DNA of 64,000 bases, from positions 1-64,000 of the IMG/VR virus record IMGVR_UViG_3300031813_000007, one strand, 5' to 3'. Shown here piece after piece: positions 1 to 64,000 of the stretch. The notes under the pieces were generated by a model. The model saw only the letters and a list, made by a program, of their open reading frames with translations. It did no database searches and was not told the origin of the DNA. The stretch's first letter is position 1, and each line of letters starts with the position of its first letter. This stretch comes from an uncultured virus (IMG/VR IMGVR_UViG_3300031813_000007). Its lineage: Duplodnaviria; Heunggongvirae; Uroviricota; Caudoviricetes. A program made the translations under genes and the position numbers.

Positions 1-282
1 CCGATGCCGTTTGCCATTCAGATACCAGTAATTGTCGCCGTTTTCATATTCAACAGCAGGGCCATCCTCGCGATGGAGATGTCCATTCAGATACCACCAA
101 TTGGTGCCATCTATCATTACAATAGCAGGGCCATCCTCGCGGTGAAGTTTGTCATTCAGATACCAGTAATTGTCGCCGTTTTCATATTCAACAGCAGGGC
201 CATCCTCGCGATGGAGATGTCCATTCAGATACCACTTCTTGATCCCATGTTTTATTATTTTCATTGTGGGTTGTTCAGACAT
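1..282 (-). CDS. WYLNGxLHREDGPA tandem-repeat protein (MORN-like), truncated at window edge
   Basis: Not in ORF track. Manual translation MSEQPTMKIIKHGIKKWYLNGHLHREDGPAVEYENGDNYWYLNDKLHREDGPA...; ATG at 282 overlaps the upstream TGA (TGATG). Confidence 0.85.
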   Translation of the reverse strand, partial: MSEQPTMKIIKHGIKKWYLNGHLHREDGPAVEYENGDNYWYLNDKLHREDGPAIVMIDGTNWWYLNGHLHREDGPAVEYENGDNYWYLNGKRHR

Positions 283-680
283 CACGCCACCTCCACAAGA
301 TAAGCCTTGATAGAGCCATACTTGAGGCCCAGTTCATGTTCGAGGATTTCCCAACCATAGAACTTGAGTTCGTCGGTGGTGATACCTTCTGCATCAGCGA
401 TGATGTAGATGGCATCTTCGGTGGTGGTCTGAATCACGATATCACGAACTTCAAACACGCGGGCAAGGAAGCGATTCCAGTTCTTCTCTTTCTGCACGAT
501 TTCTTCTTCAATGATCTGATCAAGGCGAACAGAAAGGCTCTGCACCTCAGCGTCAAACTCTTCCACCGACGCAAACGTGTGACCACGAGGACGAAAGCCG
601 TATACGTCCTTGTAGAGGTCCGAATAGATAGAACCGTCATGCGAGTTGGTCAGGCGATCAATGTCAGAGAGAGTAAGCAT
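282..680 (-). CDS. hypothetical early protein
   Basis: Start refined to ATG 680 (MLTLSD), preceded by AAGGAGA and a TTGACA promoter near 735. Confidence 0.75.
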   Translation of the reverse strand: MLTLSDIDRLTNSHDGSIYSDLYKDVYGFRPRGHTFASVEEFDAEVQSLSVRLDQIIEEEIVQKEKNWNRFLARVFEVRDIVIQTTTEDAIYIIADAEGITTDELKFYGWEILEHELGLKYGSIKAYLVEVA

Positions 681-747
681 TTCAAATCTCCTTGTGTTCC
701 GATGAATCACGTATAATCGGGAGAAATGCGTCTGTCAACAGCTATTT

Positions 748-1299
748 TTATTTTTTTGATTGCCACTGCAAATTTATATCAGACCATTTTACGTCACTGA
801 AAAGCTTCACAACATTGTCGTTCTTGGGACATTTCTTGTCATTGTCGCTTAAACAAATATTTGCACGGTTCCACCAATTTTTTCCATTAAACGTGCTTTC
901 CGCGATTTCTGACACAATGCTGTATCTCACACCTTCACTAAGTGATGAACCAAAAACCATGTCAGTGATCTTCATACGACCTTCCATGATGGCGTTTAGT
1001 TTTTGAAGCAGAATCATTCCTATGATCTGATCATATGGTTCTTCTGGAAGTTCACAAACTCTGATATTTGCAGACTTATATAGGTTGATCTGATCGGTAA
1101 GTTTGGAATCAACGAATACAGAACTCTGAATTACCTGATTAACATAATATATTAACCTCTCCATCGCTATGCTTTGTTCATAGGCGGATTCGGTTTCTAT
1201 CAGTATGCTTAGCATCATGTCATACGTATTGATGTGAAATTCATTCTCAAAGTGTATACCACACTGAAAATAGAAATCTTTCTCAATTCTTGTGTTCAT
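748..1299 (-). CDS. hypothetical protein
   Basis: 183-aa ORF coupled to the upstream gene. Confidence 0.75.
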   Translation of the reverse strand: MNTRIEKDFYFQCGIHFENEFHINTYDMMLSILIETESAYEQSIAMERLIYYVNQVIQSSVFVDSKLTDQINLYKSANIRVCELPEEPYDQIIGMILLQKLNAIMEGRMKITDMVFGSSLSEGVRYSIVSEIAESTFNGKNWWNRANICLSDNDKKCPKNDNVVKLFSDVKWSDINLQWQSKK

Positions 1300-1534
1300 T
1301 GTCCGACTGTATCTTGATTTTAGAATTCAAATTTTGCTTTTCAAACAGTTCATCCATCTTTTTACGATGTTGATTTTTATAGGTTTCCATGGCCATTTGA
1401 ATTTGATGCATGAGAGGCCCATTCTGTGTTTTATAAGCAAATGTCAACTTGGCTGTAAGCTTGGTGATTACTTCTTGAAGTTCTTCCAATGTTTTAGTCT
1501 CAAGTTCCTTTTTGTTAATGAACGGATGTTCCAT
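1283..1534 (-). CDS. hypothetical coiled-coil protein
   Basis: Start refined to MEHPF, just after the stop of 1539..2567. Confidence 0.7.
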   Translation of the reverse strand: MEHPFINKKELETKTLEELQEVITKLTAKLTFAYKTQNGPLMHQIQMAMETYKNQHRKKMDELFEKQNLNSKIKIQSDNEHKN

Positions 1535-1538
1535 GGTA

Positions 1539-2567
1539 TTACCAAGTTTGCAATGGAATACGAGTCCAAATGTTGGAGCCGATATAATATGTAGCAGTTG
1601 CAGAGCCATTTGCAGTAGATAATGCGAACACGCTTCCTGCGCTACCGCTTGAGCGAGTAGCACTTATTGTGATGTTTGGAGCCGCAGCATTGGACAGAAC
1701 ATAATAAACAGTGTTGGCAACCAAACCACCAAATACGTTTCCAGTGAAAACGATTGGAGCATTATTTGCAAGATTGGTTGTGCTGCTTAATGTGATGAGA
1801 TTTCCGGTAGCATATGTATTTGTTGCAGTCACTGCATAAGCAGTAGAGTTGTAACTTCCCGTGCAAACATAAATGTAGTTAGCATCAACTGCTACAGTGC
1901 CAGCAGTATCACCTTGTAGACCTGTTGGAGCAGGAGTGCGCTGCTGAACTTCTGTTGACTGGAATGGTCGGTTCAATGGCTCTACGAGAATGGTATTACC
2001 GCAGTCTAATGATGAAAACTTATATTCAAGCAGAGTTGTGTTTGCTGGTGCAGTTATCGTTGGATATCCGCCAACGTTAGCATAGTTTTCAAGAAGAGTA
2101 GTACCAAAGTTACTTCCAGTGTTGGAAACACATGCTGTAGGCAACTGAATAGTTGCATTTGCAGTTGATACAGTCAAACGTAGAATGACATTGCTTTCAG
2201 TATTGGTAGGAGACCAGTTACCAAACTGAAGTATAGTATTTCCGGTAATCGCACCGTACTGAACATCAGCTTGATTTACGTTTACCAACACTGTTCCAGC
2301 CAATGAATTACCCAAGTTATATGATGTTGCCCTAAACCCACTGGTTGATGCATTGCTGATGAGAGTGTTTGCCATGTCATTGTTCAATGACGTATTATTC
2401 AATGCAGCTTTCACAACTACTTTGGTCTGTAAGTCAGTGATTTCTGTTGCCGCAGTGTTTAACTGTGCAGTAATCTGAGTGAAGTTATCTCTGAAACCCT
2501 GAGTGCTATTGTTCACTCCGGGAACAGGATAATTGTTATTGATTCCGTTTGTATTGATCTGGCTCAT
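1539..2567 (-). CDS. virion structural/short fibre protein
   Basis: T/N/G-rich; N-terminal YPVPGVNNSTQGFRDNF; C-terminal WTRIPL; upstream TAAATA late promoter. Confidence 0.7.
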   Translation of the reverse strand: MSQINTNGINNNYPVPGVNNSTQGFRDNFTQITAQLNTAATEITDLQTKVVVKAALNNTSLNNDMANTLISNASTSGFRATSYNLGNSLAGTVLVNVNQADVQYGAITGNTILQFGNWSPTNTESNVILRLTVSTANATIQLPTACVSNTGSNFGTTLLENYANVGGYPTITAPANTTLLEYKFSSLDCGNTILVEPLNRPFQSTEVQQRTPAPTGLQGDTAGTVAVDANYIYVCTGSYNSTAYAVTATNTYATGNLITLSSTTNLANNAPIVFTGNVFGGLVANTVYYVLSNAAAPNITISATRSSGSAGSVFALSTANGSATATYYIGSNIWTRIPLQTW

Positions 2568-2617
2568 ATTTCTCTATTCCGTAATGTATTTAGTTTTCTC
2601 AACATTGGTGTTAAAAT

Positions 2618-5485
2618 TCACTGATCTAGCTGAGTTTGGTTAGGTAAAATAGTTTCCTGTGGGAACAAGACATAAAAATCATCAGAATCAACTGGAGATG
2701 GCGTAGGTGTGGCACTTGGTAATCCTGTCCATGCAGGAGGATTGACATTGCTATCATAATTATATGTAGTGCTCTTATCCACGCTAAATCTATCAATCTT
2801 AAAATTGATCATGTTTAGGGTCTGCAGTTCACCTACTGGATTTAGCCAATTGTTTTGAATCTGGTATTGAATATACTGCGCATAGCTTCCAGTAGTTCCA
2901 TTTGGCAATGTAGTAGTTCCCGGTAAACAATAAGCTATCACCCATGCTGGTGTAAATCCAAGCGTTGATCCATCTTTTTGTTGACTCGACATCCAAGCAG
3001 GGAGAATACCTATGGCATTCTGATCACCAAGGTAATTTTCTACCTGTTGTCTCATGTTTGACAAAGAATTGGGATATAAATTTTGTGCATAACCAGGTGT
3101 CAAACTTGTGTAATAATCTTTAGGATCGGTCCATGCCACAAATGACATGCTTCCAGTTGCATTTGTAAGAGTGACTGGCGTTCCATCTTCTGACATGGAG
3201 ATAGTGAACTGAGTTCCATTTAAAATGCTCAGTACATAATATGTGGTGTTAGTATTGACTCCACCAAATGGCGTCCCATTAAAGATTATGTAGTCATTGA
3301 CATTCAATCCTTCAGTAGAATCGCAAGTTATCAAGTTAGTAGATGAAAATGTTTGAGTGATCGTCCCATCCATGGTGTTTGTACCACCAATATAGCTTGA
3401 GAAAATGTCAACTTCCGAGGAATACCATGGTCCTAGATTCAACGTAATAGGAAACGGCCATCGCACTTCTTTAGAAACACTGGTTCCATATGGAATAACA
3501 TTGTTTGTTTGTGAATCTGTACTATAACTACTATAGTTTTGATTAACATTTGAAGGGTTTACCAAATTGTCAATGACACGACTATACACTACTTCATAGA
3601 TAATATTTCCATTGGAATCTCTTGCTACAGCAGTGTCAATTTCACCAAGAGTAATGTTTCTCCAATAGTGATTTTCAGTTACTGCCGCAATATATTGATC
3701 CATGTTACTGGCGTTTATCCCATATGCATGTTCATAAATCACATCAGTTGCTACACCGAAGTTTGGATCGTCGCCGCGATATATCATTGATGGTGGAATA
3801 AGATTGGTGTTTGTCAACAATGAATTTATGAGGTTTCTATCAGAAGTGCTTGGTGTGCATTTAATATACAACGTGTCCGCAGGATGTGCATATTCTTGAT
3901 ATACAGTCAGGGTGAATGTTTGCTGAGAGTTAATAACTGGATATAATGGTGAATATGCTTCTGCTGTGAACGTGAAGACAGATGATTCACCTTGAGCCAG
4001 AAATTGATCAGTTGGTTGATATGGTATATCTCCTATAATATCTCCGCTTTCAAGTAGTATCAGATTGGGTGGCAAAGAACCTTCTACCAATCTATATGAA
4101 AGATCAACATCGGATGTTGCGGATATATTTAGAATGCTTGCAGTTCCATTATTTACTTGACCAAGATCAGCATCAGTTAGCCAAATGATATTTCCATTAA
4201 TTGAATTTGCGACATTCATGGAGAAGTTGAATGTTGCTGATGCTATATTTGTATTATTAGTTTTAACTACAGAAACACTAAAGATGAACTGACCTATGCT
4301 ACCATCAGCAATTATTGGTGTTCCAGTTATCCATCCAGTTGTAGGGTCTCCGACAAGTCCCAGTGGCAAGTTGGAATACAAGTAAGTGAGTTGATTTCCA
4401 TCAAAGTCATGGCCCAAAATTTTAAAAGCCACGAAATCATTACTCGTAAACTGAGTGATGTAGGCATATTGTGATGGTGCATATGTGTTGCCGTTTGAGT
4501 CTGGCGGTAATACATAATATCCAAACTCCTGAGGATTGCTACTTAAATTAAACGTTTCCGGTCTAGTATTGAATATTGTTGGTATTCTAGAATTTGGACC
4601 TAAACCAAGCCCACCTTGACTTACTGGTGTGTTTTGATTTATTACAGTAATGCTATACGTAACAATGTCATTTCCGAGCGGACTAACAAGTTTAAGAATG
4701 AACGAATAAGTTTGTATCGTGGGTGCACCTTGATCAACTGGTGACAGTGTGGATGTCATATAACCAACGCCATCAGACAATATTGCGTTTTGACCTCCTG
4801 CTGTATACGAAATTGTAAAAGTGCTTTGATCAATCACCGATGAGATGTAATATATTTGCCCTGCTCCAACTCCACCAAATACGTTTCCAGTAAATATGAC
4901 AGGTCTTCCAACAGAAAACCCAGAAGTACTTAGACAAATTAATGTGTTATTTGAAACTGCTACTACTCCCGTAACAACAGACGGTAAAGTAACATCTATA
5001 ACAGGCGGTTGAGCATAGCCCCTGATGATTCCTGCTTCGTTTATTTCTAATCCCGGTGGCAAACTTCCTTCAACTACAGTGATTATTACTTCATTGGTAG
5101 ATACTGGATTATTGTAGGCTACTGGCAGTTCCACCCAAGTACTGTCATTAGTTGTGTATATATTACCAGAAGGAGCAACAAATGATGGTGCAGAAGCTCC
5201 CGAGACTACAAGATTGAATGTTATATCTTTGATATTTTGAAGATTATCGGTTGCTCTTACAACAAATGGATACGTTGTATTAAACGAAACAATTGTTGGT
5301 GAACCTTTAATCAAGCCGGAAGAAGTCATGACTAAGCCAGGAGGCAAACTACCACTTATGATCGCATACGATACAGTTACTGCAGGCAATACCGCAGAAG
5401 CAGACAACTGAATTGGTTGTATTGCAGTCAATGCCGGAACAACTCCGAGTGATCCTGCTGGTGTATTCCAAACTGGCTGTGCCAT
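2618..5485 (-). CDS. baseplate wedge-like protein with putative Ig/cadherin-like repeats
   Basis: Repeated GSLPPGL..G.I.G.P Ig-like motifs; structural context. Confidence 0.7.
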   Translation of the reverse strand: MAQPVWNTPAGSLGVVPALTAIQPIQLSASAVLPAVTVSYAIISGSLPPGLVMTSSGLIKGSPTIVSFNTTYPFVVRATDNLQNIKDITFNLVVSGASAPSFVAPSGNIYTTNDSTWVELPVAYNNPVSTNEVIITVVEGSLPPGLEINEAGIIRGYAQPPVIDVTLPSVVTGVVAVSNNTLICLSTSGFSVGRPVIFTGNVFGGVGAGQIYYISSVIDQSTFTISYTAGGQNAILSDGVGYMTSTLSPVDQGAPTIQTYSFILKLVSPLGNDIVTYSITVINQNTPVSQGGLGLGPNSRIPTIFNTRPETFNLSSNPQEFGYYVLPPDSNGNTYAPSQYAYITQFTSNDFVAFKILGHDFDGNQLTYLYSNLPLGLVGDPTTGWITGTPIIADGSIGQFIFSVSVVKTNNTNIASATFNFSMNVANSINGNIIWLTDADLGQVNNGTASILNISATSDVDLSYRLVEGSLPPNLILLESGDIIGDIPYQPTDQFLAQGESSVFTFTAEAYSPLYPVINSQQTFTLTVYQEYAHPADTLYIKCTPSTSDRNLINSLLTNTNLIPPSMIYRGDDPNFGVATDVIYEHAYGINASNMDQYIAAVTENHYWRNITLGEIDTAVARDSNGNIIYEVVYSRVIDNLVNPSNVNQNYSSYSTDSQTNNVIPYGTSVSKEVRWPFPITLNLGPWYSSEVDIFSSYIGGTNTMDGTITQTFSSTNLITCDSTEGLNVNDYIIFNGTPFGGVNTNTTYYVLSILNGTQFTISMSEDGTPVTLTNATGSMSFVAWTDPKDYYTSLTPGYAQNLYPNSLSNMRQQVENYLGDQNAIGILPAWMSSQQKDGSTLGFTPAWVIAYCLPGTTTLPNGTTGSYAQYIQYQIQNNWLNPVGELQTLNMINFKIDRFSVDKSTTYNYDSNVNPPAWTGLPSATPTPSPVDSDDFYVLFPQETILPNQTQLDQ

Positions 5486-5493
5486 ATTATTCC

Positions 5494-6120
5494 TTAACTA
5501 TTATGAGTGATTGAACCAAGAGCAAGAAGATATAATCTCTTTCTATCTTCAATACCTATTGTACCACCATTAATGCGACGAGTTAACATTACGAAGTTGT
5601 CAGTATCACAATATGCATTAAGTTTATTTACATACCAGAACCAACCAGCAGAAGCTGTAGCTCCAGCAGCAGTTTCCATGTATGCAGCAGTATCTTCAAC
5701 GGATTTGCCTATTGAGTTTGCAAAGCGAGTATAGTTGTCGCGACCTGTCAACTGGATAAGTCCACGACCATGAAACATCCATCCATCACCTGAAGCTTCA
5801 TCACCATTGCCCATACGATTTGCATATACGCGATTGGCGATCTTTTCTGGTTTACGCTCGTATTCCATAGCGAGGGACATTGATGGGAAATACTTGTGGA
5901 AGGTCTTCATCAATGAAGCAGCCTTGTACTTCAAGTTTTCCTTGGTTGCGGTGAAACCTCCCGATTCGTGTGCAACCTGTGCAACAAATGCTGCCTCACG
6001 TTTTGGGTTTTCAAGCATGTCATAATGTTTAGCAACATCATTTAGTGGGTCTACGAACATTTGAAGTATTGCTTCATGAGTATGTGGACACATATGCTGT
6101 AGCAGTTCTAAAGTAATCAT
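5494..6120 (-). CDS. glycoside hydrolase family 19 (chitinase-like) endolysin
   Basis: AAFVAQVAHESGG, HGRGLIQLTGRDNY and TRRINGG motifs. Confidence 0.92.
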   Translation of the reverse strand: MITLELLQHMCPHTHEAILQMFVDPLNDVAKHYDMLENPKREAAFVAQVAHESGGFTATKENLKYKAASLMKTFHKYFPSMSLAMEYERKPEKIANRVYANRMGNGDEASGDGWMFHGRGLIQLTGRDNYTRFANSIGKSVEDTAAYMETAAGATASAGWFWYVNKLNAYCDTDNFVMLTRRINGGTIGIEDRKRLYLLALGSITHNS

Positions 6121-6131
6121 AATCTTTCCTC

Positions 6132-6287
6132 TTATGGACGGCCTTGACCGCGATATTTTTTATAACTAGCACGCTTTCTTTTGTTCATAGTGCTAAACTT
6201 AATGGAACCGAGTCCAATAGTTGTCTTTCCCTTATGGTTATTAGAGAAACTAATCTTGCCTGGTGCATTAGATGTTACTTTAGCCAT
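6132..6287 (-). CDS. small basic protein (51 aa)
   Basis: Below ORF cut-off: MAKVTSNAPGKISFSNNHKGKTTIGLGSIKFSTMNKRKRASYKKYRGQGRP; AAGGA SD upstream. Confidence 0.8.
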   Translation of the reverse strand: MAKVTSNAPGKISFSNNHKGKTTIGLGSIKFSTMNKRKRASYKKYRGQGRP

Positions 6288-6300
6288 TTATATTCCTTCC

Positions 6301-9300
6301 TTAGCTATAAGTTGCGCCAACCGTGTACCACTGGGTTGTTGTTGGTGCGATGAATTGTAAAGTTGCACTGTTGCCCGGTTGCGTAAATGCAGCATTTGTA
6401 GTCAACAGATTAATTGCTGCGCCCGATGCTGGGTAAACCGCAAGAGAATTCGCAGAAGTGTTGGTGATAGTGATTACCATACCCGGTATTGCTGTAGGGA
6501 GAATAACTCCATTTCCTGTATTTACAGTGCTCACAATGTTCATTTCTTTGGTAATTGCTGTTGCGGTTCCTTGTGTAGAGCCAGCAGCAGTAATTCCAGT
6601 ACTTACTGAACGAATGTGGTAATTTGTAGCAACAAAATTATTAGCAGATACGTTTCCGGATGCTGTTACTGATGAGAATGTTCCTGTTACGTTTGCAGCA
6701 TTGATGCCAGTCAAGTTTGCTGCTGAAAGTCCTGATGAGAATGTGGCCGACCAAGTTCCAGAGGTTATATTACCTACAGTTACTAAATTGCTAGCAGTTG
6801 TAATATTTGGCTGAGAAGCCGTATACACTGTTCCAGAAACAAGCGCATTTCCAACTTGTCCAGATACGTTAGCACCCGGAATAGATGTAAGACCAGAACC
6901 AGAGCCGTAGAATGCACCAGTATTGGAAATTACATTCGGCGCTGTTATATTACCACTTGAACCGAGAGAAGTTAGTGTGCCAACAGAAGTTACATTTGGC
7001 TGCGATGCAGTTGTTAATGTGCCAGTCAACAGTGATGCGCCAATTGTTCCGGAGTTGGCATAAATGTTTGCACTTGTAGTAATATTACCAGAAGACACGA
7101 GTCCAGTTAATGTACCAACTGATGTGATATTAGGTTGAGCATTTGTTGTTACTGTTCCAGCAGTGGTTGCAGTTCCGGCGCTCGTTGCGTAAGTTGCGTT
7201 TGCTACATTTCCAGTGACGTTTGCGCCTGTAATAGAGCTAAGTGCTGCACCATTACCGAAGTGATTTGCAGTGACATTAGCACCAGAAATGTTACCTGTT
7301 ACTGCAAGTGAAGTCAAAGTGCCAACTGATGTAATATTTGATTGAGCAGCAGTTGTTAGAGTTCCTGTAAGTAAAGATGCGCCAATTGTTCCGGAGTTGG
7401 CATAAATGTTTGCACTTGTAGTAATGTTACCAGAAGTCACGAGTCCAGTTAATGTGCCAACCGATGTGATATTAGGTTGAGCATTTGTTGTTACTGTTCC
7501 AGCAGTGGTTGCAGTTGTTGCAGTTCCTGCACTCGTTGCGTAAGTTGCGTTTGCTACAGTACCAACAACATTAGATGCCTGAATATTCGTCAGGGCAGCA
7601 CCATTACCACTGAACACGCCAGTTGAAGAAGTGATATTACCAGTGACAACGAGAGATGTTAAAGTTCCTACACTAGTGATATTTGGCTGTGCATTTGTAG
7701 TTAAGTTGCCAGAGATCAAGTTTGCAGTGAGAGTTCCGGTGTTCAGCGTCAAGTTTCCTGCGTTGATGTTGCCGGTTACAATCAATGATGATAGTGATCC
7801 TACTTGAGTTATGTTACTTTGAACTGCGCTTGGAAGATTACCAGTTAGATTGCCTGATGGAATACTTGTTAACCCGGCACCGCTACCGTAAACATTGGTG
7901 AATACACCATTTGCTGCACTAACATTACTTGTTACGGTGAGTGTACTTGATACCTTATTGAAAGTTAAGCCAGCTTGAGCGCCAAAGTTTCCATTATCGT
8001 TGAATAATACTTGAGTATTTGAGCCAGGTGCTGTGGATAAAGTAGTTGCATTCAGCCAACTTAATCCTCCTGAACCATTGGTTGTCAAGAAATATCCATT
8101 AGCACCTCCAGTAATGATTACATTACTATTTGATCCCAGATTTGCTATTCCATTGACAGTAAGTGAGGTCAGATTTCCTAGTGAGGTTATATTTGGTTGG
8201 GCAGCAGTTGTAATGTTACCACTCAATGTCGTTGCTATTATGTTTCCTGCATTCAGATTGCCCGTAACATTAGCTCCAGTACTAGTTACAACGAGTACAT
8301 TAGCAATGCCAGTTGCAGAAATATTGACATTACCATTTGCTGCAATACTAACATTTGAATTTCCATTTATAATTGAAGTACCTGCACTAACTGTAATACC
8401 TGTTAGCTGAGAACCATTACCAATAAAATAAGCAGCAGTTGAATTTCCTGCAGTAGTAAAGTTTCCAGCAGCAACATTAGCAGTTACGTTCAATGCGGAC
8501 AGTGTACCTACCGAGGTAATGTTTGGTTGTGCCGATGTTGTTACTGTGCCAGCAGTAGTTGCAGAATTAGCAGTATTTGCTGATCCAGCACTTATTGCGT
8601 AAGTTGCGTTTGCTACTGTACCTGTTACGTTAGCACCAGCAATTGAACTAATACCAGCACCATTGCCGAATAGATTTCCAGTGACATTAGCACCAGAAAT
8701 ATTGCCAGTAACAGCAAGTGAAGTCAGTGTGCCAACTGATGTGATATTTGGTTGTGCGTTTGTTGTTACTGTACCTGCGATAAGAGCGTTACTTACTTGT
8801 CCAGTGACATTGGCACCTGTTATTGAAGAAATGGCAGCACCATTGCCGAATAGATTTCCAGTGACATTGGCACCAGAAATGTTACCTGTTACTGCAAGTG
8901 AAGTCAAAGTGCCAACTGATGTGATATTTGGTTGAGCATTGGTTGTTACTGTACCTGCGGTAGTTGCACTAGTAGCAGTTCCGGCACTTGTTGCATATGT
9001 GGCGTTTGCTACGGTACCGGTGACGTTAGCACCAGTTATTGAACTTAGTCCTGAGCCATTACCGAAATGATTTCCGGTGACATTTGCACCAGAAATATTG
9101 CCAGTCACTGCAAGTGAAGTCAATGTGCCAACCGAGGTGATATTTGGCTGTGCGTTTGTTGTTACTGTTCCAGCAGTTGTTGCAGATGTTGCAGTAGTAG
9201 CTGATCCAGCATTTGTTGCGTATGTCGCATTAGCTACTGTACCTGTTACGTTTGCACCTGCTACTGAGTTTGCAGTTGTTGCATATGCTACCGCGCCATT

Positions 9301-10785
9301 GACATTGGCACCTGTTATTGAAGAAATGGCAGCACCATTGCCGACAAATGTTCCAGCACTAGTAGTGATATTTCCAGTTACCGACAATGATGACAATGTG
9401 CCTACTGATGTGATATTTGGTTGCGCGTTTGTTGTGACTGTACCAGCAGTAGTTGCAGTTGTTGCAGTTCCTGCACTCGTTGCGTATGTCGCATTAGCTA
9501 CATTTCCAGTGACATTGGCACCAGTTATTGAAGAAATGGCAGCGCCATTACCGAATAAATTTCCAGTGACGTTAGCGCCAGAAATGTTACCTGTTACTGC
9601 AAGTGAAGTCAATGTGCCAACTGATGTGATATTTGGTTGAGCATTGGTTGTTACAGTACCAGCAGTGGTTGCACTAGTGGCAGTGATTGCTGATCCAGCA
9701 GTCGTTGCATATGTTGCATTAGCTACATTTCCAGTGACGTTTGCGCCTGTAATAGAGCTAAGTGCTGCACCATTACCGAAGTGATTTGCAGTGACATTAG
9801 CACCAGAAATGTTACCTGTTACTGCAAGTGAAGTCAAAGTGCCAACTGATGTGATGTTTGGTTGAGCAGCAGTTGTTAGATTTCCCGATACTGACGTAAA
9901 TACTGCATTGTTTCCACCAATGTTACCTACATTGGCATTACCTGTTGCATTTAAAGTTCCAGATACATTTGCACCAGTAGCCGTGACTATTAATACGTTT
10001 GCTGTGCCACTTACTGAAACTCCAACATTTCCATTCGCAGTATTGATGTTAACATTGGAAGTGCCATTAGCAATTGTTGGTCCTGTTACTGCAAGAACTC
10101 CAGTTAACTGTGAACCATTACCGATGAAATAATTTGCTTTGATATTTCCTGCATTGGCATAGATGTTTCCAGAATTGGTTATCGTGTTACTCACGACATT
10201 GTTTGCACCAACTGTTCCTGAGTTTGCATATATGTTTCCAGCAGTATTAAAATTGCTTCCAGATACATTACCTGTTGCGGCTATTACATAAGTGCCTAAA
10301 TTGCCTACATTAGCATTACCCGTAACAGCCAATGATCCTGTTGTGGTTAAGTTTCCACCAGAAATATTTCCAGTTACAGATGCAATATTACCAATGAGAC
10401 CGTTGGCTGTCACGTTTCCGGTAGTGGCATTCACGTTGCCAGAAACGGTGATATTAGTTACTCCGGTGATATTTGCAGGAAGGTCAATATATAAAACTTG
10501 AGTTGCCTGTGTAATGGCAGCATATGATGCACCATTGGAACCGGCACCTATACTCAATGTGCTTGTTTGAAACTGCACTTCCGAAATGTTGGCATTGATT
10601 ATTACATTGCCAGTAGGATTGTTTACAGTAATTCCCGACCCAGCATTAACGGTGAGAACAGCCTGAGACTGTAATCCAGAAAACAGTTCTGTAAAGTTCG
10701 TCTGAACTTTTTGGAATGCTGTTCTGATTGCATCTGCGCTCGAATCGTTAGGAAATGAACCGAAGTCAATATTCTGTTGTGCCAT
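6301..10785 (-). CDS. long repetitive tail fibre protein
   Basis: 1494 aa; N-terminal anchor (PNDSSADAIRTAFQK); many TTxAQPNITSVGTLTSL repeats. Confidence 0.85.
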   Translation of the reverse strand: MAQQNIDFGSFPNDSSADAIRTAFQKVQTNFTELFSGLQSQAVLTVNAGSGITVNNPTGNVIINANISEVQFQTSTLSIGAGSNGASYAAITQATQVLYIDLPANITGVTNITVSGNVNATTGNVTANGLIGNIASVTGNISGGNLTTTGSLAVTGNANVGNLGTYVIAATGNVSGSNFNTAGNIYANSGTVGANNVVSNTITNSGNIYANAGNIKANYFIGNGSQLTGVLAVTGPTIANGTSNVNINTANGNVGVSVSGTANVLIVTATGANVSGTLNATGNANVGNIGGNNAVFTSVSGNLTTAAQPNITSVGTLTSLAVTGNISGANVTANHFGNGAALSSITGANVTGNVANATYATTAGSAITATSATTAGTVTTNAQPNITSVGTLTSLAVTGNISGANVTGNLFGNGAAISSITGANVTGNVANATYATSAGTATTATTAGTVTTNAQPNITSVGTLSSLSVTGNITTSAGTFVGNGAAISSITGANVNGAVAYATTANSVAGANVTGTVANATYATNAGSATTATSATTAGTVTTNAQPNITSVGTLTSLAVTGNISGANVTGNHFGNGSGLSSITGANVTGTVANATYATSAGTATSATTAGTVTTNAQPNITSVGTLTSLAVTGNISGANVTGNLFGNGAAISSITGANVTGQVSNALIAGTVTTNAQPNITSVGTLTSLAVTGNISGANVTGNLFGNGAGISSIAGANVTGTVANATYAISAGSANTANSATTAGTVTTSAQPNITSVGTLSALNVTANVAAGNFTTAGNSTAAYFIGNGSQLTGITVSAGTSIINGNSNVSIAANGNVNISATGIANVLVVTSTGANVTGNLNAGNIIATTLSGNITTAAQPNITSLGNLTSLTVNGIANLGSNSNVIITGGANGYFLTTNGSGGLSWLNATTLSTAPGSNTQVLFNDNGNFGAQAGLTFNKVSSTLTVTSNVSAANGVFTNVYGSGAGLTSIPSGNLTGNLPSAVQSNITQVGSLSSLIVTGNINAGNLTLNTGTLTANLISGNLTTNAQPNITSVGTLTSLVVTGNITSSTGVFSGNGAALTNIQASNVVGTVANATYATSAGTATTATTAGTVTTNAQPNITSVGTLTGLVTSGNITTSANIYANSGTIGASLLTGTLTTAAQSNITSVGTLTSLAVTGNISGANVTANHFGNGAALSSITGANVTGNVANATYATSAGTATTAGTVTTNAQPNITSVGTLTGLVSSGNITTSANIYANSGTIGASLLTGTLTTASQPNVTSVGTLTSLGSSGNITAPNVISNTGAFYGSGSGLTSIPGANVSGQVGNALVSGTVYTASQPNITTASNLVTVGNITSGTWSATFSSGLSAANLTGINAANVTGTFSSVTASGNVSANNFVATNYHIRSVSTGITAAGSTQGTATAITKEMNIVSTVNTGNGVILPTAIPGMVITITNTSANSLAVYPASGAAINLLTTNAAFTQPGNSATLQFIAPTTTQWYTVGATYS

Positions 10786-10843
10786 GTTTCTAAATCACCT
10801 TATGTTGTATTTATCATTATTGGCAAGAACGCTAGCCTCCAAA

Positions 10844-10874
10844 AAAATAGCCGGGAACTAGCCCGGCTATTTTT
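10844..10874. terminator. intrinsic terminator hairpin
   Basis: AAAATAGCCGGG-aactag-CCCGGCTATTTT, just after the stop of 10896..13229. Confidence 0.85.
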
Positions 10875-10895
10875 ATTACTAGTATTATGTGGTAG

Positions 10896-13229
10896 TTACT
10901 TTCTAATACCAGCTAACTTTGCCCAATCACTAGCTGACTCATTGATATCTTTAGTGTTTAGGTGTGAGTGCATACGATCATCTTGACCAGCAACCACTGG
11001 AATAGTAGTTTGACCAGTTGACTTAGGTTTGTTCAATCCGCCTGAGATTACCTTAGTCATGAACTCAATGTCTGCTTCCCAATCTTCATCATTGTTTCTG
11101 CGAGCATTATTGGCCCATTCGTCTAGCTTGTTATCTGGCTTATTATCAAACGGATTGCCATTGTTCTTCATCTTGTCTTTGATTTCTTGTTGATGATAAC
11201 CATTTACACCTTCTTCTAGATCATCTTCTTCATCTAGTTCTTTGCTGGTGTCATACCATTGTTTACCATAGTCTGGCTCATCTTCTTCATCTTCGCCATC
11301 TTCGTCGTAGTATGGGCCGCTCTTTTTGCGCTTGAAATGCTCGTCCCAAGCTTTTTGAGTATCTGGATGAACTGCTTCATCTACCTCTTCATTTTCTTGT
11401 GGACCGTTTTCTTCTTTCTGTGAAGCGTCATAACCGGCTGCTGCATTATTTGCTGCACTGTTGCCCTTTGTAGCATTCTGTGAGTTTGCTGCACCATTGT
11501 CTGAAGGGTTCTGTGGCTGTGCAGGAGATTGTCCTTGCTGTGGTTCTCCCTCATCTTCTGCCATTTCATATGACATCTGATCTTCTGACTCAACTTCGTC
11601 AAGCTTGCCTTCATCACATTCACATTCAGATTCTGGCATACCGCAGTTTTCACATTCTGCTTCTTCACCTTCGCCAGCATCATCACCATCATGTTGAATA
11701 CCAGATAGCTTCTTCATCAAACCAAGCATACCGTCATTGTCATCTACAACTTCAATATCGCCCGGTGTGTTTACTTCACTTGAAGGAGCTTGAATGCTGA
11801 AACCTCTTGGTTCATCACTAAGTTCTTCGTGACCACCTTCTCCACCGAAAATGCCCAAACCAGCTTGACGAACTAGAGCAAGAACTTGGTCTGCTTCTGC
11901 GTCAGTGGCGCTGATGTTTACAGAATCGGGTGCGCCCTGCTGTCCCTTGGAAACAGAAACAGTTAATCCCTCAGTAAGTGACTTCTTTGAAGACTTTTTA
12001 CTTTCGTTAATTTGCTTACCTTCATTGATGAGGTTTTCAAGTTCACGATCCCATGCTTCAAACGCGAAATCCTCTTCGCCAAGATGTGAATCATAATGAG
12101 AAGTATCAGTAAATGATTTTCCGCCCACTGTGAACTTGCCACCGTGTGGTGTTCTTGCGAGGCCAGCAGTGAAAGCATTACCTTCATCCATCTCACCAGT
12201 ATAAGGATCACGTGCAGCTTGATCTGCCATGCCGTGTGTAGTTGCTGGCATGTGAGGAGTTGCCATACCATAGCATTCGTCCATCATACCATAGCATTCA
12301 TCAAGACCTTCTTTATAACCTTCATGATATGCTCTGCATTCTTCCATGTCTTCATAGTTCTTACCGGCATAAGAGTGGCCTTTAAGTCCATGTGATTTAC
12401 CCTCAAGACGGGCTGCTCTGATACGGTTACTCATATTTTCCTTCACTGCCTTTTTCTTATCTGCTGCGGCCTTTTTCATTGATTCTTTCTTGTCGCCGTC
12501 TTTGTCTAAATCTAGGAAGTCTGGCTTAGCTTTTTTAGCTTCAAGAGTAGTTCTACTTCTACCTGCTCCTAATGCTGCACCATAAGTATCAACTCCTGAT
12601 GCTGATGGAATATCGCCTTCTTTGACACCCTTCTTCCAGGCGCCCTTTGCACGAATAGCAAAGTTAAGTTCCTGCTGCTTAGTATATTCAGGTGAACCCT
12701 TTTTGTGAGGACCTGACTTGTGAAGTGCTGCAAGTTGCTTTTCCAACTCAGCCTTGGTTTTACCTTTGAACATTCCCTTCTTAGAAGGATTCAATTCAGT
12801 GTCTCCGCCCCACTTTTCGTCAAGCTCTTCTTCTTGGACAGCCTGAGTTGAACTTGTCTGCATAGTTGCACCGCCCTGCTGTGCTTGGTTGCCCTGTTGC
12901 TTTTGTTGTCCCTGCATTGGCTGCTGTTGAGTCATGACAACCTGAACATCTTGTGGATCAAGATTTGAAAGCATTTTTGAAACTGCTGGATTTTGACTAG
13001 TTACAACACCCATTCCTGCTTTTTTATTTGTTGGGTCTAGAACTGGAAGTGGTTTTTGTCCCGGAGCCATTGCTTCATCCAACTGTCTGAACATATCTTT
13101 CAAAGACATATTCTTTGGTTCAACCTTTACTGGCTGAGCAGGAGCAGATTCCTTGAGAATCTTTTTCTTAGGTGGGGCTTTTGGAGCAGAAGCTTCTAAC
13201 TGGCTCATCTTTTTCAACAAGTCTTTCAT
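10896..13229 (-). CDS. large acidic head-internal/prohead-core-like protein
   Basis: Low complexity; many LDE/xxE motifs; KPDFLDLDKDGDKKESMKKA motif; ends LAGIRK. Confidence 0.6.
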   Translation of the reverse strand: MKDLLKKMSQLEASAPKAPPKKKILKESAPAQPVKVEPKNMSLKDMFRQLDEAMAPGQKPLPVLDPTNKKAGMGVVTSQNPAVSKMLSNLDPQDVQVVMTQQQPMQGQQKQQGNQAQQGGATMQTSSTQAVQEEELDEKWGGDTELNPSKKGMFKGKTKAELEKQLAALHKSGPHKKGSPEYTKQQELNFAIRAKGAWKKGVKEGDIPSASGVDTYGAALGAGRSRTTLEAKKAKPDFLDLDKDGDKKESMKKAAADKKKAVKENMSNRIRAARLEGKSHGLKGHSYAGKNYEDMEECRAYHEGYKEGLDECYGMMDECYGMATPHMPATTHGMADQAARDPYTGEMDEGNAFTAGLARTPHGGKFTVGGKSFTDTSHYDSHLGEEDFAFEAWDRELENLINEGKQINESKKSSKKSLTEGLTVSVSKGQQGAPDSVNISATDAEADQVLALVRQAGLGIFGGEGGHEELSDEPRGFSIQAPSSEVNTPGDIEVVDDNDGMLGLMKKLSGIQHDGDDAGEGEEAECENCGMPESECECDEGKLDEVESEDQMSYEMAEDEGEPQQGQSPAQPQNPSDNGAANSQNATKGNSAANNAAAGYDASQKEENGPQENEEVDEAVHPDTQKAWDEHFKRKKSGPYYDEDGEDEEDEPDYGKQWYDTSKELDEEDDLEEGVNGYHQQEIKDKMKNNGNPFDNKPDNKLDEWANNARRNNDEDWEADIEFMTKVISGGLNKPKSTGQTTIPVVAGQDDRMHSHLNTKDINESASDWAKLAGIRK

Positions 13230-13232
13230 GTC

Positions 13233-13859
13233 TTATCCTTTACTTGCGCCAGTTTGTGGCTTTGCTGGTCTGGTGATGGTTGACATCGGGCTGTGAATGC
13301 CACGTGGGTCATTATCTAAATATGGCTTGAATGGATCAAACGCATCCGGAGTTCTCTTGCCATCAAATGTGTATTGAATTCTATCATCTTTGGATTGATC
13401 TTTGATGCTTTCAAGATATGAATCGCCATATGCTTTAGATGCAGCTTTCGCACCCTTTTCTTCTTCCATTTCTTCATGTGTAAGAACAGGGTTATGTCTC
13501 ATCTGATTGGCATATTCATCCATTTCATCATTGATACTGTCATCATATGATGTTTTGACAACACGAACAAGATTCACGTTATACCCAAGTAACTGTGCAA
13601 TCTGTTGGATCATTGGTTCAGTAGCAGGATACCTAAAGACAGCCTTGATGATAGTTACTGACTCGTTTTCCAAATTAGGAAAACCGTATGGGTCTTTCTG
13701 AATTGGAGTTGATTTTGGTTCAGAGATTTCAACAGGATCAAACTTCTTCAAGTTGAAACGAAACATGTCAAGAAAGTTCTTATCAACGTTCCCTGCGATC
13801 TTGATAGTGTATGCATAGGTGCGGACACTTTCTGCGATGAAATGTTTTAGGCTTTTCAT
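13233..13859 (-). CDS. hypothetical late (probably virion) protein
   Basis: 208-aa ORF starting MKSLKHFIAES; TAAATA upstream. Confidence 0.7.
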   Translation of the reverse strand: MKSLKHFIAESVRTYAYTIKIAGNVDKNFLDMFRFNLKKFDPVEISEPKSTPIQKDPYGFPNLENESVTIIKAVFRYPATEPMIQQIAQLLGYNVNLVRVVKTSYDDSINDEMDEYANQMRHNPVLTHEEMEEEKGAKAASKAYGDSYLESIKDQSKDDRIQYTFDGKRTPDAFDPFKPYLDNDPRGIHSPMSTITRPAKPQTGASKG

Positions 13860-13892
13860 AGTAATCCTTGCAATAGCTTTATATTATATTTA

Positions 13893-14375
13893 TCATTGAT
13901 CTGTATTTTTGTTGTTCAACATTTTGAGCAACTCATTGCGATCAAACGATTGTCCTTCACCGATGGGCTTAGTCTGTATCTCTTCGCTTTTAGCTTGCAT
14001 TTTTTGATCAAGTTGAGCCTTTTTCAGTTGCATATCAAGCATTTTGAGTTTTTTGTTGATCTTTGCCGTTTTGGCAGTAATAGCATGACCAAGGAACCCG
14101 CTTGCTGCACTGAATATGTCTGCGCTGAATCTGGAATCAACTTGCATACCTAAATCTACTAGGTCTTTGTAGCTGGCAGTAGCTAGATCAGCCAATTCGT
14201 CCATCTCTTCGTCGGCTGCTTCCAGCCCTTTTACTTGAGGTAGCGCATTGTCAATCTTTTCCAGATTGCTTACTGCTTCTTGTGTTATTTCTCTTGCGTG
14301 TTCAAAGATTGGCTGAGTAAGATCATCATCTTCGCTCGTTGCCAACTCAAACAGTTCTTCTAGCTTTTTATTCAT
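13893..14375 (-). CDS. helical late protein, possibly terminase small subunit
   Basis: Size, helical pattern and late promoter fit a gp16-like protein; no diagnostic motif. Confidence 0.4.
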   Translation of the reverse strand: MNKKLEELFELATSEDDDLTQPIFEHAREITQEAVSNLEKIDNALPQVKGLEAADEEMDELADLATASYKDLVDLGMQVDSRFSADIFSAASGFLGHAITAKTAKINKKLKMLDMQLKKAQLDQKMQAKSEEIQTKPIGEGQSFDRNELLKMLNNKNTDQ

Positions 14376-14387
14376 GTAAGTATTTAG

Positions 14388-14822
14388 TTACTTGCGTCCA
14401 TTATAGAACAAATCATCTTCAGTAATGACACGAAAAGTCAATCCCTGAGCCTTACAATAAGCATTTGCTGCCGCCCACTTGGCATGGTTTATAGCAACAG
14501 TCATTCTGTCCTTTGCGCTTGCGGTCTTACTCTCAATGATGCTTTGTTTCTTCGGCTTGATTTCAACAACTTCAGCAAGGGTTTTGCCGTGTTTGTTCTT
14601 ATACACAACGAAGAAATCAGGAATGTAGTTTGTTGGTTTGCCAGTAAACGGATGGCGATATTTAATAGCCATTGATTCACTTGCCCAATGTAACACGTTA
14701 TCATTGTTGTCACAAAAGGTCATGAATGTGAGTTCCCAGCCAGAACGATATCTAGGCTGGTGCTTTCCTATATACTTTTGTGGATTTTTTGGGGTATAAA
14801 GACCTTGTGCCCACTTAGCCAT
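14388..14822 (-). CDS. head completion nuclease (T4 gp4-like, TnsA-type PD-(D/E)XK)
   Basis: YxPKNPQKY, YRSGWE, WASE, YIPDF, EIKP, NHAKWAAA, FRVITE motifs. Confidence 0.9.
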   Translation of the reverse strand: MAKWAQGLYTPKNPQKYIGKHQPRYRSGWELTFMTFCDNNDNVLHWASESMAIKYRHPFTGKPTNYIPDFFVVYKNKHGKTLAEVVEIKPKKQSIIESKTASAKDRMTVAINHAKWAAANAYCKAQGLTFRVITEDDLFYNGRK

Positions 14823-14823
14823 A

Positions 14824-15177
14824 TTACTGCACTACGTTACGCTGCACGGCCTGATTTGGAGTAGGAATACTTCCAGTCCCATATAGTGCTACTTTAGACT
14901 TAAATGTGTTTAAATAATAGCATATTACACTATTCATCTGTAATGTGTTGTTTGATCCTTTTATGATTTGAAGAAGTTCAATAACACTAGTGCCACTTTG
15001 CTGAGCAATATTAAACAGTATTGCAGTAAAGTTATTTGCTATAGTTCTATTATTTGATGTTCCATAGAAGTATGAGTAGACGAGATCATAATCAACAGCA
15101 TTTACAACACTAGAGTTATTGTAAAAACTATCATATATTAATACGGTTTGATCGGGGTTTACAGTAATAGTTGCCAT
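14824..15177 (-). CDS. hypothetical virion protein
   Basis: Start refined to ATG 15177, downstream of TAAATA. Confidence 0.65.
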   Translation of the reverse strand: MATITVNPDQTVLIYDSFYNNSSVVNAVDYDLVYSYFYGTSNNRTIANNFTAILFNIAQQSGTSVIELLQIIKGSNNTLQMNSVICYYLNTFKSKVALYGTGSIPTPNQAVQRNVVQ

Positions 15178-15205
15178 ATTCTTATTTATCTCATGGAAAT
15201 GTGAG

Positions 15206-16828
15206 TTATCCCATTGATCCATCATTGAAATCATTCAATGCGGTGACAGGAGATGGAGGATTTGCTGCCAAATCACTTGCATTATACTGTGATCCAGCAT
15301 CAGTAGTGATTGGGAATGGAGGCACTGATGCTGATATTCCAGCTAGCTGATCTGCTGTAGTAGCATTAATAGCTATAGGTGTATTTTGAGTGGAGGCAAG
15401 CGGAGGAACCTCTGTACTAGAAATCGGTGGAATAATTGGTGTATTAAGAGAAGATAAATCCACATTTGCAACCAGCGGCGCATTATTAGCATAGATAGAT
15501 GCTAGCGTGGCATTGTTTTCTGCTAATAAGGTAGCAGTTTGATCCGTTGCAGAATAGGCATTACCGCTTTGTGTATACACTGCATCATATGCAACGGATG
15601 GTGGAGCTATATCACCATCAATGACAGGTGCACCTGCCGTACCTGCTGGTCCAGGAGTAGATTGCGCAACAGGTGTACTAAATGGTGTATTTCTGTTGGT
15701 AGGAGCATTTCCTAGTACAGTTGACAACATGGCCCCAATGGCATTAGGTATTGAATTATTAGATGGTGATTGGAATGCGTTGTATGCAACATTCTGCGCT
15801 TGAATGGCAGCACTAAGTTGACTTGAGCCACCGACAATAGCTTCAATCGCTCCGCCAGCAGCATTAACCAATCCACCTTGTCCAAGGGCTGCACTGTTTG
15901 ATCCTTCAAGTGCAATAGGACTCAACGTGTTATCATAGTTGGCTGGATCACCAAAACCAGTGACGATTTGGCCTGGGTCTTGCCCATCCATTGTTCCATA
16001 ATTGTAGACCACAGTTTCGTAATCTATAGTCATTTTGTTTGACATGGTGCCACCACCCTCAGCGTATGCATAGGTATCATGACTAAAGGATGTGATGATA
16101 GGATTTATTAAAGTATAAGCAGTAAACTGGTGCTGATTAAATCCGAATACTGTAATGTTTTTGAAGAATGCTTGTCTAACACCAGTTGATGTTGTAGTTT
16201 GGCCAGTTACGAATCCCCAATCATCTTGCCCAGAAATACTAGTATTATAAATGTTTCTTGAGTTGTAATCGGCACCGCCACTTCCAGACCCTATTCCTGA
16301 CAGGTTTCCAGCAGTGTTCAACAAGTTACTTATGCCGCCGCCCTGTAAAACTGAACCGGGCTTATTTGAATCATTATAGTAATATGTATAATACGCCTGC
16401 CAAAGTTTGTTTATCTGATTCGCATTATCATCATGAAAAGTGATGTCAATAGGCTCGTACTTTATCTTTGTTTGTATGATTCTTTTTCTATTGTACTGAT
16501 TAAGCTGTGTAGTATTAAAAGTGAATGTTGGAAGTTTCACATCTTTTACCATTAACCCGTAATTCGGATTGCCTCCGCCACCCAAACTGATACCAATAGA
16601 ATTTAATGATCCCTGTATCAAAGTTTGTAATGCAGATGATGATGAGGTGGCTATTGATGCATTAATGGTAAAATACGTATGAAAGAGAAATTTTAGTTTT
16701 GGTGCATTTTGATAAGAGTTTGTTCTAAAAACTCTAGAAGCATGTTGGTAGTCTCTAACATTAACACCTCCGGAAGAGGATGCTCCTCCGGAGGGGTCTT
16801 GTAGAAGATTTATGTTAAATCCCGACAT
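15206..16828 (-). CDS. tail-tube-fold baseplate/tube initiator protein
   Basis: VKLPTF..NQYNRK..YEPIDITFHDD tube-like motifs; adjacent to the tube gene. Confidence 0.7.
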   Translation of the reverse strand: MSGFNINLLQDPSGGASSSGGVNVRDYQHASRVFRTNSYQNAPKLKFLFHTYFTINASIATSSSSALQTLIQGSLNSIGISLGGGGNPNYGLMVKDVKLPTFTFNTTQLNQYNRKRIIQTKIKYEPIDITFHDDNANQINKLWQAYYTYYYNDSNKPGSVLQGGGISNLLNTAGNLSGIGSGSGGADYNSRNIYNTSISGQDDWGFVTGQTTTSTGVRQAFFKNITVFGFNQHQFTAYTLINPIITSFSHDTYAYAEGGGTMSNKMTIDYETVVYNYGTMDGQDPGQIVTGFGDPANYDNTLSPIALEGSNSAALGQGGLVNAAGGAIEAIVGGSSQLSAAIQAQNVAYNAFQSPSNNSIPNAIGAMLSTVLGNAPTNRNTPFSTPVAQSTPGPAGTAGAPVIDGDIAPPSVAYDAVYTQSGNAYSATDQTATLLAENNATLASIYANNAPLVANVDLSSLNTPIIPPISSTEVPPLASTQNTPIAINATTADQLAGISASVPPFPITTDAGSQYNASDLAANPPSPVTALNDFNDGSMG

Positions 16829-16846
16829 TCAAACTTATCTTATCTA

Positions 16847-17500
16847 TTAAGAAGTTGCAGTAGTTCCGCCGATGCCTGTTACAGAACCAGTAGAGCTATC
16901 AGAAACGCGAGTGATTGGAGTACCAACACCGGAACCAAGTGGTGCCTGAATTGCGTTGTCAAAGCGAATAGTCAATGCGATAGTTACTACTTCGTTTGTG
17001 CCATAGTTCAATGTATTGTAGTTTGCCGTCTGCAAGAAGCAGCCATAAACTTCCCAAGTTTCAAGAACTACCGGTGCGGCAGTACCATTACCACCATCTA
17101 GAATTTCAATGTTAGTTTGGAACTTATAGTCCTGACCAGTTGCAGCAGATGCCTGTTCAACGAAGTCAAGTTGCTTCTGTAACTGTTCACCAACAGCTTT
17201 TGAAACGCTACCGGATGCATCATCACGAATGTTTACAGTCATTGTCTGCCATTGGTGCTTACCGGCAAGATACAGAGTTGAGTTGTAAACTGGAAGTGTG
17301 ATTTCTTGGAACTGAACGTTTGGTCGTGAGCAATCAACGACTTGTTTAGTCAAATTTAAACCGCTTGATGAGCTTACGCCAAAGTTCAGGAAGTTAACTC
17401 TAAATCTGAACTGTAGTTTTGGCATCAACAAGCCTTGGTTGCCACCAGCGTTGTCTGATGCTACCGTCATGTTGAACAATGATTGTGAGGCTGTTGCCAT
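16847..17500 (-). CDS. tail tube protein (gp19-like)
   Basis: PKLQFRFRV, YLAGKHQWQ, LETWEVYGCF and LTIRFDNA motifs; follows the sheath gene. Confidence 0.88.
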   Translation of the reverse strand: MATASQSLFNMTVASDNAGGNQGLLMPKLQFRFRVNFLNFGVSSSSGLNLTKQVVDCSRPNVQFQEITLPVYNSTLYLAGKHQWQTMTVNIRDDASGSVSKAVGEQLQKQLDFVEQASAATGQDYKFQTNIEILDGGNGTAAPVVLETWEVYGCFLQTANYNTLNYGTNEVVTIALTIRFDNAIQAPLGSGVGTPITRVSDSSTGSVTGIGGTTATS

Positions 17501-17530
17501 TTGTATTCTCCTGTTATATGTATTTATCTT

Positions 17531-17560
17531 AATGTGAGGGTCTTGCGACCCTCACATTTT
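17531..17560. terminator. hairpin/terminator between sheath and tube genes
   Basis: AATGTGAGGGTC-ttgc-GACCCTCACATT perfect 12-bp stem. Confidence 0.75.
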
Positions 17561-17567
17561 TATTTCA

Positions 17568-20500
17568 TTACCCGTTGTTGTTACCGAGTGTGCCGGTAGC
17601 AAGAAGACGAACTGGGATATAGATGAATTCAACAGCCTTAACTGGTTCAATAGCAACGTCTACCCAAAGTTCATTTTGATCAATTGTTGTTGGTGTATTG
17701 TTTGAGAGATCGCATACTACCAAGTAGTCATAGATACCTCTTGTTGCAACAAGATTTACCAACAGCGATTGTACCACGCCAGTGATCTGACTTCTTGTGA
17801 TGGCGTCATTAGGTTCAAAGACAAATGGTCTTGCGGCAATTGTCAACTGACGGCGCAAGTATGCAACAAGTCTTGCAACGTTGATTCTATCAAGTGATGA
17901 GTTTGATTCATAACTTGAAATGTTACCATAGCACAACAGACCTTGACCAGTGAAGAACACGAGTGGGTTGATGTTGTTTTCATACAATGTATCACGAATA
18001 CCCAAGCTAGTCTTGATAGACACAAAGTTTCCTGTTGTCTGATCAATATAACCAATGCTTGTTGCGTTATCAATGACACCACGGCGAGTACCTGCTGCCG
18101 CAAACCAAGGATAAGCAATATTATCATTACGCAAGAATGTTCTGATCATCATGTGTGATGGTGGAACCGCAACAATATTACCGCTTAGATCGGTTGTAGT
18201 GCCTGATGGATAGAACAGACCCATGTATGTGTCACGAGTTACGCAACCCTGTAGACCTGTTGTGTCTGCACCAGCAGCATTAGTTGCCCAGTTGACAAGA
18301 CTTGTTGCATCAGCAGGAAGTGTCATTGGAGTATCACCAACGATGAAACCAGTCTGACCTCTATTATCGTTCAGTGTAACCATGTCTGGTTGCAATTCTG
18401 GATAGTTAGGGCAGGCGATCAAGTTGAAGAATGTATCTTCATCAAGGATTGCGGTGTTGGTGTTGATAGTAGCAGCCAATGCCTTGACAACCATCGCTCT
18501 CTGAGCTTGGCTACCCATATAAGGAGCACCATTTGACATATTACCCGATGCAGTTACCCAAGCAGCAGTTTGTGCAGGATATGAAGACTGTCCTGGGAAA
18601 TTAGTAGTGTTGAAGTAGCTTGAATTATACTGCTTCACATTGTAACCAGAACGTCTTGTATTGAACAGAAGCATACCAACTGGATAAAGCGAACTGCTTG
18701 GAGCATCCAAATCAAGATAGTTACTAGTCAACAATGATTGGATTGTTGGAATAGCATCGGTTGCTGGATTTGTAGTTCCATTTGTTGCCCAACGTGCATC
18801 TTGGAAGATAATACCAGATGAACTTATGTCGTCAGTATTGTTAATCAATACCCATTGTGCAGTTTGGTTTCCGATTGGACCGGAAAGCTCCCAACGATAG
18901 ATGATTGGATAATTAACAAGATCGCTAGTATCAATCCAAAGATCACCATATTGAAGTGGAGTGCCAGCATACTGAGTAGTTGGCATTGTTGCACTTACGA
19001 TTGGACCATTTGGATCAGTAGCTGGTGTTCCGCTTGGAAGTGGGAAACCACTTGAATTATAAGTTACATTTCTGTATCCCTTCCAGCCAGTTGTCGTATT
19101 GACCATGATGTCAACTTGATCAACTACTGAGTAGAACCAGTTAGTACCATTAGCAGGGGCAAGATATGGAGCACCAGTATCGGCTTCCATAGTGAATTCC
19201 TGCCAGTTTGACAACTGAACTGAATATGCGATAGCGCCAGTACCAGAGTAATAGCTAATTGCCGTTACAGCGCCAGCATTTACAGATTCAACTGTAACAA
19301 CCAAGTCGTTTGTTGTGTTTACACCACCAAGGCTTGCACCATGGAAAGTGACCTTATCTCCAACTGCATAACCAGAACCAGCATTGCCGAAGCTGGTTGG
19401 GTTCACGTAGTATGTTTGATAATAGTTAGTTACATTAATCTGTAGACCAGAACCAACACCAGTAGTTGATGTCTGTGTTGGAGTATAGCTTACGACTGCG
19501 AAAGGCCCTTCTTTAACGCCCTGAGTAGTTGCGATAATGAAACCAGCATCATACATTAAACCATTACTTAAACCAGTTGATGAACTTACGTCATTGACGA
19601 TAATAACACCACCTTGAGTGTGTGTAAGCTGAATTGCTCCTGTTGCTGTTACTGATGCGGAAGTATAAGGAATACCTGCCGCTGCCCATGCTGTTACAAA
19701 GTCAGTTGCAGTGGTCAAAGTGCCACTGAAAGTATACGCACTTGACAATGAGCTTGAACCAGGAATTGATACAAATACGCTTGCAGTGTAAGAAGTTCCA
19801 CCAAAAGATGGAGCATTATTACTTCCAGTAATGACAGTAGGACCAGTTGCAATTCTTTCCCAATAATAAAGAGGTGCATTTGTCCATCCATTTCTTACAT
19901 CTTTGTCATACCAATATTGTGTATAGATGCTTCCTGCTGGAATTACTTGACCACCGGTTGAATCAAGTGCGGCAATTGCACTCCAATCGTCAGTTGCATA
20001 ACTTACCGATTGTGGAACCCATGATGCTGTTGCAGTATTATATTGATTGATTACTGAATTCAACCCATTACCAGCAGAACCGACTTTGAACCATACTGAA
20101 CCGGTTGGCATTGGTGTTGCCTGTCCTGCCTGCCATAATGGCTGCTGAGCAGAAGTTCCATATGTTGCTGATGGCTGGTAATATGTTACGCTTGGAAGGA
20201 TTTGCACAGCAGTTCCAGTTCCAGTTCCAGTTCCAGTAGCAGTGAATACCGTTCCGACCGTGTTTGAACCTGCACCAATTGATGTCCAACTAGTAGTACC
20301 AACGGAAACGATCTGATAAGTGTTTCCACTAGTTACAGATGTAGCTGCTACAGTTGTGGTTTCATTGAGACCCAATGCAGCAAGCAATGTATTAGTTCCA
20401 GTAACGGTAATGTAGAATGGGTTGCTTACGTTACTAAATGCTCCACCTGTCTGGTGTGAGAAAAGTTGGAACTTGCCTCCTACTGATCCTGCATTCAAAT

Positions 20501-21335
20501 AAGTTAAATTCAATGCATTAATAGCGCCTACCAGACCATTAATGTTGTTATTAGGTGAAGACGGTACTGCTACCGTGCTTGATCCCCCACCACTTAAATT
20601 GATAGTGATTGTATCACCAGCATTGAGTGTTGGATTTGAGTTTGTACCAATAACAGTTGGAATAGAAGCTAACCATTGCTGACTTCCGATAGGCTGCCAA
20701 GTGTTGTTTGCAACTTTTTGGAAGAACATAGGAGCATTTGATGCACTTGGGTAGTTATAATTTGGAATAGCTACTACCGCATATTGTCCGATGCTACCAA
20801 TGCTGCTCAAAGGAACATTTCCTGAAACCTGAGTTGGATCAGTTATTACGATTGGTGTCTGAAGAGTGAACTGACCAGTTGTTGCGTTGAACTGATAAAT
20901 GCCCCAAGTAGTATTAGTAGCGTCTAGCCAGTAAGTTCCACTTGCTGGGTTTCCAACTGGACGGCCAGTTGATCCAACTAGGCTTGCCAAGTCAATATCT
21001 GCTCTCAAGCAGTATACCTGATTGGTAATACCAAGTGCGGAATAAGCAGCAAGCAAACCATACTCATTCAATTCATATCCCTGAATTGGAGTTCCGTTAG
21101 TTGTAGTATAGAAGAATGGATTACCATAAGTGTTAACCAAGTCCTGCTGACTAGTGATCAAATAAAGCTGACCAGCATTAGCAGCAGTAGTACCAGGTGC
21201 CACAGATGTTGAATTAGGTTGTGCTTTATTCTGTGCAGTAGCAAACAGAATAAATGGGACAGAGTTTGTTGGTGCTGGCAGATATTGAGACTGGTCAATA
21301 ACTGTAACTGATACACCTGGAGATACTAGTGTCAT
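17568..21335 (-). CDS. contractile tail sheath protein (gp18-like) with large insertions
   Basis: LVSPGVSV start; PWFAAAGTRRG, LDRINVARL, FEPND and PVKAVEFIYI motifs. Confidence 0.95.
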   Translation of the reverse strand: MTLVSPGVSVTVIDQSQYLPAPTNSVPFILFATAQNKAQPNSTSVAPGTTAANAGQLYLITSQQDLVNTYGNPFFYTTTNGTPIQGYELNEYGLLAAYSALGITNQVYCLRADIDLASLVGSTGRPVGNPASGTYWLDATNTTWGIYQFNATTGQFTLQTPIVITDPTQVSGNVPLSSIGSIGQYAVVAIPNYNYPSASNAPMFFQKVANNTWQPIGSQQWLASIPTVIGTNSNPTLNAGDTITINLSGGGSSTVAVPSSPNNNINGLVGAINALNLTYLNAGSVGGKFQLFSHQTGGAFSNVSNPFYITVTGTNTLLAALGLNETTTVAATSVTSGNTYQIVSVGTTSWTSIGAGSNTVGTVFTATGTGTGTGTAVQILPSVTYYQPSATYGTSAQQPLWQAGQATPMPTGSVWFKVGSAGNGLNSVINQYNTATASWVPQSVSYATDDWSAIAALDSTGGQVIPAGSIYTQYWYDKDVRNGWTNAPLYYWERIATGPTVITGSNNAPSFGGTSYTASVFVSIPGSSSLSSAYTFSGTLTTATDFVTAWAAAGIPYTSASVTATGAIQLTHTQGGVIIVNDVSSSTGLSNGLMYDAGFIIATTQGVKEGPFAVVSYTPTQTSTTGVGSGLQINVTNYYQTYYVNPTSFGNAGSGYAVGDKVTFHGASLGGVNTTNDLVVTVESVNAGAVTAISYYSGTGAIAYSVQLSNWQEFTMEADTGAPYLAPANGTNWFYSVVDQVDIMVNTTTGWKGYRNVTYNSSGFPLPSGTPATDPNGPIVSATMPTTQYAGTPLQYGDLWIDTSDLVNYPIIYRWELSGPIGNQTAQWVLINNTDDISSSGIIFQDARWATNGTTNPATDAIPTIQSLLTSNYLDLDAPSSSLYPVGMLLFNTRRSGYNVKQYNSSYFNTTNFPGQSSYPAQTAAWVTASGNMSNGAPYMGSQAQRAMVVKALAATINTNTAILDEDTFFNLIACPNYPELQPDMVTLNDNRGQTGFIVGDTPMTLPADATSLVNWATNAAGADTTGLQGCVTRDTYMGLFYPSGTTTDLSGNIVAVPPSHMMIRTFLRNDNIAYPWFAAAGTRRGVIDNATSIGYIDQTTGNFVSIKTSLGIRDTLYENNINPLVFFTGQGLLCYGNISSYESNSSLDRINVARLVAYLRRQLTIAARPFVFEPNDAITRSQITGVVQSLLVNLVATRGIYDYLVVCDLSNNTPTTIDQNELWVDVAIEPVKAVEFIYIPVRLLATGTLGNNNG

Positions 21336-21474
21336 ATTCTTTTTTCCTTTTGTATGATTATAAGGTCTACCACCTGACCTAAAGTGTTAATCTAGGTTTC
21401 TAAATGTATTTACCAATATTTATGATTTTTTGCTTATTAAGGTGGCCTCCGAAGGGTTTTTTGATAAGTAAAAG

Positions 21475-21819
21475 ATGAAACGACCAATATGCACTATTTG
21501 TAACAAGAATCATTGTGCTGTAAACTATAGGCGTGACAACATCACTCACTATAGGAGTATCTGTGACGGTTGCAGAAAATCAAAATCCAAATCCAGACTT
21601 CGATTTTATTTGTGGGAGAAAGCTGGATACACAAAAAAACCCACATGTGACCTATGTGGGTTTAAGAGTGCCTATCCTAGTCAGATGACCGTGTTTCATA
21701 TTGATGGTGATTTAAATAATGTATCTTTCACCAATCTCAGAAGCATATGTTTAAATTGTGTGGAGGTAGTCAAACGAAAAGCCGTCAATTGGAAAAGAGG
21801 GGATTTGATCCCAGATTGA
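21475..21819 (+). CDS. Zn-finger/HNH-like protein
   Basis: CxxC pairs; HIDGDLNN..NL..CLNC. Confidence 0.75.
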   Translation: MKRPICTICNKNHCAVNYRRDNITHYRSICDGCRKSKSKSRLRFYLWEKAGYTKKPTCDLCGFKSAYPSQMTVFHIDGDLNNVSFTNLRSICLNCVEVVKRKAVNWKRGDLIPD

Positions 21820-21844
21820 TAAATAAAAAAGAAGAAATTCACAA

Positions 21845-21970
21845 TTGGGTGAAAAGAGTGTTAGGTACGGTAAAAAGGACCCTGTATTTGAATGCCCACA
21901 TTGTCATAAGAATGTAGCGGGCATGGGCAACTTCAAACGTTGGCATAATTCAAATTGTAGATTGGCGTAA
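21845..21970 (+). pseudogene. remnant C-terminal Zn finger of a homing endonuclease
   Basis: Translates as ...ECPHCHKNVAGMGNFKRWHNSNCRLA*, like the end of 42359..43009; no nuclease domain. Confidence 0.7.
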
Positions 21971-22594
21971 AATACTCTCAATTTGTTCGTGCAACTCTGT
22001 TACCGTCTTATTGTTATCTAAGTGATAATCGTAGTCAAGACCAACGCTTGAATATTCACTAGCATGGATACCTAAATCCTGCTCAAGTTGATTCTTGTAG
22101 ATGTCTTTTAGATTGAGATTGGTAGTTTGATTGTATTGGGTAGCCATATGAATCCACTCTGGTTGTTCCCCACGATGAGTTCGCATAGTGATGCCACCCG
22201 CGTTTTTAATAGCATTGAGTTCGTTAGGGAAACGACAGTCAGTGATTACTATATCTTCCTTAGTATTACGAAGCTTGTTCTGTACTGATGCAATCCAGAT
22301 ATCATCATGGAATGACCTGCGGGCAACTTCTGTTCCCCACTGCTGTAGAACCCAACGAGGAGTTAGATTGGGAAGGTTGAGTCTTGCCGCCCACCATTCA
22401 TCAACTTGTTCTCGCCATTCCCGGCTTGCCTTTGTTGATCCTTCAAGTAGTTCTCTATCCCAACTGAATATCGCAGCAACAGCATCCTTAAGAGATGCTG
22501 CAAAGCTCATACGCTTGAAACCGTGAAATGTGCAGAGATAGTCTGCGGCAGTATCTTTGCCGCTTCCGATAAGTCCAGTAATGCCAATAATCAT
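21950..22594 (-). CDS. deoxynucleoside monophosphate kinase (T4 gp1-like)
   Basis: GLIGSGKDT P-loop; TPRWVLQQWGTE, TDCRFPNE and HASE motifs. Confidence 0.92.
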   Translation of the reverse strand: MIIGITGLIGSGKDTAADYLCTFHGFKRMSFAASLKDAVAAIFSWDRELLEGSTKASREWREQVDEWWAARLNLPNLTPRWVLQQWGTEVARRSFHDDIWIASVQNKLRNTKEDIVITDCRFPNELNAIKNAGGITMRTHRGEQPEWIHMATQYNQTTNLNLKDIYKNQLEQDLGIHASEYSSVGLDYDYHLDNNKTVTELHEQIESILRQSTI

Positions 22595-22636
22595 TTTTGT
22601 AATATACTATAAAGTTAGAGGAATGTCAAGAATTAA

Positions 22637-23422
22637 TTAGCCCTGAATCCAAGTTAGTGGCTGGCTGTAGTCCACATAGTTCTTGAGGTCATTGATCAAA
22701 CGCTCTTGCTCAGCTTTGGCTTCATTCTTCATAGCAGTACCGTTAAGAGTAGTGCCTCCACCGGGACCAACAACACTTCCATACTTTTCACGTGCTTCAC
22801 CAATGATCATCTTGCACTGAGCAAGCATGAAGTCACCAATCCAGATGCCAGCACCGGGGTCTTGAAGAAGTTCCCATTCTGAGCGTTGAATGTCAGCCCA
22901 AATAAGAATGCGTTCACCAGTGCCCTTGAAGTCACGAGTGATCTTCAATGCCTTTGTTACAGGATTGAAAGTATAAGTGAGATAGCCACCAAACATACGA
23001 GCGGCAAGTTCAACATAACCTGCGTAGAAGTCATATGTTGCCATACCACCGGTATAGTTATAGTTCAACAGGTAAGTGTTGAGAATGGCACTTGAAAAAG
23101 GGTCAAATGAAGATGATGATGGACCGGTTTCAAGACCTACTGTTCGTCTGAATAGTGAACGAACGTTGATAAACTCTGATGGCAAAGTGTATGTGTCAAC
23201 GTTCTTTACAACCGTCATAAGAGTGTATGACTCTACGGTGGCATTCTGCGCTCGTTGACGATAAACCTTGATCGTATAGTTGTAAGCAGCCTCATAGTGC
23301 TGTGGATCAAGTTCAAGGTCAATGATATCACCGCCTAAACGAAGACGGATGTTTTCAAAAAATGCGTCTTTTATTTGGTCAAGATCAAGACCAGTTGGTG
23401 TTGATAGAATGCTTGCAGTCAT
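22637..23422 (-). CDS. neck protein (gp13-like)
   Basis: LRLGG.IIDLEL start; GEAREKY...GPGGGTTLNG end. Confidence 0.82.
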   Translation of the reverse strand: MTASILSTPTGLDLDQIKDAFFENIRLRLGGDIIDLELDPQHYEAAYNYTIKVYRQRAQNATVESYTLMTVVKNVDTYTLPSEFINVRSLFRRTVGLETGPSSSSFDPFSSAILNTYLLNYNYTGGMATYDFYAGYVELAARMFGGYLTYTFNPVTKALKITRDFKGTGERILIWADIQRSEWELLQDPGAGIWIGDFMLAQCKMIIGEAREKYGSVVGPGGGTTLNGTAMKNEAKAEQERLINDLKNYVDYSQPLTWIQG

Positions 23423-23440
23423 AGTCGTTTCCTCATAATG

Positions 23441-23659
23441 TTATTTATCAGGAAACGACTGACCTTTGTTCTCTTTATAAATGGTAGTGGCTAGAGAGAT
23501 CATTTCTTGATCTTCTTTCGGGTACATCCATAGGTGGTGACTGCACCAAAAGCCACATTTGGGGCAGAGCCAATCTCCCTGACATCCGGGTTTCTCTTTG
23601 TTAGGGTGGTATTCTGCAATCAATTCGCAGTTTTCGCATACAGGAGGTCCTAGTCCCAA
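23441..23659 (-). CDS. small Zn-ribbon protein
   Basis: CxxC...CxxC; coupled ORF. Confidence 0.6.
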   Translation of the reverse strand: MGLGPPVCENCELIAEYHPNKEKPGCQGDWLCPKCGFWCSHHLWMYPKEDQEMISLATTIYKENKGQSFPDK

Positions 23660-23880
23660 AGAAACGAATCCTCAGGCTTATGACGTTCCATCTTGCGAAT
23701 GAGTGCTTCCAGACGATCCATGACTTCATCCGTCAATCCTTCACGTTCAATGGTTGCAACTTCTTTATCAATCGCAATAAGTTCGTTTCTGATGTCAGCA
23801 CGACCGATATCATATCGGTTGTCATGAAACCACTTCATCCTCTTAGAGAGTGACGCTATCCTGCTGACACGATCAGTCAT
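23650..23880 (-). CDS. hypothetical protein
   Basis: Coupled ORF (TAATG). Confidence 0.65.
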   Translation of the reverse strand: MTDRVSRIASLSKRMKWFHDNRYDIGRADIRNELIAIDKEVATIEREGLTDEVMDRLEALIRKMERHKPEDSFLWD

Positions 23881-24059
23881 TACAAATCGCCGTCTTCTTT
23901 AAGGTAATGATCAATATATGCTACAAGGAATGCCCGTTGCATAGACATGATAACATCAATTGCGCCTTCCTTACCGAAAGTTTCAATAAATCCCGGAAGG
24001 CTGCTCTTTTCAAGAACAAACGTTTCAAACACGCTTTCTGTCTGCGGTTGGCCTGCCAT
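23880..24059 (-). CDS. hypothetical protein (59 aa)
   Basis: Below cut-off: MAGQPQTESVF...KEDGDL; TAATG overlaps at both ends. Confidence 0.7.
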   Translation of the reverse strand: MAGQPQTESVFETFVLEKSSLPGFIETFGKEGAIDVIMSMQRAFLVAYIDHYLKEDGDL

Positions 24060-24472
24060 TACAGGTCGCCTTCTTTGCGGTTTTCAGAATAGTGAGCATC
24101 AAACTTGCCACCAGGATAGCGAGCTTCCAGCTTATTCACGTTCTCTGCGATCACTTCGTTGGGATCAAGCCCAAGTGCATTACATGCATTGGTCCAATAC
24201 CAAATGATATCTCCGAGTTCACGCTTCATGTGAAAAATGGTATCCTCGTTCAGTGGCTTGCCCTGAAAGAAAACCTTCTTCACGATTTCTTCAAATTCGC
24301 CACCTTCGCTACCAAGACCGATGCCAGCCGTAAGAAGCAATGGGATATTAACATTGCTGTTATTGTGCAGTCTGCGAATGTGCTCCACGAAAGTCACTAC
24401 ATCCTTGCTCGTGTCACTGCACACTGCGAGGACAAATTCACCGTACTTGTTTAGATCAATCTGATTAGACAT
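24059..24472 (-). CDS. mazG: MazG-like nucleotide pyrophosphohydrolase
   Basis: GLGSEGGEFEEIVKK, ELGDIIWY and NVNKLEARYP motifs. Confidence 0.9.
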   Translation of the reverse strand: MSNQIDLNKYGEFVLAVCSDTSKDVVTFVEHIRRLHNNSNVNIPLLLTAGIGLGSEGGEFEEIVKKVFFQGKPLNEDTIFHMKRELGDIIWYWTNACNALGLDPNEVIAENVNKLEARYPGGKFDAHYSENRKEGDL

Positions 24473-24484
24473 TATTTTTCCTTA

Positions 24485-25720
24485 TTAAAATGCTTTGAGA
24501 ATAACCATTGACTCGTTGAAACGACCGTTTGGAATCGTTGCAACAGCCTTGATGTCATTAAAAAACTTGCGGGCAGCAGGTTTACTACCCATGACTTCTT
24601 TTATCTGTTCTGCCGGTTTGCGAAGTGTTTTTACGCCACTTTCTTTTTTGTCAAACCCAAGCAATGTGTTGCCTTTGATAGTCAAGCACTGGCTATAGCT
24701 ATCAGCAACGTAGTGATGCAGCTTGCGCTTTGCAGTGTCATACACCCAAGCTTCCTGACAGTTATGAAGTTTTGTTGGAGAAACGCTTGTCAAGTTAAGT
24801 TTAAGCGTAGGATCGTTGAAGACTTTGAGATACTTCAACTTGGATACAATCTTCTCAACAGGAACAGCCTTTTTTGGGCGAGCAACGCGAGTTGCCTGCT
24901 TGATTGCAATATATGCATTCAGGTCATCAATGATCTGAGTAGCAAACTTGATCTTATTGTTGATCTGAGTGCGGGTATATCGTGAATAGGACTCTTTCAA
25001 GTCGGTATCTTTACCCAGCTTTGCGCCTTCATATTCAGCCTTGACGTTTTCCCAATACTTAATATACCCACCAAGGTGTTGTGGAAGAACCTTCTGCTCA
25101 TTGAGAAATCCCAAGACTTTATCCCGAGTTGGAAAATCCTTGGGGCACCCAGCATTAATAAACTCATCAGTGAGACCTTCAATCTCACCGCAAGCTTCGC
25201 TGGCGCGCTCCCTCATCAGTTCTTGAATATTCACACGGCTAACAGGTTTTGGAGTTTCTTCTTTTTCCTGAATGACTTGTACTGAAGAATTTATGGCGCG
25301 GTCAATCATTTCCCTAAGATAAACATCCAAGGGTTTAAGTTCTCCGACCGTTCCGGGAAGAGTCTTCCAATGTTCTGCCTCAGCTTTATTGAAGATCGGA
25401 CAGCCAGTGTGAATCATCTTGCAGATGATGGCTGGCCAAACACTAATGCTATTCCAACCAGAAGCCGCCTTAGCCTTCTTGATGTCAGCAGCAGAATACT
25501 TGTTTTCCTTCATCCACAACCAAACCTCAGGAAGCAAATCTGCTTCCTGATAGTTTTCATAGTAGAAGTACTTTGCATCGTGCTTAAATTTACTAAACTG
25601 TGCACCAGTCCACTTTTCCCAACCGGTAAAGTCTGGACCAGTCATCTTTTTTCCACGACGAACCGTAGGTGCGGCTCGTGTAGTCTTTTTTGTCTTAATA
25701 AGTGAGGGGCGTTTAGCCAT
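24485..25720 (-). CDS. hypothetical basic protein
   Basis: 411 aa; SD GGAG; TTGACA promoter at about 25770. Confidence 0.8.
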   Translation of the reverse strand: MAKRPSLIKTKKTTRAAPTVRRGKKMTGPDFTGWEKWTGAQFSKFKHDAKYFYYENYQEADLLPEVWLWMKENKYSAADIKKAKAASGWNSISVWPAIICKMIHTGCPIFNKAEAEHWKTLPGTVGELKPLDVYLREMIDRAINSSVQVIQEKEETPKPVSRVNIQELMRERASEACGEIEGLTDEFINAGCPKDFPTRDKVLGFLNEQKVLPQHLGGYIKYWENVKAEYEGAKLGKDTDLKESYSRYTRTQINNKIKFATQIIDDLNAYIAIKQATRVARPKKAVPVEKIVSKLKYLKVFNDPTLKLNLTSVSPTKLHNCQEAWVYDTAKRKLHHYVADSYSQCLTIKGNTLLGFDKKESGVKTLRKPAEQIKEVMGSKPAARKFFNDIKAVATIPNGRFNESMVILKAF

Positions 25721-25787
25721 TAGTATCTCCGTTTGAAGTTACTTATACTCGCAAGTCGGAATAATGTCAATAACTTTCGTGAAGACG

Positions 25788-26156
25788 CTAAACGATCTTG
25801 ATTTTACGATTCTTGTTTTGGTTGGTGAACAAGCAGACACCCTTCTTGCGAGTTATGTCAGCAGCAGCTTGAGGACTGTTATCCCACCAATCCCATAGAT
25901 TGTGTTCCGTCATGCTTTCATCACAATCCATAGCGTAAATCTCGTAGCTACGCTCTGTATTGAAGCGGGCACGGATTGTAATGGCACTAAGAAGGTCATC
26001 GAGCGGGTTCTTACCTGTAGGTTCTCCTTTAAGGATATTCCACATGTCCTGCTTGCTTTGATCTTCATATTTTGTGATCGGCACGATAGCTTCGATGCCG
26101 TGACAACTCCACATAAAGAGGTAAGCGTTAGTAGTCATCTTTATCAAAACTCCCAA
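25788..26156 (-). CDS. hypothetical protein
   Basis: ORF in the minus-strand run. Confidence 0.65.
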   Translation of the reverse strand: MGVLIKMTTNAYLFMWSCHGIEAIVPITKYEDQSKQDMWNILKGEPTGKNPLDDLLSAITIRARFNTERSYEIYAMDCDESMTEHNLWDWWDNSPQAAADITRKKGVCLFTNQNKNRKIKIV

Positions 26157-26362
26157 ATCTTGACGCCACGACGAAGAAGTTCTTTGGCGATCAGTTTTTC
26201 CGTTTGTTCAACTTGCTTAACGAGTCTTTCACTCAGCTTCTCACGATTACATTCGGAGAGAAAAAAGAGTGTCGCTTCAAGGTCATCGGTTGCCTGAAAA
26301 CGAATCGTGATAGGGGCAAACAGTTGACGGATATTCATATTCAAACTCCAATGCAGAGACAA
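26144..26362 (-). CDS. hypothetical protein
   Basis: ORF; true start probably a downstream Met. Confidence 0.55.
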   Translation of the reverse strand: MSLHWSLNMNIRQLFAPITIRFQATDDLEATLFFLSECNREKLSERLVKQVEQTEKLIAKELLRRGVKIWEF

Positions 26363-26389
26363 TCTATATACATGAACCGCAACACAGTG

Positions 26390-26578
26390 TCAATCTATTT
26401 TTTTGCAAAAATACTGAACCTCAATGAACTCATTGTTTTCAACGAGATATTTGTATCTGTCACCTTGCGCTTTGCATTCTTCCATAGATTCTTGTTCTAT
26501 GGCTTCGCTCCATGCGAGTTTAACTTTATGGGTACTCGGGTCCATATAGTACACAAGTATAAACAGCAAAACCTTCAT
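26390..26578 (-). CDS. small hypothetical protein with hydrophobic N-terminus
   Basis: 62-aa ORF. Confidence 0.55.
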   Translation of the reverse strand: MKVLLFILVYYMDPSTHKVKLAWSEAIEQESMEECKAQGDRYKYLVENNEFIEVQYFCKKID

Positions 26579-26700
26579 ACCAAACTACCTTCGTCATAAC
26601 CATAACATATCCATAAGGAAAATGGTTAATTTTCATTAAACATTGCTCCCCGTATCAGAAACACCGGCCCATGTCAATCTATTTTTTGATAAATAAGTGT

Positions 26701-28422
26701 ATGCCACGTTTATCACTCTGGAAACCCAATAAGCAAAATGATTATCGTTTCTTTGACAGAACGATATCAGAACAATTAACTGTGGGAGGCACAGACCTGT
26801 ATATCCACAAGTATGCTGGTGTCTCCAATCAGGGACCATCTATTGACGCCACCCAGCCTCAGTATCTGGAACCAAGTCCAACACAGATTCAAGATTTGCT
26901 GTTTTTAGAAAACCGTGATAGAATCTACGATCCAAACATCTATCGTCTTCGTGGTCACTACTCTGTTCAGAACCTTGACTTTGATCTCAGTCAGTTCGGT
27001 TTGTTCCTAAACAACGACATCATTTTTATCACTGTTCATTACAATGACATGATTGATATCATTGGGAGAAAGTTGATGGTAGGGGACGTTCTTGAACTCC
27101 CACATCTTATTGACTACAACCCATTAGACGAAACCATTCCAGTTGCACTGAAGCGTTTTATGCAAATCACTGATGCCAACTTCGCAAGTGAGGGATTTTC
27201 ACAGACTTGGTTCCCGCATTTATGGCGCATTAAATGTGAACCTCTCGTCAATTCCGAAGAGTTTGCTGATATTCTTAATCAACCTATTCAACAAGACAAC
27301 TATTTGGGTGATTTTGATCCATCTAAAACTTATCCTCAAGGATACACTGTGACGTATGCCGGAACCATTTACCAATCAACAGGTCCTGTTCCTGCAGGCA
27401 TTACGCCACCAAATGCAGCATATTGGTCTGTTGTGCCTAATGGTAGCCTTTCTGATATTCTGTCCACCTATAACAAAAACATTGCAATCAATGACGCTAA
27501 TCTTCAAGAAGCAGAACGCTTGTTACCTAAATCAGGCTATGATAACAGCAATCTTTATGTAGTTCCAACTTACGGTGCATATCAATCGGATGGTACATTA
27601 TCGGATCATCCCAATGAACCGGCACCACCTATTGATATTATCATTAATACTACTAACACTCAGCCCATTGTAACAGGAAACGTTGTTATGATTCGCGATC
27701 CTAGATATCGTGTCCCGAGTGCTGGCATCAAGATTTCCAAAGAAGCATTACAGAGTATTTGGGACATGACGGTGGATGCTGAAGGATTATCTGACAAGAT
27801 TGACAAGTTTGTTGCGGCAAATTTATCGGTTATTGAAGTTGCACCTGAAAAAACCGCTGGTGGCTCCGGATCAGTGGAAACAACTAAACTGTTGGCTGTA
27901 CAGTCATTAGGAATGGCCACAGGCCCATATGGTACTGCCGATAATACATATGCAACTGCCGATCAAGACCCTACTGCGGCTGGATTTACGGGTGACATAA
28001 CCCAGCAAATGGACTATCGTGCAGACTGTGATCCTGCTTACCAATACATTGCTCGTGCTACCCCACGATCATTTGGATATGCTGCTGGTTATCTTACCGG
28101 AGATGGTCAAGCACCAGATGGATTCCCAGTTGCTGCTGGAATTGCATTTCCTCAAAACCCACAAGTTGGTGATTATTTCTTGCGTATTGATTATCTACCA
28201 CAATTGCTATTTCGTTGGGACGGAACATTATGGGTAAGAATATCTGAAAACGTAAGAACTCAGACAGGCTTTGCCGATACGTCCAATCAGTCACAACTTT
28301 CATCATTTATTAATAACGACAATCAAATTTATGTAAATAACGATAATGCATTTGTACCTGAAAAGCAAGGTCTATCAACGATATTAAGAATTGCTCCAGA
28401 TACACTTCCACCAGAAGATTGA
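26701..28422 (+). CDS. neck/head-closure protein (gp14-like) with extra domains
   Basis: Start MPRLSLW; LSQFGLFL and GDVLELPH motifs; precedes the gp15-like gene. Confidence 0.7.
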   Translation: MPRLSLWKPNKQNDYRFFDRTISEQLTVGGTDLYIHKYAGVSNQGPSIDATQPQYLEPSPTQIQDLLFLENRDRIYDPNIYRLRGHYSVQNLDFDLSQFGLFLNNDIIFITVHYNDMIDIIGRKLMVGDVLELPHLIDYNPLDETIPVALKRFMQITDANFASEGFSQTWFPHLWRIKCEPLVNSEEFADILNQPIQQDNYLGDFDPSKTYPQGYTVTYAGTIYQSTGPVPAGITPPNAAYWSVVPNGSLSDILSTYNKNIAINDANLQEAERLLPKSGYDNSNLYVVPTYGAYQSDGTLSDHPNEPAPPIDIIINTTNTQPIVTGNVVMIRDPRYRVPSAGIKISKEALQSIWDMTVDAEGLSDKIDKFVAANLSVIEVAPEKTAGGSGSVETTKLLAVQSLGMATGPYGTADNTYATADQDPTAAGFTGDITQQMDYRADCDPAYQYIARATPRSFGYAAGYLTGDGQAPDGFPVAAGIAFPQNPQVGDYFLRIDYLPQLLFRWDGTLWVRISENVRTQTGFADTSNQSQLSSFINNDNQIYVNNDNAFVPEKQGLSTILRIAPDTLPPED

Positions 28423-28432
28423 GAGATAATAC

Positions 28433-29809
28433 GTGGCTGAATTTTTTTATGACGAACAGATTAGACGTTACCTTATACAGTTCGGTAAGATTTTTAGTTC
28501 TTGGAATGTAACAAAGGGAAACGATCCTCAGGGTAATCCTATTATTGTTCGTGTTCCTATTATGTATGGGGATCAAAGTAGACAAGCAGCGACTATTATT
28601 GCCAATAACTCTGCTAGCAATCTCCCGAGTGCACCGATGATTACATATTATATCAGCGGTGTTGAGTATAACCAAAAATGGGCTACCGATCCTACTTTTA
28701 TTGATAAACTCAACGTAAGACAGCGTACATATAATAGTGAAACTCAGTCCTACGAGACTACACAAGCTCAAGCATTTACTATTGAGCGACAAATGCCTGT
28801 TCCATATACTCTTCGTATCACTGTTGATTTTTGGACCACAAACTATAACCAAAAGTTGCAACTATTGGAACAGCTTGGAACACTGTTTAATCCTGCTCTT
28901 GAAATTCAAAGCACTGATAACTTTGTTGACTGGACTTCTTTGTCATCTGTATTCCAAGACGGATTGAATTTTAGTAGTAAAACTATTCCTGTTGGTGGTA
29001 ACAACCCAATTGATATTATGACTTGGAAGTTTTATATGCCTATTTGGCTATCAACTCCTGCTAAGTTAAAGAAACTTGGGGTTGTAGAAAAAATCATTGC
29101 CTCAATATATCAGGGAACCGCGTTACAAGATGTGCAAAACGAAGATTTACTGCTAGGGACGAGACAAAAGATTACCCCATATGGCTACCAAGTGTTGCTT
29201 CTTGGAAATCAACTACAGTTGCTTCCACAAAATGCAGCCCCGTATCCACCAAATGATCAGTTTGCATTACCAAGCAATCCAAATACCGATCTATATTGGA
29301 CATCATTCTTGAACGTATATGGAGCAATCAGACCGGGGATTTCTCAGATTTGGCTACAGAATCCATATATGACAACTGATATAGTTGGAACTATAGTTCT
29401 TAATCCAACTGATGATAGATTTTTAATCTATAATATTGATCCAAATACTTTGCCACAAAACACTCTTGATCCTGTGGACAGTATCATTAATCCATTAGTA
29501 ACTGGACCTAACGCTGGATTGCCCGGTCCTACACCAAATAAAAGATATCTGATAGTAGAGGATATCGGGAGCGATGGTGATACTACAGTTGCTTGGGGTG
29601 GACTAGTTGCCAATGCTAATGATATTATTCAGTATAACGCGACAACAAATAAATGGTTTGTTGCATTTAATGCTGAAGGTTCAAGCGAGGTTGAATTTGT
29701 TACCAATATGACAACAGGAGTTCAATACCGATATGATACTGATCAAAACATATGGGTAAAATCATACGAAGGCTTTTATGAAGCTGGGAATTTCAGTATC
29801 GTTATATGA
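28433..29809 (+). CDS. tail terminator/sheath stabiliser (gp15-like)
   Basis: FFYDEQIRRY..QF, RVPIMYG, PVPY and QKLQLLEQ..FNP motifs; GTG start. Confidence 0.85.
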   Translation: MAEFFYDEQIRRYLIQFGKIFSSWNVTKGNDPQGNPIIVRVPIMYGDQSRQAATIIANNSASNLPSAPMITYYISGVEYNQKWATDPTFIDKLNVRQRTYNSETQSYETTQAQAFTIERQMPVPYTLRITVDFWTTNYNQKLQLLEQLGTLFNPALEIQSTDNFVDWTSLSSVFQDGLNFSSKTIPVGGNNPIDIMTWKFYMPIWLSTPAKLKKLGVVEKIIASIYQGTALQDVQNEDLLLGTRQKITPYGYQVLLLGNQLQLLPQNAAPYPPNDQFALPSNPNTDLYWTSFLNVYGAIRPGISQIWLQNPYMTTDIVGTIVLNPTDDRFLIYNIDPNTLPQNTLDPVDSIINPLVTGPNAGLPGPTPNKRYLIVEDIGSDGDTTVAWGGLVANANDIIQYNATTNKWFVAFNAEGSSEVEFVTNMTTGVQYRYDTDQNIWVKSYEGFYEAGNFSIVI

Positions 29810-30210
29810 CAAATACTGCTGCTGGTGTTTTTTTCTATAGTTCTTCCACCAATCGTTATCTATACCTACTACGTGCAGATTCACGAAGTCCTACTTGGAG
29901 TATGCCGGGAGGAGGAATAAACGCAGATGAAACTCTTTTAGAGGGGATTGCTCGTGAATGTAGGGAAGAAATGGATTTTGACATTTCTGATTTAAAACTG
30001 ATACCAATTCAAAAGTTTGTTAATAACACATTCACTTATCATACTTTTTTCTGTGCAGTCAGAGAAGAATTTATTCCAAAATTAAATGAAGAACATGTCG
30101 GGTATGCTTGGGTTGGAGAAGGACAGTATCCAAAACCACTTCATCCAGGCCTGTTTTCTACTGTCAATATTGATATTGTTACTGAGAAGTTAAATTCACT
30201 GGCAAAATAA
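29806..30210 (+). CDS. Nudix hydrolase
   Basis: Nudix box PGGG..ADETLLEGIARECREEM. Confidence 0.9.
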   Translation: MTNTAAGVFFYSSSTNRYLYLLRADSRSPTWSMPGGGINADETLLEGIARECREEMDFDISDLKLIPIQKFVNNTFTYHTFFCAVREEFIPKLNEEHVGYAWVGEGQYPKPLHPGLFSTVNIDIVTEKLNSLAK

Positions 30211-30232
30211 TAGGGACCGAAGCCCCTATTAT
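30206..30232. terminator. bidirectional terminator
   Basis: ATAATAGGG...CCCTATTAT between convergent genes. Confidence 0.65.
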
Positions 30233-30552
30233 CATAGTCCGAAAACTTTGCCTACAACATGAAATCCTAAAGCGCCAGCAAGTGCTGCACCTCCCATTAC
30301 CATCCATCTCCACTTTTCTAAAGCAGTGATCTTTTCTTCAAGTTTGGTATGTGCAGTCTTGCTACTATCTTCCATTGATTTAATGGCTGTCATTGTAGCA
30401 GTCGTGCTTGCTTTAACGCTTTCACTAACTTCCTTCAAGCCAGTTTTCAAATCGTCAACTTTTTCATTGAGATTTGAATACTGGACTCGAAGGACCGCGA
30501 TTTCAGTCTCGGTCTGCTGGTTAACCTGTTGTGCTGTTGAACGAGAGACCAT
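30232..30552 (-). CDS. coiled-coil protein with C-terminal transmembrane helix (holin/XhlA-like candidate)
   Basis: LEKWRWMVMGGAALAGALGF tail. Confidence 0.55.
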   Translation of the reverse strand: MVSRSTAQQVNQQTETEIAVLRVQYSNLNEKVDDLKTGLKEVSESVKASTTATMTAIKSMEDSSKTAHTKLEEKITALEKWRWMVMGGAALAGALGFHVVGKVFGL

Positions 30553-30564
30553 GACTTATTTTCC

Positions 30565-31977
30565 TTATGCGTTGTTGATAGTGATGATAGGCATTGGCTG
30601 ACCAGATACTCTTGATGTTTGACTATCAATTGGATTGGTACCAGGATATGTATTTGCAGCATAGGCAGTACCGAATGTCGCAATGACAGTTGGGTAAGCG
30701 TTTGCAGCAATTGCAAATCCAGTTCCAGCAACGTTACCTGTTGCAGTGAAAGTAATGCCAGTCATATTGTCGCGTGCGCCAACTGATGTCCAGAGAGTAT
30801 TGCCTGCGTTTGCAATAGTATACTGAGTACCGGCTACGAGTGCATTGGAATAAGTCCATGCAGTATATGCTTCTGATTGATAATCATCAAGATTGAACAA
30901 GTTCACAGTTGATGAGTTTGCGTAAGTACCTGTGATAATCATGGTGTTTGGCAACATTGCAGTATTTGCAACATTTGCAGTATAGCACTGTGATGTGAGA
31001 CCAGAAGTTAATCCGATTACAAGATACTTGGTCTTGCCTTTTTGGCGCTGAATGAATCCAGTTTCAGGTGTTGCCTGAATGAATGCACTGTTTGAAACCG
31101 CAACTGCTGCATTTGCAGTGAATGTTATGGTATCTTGTAGAGCATTTGCAGTTACGCTTGCGTTAGATGACAATTGTACTGGTGCTCCACCAACTGATGT
31201 TGAAACAGTGAATGCAGCAGCGTTTGGAGTGGTCTTGACATAATAAACGTTGCCAGCAGTTAGCCCACCGAAGGTAGTGTCGAAAATGACAGGCGCATTT
31301 GCGATCAATGTCAATGCATTTCCTGAGGTACCGATTACGTTGCCAGTTGCGGTCGTGTTTGCAACTACAACTGCGTTATTACCTGGAGTACCAGTTACAT
31401 AACCTACTGTAGTGTAGTCAGTTTGAATACCATTGATGTTTGCTACTGGGATTTGAATTACAGCACCGTTTGCTACGTTAGTAGCAAAGTTAGTATTCAA
31501 TCCTGCTGCTCTTGGGCTAGTAGTTGAAGTGAAGAGAGTACCTGTACCGTTTGCACCGATTGCGACAGTTACGGAAACTTGTGAACCATATTGTGCAGTA
31601 TTACCACCGACAACACCGTATGATGTTGCGTTAGTTGCAGTGTTTGATCCATTTGGATTACTGAATCCAGAATCAACCATACCAACAGTTGCTGCAATTG
31701 ATTGACCAGTTGTAGTAGTTAGAGTTGGAACAGTCTGTGGCTGAACGCTAAGCTGAGTGCTTGATACCGAAAAGGTAGTTGAAGAAGCAACACTATTTAC
31801 GTAGTAAGTAGTGCCAGCGACCAACCCACCGATGTTTGCAGATACCACGAATGGCATACCTTTGGTTACGTTGGTTGCAGTTAGGTTACCAGAAGTAGTT
31901 ACTAACTGAGTGGATGCAGTTGTTGCTGTAAGAGTTAGGACAGCCTGCGATTGTGCAATTTTTAGTGGACGACCCAT
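30565..31977 (-). CDS. virion structural protein
   Basis: MGRPLK start; FIQRQKGKTKYLV; T/A/N-rich; late promoter upstream. Confidence 0.7.
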   Translation of the reverse strand: MGRPLKIAQSQAVLTLTATTASTQLVTTSGNLTATNVTKGMPFVVSANIGGLVAGTTYYVNSVASSTTFSVSSTQLSVQPQTVPTLTTTTGQSIAATVGMVDSGFSNPNGSNTATNATSYGVVGGNTAQYGSQVSVTVAIGANGTGTLFTSTTSPRAAGLNTNFATNVANGAVIQIPVANINGIQTDYTTVGYVTGTPGNNAVVVANTTATGNVIGTSGNALTLIANAPVIFDTTFGGLTAGNVYYVKTTPNAAAFTVSTSVGGAPVQLSSNASVTANALQDTITFTANAAVAVSNSAFIQATPETGFIQRQKGKTKYLVIGLTSGLTSQCYTANVANTAMLPNTMIITGTYANSSTVNLFNLDDYQSEAYTAWTYSNALVAGTQYTIANAGNTLWTSVGARDNMTGITFTATGNVAGTGFAIAANAYPTVIATFGTAYAANTYPGTNPIDSQTSRVSGQPMPIITINNA

Positions 31978-31990
31978 TTGTTTTTCCTTT

Positions 31991-32066
31991 TGTTATGCCG
32001 GGTTCTAGCCGGTACGCAGTGGGTGCTGCATAAACTCTCCGCATGAGAGTGTATGAAAGTATTTAT
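31991..32066 (-). promoter_or_regulatory. late promoter plus structured 5' leader
   Basis: TATAAATA followed by three hairpins before the AAGGA SD. Confidence 0.55.
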
Positions 32067-32091
32067 ACTTTTTGCGTAAAAATGAGGATGG

Positions 32092-32649
32092 TTACTGGCT
32101 GATGCCGCCGTTTGCTGGGTCAATATTTACACCAGATGTTCCAGTATAAGCATAAGGCATACCCAACTCAGTGACTGAGAAAGGTGCGGCTGTTGCACCT
32201 GATACATTCAAGAATGAAATAATGTTACCTTGCCCCACATAGAAGCTACGTTCAACTGTGTTTGCTGGAATGATTTCGCTATTTGCAGTTGCAACAGCAT
32301 AAGGAACACCGTATGGATTAAAAGTTGCTCCTGCCCCAGAGATTGCCACATTGGCATTTGCAGTGAGAGTTAAACTTGTGTTATTGGCTATTGATTTTAC
32401 GATACCTACAGTTACTCCTGTAGCGTTTCCAATCCATGCACCAACATTTAACTGTGTAAAAAATGAAGAGCTTGATCCAGTTACAATATTGCTTGAGGTA
32501 TTGGCAGTTACCGTGCCAGTTACAGCAACGTTAGGATAACTCGCTACAACTTGAATAGGCGAAGATGTAGTTGCAATTCTGACCTTATCAGTCTGAATGT
32601 TTGCAGTTGCCTGTGCCGTTGAGTTTGCTGTGTATACGTAAGATGCCAT
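32092..32649 (-). CDS. virion structural protein
   Basis: T/A/N-rich; AGAGGA SD; TAAATA upstream. Confidence 0.7.
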   Translation of the reverse strand: MASYVYTANSTAQATANIQTDKVRIATTSSPIQVVASYPNVAVTGTVTANTSSNIVTGSSSSFFTQLNVGAWIGNATGVTVGIVKSIANNTSLTLTANANVAISGAGATFNPYGVPYAVATANSEIIPANTVERSFYVGQGNIISFLNVSGATAAPFSVTELGMPYAYTGTSGVNIDPANGGISQ

Positions 32650-32682
32650 TTTTGTTTATTCCTCTAAACTTATTTATTCTTA

Positions 32683-34752
32683 TTAGTCATAAGTTGCGTT
32701 GAGTGTGTACCACTGTCCGCCCGGAGCAGTTGCATTTGTTGTGCAAATAAAATCAAGTCTTGATCCTGCTGGCTGAGCATATGCTACGTTTGCGGATTGC
32801 GAGTTAATAATACCATTACCTAATGGATACACGTTCAGTATGTTTGCTGAAGTGTTTAAGATTGTAATACGATATCCTGCAACTGCTGTAGGGAGCGACA
32901 CACCATTTGCTCCAGATGATACCGTAGATACTACGTTAAAATCATTTGTCAGAGCAGTTGCTGTTCCCTGAGTTGACCCCGCTGCTGAAACCGCTCCCGC
33001 CACACTGAATATATGATGCGAAGTTGCAGATACGTTACCAACAGAAACGTTGCCAGTTACACTCAATGTAGTCAATATGCCAATAGATGTCAAATTAGTG
33101 GCAGTGGTCAAGTTCGGTTGTGAGGAAGTAGTGATTGTTCCAGCAGTTGTAGCTGATCCGGCTGTAGTTGCTGTAGTAGCACTTCCCGCACTTGTTGCAT
33201 ATGTTGCATTTGCCACAGGACCGCTTACATTAGAACCGGCTACTGAGTTTGCAATTGTTGCATATGCCACAGGACCACTTACATTAGAACCAGCTACTGA
33301 GTTTGCAGTTGTTGCATATGTTACTGGACCACTGACATTAGCGCCCGTAATAGAGCTAAGTGCTGCACCATTACCAAAATGATTACCCGTTATATTAGCA
33401 CCAGATATATTGCCAGTTGCTATTAATATATTGGTGCCTAGATTTCCAACATTTGCATTTCCGGAAATAGTCAACGTGGTTCCGGAATGCAAGTTTCCGT
33501 AAATATTACCGTTGGTATCTCTTACGACGATGGTATTTGCTGCAATGGTGATTGTTGGGTTATAGCCATCCACCAAGTCAGCATTTAAATTGGCTACCTT
33601 TGTAGACGAGTTGACTGTCAATGGAGCAGTGCCATTTGCAATGTTTGAAGCAAACGAAACGGCAGAAACAACGGCAGTAGAATTTAGATTACCTACGTTT
33701 GCGTTCCCATTAACAGTTAGGATATTATTAGCAAAATCAAATGTGAAGGTTGACGCTGATCCAAGGATACCGGCATCATTGAACTGCACTTGAGTGTTTG
33801 TTCCAGCGGCAACAGTTCCTCCCGATCCACCACCAACCAAAGATGTTATTTGTCCACCAGTTTCATAAACACTTGCGGAAAGTCCATTTGCTGTTTGAAG
33901 GGCAAGAACTGGACCAGCCGTGCCATTAGGATATACATTACTGGAAATCGTAATGGTTGTGCCGGTTGGTATGGAATTAATATAATATGTGGTATTATTG
34001 AGAATGCCACTAGTTGACATATTACCAACAAACTGAACCGGTTTGTTTACTGAAAGTACGGCACTGTTTCCTACTGTTACAGTATTAACACTAGTTGTAG
34101 TATTTGATACAGTAGTATAAGCATATGCATTATAAGAAGAAGTGTTTAATGTACTGGAAGATGCCGCAGCGTCAGTATATAGAGCAAAAGTTGTCGGAGT
34201 CAATACGTTTGCATAGTATGAATTTCCATTCAACTGAGTCATTCCTTGAGACCCAGTAATGGTTACCGCTGCACCTTTTGTTAAATTATGATTGGAAGTT
34301 GTTGTTACGACACCCGGATTTGCCTGTGTAACGTTTTCTATGAATGCAAGTAATGTTCCCTTTGGGGTCCATGAAAGATTTCCCAATCCATCAGTTTGCA
34401 AAATATAACCAATTGCACCACCACTGATGCTAACATTTGAAATATTACCAAGATTAATATTTCCACCAGCATTTCCGCCACTATTTACCCAGTTAGTCCC
34501 GTCATATGCCAATATTTCTCCTGCCGCTATAGTGACAGGATTCATGTTTAGATTTCCTATACTTCCATCAATTTGACTGAAGGCAATATTGGAATATGCG
34601 GTCAAAACTTCTACGTTTTGGTTTGGTGATGTCTTACCGATGAACAGACGGTTGTTGTCGGAAGCCCAACCGAACTCACCTTCGTCAAGTTGTGGCAGGT
34701 CTACTAGGTTGCCTGATCGTTGCTGGAGTTTCGAAATCTGTAAAATTGACAT
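32683..34752 (-). CDS. tail fibre with Mtd-N-like N-terminus
   Basis: MSILQISKLQQRSG..LPQLDEGEFGWASD..RLFIG; C-terminal domain paralogous to that of 6301..10785. Confidence 0.75.
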   Translation of the reverse strand: MSILQISKLQQRSGNLVDLPQLDEGEFGWASDNNRLFIGKTSPNQNVEVLTAYSNIAFSQIDGSIGNLNMNPVTIAAGEILAYDGTNWVNSGGNAGGNINLGNISNVSISGGAIGYILQTDGLGNLSWTPKGTLLAFIENVTQANPGVVTTTSNHNLTKGAAVTITGSQGMTQLNGNSYYANVLTPTTFALYTDAAASSSTLNTSSYNAYAYTTVSNTTTSVNTVTVGNSAVLSVNKPVQFVGNMSTSGILNNTTYYINSIPTGTTITISSNVYPNGTAGPVLALQTANGLSASVYETGGQITSLVGGGSGGTVAAGTNTQVQFNDAGILGSASTFTFDFANNILTVNGNANVGNLNSTAVVSAVSFASNIANGTAPLTVNSSTKVANLNADLVDGYNPTITIAANTIVVRDTNGNIYGNLHSGTTLTISGNANVGNLGTNILIATGNISGANITGNHFGNGAALSSITGANVSGPVTYATTANSVAGSNVSGPVAYATIANSVAGSNVSGPVANATYATSAGSATTATTAGSATTAGTITTSSQPNLTTATNLTSIGILTTLSVTGNVSVGNVSATSHHIFSVAGAVSAAGSTQGTATALTNDFNVVSTVSSGANGVSLPTAVAGYRITILNTSANILNVYPLGNGIINSQSANVAYAQPAGSRLDFICTTNATAPGGQWYTLNATYD

Positions 34753-34811
34753 AAGAGTATGTTTCACCCATTTGAATATACTCTTATTTATGCTTTACAG
34801 AACGGAAACCT

Positions 34812-35525
34812 TTAAACAAACTGAGAGTAGTATTTCTCTAGTCTGGAATACCACATATCGGTATATTTGTCAAATTCATTACCTTCAATAATGAATTCCA
34901 TATACTGTGGCTTAGTCCACACGTTATCCAGAAGTTCTGGCTTGATGCACATAAATATTACCCCTTTGCGAATCTTTGTTCCATATACTTCATTGTGTGC
35001 TAATGCGTATGCTGAGGTCTGAACAAAGTAATCATCAATCCACTCGCGTTTCTTTATCTTGTTGGATTGTTTGTGGTCCATGATAGCTTCTGCTCCTTCA
35101 TGGACGCCACATAGGTCAGTCGTTCCTGCATATACCTCTGGGAAATGTAGGGATACTTCTGTACCCCAAAACTCATCACACTTACTTAATCCATTTGTGA
35201 TGATTTCGTTCGCCATTAAATGACTTTGCTGACTATATGGATTGCTTCCGGGTTCTCCGATGATATCCAATTTGATAAAGTCTTCAATCCATTTGTGCAT
35301 ACGAGTACCTCTACTGGCAGCTTCATTTGTGATAGCCTGTGCCTGTTTGTGACCGACACGATTTCGCCAGTTATTTAATGCTCGTTTAGTTTCTTCTGAT
35401 TTGGTTGCATCCAAGATCGTAGTTACACTAGGAACTTTGGAACCATCTGGAGTTAGATACCGACGCGATCCGTCAACATTAACCCTCTTCATTTCTGCGT
35501 AGGGGAATTTTTGAGTTATAGCCAT
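34812..35525 (-). CDS. PD-(D/E)XK exonuclease
   Basis: PSVTTIL, RGTRMH, YAGTTD, DHKQS and YFVQ..AYA motifs. Confidence 0.9.
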   Translation of the reverse strand: MAITQKFPYAEMKRVNVDGSRRYLTPDGSKVPSVTTILDATKSEETKRALNNWRNRVGHKQAQAITNEAASRGTRMHKWIEDFIKLDIIGEPGSNPYSQQSHLMANEIITNGLSKCDEFWGTEVSLHFPEVYAGTTDLCGVHEGAEAIMDHKQSNKIKKREWIDDYFVQTSAYALAHNEVYGTKIRKGVIFMCIKPELLDNVWTKPQYMEFIIEGNEFDKYTDMWYSRLEKYYSQFV

Positions 35526-35564
35526 TTGTTGATTATACTATCAATATACTGAAATGTCAATATA

Positions 35565-35897
35565 TTATTTTTTCATTGCCGATTTTGCCATATTGGCGAC
35601 TGTTTTTTGGTTATCGTCCTGAGGCGCTTCGGCTGGGGCAGGCTCATGACCCTTGAAAACTACCCTATCACCTTCAATGTTACTGATAAGGGATTTCAAT
35701 GGATTTACCTTAATCATGTTGTATAGATCGTTTTTGTCAAGAATAACATCATACATTTGAAAGTATTCAAGAAGATCATCAACCGAAAAGTTATCAGGAT
35801 CGCCCTCACCATTATCAATATCATGCTTCAACTGGTTAGTCAAAGCAATGATTTTTGATACCTGAGCACTATCCTGATTGAACTCAAAAAGAAACAT
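35565..35897 (-). CDS. hypothetical late protein
   Basis: 110-aa ORF starting MFLFE. Confidence 0.7.
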   Translation of the reverse strand: MFLFEFNQDSAQVSKIIALTNQLKHDIDNGEGDPDNFSVDDLLEYFQMYDVILDKNDLYNMIKVNPLKSLISNIEGDRVVFKGHEPAPAEAPQDDNQKTVANMAKSAMKK

Positions 35898-35900
35898 CCG

Positions 35901-36659
35901 TTATCTCTTTGGGCGACCTGCGCCACCCATTCTTGGATTTGGTTCTCTTTCTTCTGGCTTCTTTGAAGGGATATTTGGGATTGGAGGAAGTTCAGTATCA
36001 GCGTCGGAATCCATGTCCATATCCATGTCAGCACCAAGAGCATCTTCGTCACCGGCAAGATCGGCACCCATTTCAGCACCCATATCTCCGCCGAAACCAC
36101 CCATATCACCTTGACCAGTGATGCTATTCAATGCACTCTTGAGTGTTGCCTGAGTTTCTTGAAGTGAGGCATTGAGGGATGCAAGAGCCTCAGATACTTG
36201 TGAGTTAAACTGTTCGCTTTCGTTGGCACCGATTTCAGACTGAATTGAATCTGAAAGTGCTGGGAGTTCCTTAACGAGCATGTCGCTAACTTCTTCAACC
36301 ATCTTCTGTACTGAGTCAACCATATCCTGTGCAGCAAGAATGACCTGTGATTTTTCAACTTCTTCGTTTTCAACCACAATGCGTGGCTTAGGCATAGAGT
36401 TTAAATAATCAAGACGGCTTGTGAGCGCCTGTTCCATGAACACAAGCTTCATGTGAGTTGGATTTGAGTGATTTCTGTGGAAATCATGTGACTGTCTTGA
36501 TTCTTTAATCAAGCCACGCACCTTGGAAAGCATAGTGCGCGTAGTTGACTTATCCATCTTTGATGTATTGAAGTTATGCGCAAAGTTTTCCTTCAAGGCT
36601 CTGCTTGCAACGTTCTTTTTATCTAGGTCATTAAGGTTCATAGTGGTTAACTCTTCCAT
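35901..36659 (-). CDS. acidic head-internal/scaffold-like protein
   Basis: Coiled coil plus acidic tail; alternative start at 36641. Confidence 0.6.
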   Translation of the reverse strand: MEELTTMNLNDLDKKNVASRALKENFAHNFNTSKMDKSTTRTMLSKVRGLIKESRQSHDFHRNHSNPTHMKLVFMEQALTSRLDYLNSMPKPRIVVENEEVEKSQVILAAQDMVDSVQKMVEEVSDMLVKELPALSDSIQSEIGANESEQFNSQVSEALASLNASLQETQATLKSALNSITGQGDMGGFGGDMGAEMGADLAGDEDALGADMDMDMDSDADTELPPIPNIPSKKPEEREPNPRMGGAGRPKR

Positions 36660-36674
36660 GTTGTTATCTATTTA

Positions 36675-37163
36675 TCATAGATATCTAAAATTTTGGTGCT
36701 CCGATTTATGGAACTTCTGTTCCTGTATCCTCTTAGAAGTATTTATATGATAACTTATTTCTTCTAACATTAAGTTCTGTTTTAAGAGGTCTTCTTCTAT
36801 CTTTACCACATAAAGAAATCGTGTGGACGGTGTAGTTGAGTTCTTGAGAAGCCTTGCGTGATTTTCTATATCCATTTTGATACTACTCAGCTTCAAGTCC
36901 AGCATTACCATTCGTCTTGCTTCCTTGAATCTTCCTGCATTATGTAGAGTGCACCAAGAAGCAGCGTGTATTAAAGATGAAAACTCGTATTCCTCCACAT
37001 GCTTTGGTGTAAATGCTTTGAACCCTTTAGATAATGCTGGCATGATAGTATATTTCCCAAAAAGAGAATACTTTCCCTGCTTGTCACATGTTATCAGTAT
37101 GTCCTTAATATCAGATTTAAGTCCATGCTCAAATATCTCATCAAGTTTTGCTACGTTTTTCAT
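36675..37163 (-). CDS. hypothetical protein
   Basis: Coupled ORF. Confidence 0.7.
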   Translation of the reverse strand: MKNVAKLDEIFEHGLKSDIKDILITCDKQGKYSLFGKYTIMPALSKGFKAFTPKHVEEYEFSSLIHAASWCTLHNAGRFKEARRMVMLDLKLSSIKMDIENHARLLKNSTTPSTRFLYVVKIEEDLLKQNLMLEEISYHINTSKRIQEQKFHKSEHQNFRYL

Positions 37164-37606
37164 ATCACCTCAAAGTAAACGTTTTTCAACTCGTCTGATA
37201 CGTCAAGGAAAGAAGGCATTTTTTCTATTTGATCCTTGCATTGTATCATTGGAACACCTTCACAATCTCTATAAAGTGATCCCAATGGAGTGATTCCATT
37301 TTCAAATACACTGCTGTGATGAATCTCAAACTCAAATCTCCAACAGTAGCTTGGTTTATCTTCTGAGTATTCGTATAAAAACCCAAATCGTGCAAAATCA
37401 TCTTCTTTTATTTCCAGTCTTATGGGAAGTTTAATGACTTCCGGCTGTGAACGTAAAGAGATAACTTGTAAAAGTGTATCAAAGTTACATTGCGTATTGC
37501 GACGATGAATCCATTCTTCAATGTCATCAACATTGGGCTTTGAACGATTCATTACACCAGTTTGAGTAATATCAAAAAGTGTATAGGCGGCGATGCGATG
37601 TGACAT
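37160..37606 (-). CDS. hypothetical late protein
   Basis: TAAATA-N5-ATG start. Confidence 0.75.
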   Translation of the reverse strand: MSHRIAAYTLFDITQTGVMNRSKPNVDDIEEWIHRRNTQCNFDTLLQVISLRSQPEVIKLPIRLEIKEDDFARFGFLYEYSEDKPSYCWRFEFEIHHSSVFENGITPLGSLYRDCEGVPMIQCKDQIEKMPSFLDVSDELKNVYFEVI

Positions 37607-37624
37607 ATATGTATTTAGAGCAAC

Positions 37625-37656
37625 AAAAAACCCGAGGAAAAATCCTCGGGTTTCTT
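37625..37656 (-). terminator. intrinsic terminator
   Basis: AAACCCGAGGA..TCCTCGGGTTT stem with U-tract on the minus strand. Confidence 0.85.
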
Positions 37657-37678
37657 ATTCTTGCGATAGGTTTTAAAC

Positions 37679-38065
37679 TTAGTTGTCTGAACCTGCAATG
37701 AAAGTTGCACCTGCAGTAACAGTTGCGCCTGCTGCCCAACCTGCATTAGTTACAAGTGAAGTTGCAAGAGCAGTGTTGTTTACGGCACCTACTGGGTATG
37801 AAGCGAAAGCAAAAGTTGCGTTAGCTGTGTTACCATACTGATAGATGTAGATAGTTGAAAGCTGCTGAATAGTCTGAACACCAGCAAGAATCTGAGTGCC
37901 AGTCAAAGCGCCATTTGCAGTTGCAGTGAAGAACTCAAGCTTTGGACCCTGTGGCTGAACTGCTACGTTTGGAGTTACAGCATTGATACCTGAGTTGGTA
38001 TATGCTGGGGAGTCCAAGTGCATTACTGGAAGAAAGTCACCATTGACCTTTGTAAACTGTGCCAT
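37679..38065 (-). CDS. small virion (capsid decoration-like) protein
   Basis: Strong SD, own late promoter and terminator; A/T/G-rich. Confidence 0.6.
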   Translation of the reverse strand: MAQFTKVNGDFLPVMHLDSPAYTNSGINAVTPNVAVQPQGPKLEFFTATANGALTGTQILAGVQTIQQLSTIYIYQYGNTANATFAFASYPVGAVNNTALATSLVTNAGWAAGATVTAGATFIAGSDN

Positions 38066-38142
38066 TTTATTTTTCCTTTAAATATGTGAGCATCATGCTC
38101 ATACATTTATTTATCTTTTTGCACAAAAAAGGGTGTTTTAGG

Positions 38143-39288
38143 TTATTTTCCAGCAAGATTTTGTCGTGAGAATCCAAGACGATCAACAAACTTGAGTCCT
38201 TGAGCCACAAATCCTTCTTGGGATGATCTTCCGTCCGCCAAATGACCACGAACAGGGCTTGATTCTGCTGCTTTGTTAAGCTGATTTACCACGTCCATCT
38301 TGAGATTATATAGCGCGGCCCAAATCTTGAATGCGCCAATGATACCTTGTTTATGTTGGTTCAGGTGTTGAGCAATCTTAGCTTTCATCGCTGGTGACAT
38401 TTTTCTGGCTTCCACAAAATCCATGAAATCACGTGCAAGATTTGTAAGGCTACCAGACACAATCTTTTTGTTAACAAAAACAGTAAACAACTGATTGAAT
38501 GTTTTGCGTGACTGGGGCGCGGTTGTCATCAGTTCACGAACAGCCTCACCATATTGTGCCAATGCGTTTTCAGCAGCTTTCTTTAAGGTATTGTTAATCT
38601 TTAACTTTGGAGTCATTGGCATTTTGCTCGGAACAATAGCAACATTTGAAGCATTTTGTAGATTGCCAATAGAACCATCCAATGATACCGCTTGATCAGT
38701 TGTTATAGCATCAGCAGGAATGAACTGGTGAACGGCAATTGCTGCTTCTTTACCTGCAAGAAGCTTGCCAACTTCGCTATCAGCATCAACTTCGTATGCA
38801 ATACCATTTGGGTTTGCTTTGAACTTGTATACTCCACCATGATCTTCTAGTGGGTGGGCAAACAGTAAATCTCCCCAATAATACCCATTTCCAGCACGAT
38901 CATCTTTTTCAAGCCCTTGCCATAAGCGGGCGATCACTTCGTGCAAATCACTGCGATCTACCCCACGCTTTGCATCATATTGCGCAAAAGCTTGTGGACT
39001 GAATACTTCGCGACCGGTGCCGTCTTTTTTATTGAACATGTGCTTATCCATGATAGAAAACTTCCCATCAGGTCCGCGTCCAAAAATCAAAGCTGGATAT
39101 CCATCCCATTTGATGGTGATTGATTGTGGATTTTCTACCGTAGCAGAAATCGCATCAATAGCCCGTCTTGCACCCTGTTCATCCCCGATGAATACCAAAT
39201 CCTCTGGATGCTCAAGGTGTCCTTTACCTTCAGCAATCACAGTATTGATTGTTTCCATCTTAGTGATTAGGTCACGAATATCGGTCAT
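38143..39288 (-). CDS. DUF6267-like protein, ligase-type nucleotidyltransferase candidate
   Basis: HLEHPED, TIKWDG, GDLLF, EGFV and KFVDR motifs. Confidence 0.65.
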   Translation of the reverse strand: MTDIRDLITKMETINTVIAEGKGHLEHPEDLVFIGDEQGARRAIDAISATVENPQSITIKWDGYPALIFGRGPDGKFSIMDKHMFNKKDGTGREVFSPQAFAQYDAKRGVDRSDLHEVIARLWQGLEKDDRAGNGYYWGDLLFAHPLEDHGGVYKFKANPNGIAYEVDADSEVGKLLAGKEAAIAVHQFIPADAITTDQAVSLDGSIGNLQNASNVAIVPSKMPMTPKLKINNTLKKAAENALAQYGEAVRELMTTAPQSRKTFNQLFTVFVNKKIVSGSLTNLARDFMDFVEARKMSPAMKAKIAQHLNQHKQGIIGAFKIWAALYNLKMDVVNQLNKAAESSPVRGHLADGRSSQEGFVAQGLKFVDRLGFSRQNLAGK

Positions 39289-40538
39289 TTTTTACCTTGA
39301 GCTTGAGCTTGAGCCATATATTTTGCGAATAACTCTGGATTGTTCTTTTTTATTGCATCAAGTTGAGCAAATGTTTCTTTATCCGCAGATGCGTTTGGTG
39401 TGGATTGATATCCACCGGCACCAAAGTTATTGATACCAGATAAGCCTGTCTGGCTTGATCCGCCACTTTGCTTTGAAGATTTAGAAGTTGCTGGACCAGA
39501 AATAGCATATGCTGCCTTGGCAAGCTGCTTTATAGCCGCTTTACCTTTGTCTCTTCCCCAAGAATATTCTATGTTTTGGAGCAATGGAATGACTCTCTGT
39601 TTATATTTTTCCCAGTTAGTACCTTGCATATAACCCTCAAACCAGTCAAGCATATATTGTCCTATAGACATCATTTCTGCTCCATCTTCTTCTCCGGCTT
39701 CCATGATGCTTTCAAAGATTGCATTAAGACGGCGATATTCACTTTCTGATAGCCCTGCTGCCTTCATTGCAAGCTTGTCTGCTGCTGTTCTTTGAAAGCC
39801 TGGCTTTGCCGCTGCTGCTTTTCCTGCTGCCTGAACATTCTGTGCGTTAGCAATGCCCTGTCTATGTTGCTGTGCTGCTGCTACAGTCTGTTGTGCAGAT
39901 GTTGGTGCTGCCTGTTTTGGAGCCTGTGCCGGGGCCGCTGGTTGTGCTGCTGGTTGTGCTGCTGGTTGTGCTGCTGGTTGTGCTGCTGGTTGTGCTGCTG
40001 GTTTTGCTTGATATCCCAATCCACCAGAAGTGATTCCCCCAGTTGCAGGGGCTGCTGTAGCTGGCTTAACCGTAGTAGTAACATTGTTAGACTTAAGGGC
40101 AGGTGCAGTTAATGGATTAGCCTGCGGCGCTGGTGGTGTCGCTTTTCTGACATTTGCTGATGTCGGGCTTCCATAGAAGTTTGCTGGCTTCTCATCAGTC
40201 GGCTCTGCTTGTGTGGGATTTTCTTCTGGTTCACCCGATGATGAATTTCCTTCTCCGCCACCTTGTGGCTGCTTGGAATGTGGCGTACCTATTTCAGCAT
40301 GATAGTCCGGATTAACTATACCACTTTTCACCGCATTTCTTAAAGAGTTGGATGCATCGTTAATAAAGTCTTTGAAAAACAAATCTTGGGTAAGCTGTTC
40401 TTTAGTGCCTTTCCCAGTAAGTGCCCCTTTAATAGCTGACACTGCATGATCACCAACAAGTGCTCTTGCTGCACCGCCAATAGCATCACCTAGACCTTCG
40501 TCTAGTTGTTCTGTTTTCTTGAACTCATTGATCTTCAT
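39285..40538 (-). CDS. low-complexity head-internal protein
   Basis: MKINEF...LDEG start; PAAQ repeats. Confidence 0.6.
   Translation of the reverse strand: MKINEFKKTEQLDEGLGDAIGGAARALVGDHAVSAIKGALTGKGTKEQLTQDLFFKDFINDASNSLRNAVKSGIVNPDYHAEIGTPHSKQPQGGGEGNSSSGEPEENPTQAEPTDEKPANFYGSPTSANVRKATPPAPQANPLTAPALKSNNVTTTVKPATAAPATGGITSGGLGYQAKPAAQPAAQPAAQPAAQPAAQPAAPAQAPKQAAPTSAQQTVAAAQQHRQGIANAQNVQAAGKAAAAKPGFQRTAADKLAMKAAGLSESEYRRLNAIFESIMEAGEEDGAEMMSIGQYMLDWFEGYMQGTNWEKYKQRVIPLLQNIEYSWGRDKGKAAIKQLAKAAYAISGPATSKSSKQSGGSSQTGLSGINNFGAGGYQSTPNASADKETFAQLDAIKKNNPELFAKYMAQAQAQGKK
39937..40003. repeat. 12-bp tandem repeat x5.5 (encodes PAAQ)
   Basis: GCTGGTTGTGCT perfect copies. Confidence 0.95.
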
Positions 40539-40773
40539 TTTTCTTCCTTATAGACTTTGAGAATCTTGATTGGTCCCTACCCTTGATTGCACTAAGCAGC
40601 TTTTTTTCAAGTAACTCTGCCTTTTCAGGAGAATAGTTTTTCTGCATCAACTCAATGAGATTTATTGCACTAGTTATGATGTTAGAAGCACGTGACTCAA
40701 TGATATTGTTAATATCACGAGAATCGCCATACGATTGTAGTTCTTCCAATAGGCTTTTAGTTTTCTTTTGCAT
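40525..40773 (-). CDS. hypothetical late protein
   Basis: 82-aa ORF; TAAATA upstream. Confidence 0.75.
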   Translation of the reverse strand: MQKKTKSLLEELQSYGDSRDINNIIESRASNIITSAINLIELMQKNYSPEKAELLEKKLLSAIKGRDQSRFSKSIRKKNEDQ

Positions 40774-40816
40774 TAGTGTAGGGGTCCTATAAGAGTATTT
40801 AGTCTAAAGGTATATT

Positions 40817-42223
40817 TTATTTCTTAAGTGAGTTAAGCATTGCTTTGAGTTTCGCACCCTGTGTGTCGCCATGGACACGTTTTGACGGGTCTTCTAAAGT
40901 CTCTTGGACCAAATCATTAGTGGAAAACACTTTACTGGATTGTTTTATCTGACTCATAATCTGATTTGCACTTTGCTGTGGTTTATCACCAGAATCTGGG
41001 TCTTCGTCTGTAATACGCATCGTTTCAATGTTGTATTCTAAGTCAATCTTCTGACCAACACCAGTAGAACTACGAGATTTCATGCATTGAATCTGATACT
41101 TACCACGTTCACGCATACTTCTACTCGTGAAGATACCAAACACATAGTCGGCAGTATTGATCTTTGAAATACCACCTGCGATGTGACTATGATCAAACTC
41201 AATCTCTTCAACTGCACTACGATTTAACTGTGATGCAGTTACCATCAGAATACCCAACTCTTTCGCGAGATTGCGTAGTTCTTCCGATACATACTTGTCT
41301 TTGATAAACTGGTCATTGGGATTAACCTTTACCGACACTGGCATAACCAAGTCAAGATAGTCAATCATCACAAAGTCAACTTTAATGCCTGTCTGAATCT
41401 GAACTTCTTTCAGGTATGCGCGGATATCATTGACATTGCTCTGTGCTGGTAGACCCTTGACGCGATACTGACCAGACTTCTTTGCCACCATCTTAACCTT
41501 GAGTTCCGCAGTATCCATGTCTCTGCGAATCTCTTTGGTGCTCATGCTTGTGAGCATTGCGTCGGTGCGAAGTGAAGTGAGTTCTTCTGAAAGTTCAAGG
41601 GTGATATACACGCCACTCAATCCAGCCTGTAGCCAGTTAAGTGCAATGTTCATCATAACGAGTGACTTACCCGAACCGGAACCACCCGCAAAGATATTCA
41701 ACTCACCACGAGACATACCACCATACATAACGCGGTCAAGCTGCGGCCAGCCCGTACTTACCTGACCACCAGCATTGAAGTATTTGTTGAGACGTTCTTT
41801 CGGATCGGCAAAGTAGTCTGTTCCCATATCTCTCTGTAGAGAGATTTGAACAGCATCTTTCACCAACTTTTCTACTGGATTAAAGTCTCCCTTCTCCAAT
41901 AAATCTGCCGCTTTAAGGATTGCGCGTTCAAGTTCTTTGCGTTTGGTGAATGATTCAAACTCTTCCAGAAACCAATCATAATGGCCGGAATCAAGACCTT
42001 CAATAGTTTCAATCTCAACTCCAGTTGTAGCTTTGATCTGAATAGGATCAGGCATAACACTATACTTGTTAGTGTGTTCCGCCAAAAAAGTAGCAACTGG
42101 CCTTAACGTGCGATCAAAGTTTTCTGCGTTCATGATGTTCATAACACGGGTATAAAGTTCCGCATTGGTGACCATCATTCTAAGAAACAAGGTTTGTATT
42201 TCTAAGTTATGCTCTGTTATCAA
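40817..42223 (-). CDS. replicative DNA helicase (T4 gp41/DnaB family)
   Basis: GGSGSGKS, YITLE, IDYLD, TASQLNR and KSR motifs; probable TTG start at 42223. Confidence 0.93.
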   Translation of the reverse strand: MITEHNLEIQTLFLRMMVTNAELYTRVMNIMNAENFDRTLRPVATFLAEHTNKYSVMPDPIQIKATTGVEIETIEGLDSGHYDWFLEEFESFTKRKELERAILKAADLLEKGDFNPVEKLVKDAVQISLQRDMGTDYFADPKERLNKYFNAGGQVSTGWPQLDRVMYGGMSRGELNIFAGGSGSGKSLVMMNIALNWLQAGLSGVYITLELSEELTSLRTDAMLTSMSTKEIRRDMDTAELKVKMVAKKSGQYRVKGLPAQSNVNDIRAYLKEVQIQTGIKVDFVMIDYLDLVMPVSVKVNPNDQFIKDKYVSEELRNLAKELGILMVTASQLNRSAVEEIEFDHSHIAGGISKINTADYVFGIFTSRSMRERGKYQIQCMKSRSSTGVGQKIDLEYNIETMRITDEDPDSGDKPQQSANQIMSQIKQSSKVFSTNDLVQETLEDPSKRVHGDTQGAKLKAMLNSLKK

Positions 42224-42287
42224 GTTTTCTTCTCGCCATCTGAATCTTAATCTTACACTATGTTTGTAGTAAATGCAATAGTATTGG

Positions 42288-42371
42288 GATAAATAAAAGC
42301 GTAGTTCACGGTGGTGGAACACCTAACTACTCTAATGTCATAGAAGGAAACATCAGCAATGACTATTTATT
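42288..42371 (+). promoter_or_regulatory. conserved structured nuclease-gene leader, copy A
   Basis: GATAAATA..GTAGTT-CAC-GGTG..CACC-T-AACTAC-TCTAA..AAGGA..ATCAGCA-ATG. Confidence 0.85.
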
Positions 42372-43009
42372 CACCTACTGGTCACCGAAAGATATATGAA
42401 CATCATTTCGGTTCCATCCCCAAAGATACAACCGGGCGCTCGTATGAGATACATCACATAGATGGTGATCATTCAAATAATGACCCAACTAACCTAAAAT
42501 GTGTTACCATTCAAGAACATTATGATATCCATTATTCGCAAGGTGATTGGGCCGCATGTCTGTTGATTGCGAACCGAATGAAAGTAACAACGAAGGAAAA
42601 ATCCGAGTTGAGCACTCAGGCAAATACTAAACGAGTAGCAGACGGTTCACATAACTTCTTAGGAAAAAATAACCCATCACACGATAGAGTAGCAAAAGGT
42701 ATACATAACTTTCAAGGTGAATCTAATCCTGCCAAGCAAAAAGTTAAATCCGGCACATATCACATGCAAGAAAAAAATAATCCATCGAAACTTCGCGTAG
42801 ATGATGGTACACACAACTTCTTAGGTGAAAGCAACCCATCACATAAAAGAGTGGCAAACGGCACGCACAACTGGCAACAACCAGTTAATGAAAATCATCC
42901 AACTCAGTTTAAATGGAAGTGTCCACATTGTGATAAAGAGGGCAAAGGCAAAAGTATGTTTAAACGGTGGCATGGTAACAAATGCGGTTCACTGCTCCAA
43001 ATGTCGTAA
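42359..43009 (+). CDS. free-standing HNH homing endonuclease
   Basis: EIHHIDGDHSNNDPTNL; 18-aa repeats; C-terminal CPHC..KRWH..C finger. Confidence 0.9.
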   Translation: MTIYSPTGHRKIYEHHFGSIPKDTTGRSYEIHHIDGDHSNNDPTNLKCVTIQEHYDIHYSQGDWAACLLIANRMKVTTKEKSELSTQANTKRVADGSHNFLGKNNPSHDRVAKGIHNFQGESNPAKQKVKSGTYHMQEKNNPSKLRVDDGTHNFLGESNPSHKRVANGTHNWQQPVNENHPTQFKWKCPHCDKEGKGKSMFKRWHGNKCGSLLQMS

Positions 43010-43969
43010 TATTCGTTTTTTAGCGAGTTCTATTTTAATCTTACTGGTAGTTGCGTTTTGTAAGATTGACAAAAGCGTCGGTAGCTTACCATAGGTGCGA
43101 CTCGCATCATTTACGTCTTTAACATCAGTGTCCCAGTTTGGAATACTGACCTGAAAACCCAACTCAAGTGCTTGGTCACAGATAGTCAGTCCCGTTTTAT
43201 CCTGATCGGGGACTACGATGATAGTTCTGTTTAGATTTCGCAGAATATCAATCTGTGTTTCATGTATGGTGTTAGAAGTTAATGCACACCCACCAATACT
43301 TAAAGCATCAAATATACCTTCTACTACAATACAGCAATGTGAATCTGGCTTTTGGAGGTCATATCCAAACAAATATCCCACCTGCTGATCTTTGATATAT
43401 TTCGGGGTGCGATCATCAAGATAACGGCTTACATGACCAACAATCTTGTTTTTAAAAGTATATGGAATGATGATGCGATTGGAATTGCGACCCTCATCAT
43501 TTGGCGTAACCATATATGGATAATCTTTGTAGTTCATCCCACGCTTTGTTAGATAATCAATGAACACTTGATGGGCAGGATTGTTTTCGTCAATCAGTTC
43601 TGCATTAGGAAGCAAAACTTCCTTAAACTTGATTGCCTTTTTCTTCTTGACAACTTTAGCAAGATCAAGTAAGTCTCGGTGTTTTAAACTTTCCAAGTTC
43701 CATTTAGTGACTTGAGAATCGTCAATACCCAACCAACGCATCATTAGCTTGGTATTACCACTGAGTTGCTTCCCTAACGTGAAACCACATTTAAATCCAC
43801 AGTTGAAGCAATGATATGACCAGTTAACACCTTCACTGAGTTTGACTCCACCTCTCATACGTTTGTCGGGCTTATGGCCACGATGATGGCAACAGAACGC
43901 ATTAACGCTTATCCAGCCACTAACCGTGTGTTTTTTCTTTCCCGGTATTAGAGATAGGACATCAAACAT
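42989..43969 (-). CDS. DNA primase (T4 gp61-like)
   Basis: Zn ribbon (HCFNCG), RIIIP, TOPRIM VEGIFDA, PDQD and KDVND motifs. Confidence 0.9.
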   Translation of the reverse strand: MFDVLSLIPGKKKHTVSGWISVNAFCCHHRGHKPDKRMRGGVKLSEGVNWSYHCFNCGFKCGFTLGKQLSGNTKLMMRWLGIDDSQVTKWNLESLKHRDLLDLAKVVKKKKAIKFKEVLLPNAELIDENNPAHQVFIDYLTKRGMNYKDYPYMVTPNDEGRNSNRIIIPYTFKNKIVGHVSRYLDDRTPKYIKDQQVGYLFGYDLQKPDSHCCIVVEGIFDALSIGGCALTSNTIHETQIDILRNLNRTIIVVPDQDKTGLTICDQALELGFQVSIPNWDTDVKDVNDASRTYGKLPTLLSILQNATTSKIKIELAKKRILRHLEQ

Positions 43970-44016
43970 AAACACATTGTAACATACTTGACGTAAAAAT
44001 CAAGTGTTATGGTAAC

Positions 44017-44805
44017 TTATCGTGATAGAACGTTTGTGACGGCACCAGCATTACTGGTGAACATTACGCGGACATAAGGATGGTATCCTTTAATCACATA
44101 TCCAAAAGTATCAGTTACATTTGAATATACTGTGTTTGTGATTGGATACCAGTCAGCATCTACTTGACATGAACCTTGAATAGTTACGTTTCCAACATAT
44201 TCATACAATGAGGTTTGAATAGTGAGGACTGGATTTTCATTTGTATTGATAACGCTAGTATAATAAATGTTGGCATTTGCGTTGCTGATTGGTTGACCAT
44301 TTGAATATGTCTGATTTGTATTTGGGAATGGTTGACCGGTAGGAATGGTGACAACATTTGATGGAACAAAGTATGGGTAAACAGAGTTAACGATATTCAT
44401 ATCCCCACGTGCTCCAGCATTCTGGTCAACGAACACAGGATAGTTTAAGTCCCCTGATGGGAAAATGAGAGAATAGTATGCCTTCTGTGCATCAATGTCT
44501 ACGAGGTCTGCTGACGTAAGATCAAGTGTTGCAATACCGTTTGCAGGAAGTTGTAGATTAAGAGTGGAGGATAATAAAATCTGACTCCCATCATAGCTAA
44601 TGATGTTACATGTGATTGCCAAACCAGTGATGTCAACAGGCTTCTGTTCTTGATTCAGAAACTGGAACTGAATCTGGTTGTCAACTCCTTTGTTTAATGT
44701 TAGTGGTTTTGCATACTGTGGCATATAGACCCTCGGTGAAAATCCTGTTTGTATGATAACATATTGCCTCTGAGTATATACAAAGACTGAAGTTGCATAA
44801 GACAT
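44017..44805 (-). CDS. virion structural protein
   Basis: Beta-rich, low charge; TAAATA upstream. Confidence 0.6.
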   Translation of the reverse strand: MSYATSVFVYTQRQYVIIQTGFSPRVYMPQYAKPLTLNKGVDNQIQFQFLNQEQKPVDITGLAITCNIISYDGSQILLSSTLNLQLPANGIATLDLTSADLVDIDAQKAYYSLIFPSGDLNYPVFVDQNAGARGDMNIVNSVYPYFVPSNVVTIPTGQPFPNTNQTYSNGQPISNANANIYYTSVINTNENPVLTIQTSLYEYVGNVTIQGSCQVDADWYPITNTVYSNVTDTFGYVIKGYHPYVRVMFTSNAGAVTNVLSR

Positions 44806-44894
44806 ATTATACTGTTACCCTTTTCATCCAGTATTTAGTCTTTGAAATATGAAAATATTAAGTTTTGGATCACCAAACTAAATATACAAAGTAT

Positions 44895-45275
44895 ATGGAT
44901 AGCAACGACTTTTTCAGTAAATTGAGCGAAAATCACCCGTTTATAACGGTCTGTTCTTACGCGGGACAAGACTATGTGGGGATTATTCAAAACAGAGATG
45001 ATATGGTAACGACCATATACGACTATGGATCAATTGTAGAACCAGAGTTGAAGTCAAGATTTTTGGAGTTGGGTGATATATGGTGGTGGGAATCAAATAG
45101 AACGATTCCCATCAATCTTTTTTTGAAGCAAGATTGGAACATCTTCAAACCATATATCAAGACGTTCAATAATAAAAGTTTAGTTATACTTCATGGACCA
45201 GTGGTGAGCATTAATGATTTCTTGAAAAAGAGAACCAAAAGACGCTCAATCACCATGGTCAAACGCCTGCCCTAG
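44895..45275 (+). CDS. hypothetical protein
   Basis: WWWESNR.IPINLFL; start probably MDSNDFF. Confidence 0.7.
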   Translation: MDSNDFFSKLSENHPFITVCSYAGQDYVGIIQNRDDMVTTIYDYGSIVEPELKSRFLELGDIWWWESNRTIPINLFLKQDWNIFKPYIKTFNNKSLVILHGPVVSINDFLKKRTKRRSITMVKRLP

Positions 45276-45762
45276 CTTTCTTCTTTTGATCTTTTGTTCT
45301 GCGTTCTTTGGCCAACTTAAAAGTTAAATCGCCAACACGCTGATCAAAGGTGATTCCGATCAAATGGTCATATTCATGTAAGAATACACGGGCTTCCATT
45401 CCAGTTATTTCTCTTTCAATGCCTTCGCCTGCTATATTTTGATACTGCACAATGCATGATACAGGACGCTTTACTTTCATGAATAAGTCAGGGAATGACA
45501 GACAACCTTCCATTCCAGACACACGATCTTCTGACAGAGAAACAACCTTAGGATTGATGCAAGCAACCATCTTAGTAAAGTTGCCCATGATAAAGATGCG
45601 CTTGCTGATTCCGACTTGCGGTGCAGCGAGACCAACTCCACCATTGTTGATCATGAACTTCATCATTTCCTTGATGAGTTCTTCCGGTGAACCGTCAACC
45701 TCAAAGTCCCATTCTGCTGAGACTTCTGATAGTTCGGGGCTGTTTTCTTTAAGTAGTTCCAT
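45259..45762 (-). CDS. def: peptide deformylase
   Basis: GVGLAAPQ, EGCLS and HEYDH signatures. Confidence 0.95.
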   Translation of the reverse strand: MELLKENSPELSEVSAEWDFEVDGSPEELIKEMMKFMINNGGVGLAAPQVGISKRIFIMGNFTKMVACINPKVVSLSEDRVSGMEGCLSFPDLFMKVKRPVSCIVQYQNIAGEGIEREITGMEARVFLHEYDHLIGITFDQRVGDLTFKLAKERRTKDQKKKARAGV

Positions 45763-45775
45763 TGTTAATCCTTAG

Positions 45776-45967
45776 TCATTTTGCAAGCGTATGCCATAGT
45801 ATATCACCTTCATTTACCCAAACGAGAATGGCATCACCTTGACGGTAAAGGTCTTCACTCAGTCCCTCACGCATTTCATCAAACGTGGTTTTTCCACCGT
45901 TAGGTATTTTTGCATGTTCCCATCTTACGGGAGGAAGCTGAAAATCAGGTGGATACTGAGAACTCAT
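45776..45967 (-). CDS. hypothetical protein
   Basis: ATGA-coupled ORF. Confidence 0.6.
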   Translation of the reverse strand: MSSQYPPDFQLPPVRWEHAKIPNGGKTTFDEMREGLSEDLYRQGDAILVWVNEGDILWHTLAK

Positions 45968-46239
45968 CGTGTCAAAACTTCCATCATCTTTTTCTTGGAT
46001 TCCTGATCCAATCTAGTATGATGTTCGTAACGAGAGACGATGCCCATCCCAAGAAAAAACAAACAACAAATGATTGGGAAAACTATAAATCCAAATTTGC
46101 TTGAAAGGTATATAAGCAGACCACCAAATGTGATCCCTGCCAAAGCGGCTCCAACTCCAATTGCAGCATACCCGGCAACATCTTTAATAGCCTTGCCAAG
46201 AATATACCATTTAATCACTGGTGTGTTCCTTTTCCACAT
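45964..46239 (-). CDS. small membrane protein
   Basis: Two hydrophobic segments. Confidence 0.65.
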   Translation of the reverse strand: MWKRNTPVIKWYILGKAIKDVAGYAAIGVGAALAGITFGGLLIYLSSKFGFIVFPIICCLFFLGMGIVSRYEHHTRLDQESKKKMMEVLTR

Positions 46240-46378
46240 TGTGTTTCAACCATTCTCTGCAAATCATGATAAACTCATCGCGTTGCCAAGCAATCTTTTC
46301 GTGACTCAGTTCAACATAATCATTTGCAATGAAACGAATCAACTGTTCAGCGGTCAGTTGTCTAGTATATTTGCTCAT
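46211..46378 (-). CDS. hypothetical protein (55 aa)
   Basis: Below cut-off: MSKYTRQLTAEQLIRFIAND...; coupled to neighbours. Confidence 0.6.
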   Translation of the reverse strand: MSKYTRQLTAEQLIRFIANDYVELSHEKIAWQRDEFIMICREWLKHNVEKEHTSD

Positions 46379-46707
46379 TCGTCACGTTCCTTCAACTTCT
46401 TCTTTAAAGCTTCGTTTTCTCGCTTGATCTTGGAAATCTTGTATTGAGACCAGCTAAGTTCATCATACTTTTTCATGATAGCTGAAATCTCGTCTACATT
46501 GATTTCGCGCAATTCGTCACCATCTGGAGTGATGAATAAGGTGTTGGCATCCCAATCAAACCCAAGATAAATGTTCTTGACCGGAACGGTGCTGCGAGGA
46601 CCTATTTGACCAACACGGAATACAGGAATAGCCACCTGTACTTCTTCTGGATATCGGTGCCTAGACACGATATTATCAATCACTGTTTTGAGTTCAACTA
46701 GGTTCAC
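46375..46707 (-). CDS. hypothetical protein
   Basis: 110-aa ORF. Confidence 0.7.
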   Translation of the reverse strand: MNLVELKTVIDNIVSRHRYPEEVQVAIPVFRVGQIGPRSTVPVKNIYLGFDWDANTLFITPDGDELREINVDEISAIMKKYDELSWSQYKISKIKRENEALKKKLKERDE

Positions 46708-46712
46708 TTGTT

Positions 46713-47288
46713 CTAATATCCCTGTTCAGACAATATATTGGCGTGTATAACAACTAATTGTGCATAAGATATCGCATGACTACGTTTATATGCGTATCCA
46801 GTATCGTCTTTGTCCCAAACTGTTTTACTAACCTCTTTCCAAGTCTTGCCCAATAGATGTCGCTTTGCGGGGCGAATCGCTGCAAGAAACATGGCAAGAC
46901 GAGGAATAGAGTCAATCGGCTCAGGCATCCTCTGAATGAAGTCGTAACTGTTGTTTAGGTGAATCAACTGTTCCACGAAAGAACGATCTTTCAGTTTAGT
47001 CCAGTCTGGATCACGCATCAACTCAACAAGATGCTCTTCACTCTTCACATAGTTATACACATGAACGTTAAGTAAGTCAAGCTTAAAGTAGCCGCGTTTC
47101 TCAGCTTCCTTGTAATCAAGTGCAGCCATGTCATACACAGGATCATAGGGAATCTCGGTAATGTGGACTCCAGTATTATGATTACGAATCGGATTTACCT
47201 TTCGCATTGACGCAGGAATATGGTTGATCAGTGCTAGAATTTGGTCACGATCACCCAAATCAATGTCTACGTCAGAATCAATAATCAT
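46713..47288 (-). CDS. miniature DNA polymerase III alpha (DnaE)-like protein
   Basis: DVDID, HNTGV, GYFKLDLL, AAIRP and YAYKRSHAISYA motifs. Confidence 0.8.
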   Translation of the reverse strand: MIIDSDVDIDLGDRDQILALINHIPASMRKVNPIRNHNTGVHITEIPYDPVYDMAALDYKEAEKRGYFKLDLLNVHVYNYVKSEEHLVELMRDPDWTKLKDRSFVEQLIHLNNSYDFIQRMPEPIDSIPRLAMFLAAIRPAKRHLLGKTWKEVSKTVWDKDDTGYAYKRSHAISYAQLVVIHANILSEQGY

Positions 47289-47289
47289 A

Positions 47290-47577
47290 TTATTCCCATT
47301 TCAATAGAAAGTAAGTATACAACTTTTCGTCTACTACTTCAAACTTATCGGTGATTCTTCCATCAATCATATTCATTTTGATGCCATAGTTCTTTTCTAC
47401 GTATTCTTCAAACTCGTAAGCATCAAACTGACCTTGAAGCTGGTCCAAAGTTGCCATATACTCAACCCGAATCTTCTTTAATGTTCCCCAGTAGTCCCAA
47501 CGCTTCTTTCGAAACTCAATGTCGGGATCATCCGGGTCATAGTCTTCAAGGCCGTTACCTAGTGGAACTTTAACCAT
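47290..47577 (-). CDS. small hypothetical protein (FLLKW tail)
   Basis: Coupled ORF. Confidence 0.7.
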   Translation of the reverse strand: MVKVPLGNGLEDYDPDDPDIEFRKKRWDYWGTLKKIRVEYMATLDQLQGQFDAYEFEEYVEKNYGIKMNMIDGRITDKFEVVDEKLYTYFLLKWE

Positions 47578-47873
47578 TATTCACACAACTTCCAATGAGT
47601 GTATGTCTGTTCTTTCATGACAATATATCCTGCAACTTTGTACCATGGACCCTGATGTTTCGGTGGACCATATTGTTCCCCGCACCATTTTTCCAGATTA
47701 GGTGTAGAATAGATACGATAAAACAACACATCTTCCCATTCGTTTATAGTATAGTTCCATACCTTTTTATTGGAAGGCGCAAATGGTGATAAGTTGCGGT
47801 CGCCATGATGAACGATATAGCTTTGATCTTCGTTGACGAATGGGACTCTTATCCCCATGTTAGATTGAACCAT
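47577..47873 (-). CDS. small hypothetical protein
   Basis: Coupled ORF. Confidence 0.6.
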   Translation of the reverse strand: MVQSNMGIRVPFVNEDQSYIVHHGDRNLSPFAPSNKKVWNYTINEWEDVLFYRIYSTPNLEKWCGEQYGPPKHQGPWYKVAGYIVMKEQTYTHWKLCE

Positions 47874-48082
47874 ACGTAATCTTTCTGATATCTAAACTTG
47901 ACATCCATCGTGTCACCCTGATATATCCAGCGACAGTGACGTTCATGCATATCAATGTGTTCTTTGAGCCAACGTAGAACATCGGCATATTTCTTGATAG
48001 TACCATTAATATTCACTGATACTTCATACCATCCCGGGTTGGTGTTTTCCCACCCACGTTCTCGGTCATAATGATCTAACAT
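47849..48082 (-). CDS. small hypothetical protein (FNLTW tail)
   Basis: Coupled ORF. Confidence 0.7.
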   Translation of the reverse strand: MLDHYDRERGWENTNPGWYEVSVNINGTIKKYADVLRWLKEHIDMHERHCRWIYQGDTMDVKFRYQKDYVWFNLTWG

Positions 48083-48083
48083 A

Positions 48084-48302
48084 TCATAACCATCTCAGAG
48101 AAAACAGCATTGCAGATTTTTCGTTGTCAAAATAAAATGTTTTAATCGCAACATGCTCACTTCTAACCGGATACATTTCTTGAAAGTTGCAATATGTACC
48201 AAGAAAACCATCACAGTTGCGAAGTGCCCATTGTTCTAAATCCCCATCATCAACAAATCTATTTTGATAATCCATGTTGACTAGGACGATTCTGTTATCC
48301 AT
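48084..48302 (-). CDS. small hypothetical protein (FSLRW tail)
   Basis: TGATG-coupled ORF. Confidence 0.7.
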   Translation of the reverse strand: MDNRIVLVNMDYQNRFVDDGDLEQWALRNCDGFLGTYCNFQEMYPVRSEHVAIKTFYFDNEKSAMLFSLRWL

Positions 48303-49030
48303 CAGTAGCCTCCTGCTGCCAAGAGTTGCTTGACTTGAGATACCATTTCTGGATCACGCTTGAACTTTACTGCCCATTGCTCAGGATTGATATACTCCAG
48401 AATATATTTCTGTTGCACTTCATCCAATCCTTCCAGAAAGGCTATGCCACTCTCACTATGGAACAGCATCCACGGGCTAATCTTACCGTTTGTGACTGCT
48501 TGTGCGAGGCGATTGCGGTTTACGTAACGCAAGCAATCTTTGGTTTGTACACCTGCTTCTTTAGCAAGATCAATCGTAGTTTCAATGCTACGTGCCACTG
48601 CATCAAGAGGGTCTTCATCTTTGAGATATTGAACTAAGAACATATTGTAGTTCACGTCACTACACCAGTTGTCAATCTTGATCTTATTATCAAGAAGCCA
48701 ATCAGCATATCTATTTACGTTCAATGCCTTGATATTAACACAATAATGACCAAACTTTACAAAAGCAATATAGTATGCAGACTTTGCAAAGTCCAAATAT
48801 GTGAGACTTTTCTTAGCGGTATTCTTTTTATAGAAACGAATCCAAGACTGGAAACCGATACGATTTCCAGCCAAATCACGGTCTTGCCACCTACGCTTAC
48901 TTTCGCACAGGTGTTTTACCATCGTGGTTTCCTTTTGAAAACTACGATTGCAAAACTCACACTGAAACTCTGGCTTAGTTTCCGAGAGCTTCTTCGTAGT
49001 TTTTGATATCTTGATCCGTGATAAGTTCAC
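48302..49030 (-). CDS. Zn-finger-containing hypothetical protein
   Basis: FQCEFCNRSF..HLC; start uncertain. Confidence 0.7.
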   Translation of the reverse strand: MNLSRIKISKTTKKLSETKPEFQCEFCNRSFQKETTMVKHLCESKRRWQDRDLAGNRIGFQSWIRFYKKNTAKKSLTYLDFAKSAYYIAFVKFGHYCVNIKALNVNRYADWLLDNKIKIDNWCSDVNYNMFLVQYLKDEDPLDAVARSIETTIDLAKEAGVQTKDCLRYVNRNRLAQAVTNGKISPWMLFHSESGIAFLEGLDEVQQKYILEYINPEQWAVKFKRDPEMVSQVKQLLAAGGY

Positions 49031-49562
49031 TTAATAACTCTATTTCATCATATTTAATGGTTGGAAACTTATCTGAAAGATACATCTTTATCTTGTGATT
49101 GTCAACATAAACATTACTCAAAAGTTCAATGTCGCTATCACTATAAGATGGGTATATTTTTTTAAAATACTCCTTAATATCTTTGGATTTTGGAGACTCG
49201 TGCAGTTTACTCACTCGGTCTTTGATGTGCGGAATCCACTGGTGGAATTGTTTGCCTATGCCCGGTGCAGCAGCACAAAGCATCAGCCATACCAAATCCG
49301 GATGTTTCTGTATATTCTCATTAAATAGATACATATTAGCATGATATTCAGTGCTTTGTAAGTAATATGACTGGATATCTTTATTGCCTTTGATGGCGCT
49401 CATCCATTGTACCAGCATATAGAAACTAATACTTTTTTTCTGGGATTCATTGAGGTTTTTATAATAATTATAATCTTTGCGATCTAGTGCAGCCAATACA
49501 TCAAACAAGTTGACTGTTTGGTTTTCTAGTTGGTGTTCTACTGGTAAATTTTTCTTTGACAT
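48975..49562 (-). CDS. hypothetical protein, possibly clamp-loader small subunit (gp62-like)
   Basis: Size and pattern only; own sigma70-type promoter. Confidence 0.4.
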   Translation of the reverse strand: MSKKNLPVEHQLENQTVNLFDVLAALDRKDYNYYKNLNESQKKSISFYMLVQWMSAIKGNKDIQSYYLQSTEYHANMYLFNENIQKHPDLVWLMLCAAAPGIGKQFHQWIPHIKDRVSKLHESPKSKDIKEYFKKIYPSYSDSDIELLSNVYVDNHKIKMYLSDKFPTIKYDEIELLSELITDQDIKNYEEALGN

Positions 49563-49597
49563 TTTTATATAATATCACACTGATTGGGTTCTGTCAA

Positions 49598-50296
49598 CTA
49601 TTTTGGTTTCTGTTTGCACTTATCACCATGATACTTACTGAAGTTTGGCTTGCCTACCATTTTATCACAGTAAATACAAGTTACTCGGATTGTATTTGGG
49701 TTCGGGATATTACGAGCAATGCGGGTAGCTTTTTGTTTTTGTATACTCTCGTCTGTGCGTTTATCGGTCCCGTTCTGTCTTCTAGTATCCCATCGTTTTG
49801 CGTTGCTTTCAGGCGTGTTTGGATTCATAGTTCCGTTACGTTTTCTAGATTCAAGCTGTTTGACAACCCGTTCTGGTGTTTGGGTATTAATGGTTCCATT
49901 CTTCCGGCGAGATTTTATTAAACTGGCAGTATGTTCCGGTGTCCTATCGTATGATCCGTTTTCTTTTCTAATAGTCACTGCCTTTTTGATTGTCTCTTCC
50001 GTGTGTTCTATGCCTTCGCCTGATTCTGGAATTAGATTAGCCCATGTCTTGTGTCCGAATTCGTCCCGTTCATACACTACATTCCATAACTCACTGTAGT
50101 ATAATCCCCAGTGACGAAGTTCATCATTAGTCTGACATTCCTTGAGTATTTCCGTAGTAACATCATATCCGTGTTTTCTAAGGTGCGGTTTCCATAGGTC
50201 ACCTGACCCTTTGTATTTGTAGGGGTCTTGCGAGGTTTTTCCAAGGTATTTAAACCCTGTTTTGTTATGGGTCTTCTTATACAAATAAATAGTCAT
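49598..50296 (-). CDS. free-standing GIY-YIG-like (Seg-type) endonuclease
   Basis: IYLYKKTH..GFKYLGKT..YKGSG..ANL; basic repeats; C-terminal CIYC..YHGDKC finger. Confidence 0.85.
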   Translation of the reverse strand: MTIYLYKKTHNKTGFKYLGKTSQDPYKYKGSGDLWKPHLRKHGYDVTTEILKECQTNDELRHWGLYYSELWNVVYERDEFGHKTWANLIPESGEGIEHTEETIKKAVTIRKENGSYDRTPEHTASLIKSRRKNGTINTQTPERVVKQLESRKRNGTMNPNTPESNAKRWDTRRQNGTDKRTDESIQKQKATRIARNIPNPNTIRVTCIYCDKMVGKPNFSKYHGDKCKQKPK

Positions 50297-50372
50297 AGCT
50301 GATGCTCCTTCTAAGCGTTAGTGTAGTTGGGAATTGGCGTTCCGTGAGCTACATCAGATATGACTATTTATC
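50285..50372 (-). promoter_or_regulatory. conserved structured nuclease-gene leader, copy D
   Basis: Same core as copies A-C, bounded by a 19/20-bp inverted repeat. Confidence 0.85.
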
Positions 50373-50414
50373 CCAAACCACATCTTTATTCTATTAAAGG
50401 GGTCTCTTTAGCCA

Positions 50415-50696
50415 TTAGATTGCCTGTGGGTTTTGATAAATCATATTCTTGCCATCATAAGAAATAACAAAGACAGACACATCCATATCACTATTGTACC
50501 ATTTATTCAAGCATTCATTGTATGCTTTCTTAATCGCAGCATCAAGATCACAATTTGGAATCGTTAAATCTTCCAGCTTGAATGGCTGTTTGAGGATTTC
50601 TGTACCCCCTGCTGTACGTCGAAGAACGTGAAAGTAGAAGTTTGGCTTATACCCTACTGGTTCTACATTGATACGAGCGACTTTGATATCACTCAT
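50415..50696 (-). CDS. hypothetical protein
   Basis: Coupled ORF. Confidence 0.65.
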   Translation of the reverse strand: MSDIKVARINVEPVGYKPNFYFHVLRRTAGGTEILKQPFKLEDLTIPNCDLDAAIKKAYNECLNKWYNSDMDVSVFVISYDGKNMIYQNPQAI

Positions 50697-50992
50697 CGCT
50701 TAAGCGCCTCATAGGTGATGATATGTGCTAATGCCTGCCCCAAATCTTCATCCTTCGGAATAACATGCAGGGAAGTGGATGAACGATCATTCGCAACATC
50801 ATAGTAAGTTACTTCCACAACTGTTCCACCATTAGCATTGTATGTACGAAATGAAGTACTTGGTGAGTTTAAATCGCGTGATATGGAATTCCTGCGAGAA
50901 TAGTTAACATCCGGCATCAAAACTGGTTCATTTTGCACCTTTTCCCATGCTTTGCGAGATTGCTTTAGAAACCAATTGTCAAACCACTTCAC
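50693..50992 (-). CDS. hypothetical protein
   Basis: GTG start; ANGG.VVE motif. Confidence 0.7.
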   Translation of the reverse strand: MKWFDNWFLKQSRKAWEKVQNEPVLMPDVNYSRRNSISRDLNSPSTSFRTYNANGGTVVEVTYYDVANDRSSTSLHVIPKDEDLGQALAHIITYEALKR

Positions 50993-51117
50993 TTCTTTTT
51001 CCCTCTCTTAGTTGGAATAGAGATTTCAATATTTGGATACAAAGTGCGAATAACACCCATAATATCAGAATCCTGATTACGCTTCTGAAACTCTTTGATT
51101 GACGATTCCTTAATCAT
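50989..51117 (-). CDS. hypothetical protein (42 aa)
   Basis: Below cut-off; AAGGAGA SD; GTGA coupling to the next gene. Confidence 0.55.
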   Translation of the reverse strand: MIKESSIKEFQKRNQDSDIMGVIRTLYPNIEISIPTKRGKKK

Positions 51118-51126
51118 ATTTTCTCC

Positions 51127-51630
51127 TTAAAAAGCCAACGAATAATCTACTACTTCACAGTTACGGCTGATTTCTTTGACGAAATAAACGCATCTTGGTT
51201 TTTCTCCGTCATCAATAGGCACACATAAAAACTGCCCATTACGAAGTCTTGGTGCGAACCAAGTTACATCTGGATATATGTCTAATATTTCAATAGGTAA
51301 GAATGAAGGCGAGAACGATGTTAATGGATTAAACTCAAATGCATGAAACCCTCTATCGTTTAAGCTAGAAAGGGGCAGAGTCTCCAAATCGCCATGTTCC
51401 TGTTCTCCGATTAGCACTTGCCAATCAACAGGCATCTTGATCGTTTTATCAGCAATCTTTAGTACGAGTGCTGGAGAGTTAAATGATTCCAGAAAGATCA
51501 ATGGTATGAAATGATAATCAACGTTAGATGGTGTTGAGTTGTCAAGTATTGCGAAACGCATATCATCTATTTCTTCTGGAAGCTGCTCAAGATTGAAGAA
51601 TGTGTTTTCTTCTAATGTTAATATTCTCAT
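51127..51630 (-). CDS. hypothetical protein
   Basis: 167-aa ORF with own consensus promoter. Confidence 0.8.
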   Translation of the reverse strand: MRILTLEENTFFNLEQLPEEIDDMRFAILDNSTPSNVDYHFIPLIFLESFNSPALVLKIADKTIKMPVDWQVLIGEQEHGDLETLPLSSLNDRGFHAFEFNPLTSFSPSFLPIEILDIYPDVTWFAPRLRNGQFLCVPIDDGEKPRCVYFVKEISRNCEVVDYSLAF

Positions 51631-51669
51631 GATGTTATTGTATCAAATATTGTGTTGTATGTCAACATG

Positions 51670-52506
51670 TTAGTAGTCCAACTTCTTTATTGTAAATGGA
51701 TACTGTGCTTCCTTATAAAAAGCCTTACGTTGCGTTAGGTGTCTCTTTGCAAACTTGCAGGTACTTGTTAGGTCCCAAATCTGCACAAAATCCTTGTCTT
51801 CCGCTTTTCTTACACCACGCCCAATGCTCTGAATAACACGAACAAACGACTTACCAGGTTCAATAAGTACCAAGTTAAAGATACGAGGAATATTGATACC
51901 GACAGCCGCAACGCCATACGTGGCGACAATAATCTTGTCATCACTCGTGGCCACTTCATCGTATTCTTCCTTTCTTTCTGTTAGTTTAGTGTTTCCGTTG
52001 ACAAACACCGCGTTGTCCAATCGGCTCACTAACTCTTTTCCTGCATTCACACGGTCTACTAGGACCAACGTGTTGCCAGTTTTATTGATTTCTTTGATTA
52101 GAGAAGCCATCTTATCTAATCGCTTTTCATCTTCTAAGAGATGTTTGAGTTCAGCCTGATAGTTGGAAAACTCCTTGTTATCTTTCATCTGAATGATGTT
52201 TACGTGGCAGTTAGCCAGAACTCCCTTATCCTGTAGTTCTTTTGCGCCAAGCTTTCCGACAACTGGACCAAGAGATACTAACAGTGATACTTGATCCATC
52301 AAATCCTTTGGAATCGTCCCTGTCAATCCCCAACGAATAGGTATGTCAGAAAACACTCCTGTTAGCATAGTCTTAAGTACATCGGCCTTTGCCATGTGGC
52401 AGTTGGAAACTACTGCTCCATCAACTATGTAATTATGATCATTTTCAATATGGAGATTGAACACTTCGTCGGGTTTATCAATTTCAGTTTTTCTTATTAG
52501 CTTCAT
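51670..52506 (-). CDS. uvsW: split-intein C fragment (35 aa) fused to C-terminal half of UvsW-like helicase
   Basis: MKLIRK..VFNLHIENDHNYIVDGAVVSN|CHMAK, then GLTGT, AVGINIP and QSIGRGVR helicase motifs. Confidence 0.92.
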   Translation of the reverse strand: MKLIRKTEIDKPDEVFNLHIENDHNYIVDGAVVSNCHMAKADVLKTMLTGVFSDIPIRWGLTGTIPKDLMDQVSLLVSLGPVVGKLGAKELQDKGVLANCHVNIIQMKDNKEFSNYQAELKHLLEDEKRLDKMASLIKEINKTGNTLVLVDRVNAGKELVSRLDNAVFVNGNTKLTERKEEYDEVATSDDKIIVATYGVAAVGINIPRIFNLVLIEPGKSFVRVIQSIGRGVRKAEDKDFVQIWDLTSTCKFAKRHLTQRKAFYKEAQYPFTIKKLDY

Positions 52507-53398
52507 ATAACTTCCTTATTTTTGTTGCGGTTTTTTCATCGAATCCGGAGAGGTCAGTGGGACAGCCATTAGTCAATAGCCATTCCTGTGTCACGATAAT
52601 GACTCTAAAACCATTTTGGTTAGCCCACTCGTTGAGTGCAACTATTTTTGCGTCAAATATCTCACCTTTACATAACTCCGCCGGTTTCACTTCCGCTACC
52701 TGTTTGGTTTCATAGTCAACAAAATCAGCTATGTATATTTTTCGATTACCGTTGATAGTGTATTCCAATCTCAACGTTTCATATTCTGCATCCGGATACA
52801 TATACTGAAACAACGCTTCCCAGCTTGATCTATATTTCTTTCCGTTAAATTCTGCTGCCCAATGCGTATTTCGATTGTTAGAATTTGGGGTAAAGTCTCC
52901 GGCTAATATTTTAGCTTTCATCACATCTGACCGGTGTTGTTTATCTTGGTCAGACATTTTTACACCATGCATTCCGTTTGCTTCCCCGCTATTTGCTCGG
53001 GAGGCGATGCGGCTATCGGTGTGTTTAGTCAACCCCTTTGCCCATGAAGTTTGGAGTCCGGTCTTTCCTTTATTCCATGGCACTCCTGTATTTAAATTGC
53101 GGCTACTAAGTTCAGGATGTAGTTTATGGACTGCTTCACCACCAATTGCGGCAAGCTTGGCCTTTATTTCCCGATCGGTTATCAATCCAGCGAGAAGCAA
53201 ATCCATGTTCTTCACCCAAAGATCAGTCTTGATATTCATCACTCTCTTTTTGAACTTGCCAAACTCGGGCTGTATTAATATCTCGCCAGTTGATAATTCT
53301 AATGTTGCTTTTCCAAAATCAACTACCCTTACCCGTTGGTCATATGTTTCTAGTCGTCCATTTAATCGGACTTTCCATTGTTCATATGTAATTTTCAT
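52484..53398 (-). CDS. free-standing PD-(D/E)XK-type endonuclease inside the fractured gene
   Basis: YRSSWE..EYE..YIADF..EVKP; PWNKG and GEANGMHG basic modules; start refined to ATG after AGGAG. Confidence 0.8.
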   Translation of the reverse strand: MKITYEQWKVRLNGRLETYDQRVRVVDFGKATLELSTGEILIQPEFGKFKKRVMNIKTDLWVKNMDLLLAGLITDREIKAKLAAIGGEAVHKLHPELSSRNLNTGVPWNKGKTGLQTSWAKGLTKHTDSRIASRANSGEANGMHGVKMSDQDKQHRSDVMKAKILAGDFTPNSNNRNTHWAAEFNGKKYRSSWEALFQYMYPDAEYETLRLEYTINGNRKIYIADFVDYETKQVAEVKPAELCKGEIFDAKIVALNEWANQNGFRVIIVTQEWLLTNGCPTDLSGFDEKTATKIRKLYEANKKN

Positions 53399-53425
53399 AA
53401 ATACTCCTGCCTTAGCCATATGTAT

Positions 53426-54442
53426 TTATGTTTTGTTTACGATTTCGTGATTTTCAGTAAGTTCGTCTGCCCGACACCATCCTAGGTTTGTTAGAAACTT
53501 ATGATTTCCGGTAACCCTAATTACACTTCCATTATCAAATTCCATTTCATACATTTTTTCAGTGGAAGATATTGTAAGATTCCGGTGTTGTTTTACTACT
53601 GTATCTTCCTTAAAGATTCCGGACTGTTCGCAATAATTGATTATTTTATCTCCAACTTTAACGTCCTTGATTGGTAGATGCCCATTCGGGGTTAGCACTC
53701 TGGCTTCTCCATCAAAACATTCGTCAACCATCACACATACAACGTCTTCAAAAAAGAATTCGTCCATTTCTGGATCAGCATCTTCATCCTTAACCGATTT
53801 GAATAGGTTATTTAGAGATTGCCATGTGCAAATGGTATGTGTCTTACCGTATTCTTTACGATCACCAAAGTAGACACCCACATCTAGTCCAAGATTGATG
53901 TAGTCTGCCTCTGTTTGCACCACCAGAGACTTGTTAGGGACGATTACAAGCGATCTACCATATCTTTCTATACATTGTGATAGTCCAGCAGTGATAAGCG
54001 TCTTACCGGCTCCTGTGGCAACTTCTTGCAATGCCTGTGGATTAGATAAAAAGGTGTTAATAATCTCAACCTGATAGTCTCGCAATAAGATTGGTTTTCC
54101 TTCTGCTGGATGACCCTTTGGCCATAGTGTTTCAGCGAAGGTATCTTCTTTGATCAAATCAAATTCTAGGTCTTGACGGCTGCGATGATCTTCCAACTCA
54201 ATATCATAATCATGATCTATCAAATATGGAATGATCTGATCTAACAGGTTGAGATATGTGCTTCCGGCTAGAGAGAAGTAACTTACTTTTCCGTTCCACC
54301 TACCAAGTCTTACGGCAGGTAAAAATCTTGCACCTGGTTTTTCGTACTCAAACTTTTTTGTTAATGCTCTTCGGACATCTAGTTCAAGTCCTTCTATTTT
54401 TACATTAACTTCATCTTTGATTATTATTTTTGCTTCTCTCAT
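53426..54442 (-). CDS. uvsW: N-terminal half of UvsW-like helicase fused to split-intein N fragment (97 aa)
   Basis: LRDYQ, ATGAGKT, VMVDE|CFDGEARV...VTGNHKF (intein blocks A and B). Confidence 0.92.
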   Translation of the reverse strand: MREAKIIIKDEVNVKIEGLELDVRRALTKKFEYEKPGARFLPAVRLGRWNGKVSYFSLAGSTYLNLLDQIIPYLIDHDYDIELEDHRSRQDLEFDLIKEDTFAETLWPKGHPAEGKPILLRDYQVEIINTFLSNPQALQEVATGAGKTLITAGLSQCIERYGRSLVIVPNKSLVVQTEADYINLGLDVGVYFGDRKEYGKTHTICTWQSLNNLFKSVKDEDADPEMDEFFFEDVVCVMVDECFDGEARVLTPNGHLPIKDVKVGDKIINYCEQSGIFKEDTVVKQHRNLTISSTEKMYEMEFDNGSVIRVTGNHKFLTNLGWCRADELTENHEIVNKT

Positions 54443-55425
54443 TTTACCTCTATTGGACGTGAATCTTTGACGATGATCATCTTATCAATGCGCGTAACAG
54501 AAGGAGGATTATCATAAACGGATACGCACATTTGCTGTTCATCATCACTTGTTGCTGTTCGGAAACCGTTGGAAATAGTTATATCGGCTTTAGTCATTGA
54601 TTCCCTGATTTGTTTACCAAGCATACCATGTGCAAGGCCCCTGCCAAACACTATTTTGCTGCAACCAAGCCCCGTGATCATAGATGCCAGTGTTTCTGCC
54701 TCAGCAGCCTCAACGTATGTCGTTTGCTCTGCAGCAAACTTTAGAAATGGATCATGGTCAACCAACACGGGATCAACCCTGATTCCAAGCTGACTAAGTT
54801 TATACAGCGTCATTGGCTCAAGATTTAGCTCCATGTCACCTATCACATCTGCAAGTACAGATGACATTGCGGCAATCATTAGTTTGCCATTGACCGATGT
54901 AAGTGTCGGATTCCAGACCTGAGCATCATACTGCTTCAAGTCTTCCAGAATCTGGTTAATGTTTTCACAGAACTGGACCGTTGAAAAATGTTTGTACAGT
55001 TCGGTTACAGCAATTTTGAGTGCAGTTGTTCTAAACGGAGACGTATAAAGTTTACGTTCCTTGTTCCACTGAAAAGTGTTGCTGGGAATTTCCCTAAATT
55101 TGGTAATGAAAGTCTTGTTAAACGGAACACGAATAGTGATGTCATCATCTACGATGCTCACTACTGCTCCGGTATATTCTGGTGTGCTTTGAACAACCAT
55201 AGACTTCCACGGAAGAGCAATGACTGTCTTCCCATCAATACCCTGCTTGGTCATCTGCTTATTATATTTAGTTACCAGACGATCAAACAAATCTGCCTGA
55301 TTGGATGTAACTCTATTATCATTGTGAATCATCGTCTGCAAGTTTGCAAGAAACTTGTAGTCATATTGGCTTAGACTAATCTTCCCCTGCAGGAAAAAGT
55401 AGAGCAGTTGTTCTTTCGTTTCCAT
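54439..55425 (-). CDS. hypothetical protein
   Basis: 328-aa ORF, ATGA-coupled to uvsW-N. Confidence 0.75.
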   Translation of the reverse strand: METKEQLLYFFLQGKISLSQYDYKFLANLQTMIHNDNRVTSNQADLFDRLVTKYNKQMTKQGIDGKTVIALPWKSMVVQSTPEYTGAVVSIVDDDITIRVPFNKTFITKFREIPSNTFQWNKERKLYTSPFRTTALKIAVTELYKHFSTVQFCENINQILEDLKQYDAQVWNPTLTSVNGKLMIAAMSSVLADVIGDMELNLEPMTLYKLSQLGIRVDPVLVDHDPFLKFAAEQTTYVEAAEAETLASMITGLGCSKIVFGRGLAHGMLGKQIRESMTKADITISNGFRTATSDDEQQMCVSVYDNPPSVTRIDKMIIVKDSRPIEVK

Positions 55426-55460
55426 TGTATCACTATATCATAATCTGTAGCAAAAGCAAG

Positions 55461-55488
55461 AAAAAAGGGGAAGACCTAAGCCTCCCCC
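55461..55488 (-). terminator. intrinsic terminator
   Basis: Minus strand GGGGAGGC-TTAG-GTCTTCCCC-TTTTTT. Confidence 0.8.
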
Positions 55489-55524
55489 TGAGTTTACCAC
55501 CGAAATGGTCTGGTGGAGAGAAAT

Positions 55525-55698
55525 TTAGAGTTTTTGGCGAATACGTACTGTCTCAAAGAGTGCAATAAGGGCGATGCAAAACGCTATGTGATCCATGCTT
55601 CCCCATTGACCACTGAAAATCCTGATGACTGCTTCCAGTACAAAAACTTGCCATATGGTCCAGAGCCACGCAATAACAAACTTAATCTCGTCTTTCAT
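55525..55698 (-). CDS. small membrane protein (57 aa)
   Basis: Below cut-off: MKDEIKFVIAWLWTIWQVFVL...; two hydrophobic stretches. Confidence 0.55.
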   Translation of the reverse strand: MKDEIKFVIAWLWTIWQVFVLEAVIRIFSGQWGSMDHIAFCIALIALFETVRIRQKL

Positions 55699-55709
55699 TT
55701 CATTTCCCC

Positions 55710-56741
55710 TTAGCGCCGACGCATGACAGTGGTTTCTGCCAGTGCGCGCCAGTTCTTGGGCGACACCTTCACGAGATCAGCGATCTTGAGAGCAGTACGA
55801 ATAGACAGTTCACGCAACTTCGTGGAGTTCTCTTGCATGAAGTCAAGAACTTCCTGCCCTTCGTTTTCCATAAAGTTGTAGTCTCCAAACAGGCCACCAT
55901 CACTATCACGGTGAACCTGCTTGATACGCAGCATCTTATCGCGTTCCGAGTCAATCGTCAGGTCAATAAAGTGACAACGCGATTCGAGTGCTTCAAGGTG
56001 ATCTTGAAGCTTCTTGGAGCGAACATTTTCAAACTTGAGGTTCGTAATGAAGATAGCCGAACCATTGAAGTTGAAGCTATTGGGAATACCTTCATCACGC
56101 AGCAGGCGCGAATCCGAATTCCAGCAAATACGCCGCCGCTTGCCGCTATCCAGTGCTGCCTTGAGGATGTTCAGTGACAGTTCATCAGCGAAGACGCTAT
56201 CACAGTCATCAAACACCAGAACATTCTTCTTATCGCTATACTTGTAAAGCTGTGCATACAGACCCAGAGCGGTCATTGCACCCTTGACAACGTTGTGACG
56301 CAGCTTGTTTCCGGCAATCTGATCAAACATTGCAGACTTTTCAAGCTGCTGTTCAACCCCGAACGACTTGCCAACGCCCGGAGGACCCGAAACGATCATC
56401 GCACGAACATCGCCACGAATACACGCAGCGGCCATATCATCAAGAATTTGAAAACGAGAAGAGATGCGATCCATCGCTTCTTCGTCAGTCTCAGTCACCA
56501 CAGGCTTTTTGCCTGCCTTCGCGACCGGAGTATCATCAACAGGACCGTCAATGATTTCATAATGAGAAGTACTATCCACTTTAATCCTTACTTTGTTACA
56601 ATCCACGGGAAACTTGTTGTCATTCAGAACGGTAATGAAAGAACCATGAACACCGTCTTGAATACCTTTGAGCATCACGAACTCCCGATTGATAACCGGC
56701 TTGCCGCGAAACTCACCATACTTTACGATAATGTTGGTCAT
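55710..56741 (-). CDS. AAA+-type ATPase
   Basis: GPPGVGKS, VFDDCD, IFITN and ALESR motifs. Confidence 0.85.
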   Translation of the reverse strand: MTNIIVKYGEFRGKPVINREFVMLKGIQDGVHGSFITVLNDNKFPVDCNKVRIKVDSTSHYEIIDGPVDDTPVAKAGKKPVVTETDEEAMDRISSRFQILDDMAAACIRGDVRAMIVSGPPGVGKSFGVEQQLEKSAMFDQIAGNKLRHNVVKGAMTALGLYAQLYKYSDKKNVLVFDDCDSVFADELSLNILKAALDSGKRRRICWNSDSRLLRDEGIPNSFNFNGSAIFITNLKFENVRSKKLQDHLEALESRCHFIDLTIDSERDKMLRIKQVHRDSDGGLFGDYNFMENEGQEVLDFMQENSTKLRELSIRTALKIADLVKVSPKNWRALAETTVMRRR

Positions 56742-56773
56742 AACAATCTCCTGTGTGTTTGGTGAGGCAATCT

Positions 56774-57286
56774 CTACACACAGGAGATTATGTTGTCAAG
56801 CAGAAAAACAGTAATCTTTGAAAAACCTTCCTCTTCGGTTGGAAGGGTCAAAGACTTAACCATAGTCCCCAGTACATGCTGAGGAATAGTCTTGCCTTTA
56901 CGAGAGTTTAGCCTGCGTTCCCACTCATCCTGTTCAGGAGTCGGAAACACCACTGCTTCAAACGTGTATCCATGATTCTTAAAGAAATCAATAAACCTCT
57001 TACGAGACTTTACCGACAGATTAGTGCGATCAATGATCACGCTTTCACCATTTTCTGCACACTCAGTAGCATAGTCCCACATGACCTTTTCAGCAAACCC
57101 AACGAGTTCCTTGAATCCCTGATCATACGTGTAGCCATACTGGTGTGCTACTTCCTCAATGATCTTGTCAGTGGAAAGCACCACATCATGGCCACGCTTG
57201 AACACGTTTTCCACCCTACGCTGAGCAGTCCACGTGGACTTCCCAGAGCCAGGCACACCGACAAGAATAGTACAGGTCTTAGTCAT
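56774..57286 (-). CDS. polynucleotide kinase (Pnk kinase-domain-like)
   Basis: GVPGSGKSTW, STD and IIDRTN motifs. Confidence 0.8.
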   Translation of the reverse strand: MTKTCTILVGVPGSGKSTWTAQRRVENVFKRGHDVVLSTDKIIEEVAHQYGYTYDQGFKELVGFAEKVMWDYATECAENGESVIIDRTNLSVKSRKRFIDFFKNHGYTFEAVVFPTPEQDEWERRLNSRKGKTIPQHVLGTMVKSLTLPTEEEGFSKITVFLLDNIISCV

Positions 57287-57446
57287 CTTCTTTTTCCTTC
57301 AATAGATTGCGAGTTCGTTCCACAATACAGTTGCCTTTGTCTTCCAAAAAATGTGCCTGACAATAGCCGTGATGATCATGATGACATGGTTCATCGTGAA
57401 TGTCAAGCCATTCTTGTAGCAGTTTGGTTAATTCGTTAGTCATCAT
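57279..57446 (-). CDS. small His/Cys-rich protein (55 aa)
   Basis: Below cut-off: ...DEPCHHDHHGYCQAH...C. Confidence 0.6.
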   Translation of the reverse strand: MMTNELTKLLQEWLDIHDEPCHHDHHGYCQAHFLEDKGNCIVERTRNLLKEKEDD

Positions 57447-57499
57447 AACTACCCTTCATTGTTTTTATATACAAAAATAATTCATATGTCAAGAAGAGA

Positions 57500-57579
57500 G
57501 ATAAATAGTCGTGAGTCGCGGAAGCCCAATTCCCACTCACTCTAATGCTATGAAGGAGCAATCAGCATGACTACTTATT
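57500..57579 (+). promoter_or_regulatory. conserved structured nuclease-gene leader, copy B
   Basis: GATAAATA..GTGAGT-CGC-GGAA..TTCC-C-ACTCAC-TCTAA..AAGGAGCAATCAGC-ATG. Confidence 0.85.
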
Positions 57580-58265
57580 CAAAAAACAGAACACCCAGCA
57601 AAATTTATCGTAAAATTTACGAAGATTACTATGGTCCAATCCCAATAGATGCTGATGGAAAATCCTATGAAATTCATCATATAGACGGCAATCATAAAAA
57701 TAACGACCCATCTAATTTAATCGCAGTATCTGCACAAGAACATTATGATATTCATTATTCCCAAGGCGATTGGGGAGCTTGCTGGTTAATGGCAGAAAGA
57801 CTGAAGTTGTCATCAAAAGAAATATCAGAATTGGCACGATTGGCGGCGAATAGAAGAGTAGAAAATGGAACTCACAACTTCCAAGATTCGGAGTCCCAGA
57901 GAGAAAAAGCACTGAGAATGGTCCGTGAAGGGACAAATGTTTTTGTTGGCGGCGAAATTCAACGCCAACACAATAGACGCAGAGTAAATGATGGTTCACA
58001 CCATTTACTCAAACGTCCCGATGGAACAAGTCACTCATCAGATAGAGTTAATGCAGGAACCCATAATTTTCAAGACAGCAAGTCTCAGCAGGAAAGAGCA
58101 TTGAAAAGGGTTAAAAATAAAACTCACAATTTTCAAAAAAGAGAAGGATATGAACATCCTTCAACGTCCGAAAAATGGTATTGCCATACTTGCAAAAAAG
58201 AAGGAAAGAATGCGGGAAGTAGAGGTAGATACCACAAAGGACATGAGGTTACTATAATTAAATAG
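57567..58265 (+). CDS. free-standing HNH homing endonuclease (paralogue of 42359..43009)
   Basis: EIHHIDGNHKNNDPSNL; 21-aa repeats; C-terminal CHTC finger. Confidence 0.9.
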   Translation: MTTYSKNRTPSKIYRKIYEDYYGPIPIDADGKSYEIHHIDGNHKNNDPSNLIAVSAQEHYDIHYSQGDWGACWLMAERLKLSSKEISELARLAANRRVENGTHNFQDSESQREKALRMVREGTNVFVGGEIQRQHNRRRVNDGSHHLLKRPDGTSHSSDRVNAGTHNFQDSKSQQERALKRVKNKTHNFQKREGYEHPSTSEKWYCHTCKKEGKNAGSRGRYHKGHEVTIIK

Positions 58266-59493
58266 CATTAAACTTTACGTTGTGGAACCATTTGTCTCGC
58301 AGTGCTTCATACTTAGTATTGCGAGACAAATTGTTAATAATAACACTATATATTGCATCTTTAACTTGCTCTTTAGTGCCTTCTTTATCCCACAAAGAGA
58401 ACATAATAGGGCGCGTGAAGCTATCAAAGTTGGTTGCGTGATTAATTGCAAATTCTTTACGATCACCGATATACTTATCAGATTTATAAAATTGAACATC
58501 AGACCAAATTTTATTAACCCTCTGATTGATTGCTTTGTTAAAGTCATTTTCAAACACAGTAATTGCATCGCGATCCTCTACGGGTAGATGTGCCTTAACA
58601 TCATCGATGGTGTTTTCCAATATCATTTGCACTACATTGCGATCTTGCAGGATTGCTTCCTTCGCCTTATGAATCTGGAGATACCAATGGCACTTCAACT
58701 TCAACATATGCCCATCATCAAAACGAACCACGAATCCTTCAAGGTCTTCCAGATCACGAACGTATTCAAGGAAAGCCTTCATATCAGTCTGCGGCTCGAA
58801 TGCACGAACTACAGGAAGATATCCGCCCTTAAATGTAAATGCATTAACATTACCGACCATAGCATCATGTGTAAGATATCGGCCCGTGTCCATCTGGCGA
58901 ATAGCAGTCAGAACAAGCTGATCTTCTTTATAATCAAGAACGATACGTTGCTTACGCGAACACCATTCAAAGATAGGCGTTAGGCCAGCCAGAAGCATTT
59001 CAACTGCAAACTCTTCATAAAGAGGATTGTTCTTGACGAACTCCTCAACAGGCTTTGCCACATCGGTAGCACCCATCTTCGTGCCCCAGATCATCTGACC
59101 ATCCACAATGAACGGTGCAATCATGGAACCATCCAGCTTCTCAAGGATCACATGAGGACGCGACAGATCAATGACATGATCCTGAGTCTCTTCACGCTCG
59201 TTCACGTTGAAGAACTTATGGAACGGACGACGAATGATGTCACCAGTCTTCGAGTCGAAGATGATACCACGACATTCACGGCGAATACGAGCATGAAGAT
59301 TTTCTATTTCATAATGATCATGATTACCACGCAAATCATTAGAAGCAATCACATCAGGAAACGTATCAGCCATCATCACATTGTAAGAAATACAAGTATA
59401 AGGACCTTTATCCGCAATAATGAACTCGTCCCTGCCTTCGATAGCAGGGAGCACATCAGAAATATTTTTAATAATCGGGAAGGTATAATTCAT
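58258..59493 (-). CDS. rnlA: RNA ligase 1 (T4 gp63-like)
   Basis: ECRGIIF, KFFN, EKLDGS, EGFVV and KLKC.WY motifs. Confidence 0.92.
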   Translation of the reverse strand: MNYTFPIIKNISDVLPAIEGRDEFIIADKGPYTCISYNVMMADTFPDVIASNDLRGNHDHYEIENLHARIRRECRGIIFDSKTGDIIRRPFHKFFNVNEREETQDHVIDLSRPHVILEKLDGSMIAPFIVDGQMIWGTKMGATDVAKPVEEFVKNNPLYEEFAVEMLLAGLTPIFEWCSRKQRIVLDYKEDQLVLTAIRQMDTGRYLTHDAMVGNVNAFTFKGGYLPVVRAFEPQTDMKAFLEYVRDLEDLEGFVVRFDDGHMLKLKCHWYLQIHKAKEAILQDRNVVQMILENTIDDVKAHLPVEDRDAITVFENDFNKAINQRVNKIWSDVQFYKSDKYIGDRKEFAINHATNFDSFTRPIMFSLWDKEGTKEQVKDAIYSVIINNLSRNTKYEALRDKWFHNVKFNAI

Positions 59494-59554
59494 GATGTAT
59501 CTCCCATTTCACTGTCACTGTTATAGCACATATAATGATGATGTCAAGCAGAAA

Positions 59555-59636
59555 GATAAATAAAGTTGTAGTTCGCGGAATGGGGATTCCCAACTACTCT
59601 AACGCTTAAGAGGAGCAATCAGCATGAATATTTATC
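59555..59636 (+). promoter_or_regulatory. conserved structured nuclease-gene leader, copy C
   Basis: GATAAATA..GTAGTT-CGC-GGAAT..ATTCC-C-AACTAC-TCTAA..AGGAGCAATCAGC-ATG. Confidence 0.85.
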
Positions 59637-60352
59637 ACGCGACAAATGACCGTTCACCTTACACATATTTGATCGGATGGACAAAACATAATATATGGTA
59701 TTATGGAGTAAGATATGCTAAAGGGTGTCACCCATCCGAATTCTGGATAAAATACAAAACTTCATCGAATTATGTAGCAGACTTCGTGGCGGTGCATGGT
59801 GATCCAGATATTATACAAATAAGAAAAACATTTACTAATGTTGAATCCGCCAGGCAGTGGGAAACCAAAGTACTCAAAAGATTAAAAGTAATCAAATTAG
59901 AGAAATGGCTGAATAAACATGATGGTAAGGCAGTAGACCCTGCAATCCTATCTATCACAACAGCCCGCATGAATGCGAACATGACTTCGGAAGAAAAAAC
60001 TCAACGCGGAAAGAAAGGTATGGATTCAAGATGGTCTACGGATTCTTCCCTTCGTCCAATAATAGAAATAGTTTGTCCTGTTTGCGGAACACGCATTATC
60101 ACAAGGGACCCGCATATATCCACGTGCAGTAAAAAATGTGGATATATTAATAGACCATCACAAAAAAACATACCAAAACTGAAAAACAGTAAAACATATA
60201 TCATTCAATATCCAGATAATACTGAACACATTATTACAGGACTTCGTAAATTCTGCATAGAACATTGTCTCACAGAAAGAATACTATCCAGTACTCTTTC
60301 CGGTAAAAGAAACAAACAACATAAGGGATACAAAATTGTAAAGGCATTATAA
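59624..60352 (+). CDS. free-standing GIY-YIG-like endonuclease
   Basis: PYTYLIGW..WYYGVRY..YKTSS..WE..WLN; CxxC finger; HTH-like tail. Confidence 0.8.
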   Translation: MNIYHATNDRSPYTYLIGWTKHNIWYYGVRYAKGCHPSEFWIKYKTSSNYVADFVAVHGDPDIIQIRKTFTNVESARQWETKVLKRLKVIKLEKWLNKHDGKAVDPAILSITTARMNANMTSEEKTQRGKKGMDSRWSTDSSLRPIIEIVCPVCGTRIITRDPHISTCSKKCGYINRPSQKNIPKLKNSKTYIIQYPDNTEHIITGLRKFCIEHCLTERILSSTLSGKRNKQHKGYKIVKAL

Positions 60353-60367
60353 TTCTATTTGATCGTC

Positions 60368-60778
60368 TTACCCCTTAATTGATCCAAAGAACCGAATGAT
60401 GTTTTCCATCACGGTGTCCGTGCGTTTACTGTTGCAGGAGCTACACACGAACTCACAGTTATGACAAAGAGTTGATCCATAACGATACGGAATAACGTGG
60501 TCTGCCGTTGCCTCAGGACAAAATCCATATTCGTTAATATGGAACTGAACGCCACAATCTTTACATTTGAAATCCTGCAAAGACAAAAGGTAAATTTTTC
60601 TTTGCCTATCTTTTTCGCTTTTGCTAAAAGACCTGCTACTTCTCCGAATCCTCTTAGGCGGCAGCCGACTATTGAGGAAGTTCTGCAAAGCAATATAGTT
60701 GCGGTGCATTCCTTGGGTTAGAACCAATTCGGATTTCACGGTAAACAATCTCTCTTTTGCTACATTCTCACCATACAC
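60368..60778 (-). CDS. HNH endonuclease (McrA-like, Zn-binding)
   Basis: CKDC..TADHVIP..CSSCN. Confidence 0.75.
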   Translation of the reverse strand: MYGENVAKERLFTVKSELVLTQGMHRNYIALQNFLNSRLPPKRIRRSSRSFSKSEKDRQRKIYLLSLQDFKCKDCGVQFHINEYGFCPEATADHVIPYRYGSTLCHNCEFVCSSCNSKRTDTVMENIIRFFGSIKG

Positions 60779-60793
60779 GATTCTGGAATAGTG

Positions 60794-60994
60794 TCAAGAG
60801 TGGATTTGGATATCTTTGAGATGCGGAGCGATCTGCTTGGCAGAATATTGCACCTCGTTGATTTCAAAGAACCAACGACCAGACTCTTCTCGTTTCAGTT
60901 TCAGTGCTTCACCTTCACGAAATGGCGAGATGCCCCAAGTCCAAGGCCGACCCGTTTGAAGCTCAAATACTCCACCTGAAATCTTCGTGATCAT
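60794..60994 (-). CDS. hypothetical protein
   Basis: GGGAGA SD. Confidence 0.65.
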   Translation of the reverse strand: MITKISGGVFELQTGRPWTWGISPFREGEALKLKREESGRWFFEINEVQYSAKQIAPHLKDIQIHS

Positions 60995-61006
60995 AGCAAA
61001 TCTCCC

Positions 61007-61291
61007 TCAACCAACCACGCTATCAATGATATGAACCAAATCTTCGGCATACACGCCTTCATACTGTTTGGTCATGTTGATATCATAGTTACGAATCTTG
61101 AAGAAGTCAAGATCATAAAGGTCAGCGCCTTCATTATACTTGACATACACATAGCCCTTCCACTTGACCATGCCAGAAGTCTTGAACTTGAGACCGTTGC
61201 CCATATTCACATATTCTTTTGCGCCCCAAGCCCAAGTGGCACGAGGGTCAATCGTCTTAATCTGCGAAAGAATGGTTTGTGCAATGCTCAT
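61007..61291 (-). CDS. hypothetical early protein
   Basis: GGAG SD; TTGACA-17-TATATC promoter. Confidence 0.75.
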   Translation of the reverse strand: MSIAQTILSQIKTIDPRATWAWGAKEYVNMGNGLKFKTSGMVKWKGYVYVKYNEGADLYDLDFFKIRNYDINMTKQYEGVYAEDLVHIIDSVVG

Positions 61292-61362
61292 GTCAATCTC
61301 CGTCTTCTCAGTGTGTGTTTGATATACACACCGGAAGAACGGATGTCAACATGTTTTTCATA

Positions 61363-62127
61363 TTATTTTATTTCCCATTTGTGCTGGGAAGAATAATACT
61401 GCAAATGGTCCTTGTAGGATTTGATGAACTTTGCTTCTACTGAGATTGGCGTAGATGCAATGTGGGTTTCCCATAACGGAATCAATGGGTTGGCCTTCTC
61501 AACTTCAAGAACAACCTTATTCTCATTTTCATCGCGGAACCAATATTCAAATCGTGGCTTACTCTTTTTGTTAGCATCAAGCTTCTTGATGTAAGTAAGA
61601 GTTTTCTTACCTTGTTCTTCTGTATTGCCACCAACAATTGAATACTCAGTTCCAAAAATGTCAATCAACCCAAGATCATACTCGTAGAAATATGGGAGTT
61701 TGTATGCAATCTTGCACTGAGTATCGGTATACTGATTAGTGGTGTTAGAAAACAATGCACAAAGGCGTTCTCTGAAATCTGATAGTTTTTCACCACGCAG
61801 TTTCAGAACAATAATCTTCTGTTCGTAGTGCTTCTTGATATCAGAGGCGAGAATACGATCTTCATCAGTAATGAATGGTGCGATGATTTTTTGATCTTCA
61901 CCAATGATGAGAACCTGAACCGGTTTACGTAAAGTATTCAGTTCATGATTATTTGGATCATCCTTGTACATCTGCTTGAGACGCTTGACAGTACAAGAAA
62001 GAACAATGGGGTCCTCAGTTATATCATATGTCGCTTCATATGTTTTGATAGAAGTGCCAAAACTGCCAAAAGCAGCATCAGCAGTTATTGAGGGTAGTTG
62101 TGCTATATTGAATACATTGTTTTTCAT
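61363..62127 (-). CDS. hypothetical protein
   Basis: 254-aa ORF. Confidence 0.75.
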   Translation of the reverse strand: MKNNVFNIAQLPSITADAAFGSFGTSIKTYEATYDITEDPIVLSCTVKRLKQMYKDDPNNHELNTLRKPVQVLIIGEDQKIIAPFITDEDRILASDIKKHYEQKIIVLKLRGEKLSDFRERLCALFSNTTNQYTDTQCKIAYKLPYFYEYDLGLIDIFGTEYSIVGGNTEEQGKKTLTYIKKLDANKKSKPRFEYWFRDENENKVVLEVEKANPLIPLWETHIASTPISVEAKFIKSYKDHLQYYSSQHKWEIK

Positions 62128-62170
62128 GTTTTCACTTTACATTAGTTTGAGTTAAAATACAAGGATAAAG

Positions 62171-62629
62171 TTATCCAATCGTGATATCTTCCATACCAGC
62201 AGTTCTGAGACGAACAATGTGTCCCAATTGCCACTGCTTAGTATCAATACCTTTCATTATGCCTAACCATTTGTTACGCAACAGAGCGACTTCGTTTATA
62301 AGAACTTCCATATCAATAACTTCATCTTCGCCATCCGCGTATTTTTCAGCATCTCTACTGGTCAATGCTCTAGCATATCCTTCAAGATATTTCTTGAAGT
62401 GTTTTTTATGTATCTTTTTTAGTTGAATGTTTAGAAAGTTGAGAACCGCTTCAATCTCTTGAAGTTGGTTGAAGCGGAACTCTGTTATACCTGGTAGTTT
62501 AGAAATGTTCTTTTCAACATTCCCATATACTTTTACGTCATTCTTGGCTGATAATAACTCATTTTCATAATGAGTAATAAAGTCGGGAAGGACGCTTAAA
62601 TCTTGTGTGATTTGGCTATACCAAGACAT
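62171..62629 (-). CDS. uvsY: recombination mediator UvsY-like
   Basis: Helical; KYLEGY.RALTSRDAEKY; near uvsX. Confidence 0.75.
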   Translation of the reverse strand: MSWYSQITQDLSVLPDFITHYENELLSAKNDVKVYGNVEKNISKLPGITEFRFNQLQEIEAVLNFLNIQLKKIHKKHFKKYLEGYARALTSRDAEKYADGEDEVIDMEVLINEVALLRNKWLGIMKGIDTKQWQLGHIVRLRTAGMEDITIG

Positions 62630-62898
62630 TACCAATCTTCATCTTCATCTTCGTGATAATCATCAAATAGATCATCAACTTGTTCATGATATAGTCCATC
62701 TTCCGGTGATTCCATGAAAAATTCAAGTGCATCCTTAATTTCTTTGTCACCACGGAAAGTATATTTGATTTCTGCAGGAGAATAGTCTTCTTCAATGAGA
62801 TAGTTGACTAGCGTTTCTGCTGCTTCATCGGCAACATTACCAGAATCAAGACTTGGCTTGAGTGTCTTCCAGATTTCATTGATAAGTGCTAAACTCAT
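62629..62898 (-). CDS. small acidic hypothetical protein
   Basis: Coupled on both sides. Confidence 0.7.
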   Translation of the reverse strand: MSLALINEIWKTLKPSLDSGNVADEAAETLVNYLIEEDYSPAEIKYTFRGDKEIKDALEFFMESPEDGLYHEQVDDLFDDYHEDEDEDW

Positions 62899-63956
62899 TC
62901 CATCACCTCATCTTCAATGTGTTTGATTGTCAATGGCTGCTTATTGAACTCTTCCATAATCGTATCCAAGCAACCGTCTGCATTTGCTTCCCATGCTTTG
63001 CGGAACTTTTTGATAAGGGTTCCATCAATCTTGGTATAGACAAGTGAGTTGCCTTCCTTTTTTAGGAGTTCCATACCCTCAAACATATCAGTAAGACCAG
63101 AATATGGATTCATGCCGGTATCATATGGAATTTTGACTTGAACGGATTCAAATGGCTTGGCATAACGGGTCTTCATGATCTTGCAGGCGGCGCGAATACC
63201 ATTAACCTGACTTGTTTTGTTGCCGTCTTCGTCTTCCTTGAGCTTAAGCTTACGCATAGCTACAACGATAGATGAGGCGTAAATAAAGCCCTGACCACCT
63301 GAAATCTTGTCATCTGGATCAAACATGTCCTGTGAAGCATAAGTATGATTTGTTGCAACAAGACCAACATTATGGCTACCGAACATGTTTACACAGTTGC
63401 GAACAAGTGCAGTTAATGCCTTTGGCTTACGACCCATATCACCCTTCAAATCACCACCTTCAAACTGATTAACATCAGTTGGAGTTAGCAACATGCCTAG
63501 TGAGTCAATGATGAATAAAACCTTAGGCTTGTCAGCATCTGATATTGCCTTGTATCCCTTCATGAACTCGCTGATAGTCTTAGCAACGTCATCAATCATT
63601 GCCATATTCAACTTGAGTAACTTATTTTCATCAGTGCTCACACCAAGAGCATGAAGCCATGCTTCATCAAGTGCGTTTTCACTATCAATCAGAACAACAA
63701 AGATGCCTTGTTCTTGTGCATGTTTAATCAGATTGCCCGAGCAAATGTAAGACTTTCCTGCACCCGATTCGCCCGCGAATACAGTAACTTTACCAAGAGG
63801 AACACCCTTATTGAAGTCGCTGCTGATGCGAAAATTTAATGCGTAGTTGCCTGTGCTAACCCAATCTGTTGGGTCATTAAACCCGATACTAAGACCGTCA
63901 ATAGCCTTAGTGATATCTTTACGGAACTTTGAAACGTCAAAGGGTTTCGTTGTCAA
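62895..63956 (-). CDS. uvsX: RecA-like recombinase UvsX
   Basis: GESGAGKS, DSENA, IIDSLG, DMGRK, TNH and SGG motifs. Confidence 0.93.
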   Translation of the reverse strand: MTTKPFDVSKFRKDITKAIDGLSIGFNDPTDWVSTGNYALNFRISSDFNKGVPLGKVTVFAGESGAGKSYICSGNLIKHAQEQGIFVVLIDSENALDEAWLHALGVSTDENKLLKLNMAMIDDVAKTISEFMKGYKAISDADKPKVLFIIDSLGMLLTPTDVNQFEGGDLKGDMGRKPKALTALVRNCVNMFGSHNVGLVATNHTYASQDMFDPDDKISGGQGFIYASSIVVAMRKLKLKEDEDGNKTSQVNGIRAACKIMKTRYAKPFESVQVKIPYDTGMNPYSGLTDMFEGMELLKKEGNSLVYTKIDGTLIKKFRKAWEANADGCLDTIMEEFNKQPLTIKHIEDEVME

Positions 63957-64000
63957 GTATAATCTCCTATTATCGTGCGATTTGTTTTAATTTATCATTA

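What the first reader, a model, noticed from the sequence alone, without database searches (positions are those of the whole stretch)
42288..59636. One covarying structured leader shared by four nuclease genes of two unrelated folds
Seen: the ~80 nt upstream of 42359 (HNH), 57567 (HNH), 59624 (GIY-YIG-like) and 50296 (GIY-YIG-like, minus strand) align as GATAAATA-N-P1-CRC-P2(loop)-Y-P1'-WCTAAY-P3(SD in loop)-ATCAGC-ATG. Changes are compensatory: P1 GTAGTT/AACTAC versus GTGAGT/ACTCAC; P2 GGAA/TTCC versus GGTG/CACC; P3 GCT/AGC versus TGT/ACA. The P2 loop differs in every copy (GTGGAA, GCCCAA, GGGG, CGCCAA), and all four proteins begin M-T/N-I/T-Y. Known: T4 homing-endonuclease genes use simple hairpins over late promoters. 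Inference: this is a larger multi-stem RNA (or DNA) module that travels with swappable nuclease cargo. It could be a riboregulator, an autogenous operator, an element end or a nuclease-associated ncRNA. I do not recognise it as a named RNA family.
Basis: partly seen in the sequence, partly recalled or inferred. Interest (0 to 1): 0.9.

Follow-up and report, generated by a model that had tools for sequence, protein, structure and literature searches.

The report
Antisense control cassette on phage nucleases
Four selfish DNA-cutting genes in this uncultured jumbo phage start with the same short control cassette, found on hundreds of such genes in related phages, whose RNA fold is conserved on the strand opposite the gene, so it most likely makes a small antisense RNA that keeps the nuclease low, though no transcript has been seen.

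Summary
The repeat is real: four copies in the window, six in G000, 259 distinct copies parsed from viral contigs, strong covariation, no Rfam match. G·U pairs occur only on the strand opposite the nuclease (18 G·U versus 0 A·C of 464 unconstrained cells). A second late-promoter box (TAAATA) faces the first from inside the opening codons (108 of 116 copies in a search that did not impose it). It falls in all three reading frames, which explains the shared M-T-I-Y start. Best reading (0.6): a roughly 60-70 nt cis-antisense RNA with two hairpins and an anti-Shine-Dalgarno loop damps nuclease translation, like IS10 RNA-OUT, FinP or P22 sar. Cargo is swappable: HNH, GIY-YIG, a TnsA-like nuclease and a TnpB clade. 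No conserved partner end was found, so it is not an element end. Expression is untested, and two invariant bulged Gs are unexplained. New variant of a known kind.

The parts
42290..42295 (+). Sense late-promoter box TAAATA, copy a, 5 nt before the cassette
   Evidence: the motif lies within 60 nt upstream of 33 of 125 ORFs in G000 against 3.5 expected
42301..42357 (-). Two-hairpin core, copy a; predicted antisense RNA with 5' G at or near 42357, then a U-rich tail over the sense promoter
   Evidence: (E 7e-13)
42364..42369 (-). Antisense late-promoter box TAAATA inside codons 2-4 of the HNH gene (6 nt spacer)
42359..43009 (+). HNH_3 homing endonuclease (216 aa), inverted between primase and DnaB genes that are adjacent in PA5oct
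50365..50370 (-). Sense late-promoter box, copy d (12 nt spacer, part of a 20-nt inverted repeat with 50285-50304)
50298..50352 (+). Two-hairpin core, copy d; predicted antisense RNA
   Evidence: (E 1.4e-13)
50286..50291 (+). Antisense late-promoter box TAAATA inside the first codons of the 50296 gene
49598..50296 (-). GIY-YIG homing endonuclease (232 aa), same orientation as its neighbours
   Evidence: (phrog_314, E 7e-6)
57502..57507 (+). Sense late-promoter box, copy b (3 nt spacer)
57511..57566 (-). Two-hairpin core, copy b; predicted antisense RNA
   Evidence: (E 2.8e-15)
57572..57577 (-). Antisense promoter box, variant TAAGTA (hence MTTY)
   Evidence: TAAGTA upstream of 6 of 125 ORFs against 1.4 expected
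57567..58265 (+). HNH_3 homing endonuclease (232 aa); N-terminal domain 58-60% identical to the 'intron-like DNA endonuclease' of T-even phages; inverted between a kinase-like and an RNA ligase gene
59557..59562 (+). Sense late-promoter box, copy c (5 nt spacer)
59568..59623 (-). Two-hairpin core, copy c; predicted antisense RNA
   Evidence: (E 1e-16)
59629..59634 (-). Antisense late-promoter box TAAATA (5 nt spacer)
59624..60352 (+). SegE-like GIY-YIG homing endonuclease (242 aa), inverted after the RNA ligase gene
   Evidence: (38-44% to SegE GIY-YIG Pfam members L005, L094, L106)

Best explanation
The roughly 80-bp unit is a portable expression-and-restraint cassette for free-standing nuclease genes of T4-like phages. 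Shown: two TAAATA boxes face each other, each about 5 nt outside a 52-64 nt core, and the core's two hairpins are conserved on the strand opposite the nuclease gene. Inferred: the outer box is a gp55-type late promoter that lets the nuclease gene be expressed in either orientation. The inner box, hidden in codons 1-4, drives a roughly 60-70 nt antisense RNA that starts at G. Hairpin 1 shows the anti-Shine-Dalgarno CC(U) in its loop; hairpin 2 (6 bp, bulged G, one R-Y pair, bulged G, 3-4 bp, variable loop) is followed by a U-rich run that may end the transcript. This RNA is complementary to the whole 5' leader and would block ribosome loading or trigger decay, probably helped by interference between the two polymerases. 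Late nuclease output stays low enough for homing without damaging phage DNA.
For: Strand: in a search that imposed neither hairpin 1 nor the inner promoter, all 116 distinct hits had a fully paired 6-bp stem, with 18 G·U and 0 A·C among 464 free cells. In the 259 parsed copies this stem has 30 G·U and 0 A·C of 1554 cells. In a search not imposing hairpin 1, 117 of 118 hits were real and kept G-Y-U-G ... U-A-R-N, a G·U pair on the antisense strand, with C-G/U-A covariation next to it. Hairpin 1 is more stable on the antisense strand in 257 of 259 copies. Inner promoter: a TAAATA/TAAGTA/TATATA box lies 3-7 nt before the core in 108 of 116 unbiased hits; TAAATA at exactly 5 nt in 92 of 107 promoter-free hits; three reading frames (131, 21, 22 of 174); kept at 5 nt when the start codon moves inside hairpin 1 (L386, L338); present in 54 of 54 co-oriented copies, where no host transcript supplies that strand (some searches behind this set imposed the box); absent from the first codons of 10 of 11 NUMOD3 genes lacking the cassette. 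TAAATA is this phage's late box, and gp55-like sigma genes are in 4 of 4 carrier genomes tested (weak, E 1e-5 to 1e-6, in three). CC lies in the hairpin-1 loop in 241 of 259 copies. Precedents read as passages: RNA-OUT and art200 (PMC4513863), FinP and sar (PMC5415839; PMC12197685).
Against: No transcript was seen; promoter activity and RNA ends are predictions. The +1 position rests on T4 numbering (TATAAATA at -13 to -6), which I recall; it agrees with the -12, -9, -8 positions in PMC7892883. A purely base-pairing antisense RNA does not need invariant bulged Gs (38 of 38 in a search not imposing them). Hairpin 2 is only weakly strand-biased in energy (158 of 259), is bulged, and was not called a terminator. 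About two thirds of classifiable copies are inverted (100 inverted, 54 co-oriented, 23 mixed, 82 not classifiable), so host read-through RNA could also carry the fold. The bases beside the two boxes match slightly more than shuffled (394 against 370 +/- 12 of 996; 28 of 1000 shuffles). 8 of 116 unbiased copies lack a recognisable inner box. In the TnpB clade the box-to-core spacing varies (5, 8, 8 and 11 nt, read). Both promoters being late leaves the timing logic unclear.
Confidence: 0.6

Rival explanations
1. Insulator and interference without RNA-RNA pairing. The fold acts in cis on RNA of antisense polarity (host read-through or the short inner transcript) as a terminator or processing signal, and the inner promoter damps the outer one only by polymerase collision or occlusion.
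For: 100 of 154 clearly oriented copies are inverted, while 10 of 11 cassette-less NUMOD3 genes look co-oriented by longest open frame. A U-rich tail follows hairpin 2. An outward sigma70-like site follows the cassette in 33 of 100 inverted copies against 5.1 in shuffles and 4 of 54 co-oriented copies, as if the next gene needed re-initiation. The two boxes are only about 65 nt apart.
Against: It does not explain why hairpin 1 keeps a G·U pair and an exposed anti-SD loop, or why co-oriented copies keep the same fold (G·U in 53 of 54). The terminator scan did not call it.
Confidence: 0.15
2. The antisense-strand RNA has a function of its own beyond pairing: a site for a host or phage protein, a ligand-binding or catalytic fold, a trans-acting silencer of other homing endonucleases, or a nuclease-bound scaffold.
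For: Invariant features amid covarying stems: 5' G (253 of 259), G·U, a single-A linker (249 of 259) and two bulged Gs around a G-C/G·U/A-U pair. Non-cognate duplexes reach a median 0.51 of the cognate energy against 0.20 for shuffles. 8-13 copies coexist in 4 of the 5 genomes searched. The cassette stays intact before truncated cargo, such as the 30-aa remnant at G000 99955.
Against: No Rfam ribozyme or riboswitch match. No pseudoknot partner: the P4 loop occurs in both orientations in 10 loop pairs. The cargo has its own DNA-binding modules (NUMOD3, I-TevI DNA-binding) and four unrelated folds. No ProQ/FinO gene, and no Hfq over the cut-off, in 4 carrier genomes; a host protein is not excluded.
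Confidence: 0.12
3. One reading: a structured 5' leader on the nuclease mRNA (riboregulator or autogenous operator), or a large version of the T4 promoter-in-hairpin device in which the TAAATA box pairs with the TATTTA in the first codons.
For: Watson-Crick pairs also form on the sense strand (89% of cells on A2). The SD core is partly paired in the predicted mRNA (mean unpaired probability 0.42). Copy d can close a 19-of-20 stem. Such hairpins are known for T4-type endonuclease genes (PMC2988022, PMC2677866).
Against: Every tolerated wobble in the 6-bp stem is an A·C mismatch on the sense strand. Hairpin 1 averages about -6 kcal/mol antisense against about -2.7 sense. The flanks of the two boxes barely covary. 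The late transcript would start downstream of the outer box and contain the whole core, unlike the T4 device. Seven copies lack the outer box and keep the inner one.
Confidence: 0.08
4. A DNA hairpin or element end used for mobilisation or cargo exchange (IS200/IS605-like end, attC-like site).
For: G·T is also better tolerated than A·C in single-stranded DNA (own knowledge). Extrahelical Gs recall attC (recalled). Cargo is shuffled, and a TnpB clade carries the cassette.
Against: No conserved sequence after the cargo stop codon (commonest 8-mer in 6 of 167). The cassette contains the SD and sits 5 nt from promoter boxes on both sides. I did not search carrier genomes for a recombinase or TnpA.
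Confidence: 0.05

Closest known systems
IS10 RNA-OUT / RNA-IN and IS200 art200 (PMC4513863, passages read)
   Same: Small cis-antisense RNA over the 5' leader of a mobile element's enzyme, promoter at or inside the gene start, loop-initiated pairing, block of 30S binding; RNA-OUT acts in trans on all copies.
   Different: Here the promoters are phage late boxes, the cargo is homing endonucleases of several folds or TnpB, one cassette serves unrelated genes, and there is no Rfam sequence match. Function is untested.
FinP of F-like plasmids and P22 sar (PMC5415839; PMC12197685; passages read)
   Same: Short antisense RNAs complementary to a ribosome-binding site; FinP has two stem-loops, sar is 68/69 nt.
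   Different: No sequence or model match; no FinO/ProQ gene in 4 carrier genomes; targets are unrelated.
CfrI of cyanophage S-PM2 (known to me only through review passages in PMC2984593 and PMC12197685; the original paper is not held)
   Same: An expressed antisense RNA touching a free-standing homing endonuclease gene in a T4-like phage.
   Different: About 225 nt, spans psbA and F-CphI at one locus, function unknown; not described as a repeated two-hairpin cassette. I did not compare sequences.
Late-promoter hairpins of T-even and Aeh1 homing endonuclease genes and of 'fractured gene' endonucleases (PMC2988022, PMC2677866; passages read)
   Same: Late TATAAATA-type promoter and RNA structure at the start of a homing endonuclease gene, restraining expression.
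   Different: There the hairpin is on the sense strand and the late transcript escapes it. Here the late transcript contains the whole core, the fold is antisense, and a second box faces the first. The window's own fractured-gene nuclease (53419) has the classical short form.
Automated candidate RNAs DNAVirus_8080, 8282, 8377 and similar (PMC10690425, supplement tables read)
   Same: IMG/VR candidates of 79-105 nt listed within 25 nt upstream of HNH and/or GIY-YIG genes.
   Different: Their alignments could not be read, so identity with this cassette is neither shown nor excluded. In the passages read, none is discussed.

Membership tests
Any Rfam 15 family (ribozymes, riboswitches, FinP, RNA-OUT, HEARO and others) | Covariance-model hit | tested here: not met
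   Window at gathering threshold: only freshwater-2 elsewhere. Copy b at E<=10: none. Nine loci at E<=5: 6 weak hits, none on the cassette.
cis-antisense RNA regulators (RNA-OUT, art200, FinP, sar type) | [quoted passage not shown] | tested here: met
   As a sequence motif only: 108 of 116 unbiased copies; three reading frames.
cis-antisense RNA regulators (RNA-OUT, art200, FinP, sar type) | Conserved stem-loops on the antisense strand with a loop complementary to the ribosome-binding region | tested here: met
cis-antisense RNA regulators (RNA-OUT, art200, FinP, sar type) | A discrete antisense transcript exists | not testable with these tools
   Needs RNA data from an infected host; see Tried and rejected.
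cis-antisense RNA regulators (RNA-OUT, art200, FinP, sar type) | Defined 3' end (intrinsic terminator) | tested here: inconclusive
   Hairpin 2 plus a U-rich tail, but not called by the terminator scan of copies b and c.
cis-antisense RNA regulators (RNA-OUT, art200, FinP, sar type) | Represses the target by pairing | not testable with these tools
   Needs reporter and toeprint assays.
T4-type promoter-in-hairpin leader of homing endonuclease genes | Sense-strand hairpin over the RBS whose 5' arm is missing from late transcripts | tested here: not met
   The core lies wholly downstream of the outer box; flanks of the two boxes barely covary; wobbles favour the other strand.
T4-type promoter-in-hairpin leader of homing endonuclease genes | TATAAATA-type late promoter and gp55-like sigma factor | tested here: met
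   (gp55-like hits in G001-G004; no gp55 search was run in the fragment G000).
IS200/IS605-like or other element ends | A conserved partner end on the other side of the cargo | tested here: not met
   Commonest 8-mer within 90 nt after the stop codon is in 6 of 167; a purely structural end would be missed.
OMEGA / HEARO-type nuclease-associated guide RNAs | One cognate RNA-binding nuclease family tied to the RNA | tested here: not met
   Cassette uncoupled from cargo class; cargo of four folds.
CfrI | About 225 nt RNA linking psbA and F-CphI | not tested
   Original paper not held; sequence not compared. Context and length differ on the review's description.

The most novel reading that the evidence does not exclude
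The antisense RNA is a structured RNA class in its own right. Its invariant 5' G, G·U pair and two bulged Gs bind a dedicated factor or form a tertiary fold, and because leaders are alike across copies it silences non-cognate homing endonucleases in trans. That would give copy-number control across the 8-13 copies of a genome and a form of immunity against homing by a co-infecting phage, with the cassette spreading as a selfish module that adopts HNH, GIY-YIG, TnsA-like and TnpB nucleases.
Probability: 0.15. Interest if true: 0.85.

Novelty: new variant of a known kind. Interest (0 to 1): 0.62.

Why it matters
How phages carry many self-damaging homing endonucleases is usually explained by late promoters, sense hairpins and autorepression (PMC2988022). 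A shared antisense cassette on hundreds of nuclease genes of four folds would add a layer of control not found in the searches run here, and could explain how such genes sit inverted between essential genes. It is directly testable in E. coli with T4 gp55. The model also marks free-standing nuclease genes that Pfam misses.

Tried and rejected
RNA evidence: no RNA holder listed for window 50400-60300, so no reads were laid. Cultured phages: model R1 found no copy in PA5oct, Phosso, Atu_ph07, XaC1 (0 of 4) or T4; blastn of copy b against 50,697 phage records gave 4 chance-level hits. So no cultured carrier was found. Known ribozymes and riboswitches (hammerhead, pistol, twister, HDV-like, fluoride, T-box), tRNA, group II intron domain 5 and attC were considered from memory and dropped: no Rfam hit, no tRNA. 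A closing stem between the two boxes was tested and not supported. Phage ProQ and Hfq genes: none over the cut-off. A protein reason for M-T-I-Y was rejected. Rows dropped: 28 of 219 hits (fewer than 8 of 10 pairs; they look like chance), 1 of 118, 78 of 116 hits lacked either a fully paired stem or the outer box and were left out of the 38 (at least 4 of these, L617, L621, L661, L717, are real copies without the outer box). G·U counts on alignment A2 (144) include 83 cells imposed by my pattern and are not used as strand evidence. Orientation calls come from a crude ORF heuristic. Literature: nine searches listed no paper describing this cassette. The supplements of PMC5737381 and the alignment files of PMC10690425 could not be read and may bear on novelty.


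Full report
Setting. The window is the first 64 kb of G000, a 117-kb viral fragment, 32% complete. Its DnaB is closest to PA5oct-like jumbo phages (48% identity), and it carries T4-type tail sheath, UvsX, UvsY, UvsW and RNA ligase genes. TAAATA lies within 60 nt upstream of 33 of 125 ORFs against 3.5 expected, and TAAGTA upstream of 6 against 1.4, so this is the late-promoter box. gp55-like sigma genes were found in 4 of 4 carrier genomes tested, strongly in G004 (E 7e-26) and weakly in G001-G003.

Observation. The four segments are as described. Two more copies lie at G000 71329 and 99955; the second heads a 30-aa GIY-YIG remnant. Two window genes are HNH_3. The other two have no Pfam hit but align with SegE-type members, and the profile matches the I-TevI catalytic domain. 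Rfam gives nothing on the cassette.

Family. From the first four scans plus G000 I parsed 259 distinct copies with a 52-64 nt core. On 83 sequences, 14 of 18 pairs show two-sided changes, 98% of cells pair, 0 of 500 shuffles reach this, and slid partners pair 31-48%. Large genomes hold 13, 13, 8, 8 and 1 matches (G001-G005; the weakest, in G004, has E 0.017). None was found in four cultured jumbo relatives or T4, and 6 of 80 prokaryote-genome loci were true, all in MAG contigs.

Strand. A G·U pair on one strand is an A·C mismatch on the other. In the search that imposed neither hairpin 1 nor the inner box, 116 of 116 distinct hits had a fully paired 6-bp stem on the antisense strand, with 18 G·U and 0 A·C in 464 free cells. 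In the 259 set the same stem has 30 G·U and 0 A·C of 1554 cells (the parser allowed one mismatch). In the search that did not impose hairpin 1, 117 of 118 hits were real and nearly all kept G-Y-U-G ... U-A-R-N, a G·U pair beside a covarying C-G/U-A pair. Hairpin 1 is more stable antisense in 257 of 259 copies, hairpin 2 in only 158. Both Gs were kept in 38 of 38 copies from a search that did not ask for them.

Second promoter. Each window gene has the box on the opposite strand in its first codons. Among 107 copies found by promoter-free patterns, 101 have TAAATA 4-7 nt before the core (92 at 5 nt), and 5 of the other 6 have TAAGTA. In the fully unbiased set, 108 of 116 have TAAATA (87), TAAGTA (14) or TATATA (7) at 3-7 nt. 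The motif falls in all three frames of the cargo (131, 21, 22 of 174; MTIY, MIFI, MYL starts), so DNA and not peptide is conserved. It stays at 5 nt when the start codon moves into hairpin 1 (L386, L338). Only 6 of 125 G000 ORFs have such a motif at their start, and 5 of these carry the cassette. The outer box is present in 185 of 191 copies, 140 at 5 nt. With T4 numbering (recalled; consistent with passages of PMC7892883) both transcripts would start at the edges of the core, nearly always on G. Could the two boxes simply pair, as in the T4-type hairpin (PMC2988022, PMC2677866)? Their flanks match only slightly above shuffles (164 of 249 against 158 +/- 3 at the first base), and seven copies keep the inner box without the outer. 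The small excess is noted; copy d alone has a 19-of-20 inverted repeat.

Cargo. Of 128 proteins scanned at E<=0.01, 20 hit HNH_3, 15 HNH, 11 GIY-YIG or SegE, one DUF7487/TnsA-like, and many only NUMOD3 or nothing. 167 cargo proteins fall into 15 N-terminal clusters, six with at least 5 members, with C-terminal parts shared across clusters. The most similar cassette has the same cargo class in 32 of 167 cases against 28.9 by chance (the cassette is short, so this test is coarse). Four TnpB genes also carry it: L621, L723 and L724 by model (3 of 41 loci searched) and L725 by eye; Pfam confirms OrfB_IS605 and Cas12f1-like domains. Nothing conserved follows the stop codons. The cassette is optional: 11 of 17 NUMOD3 genes examined in three genomes lack it, and 10 of these look co-oriented with their neighbours, as do two further endonuclease genes in G000 without a model hit. 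Carriers are 100 inverted, 54 co-oriented, 23 mixed and 82 unclassified. An outward sigma70-like site follows 33 of 100 inverted copies against 5.1 in shuffles.

Mechanism. Shown: two facing boxes, an antisense fold, an anti-SD loop (CC in 241 of 259) and cargo exchange. Inferred: late transcription from both boxes; a 60-70 nt RNA ending in the U-rich run; pairing to the leader and loss of ribosome access, as for RNA-OUT, art200, FinP and sar (passages). I put this at 0.6. Rivals are cis insulation and interference (0.15), an RNA with its own partner or trans action (0.12), a sense leader (0.08) and a DNA end (0.05). The invariant bulged Gs are the main unexplained feature. Non-cognate duplexes reach about half the cognate energy, so cross-talk is possible but not shown.

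Novelty. The nine searches named in Tried and rejected listed no description. CfrI is a precedent for an antisense RNA at a homing endonuclease gene in a T4-like phage (review passages), but differs in length and context. Automated candidates upstream of HNH and GIY-YIG genes exist in PMC10690425, and one may be this element; their alignments were unreadable. Passages of PMC7318152 and bioRxiv 10.64898/2026.09.22.753630 held nothing on it. Eight earlier AI notes of this scan reach the same reading in other genomes. My reading was noted before I saw them, and they are not independent support. Verdict: real, widespread, a new variant of cis-antisense control, awaiting any RNA evidence; interest 0.62.

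Noticed in passing
window 51670-54442 (-): Fractured UvsW helicase: N-half ending in an intein N-part (53426-54442), a free-standing TnsA/Vsr-like endonuclease (52484-53419), and a C-half starting with an intein C-part ending in SN-C (51670-52506). It fits the arrangement of PMC2677866; the word UvsW does not occur in that paper's text.
   Followed up: partly
window 53397-53435: The fractured-gene nuclease has the classical short hairpin: late box ATAAATA pairing with a TATTTAT over its start codon, with the SD between. It could be an ancestor or a reduced relative of the cassette.
   Followed up: partly
window 31975-32050 (-): Rfam freshwater-2 RNA (61 bits) right after a TATAAATA box, upstream of a 470-aa unknown gene.
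   Followed up: no
window 50285-50304 and 50352-50371: 20-nt inverted repeat (19 of 20) around copy d, probably a template-switch duplication; it could close the sense leader over the start codon.
   Followed up: partly
cassette hairpin-2 loop across the family: Ten loop sequences occur together with their reverse complement (for example 23 against 12 copies of one pair), suggesting in-place inversions and a loop whose sequence does not matter.
   Followed up: partly
L621, L723, L724, L725: A small clade of viral TnpB (IS605 OrfB) genes of about 404 aa heads with the same cassette, the start codon inside hairpin 1.
   Followed up: partly
window 6301-10785 and 32683-34767 (-): Large proteins with many internal repeats, probably tail fibre or adhesin-like; the second has no PHROG hit, the first was not scanned.
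   Followed up: no
window 42632-42877 and 57854-58136: 54-nt repeats in the C-terminal halves of both HNH genes (families D14, D19), probably repeated DNA-binding modules.
   Followed up: no
L539:10440-12992 and L539:9689-10459 (G000 91440-93992, 90689-91459, -): An 851-aa DNA methyltransferase-like ORF with a long insert between matched parts, overlapping an HNH gene that has no cassette.
   Followed up: no
L540 (G000 100026-116093): Cluster of sugar and modification enzymes: carbamoyltransferase, three radical SAM proteins, UDP-glucose dehydrogenase, nucleotide-sugar epimerase.
   Followed up: no
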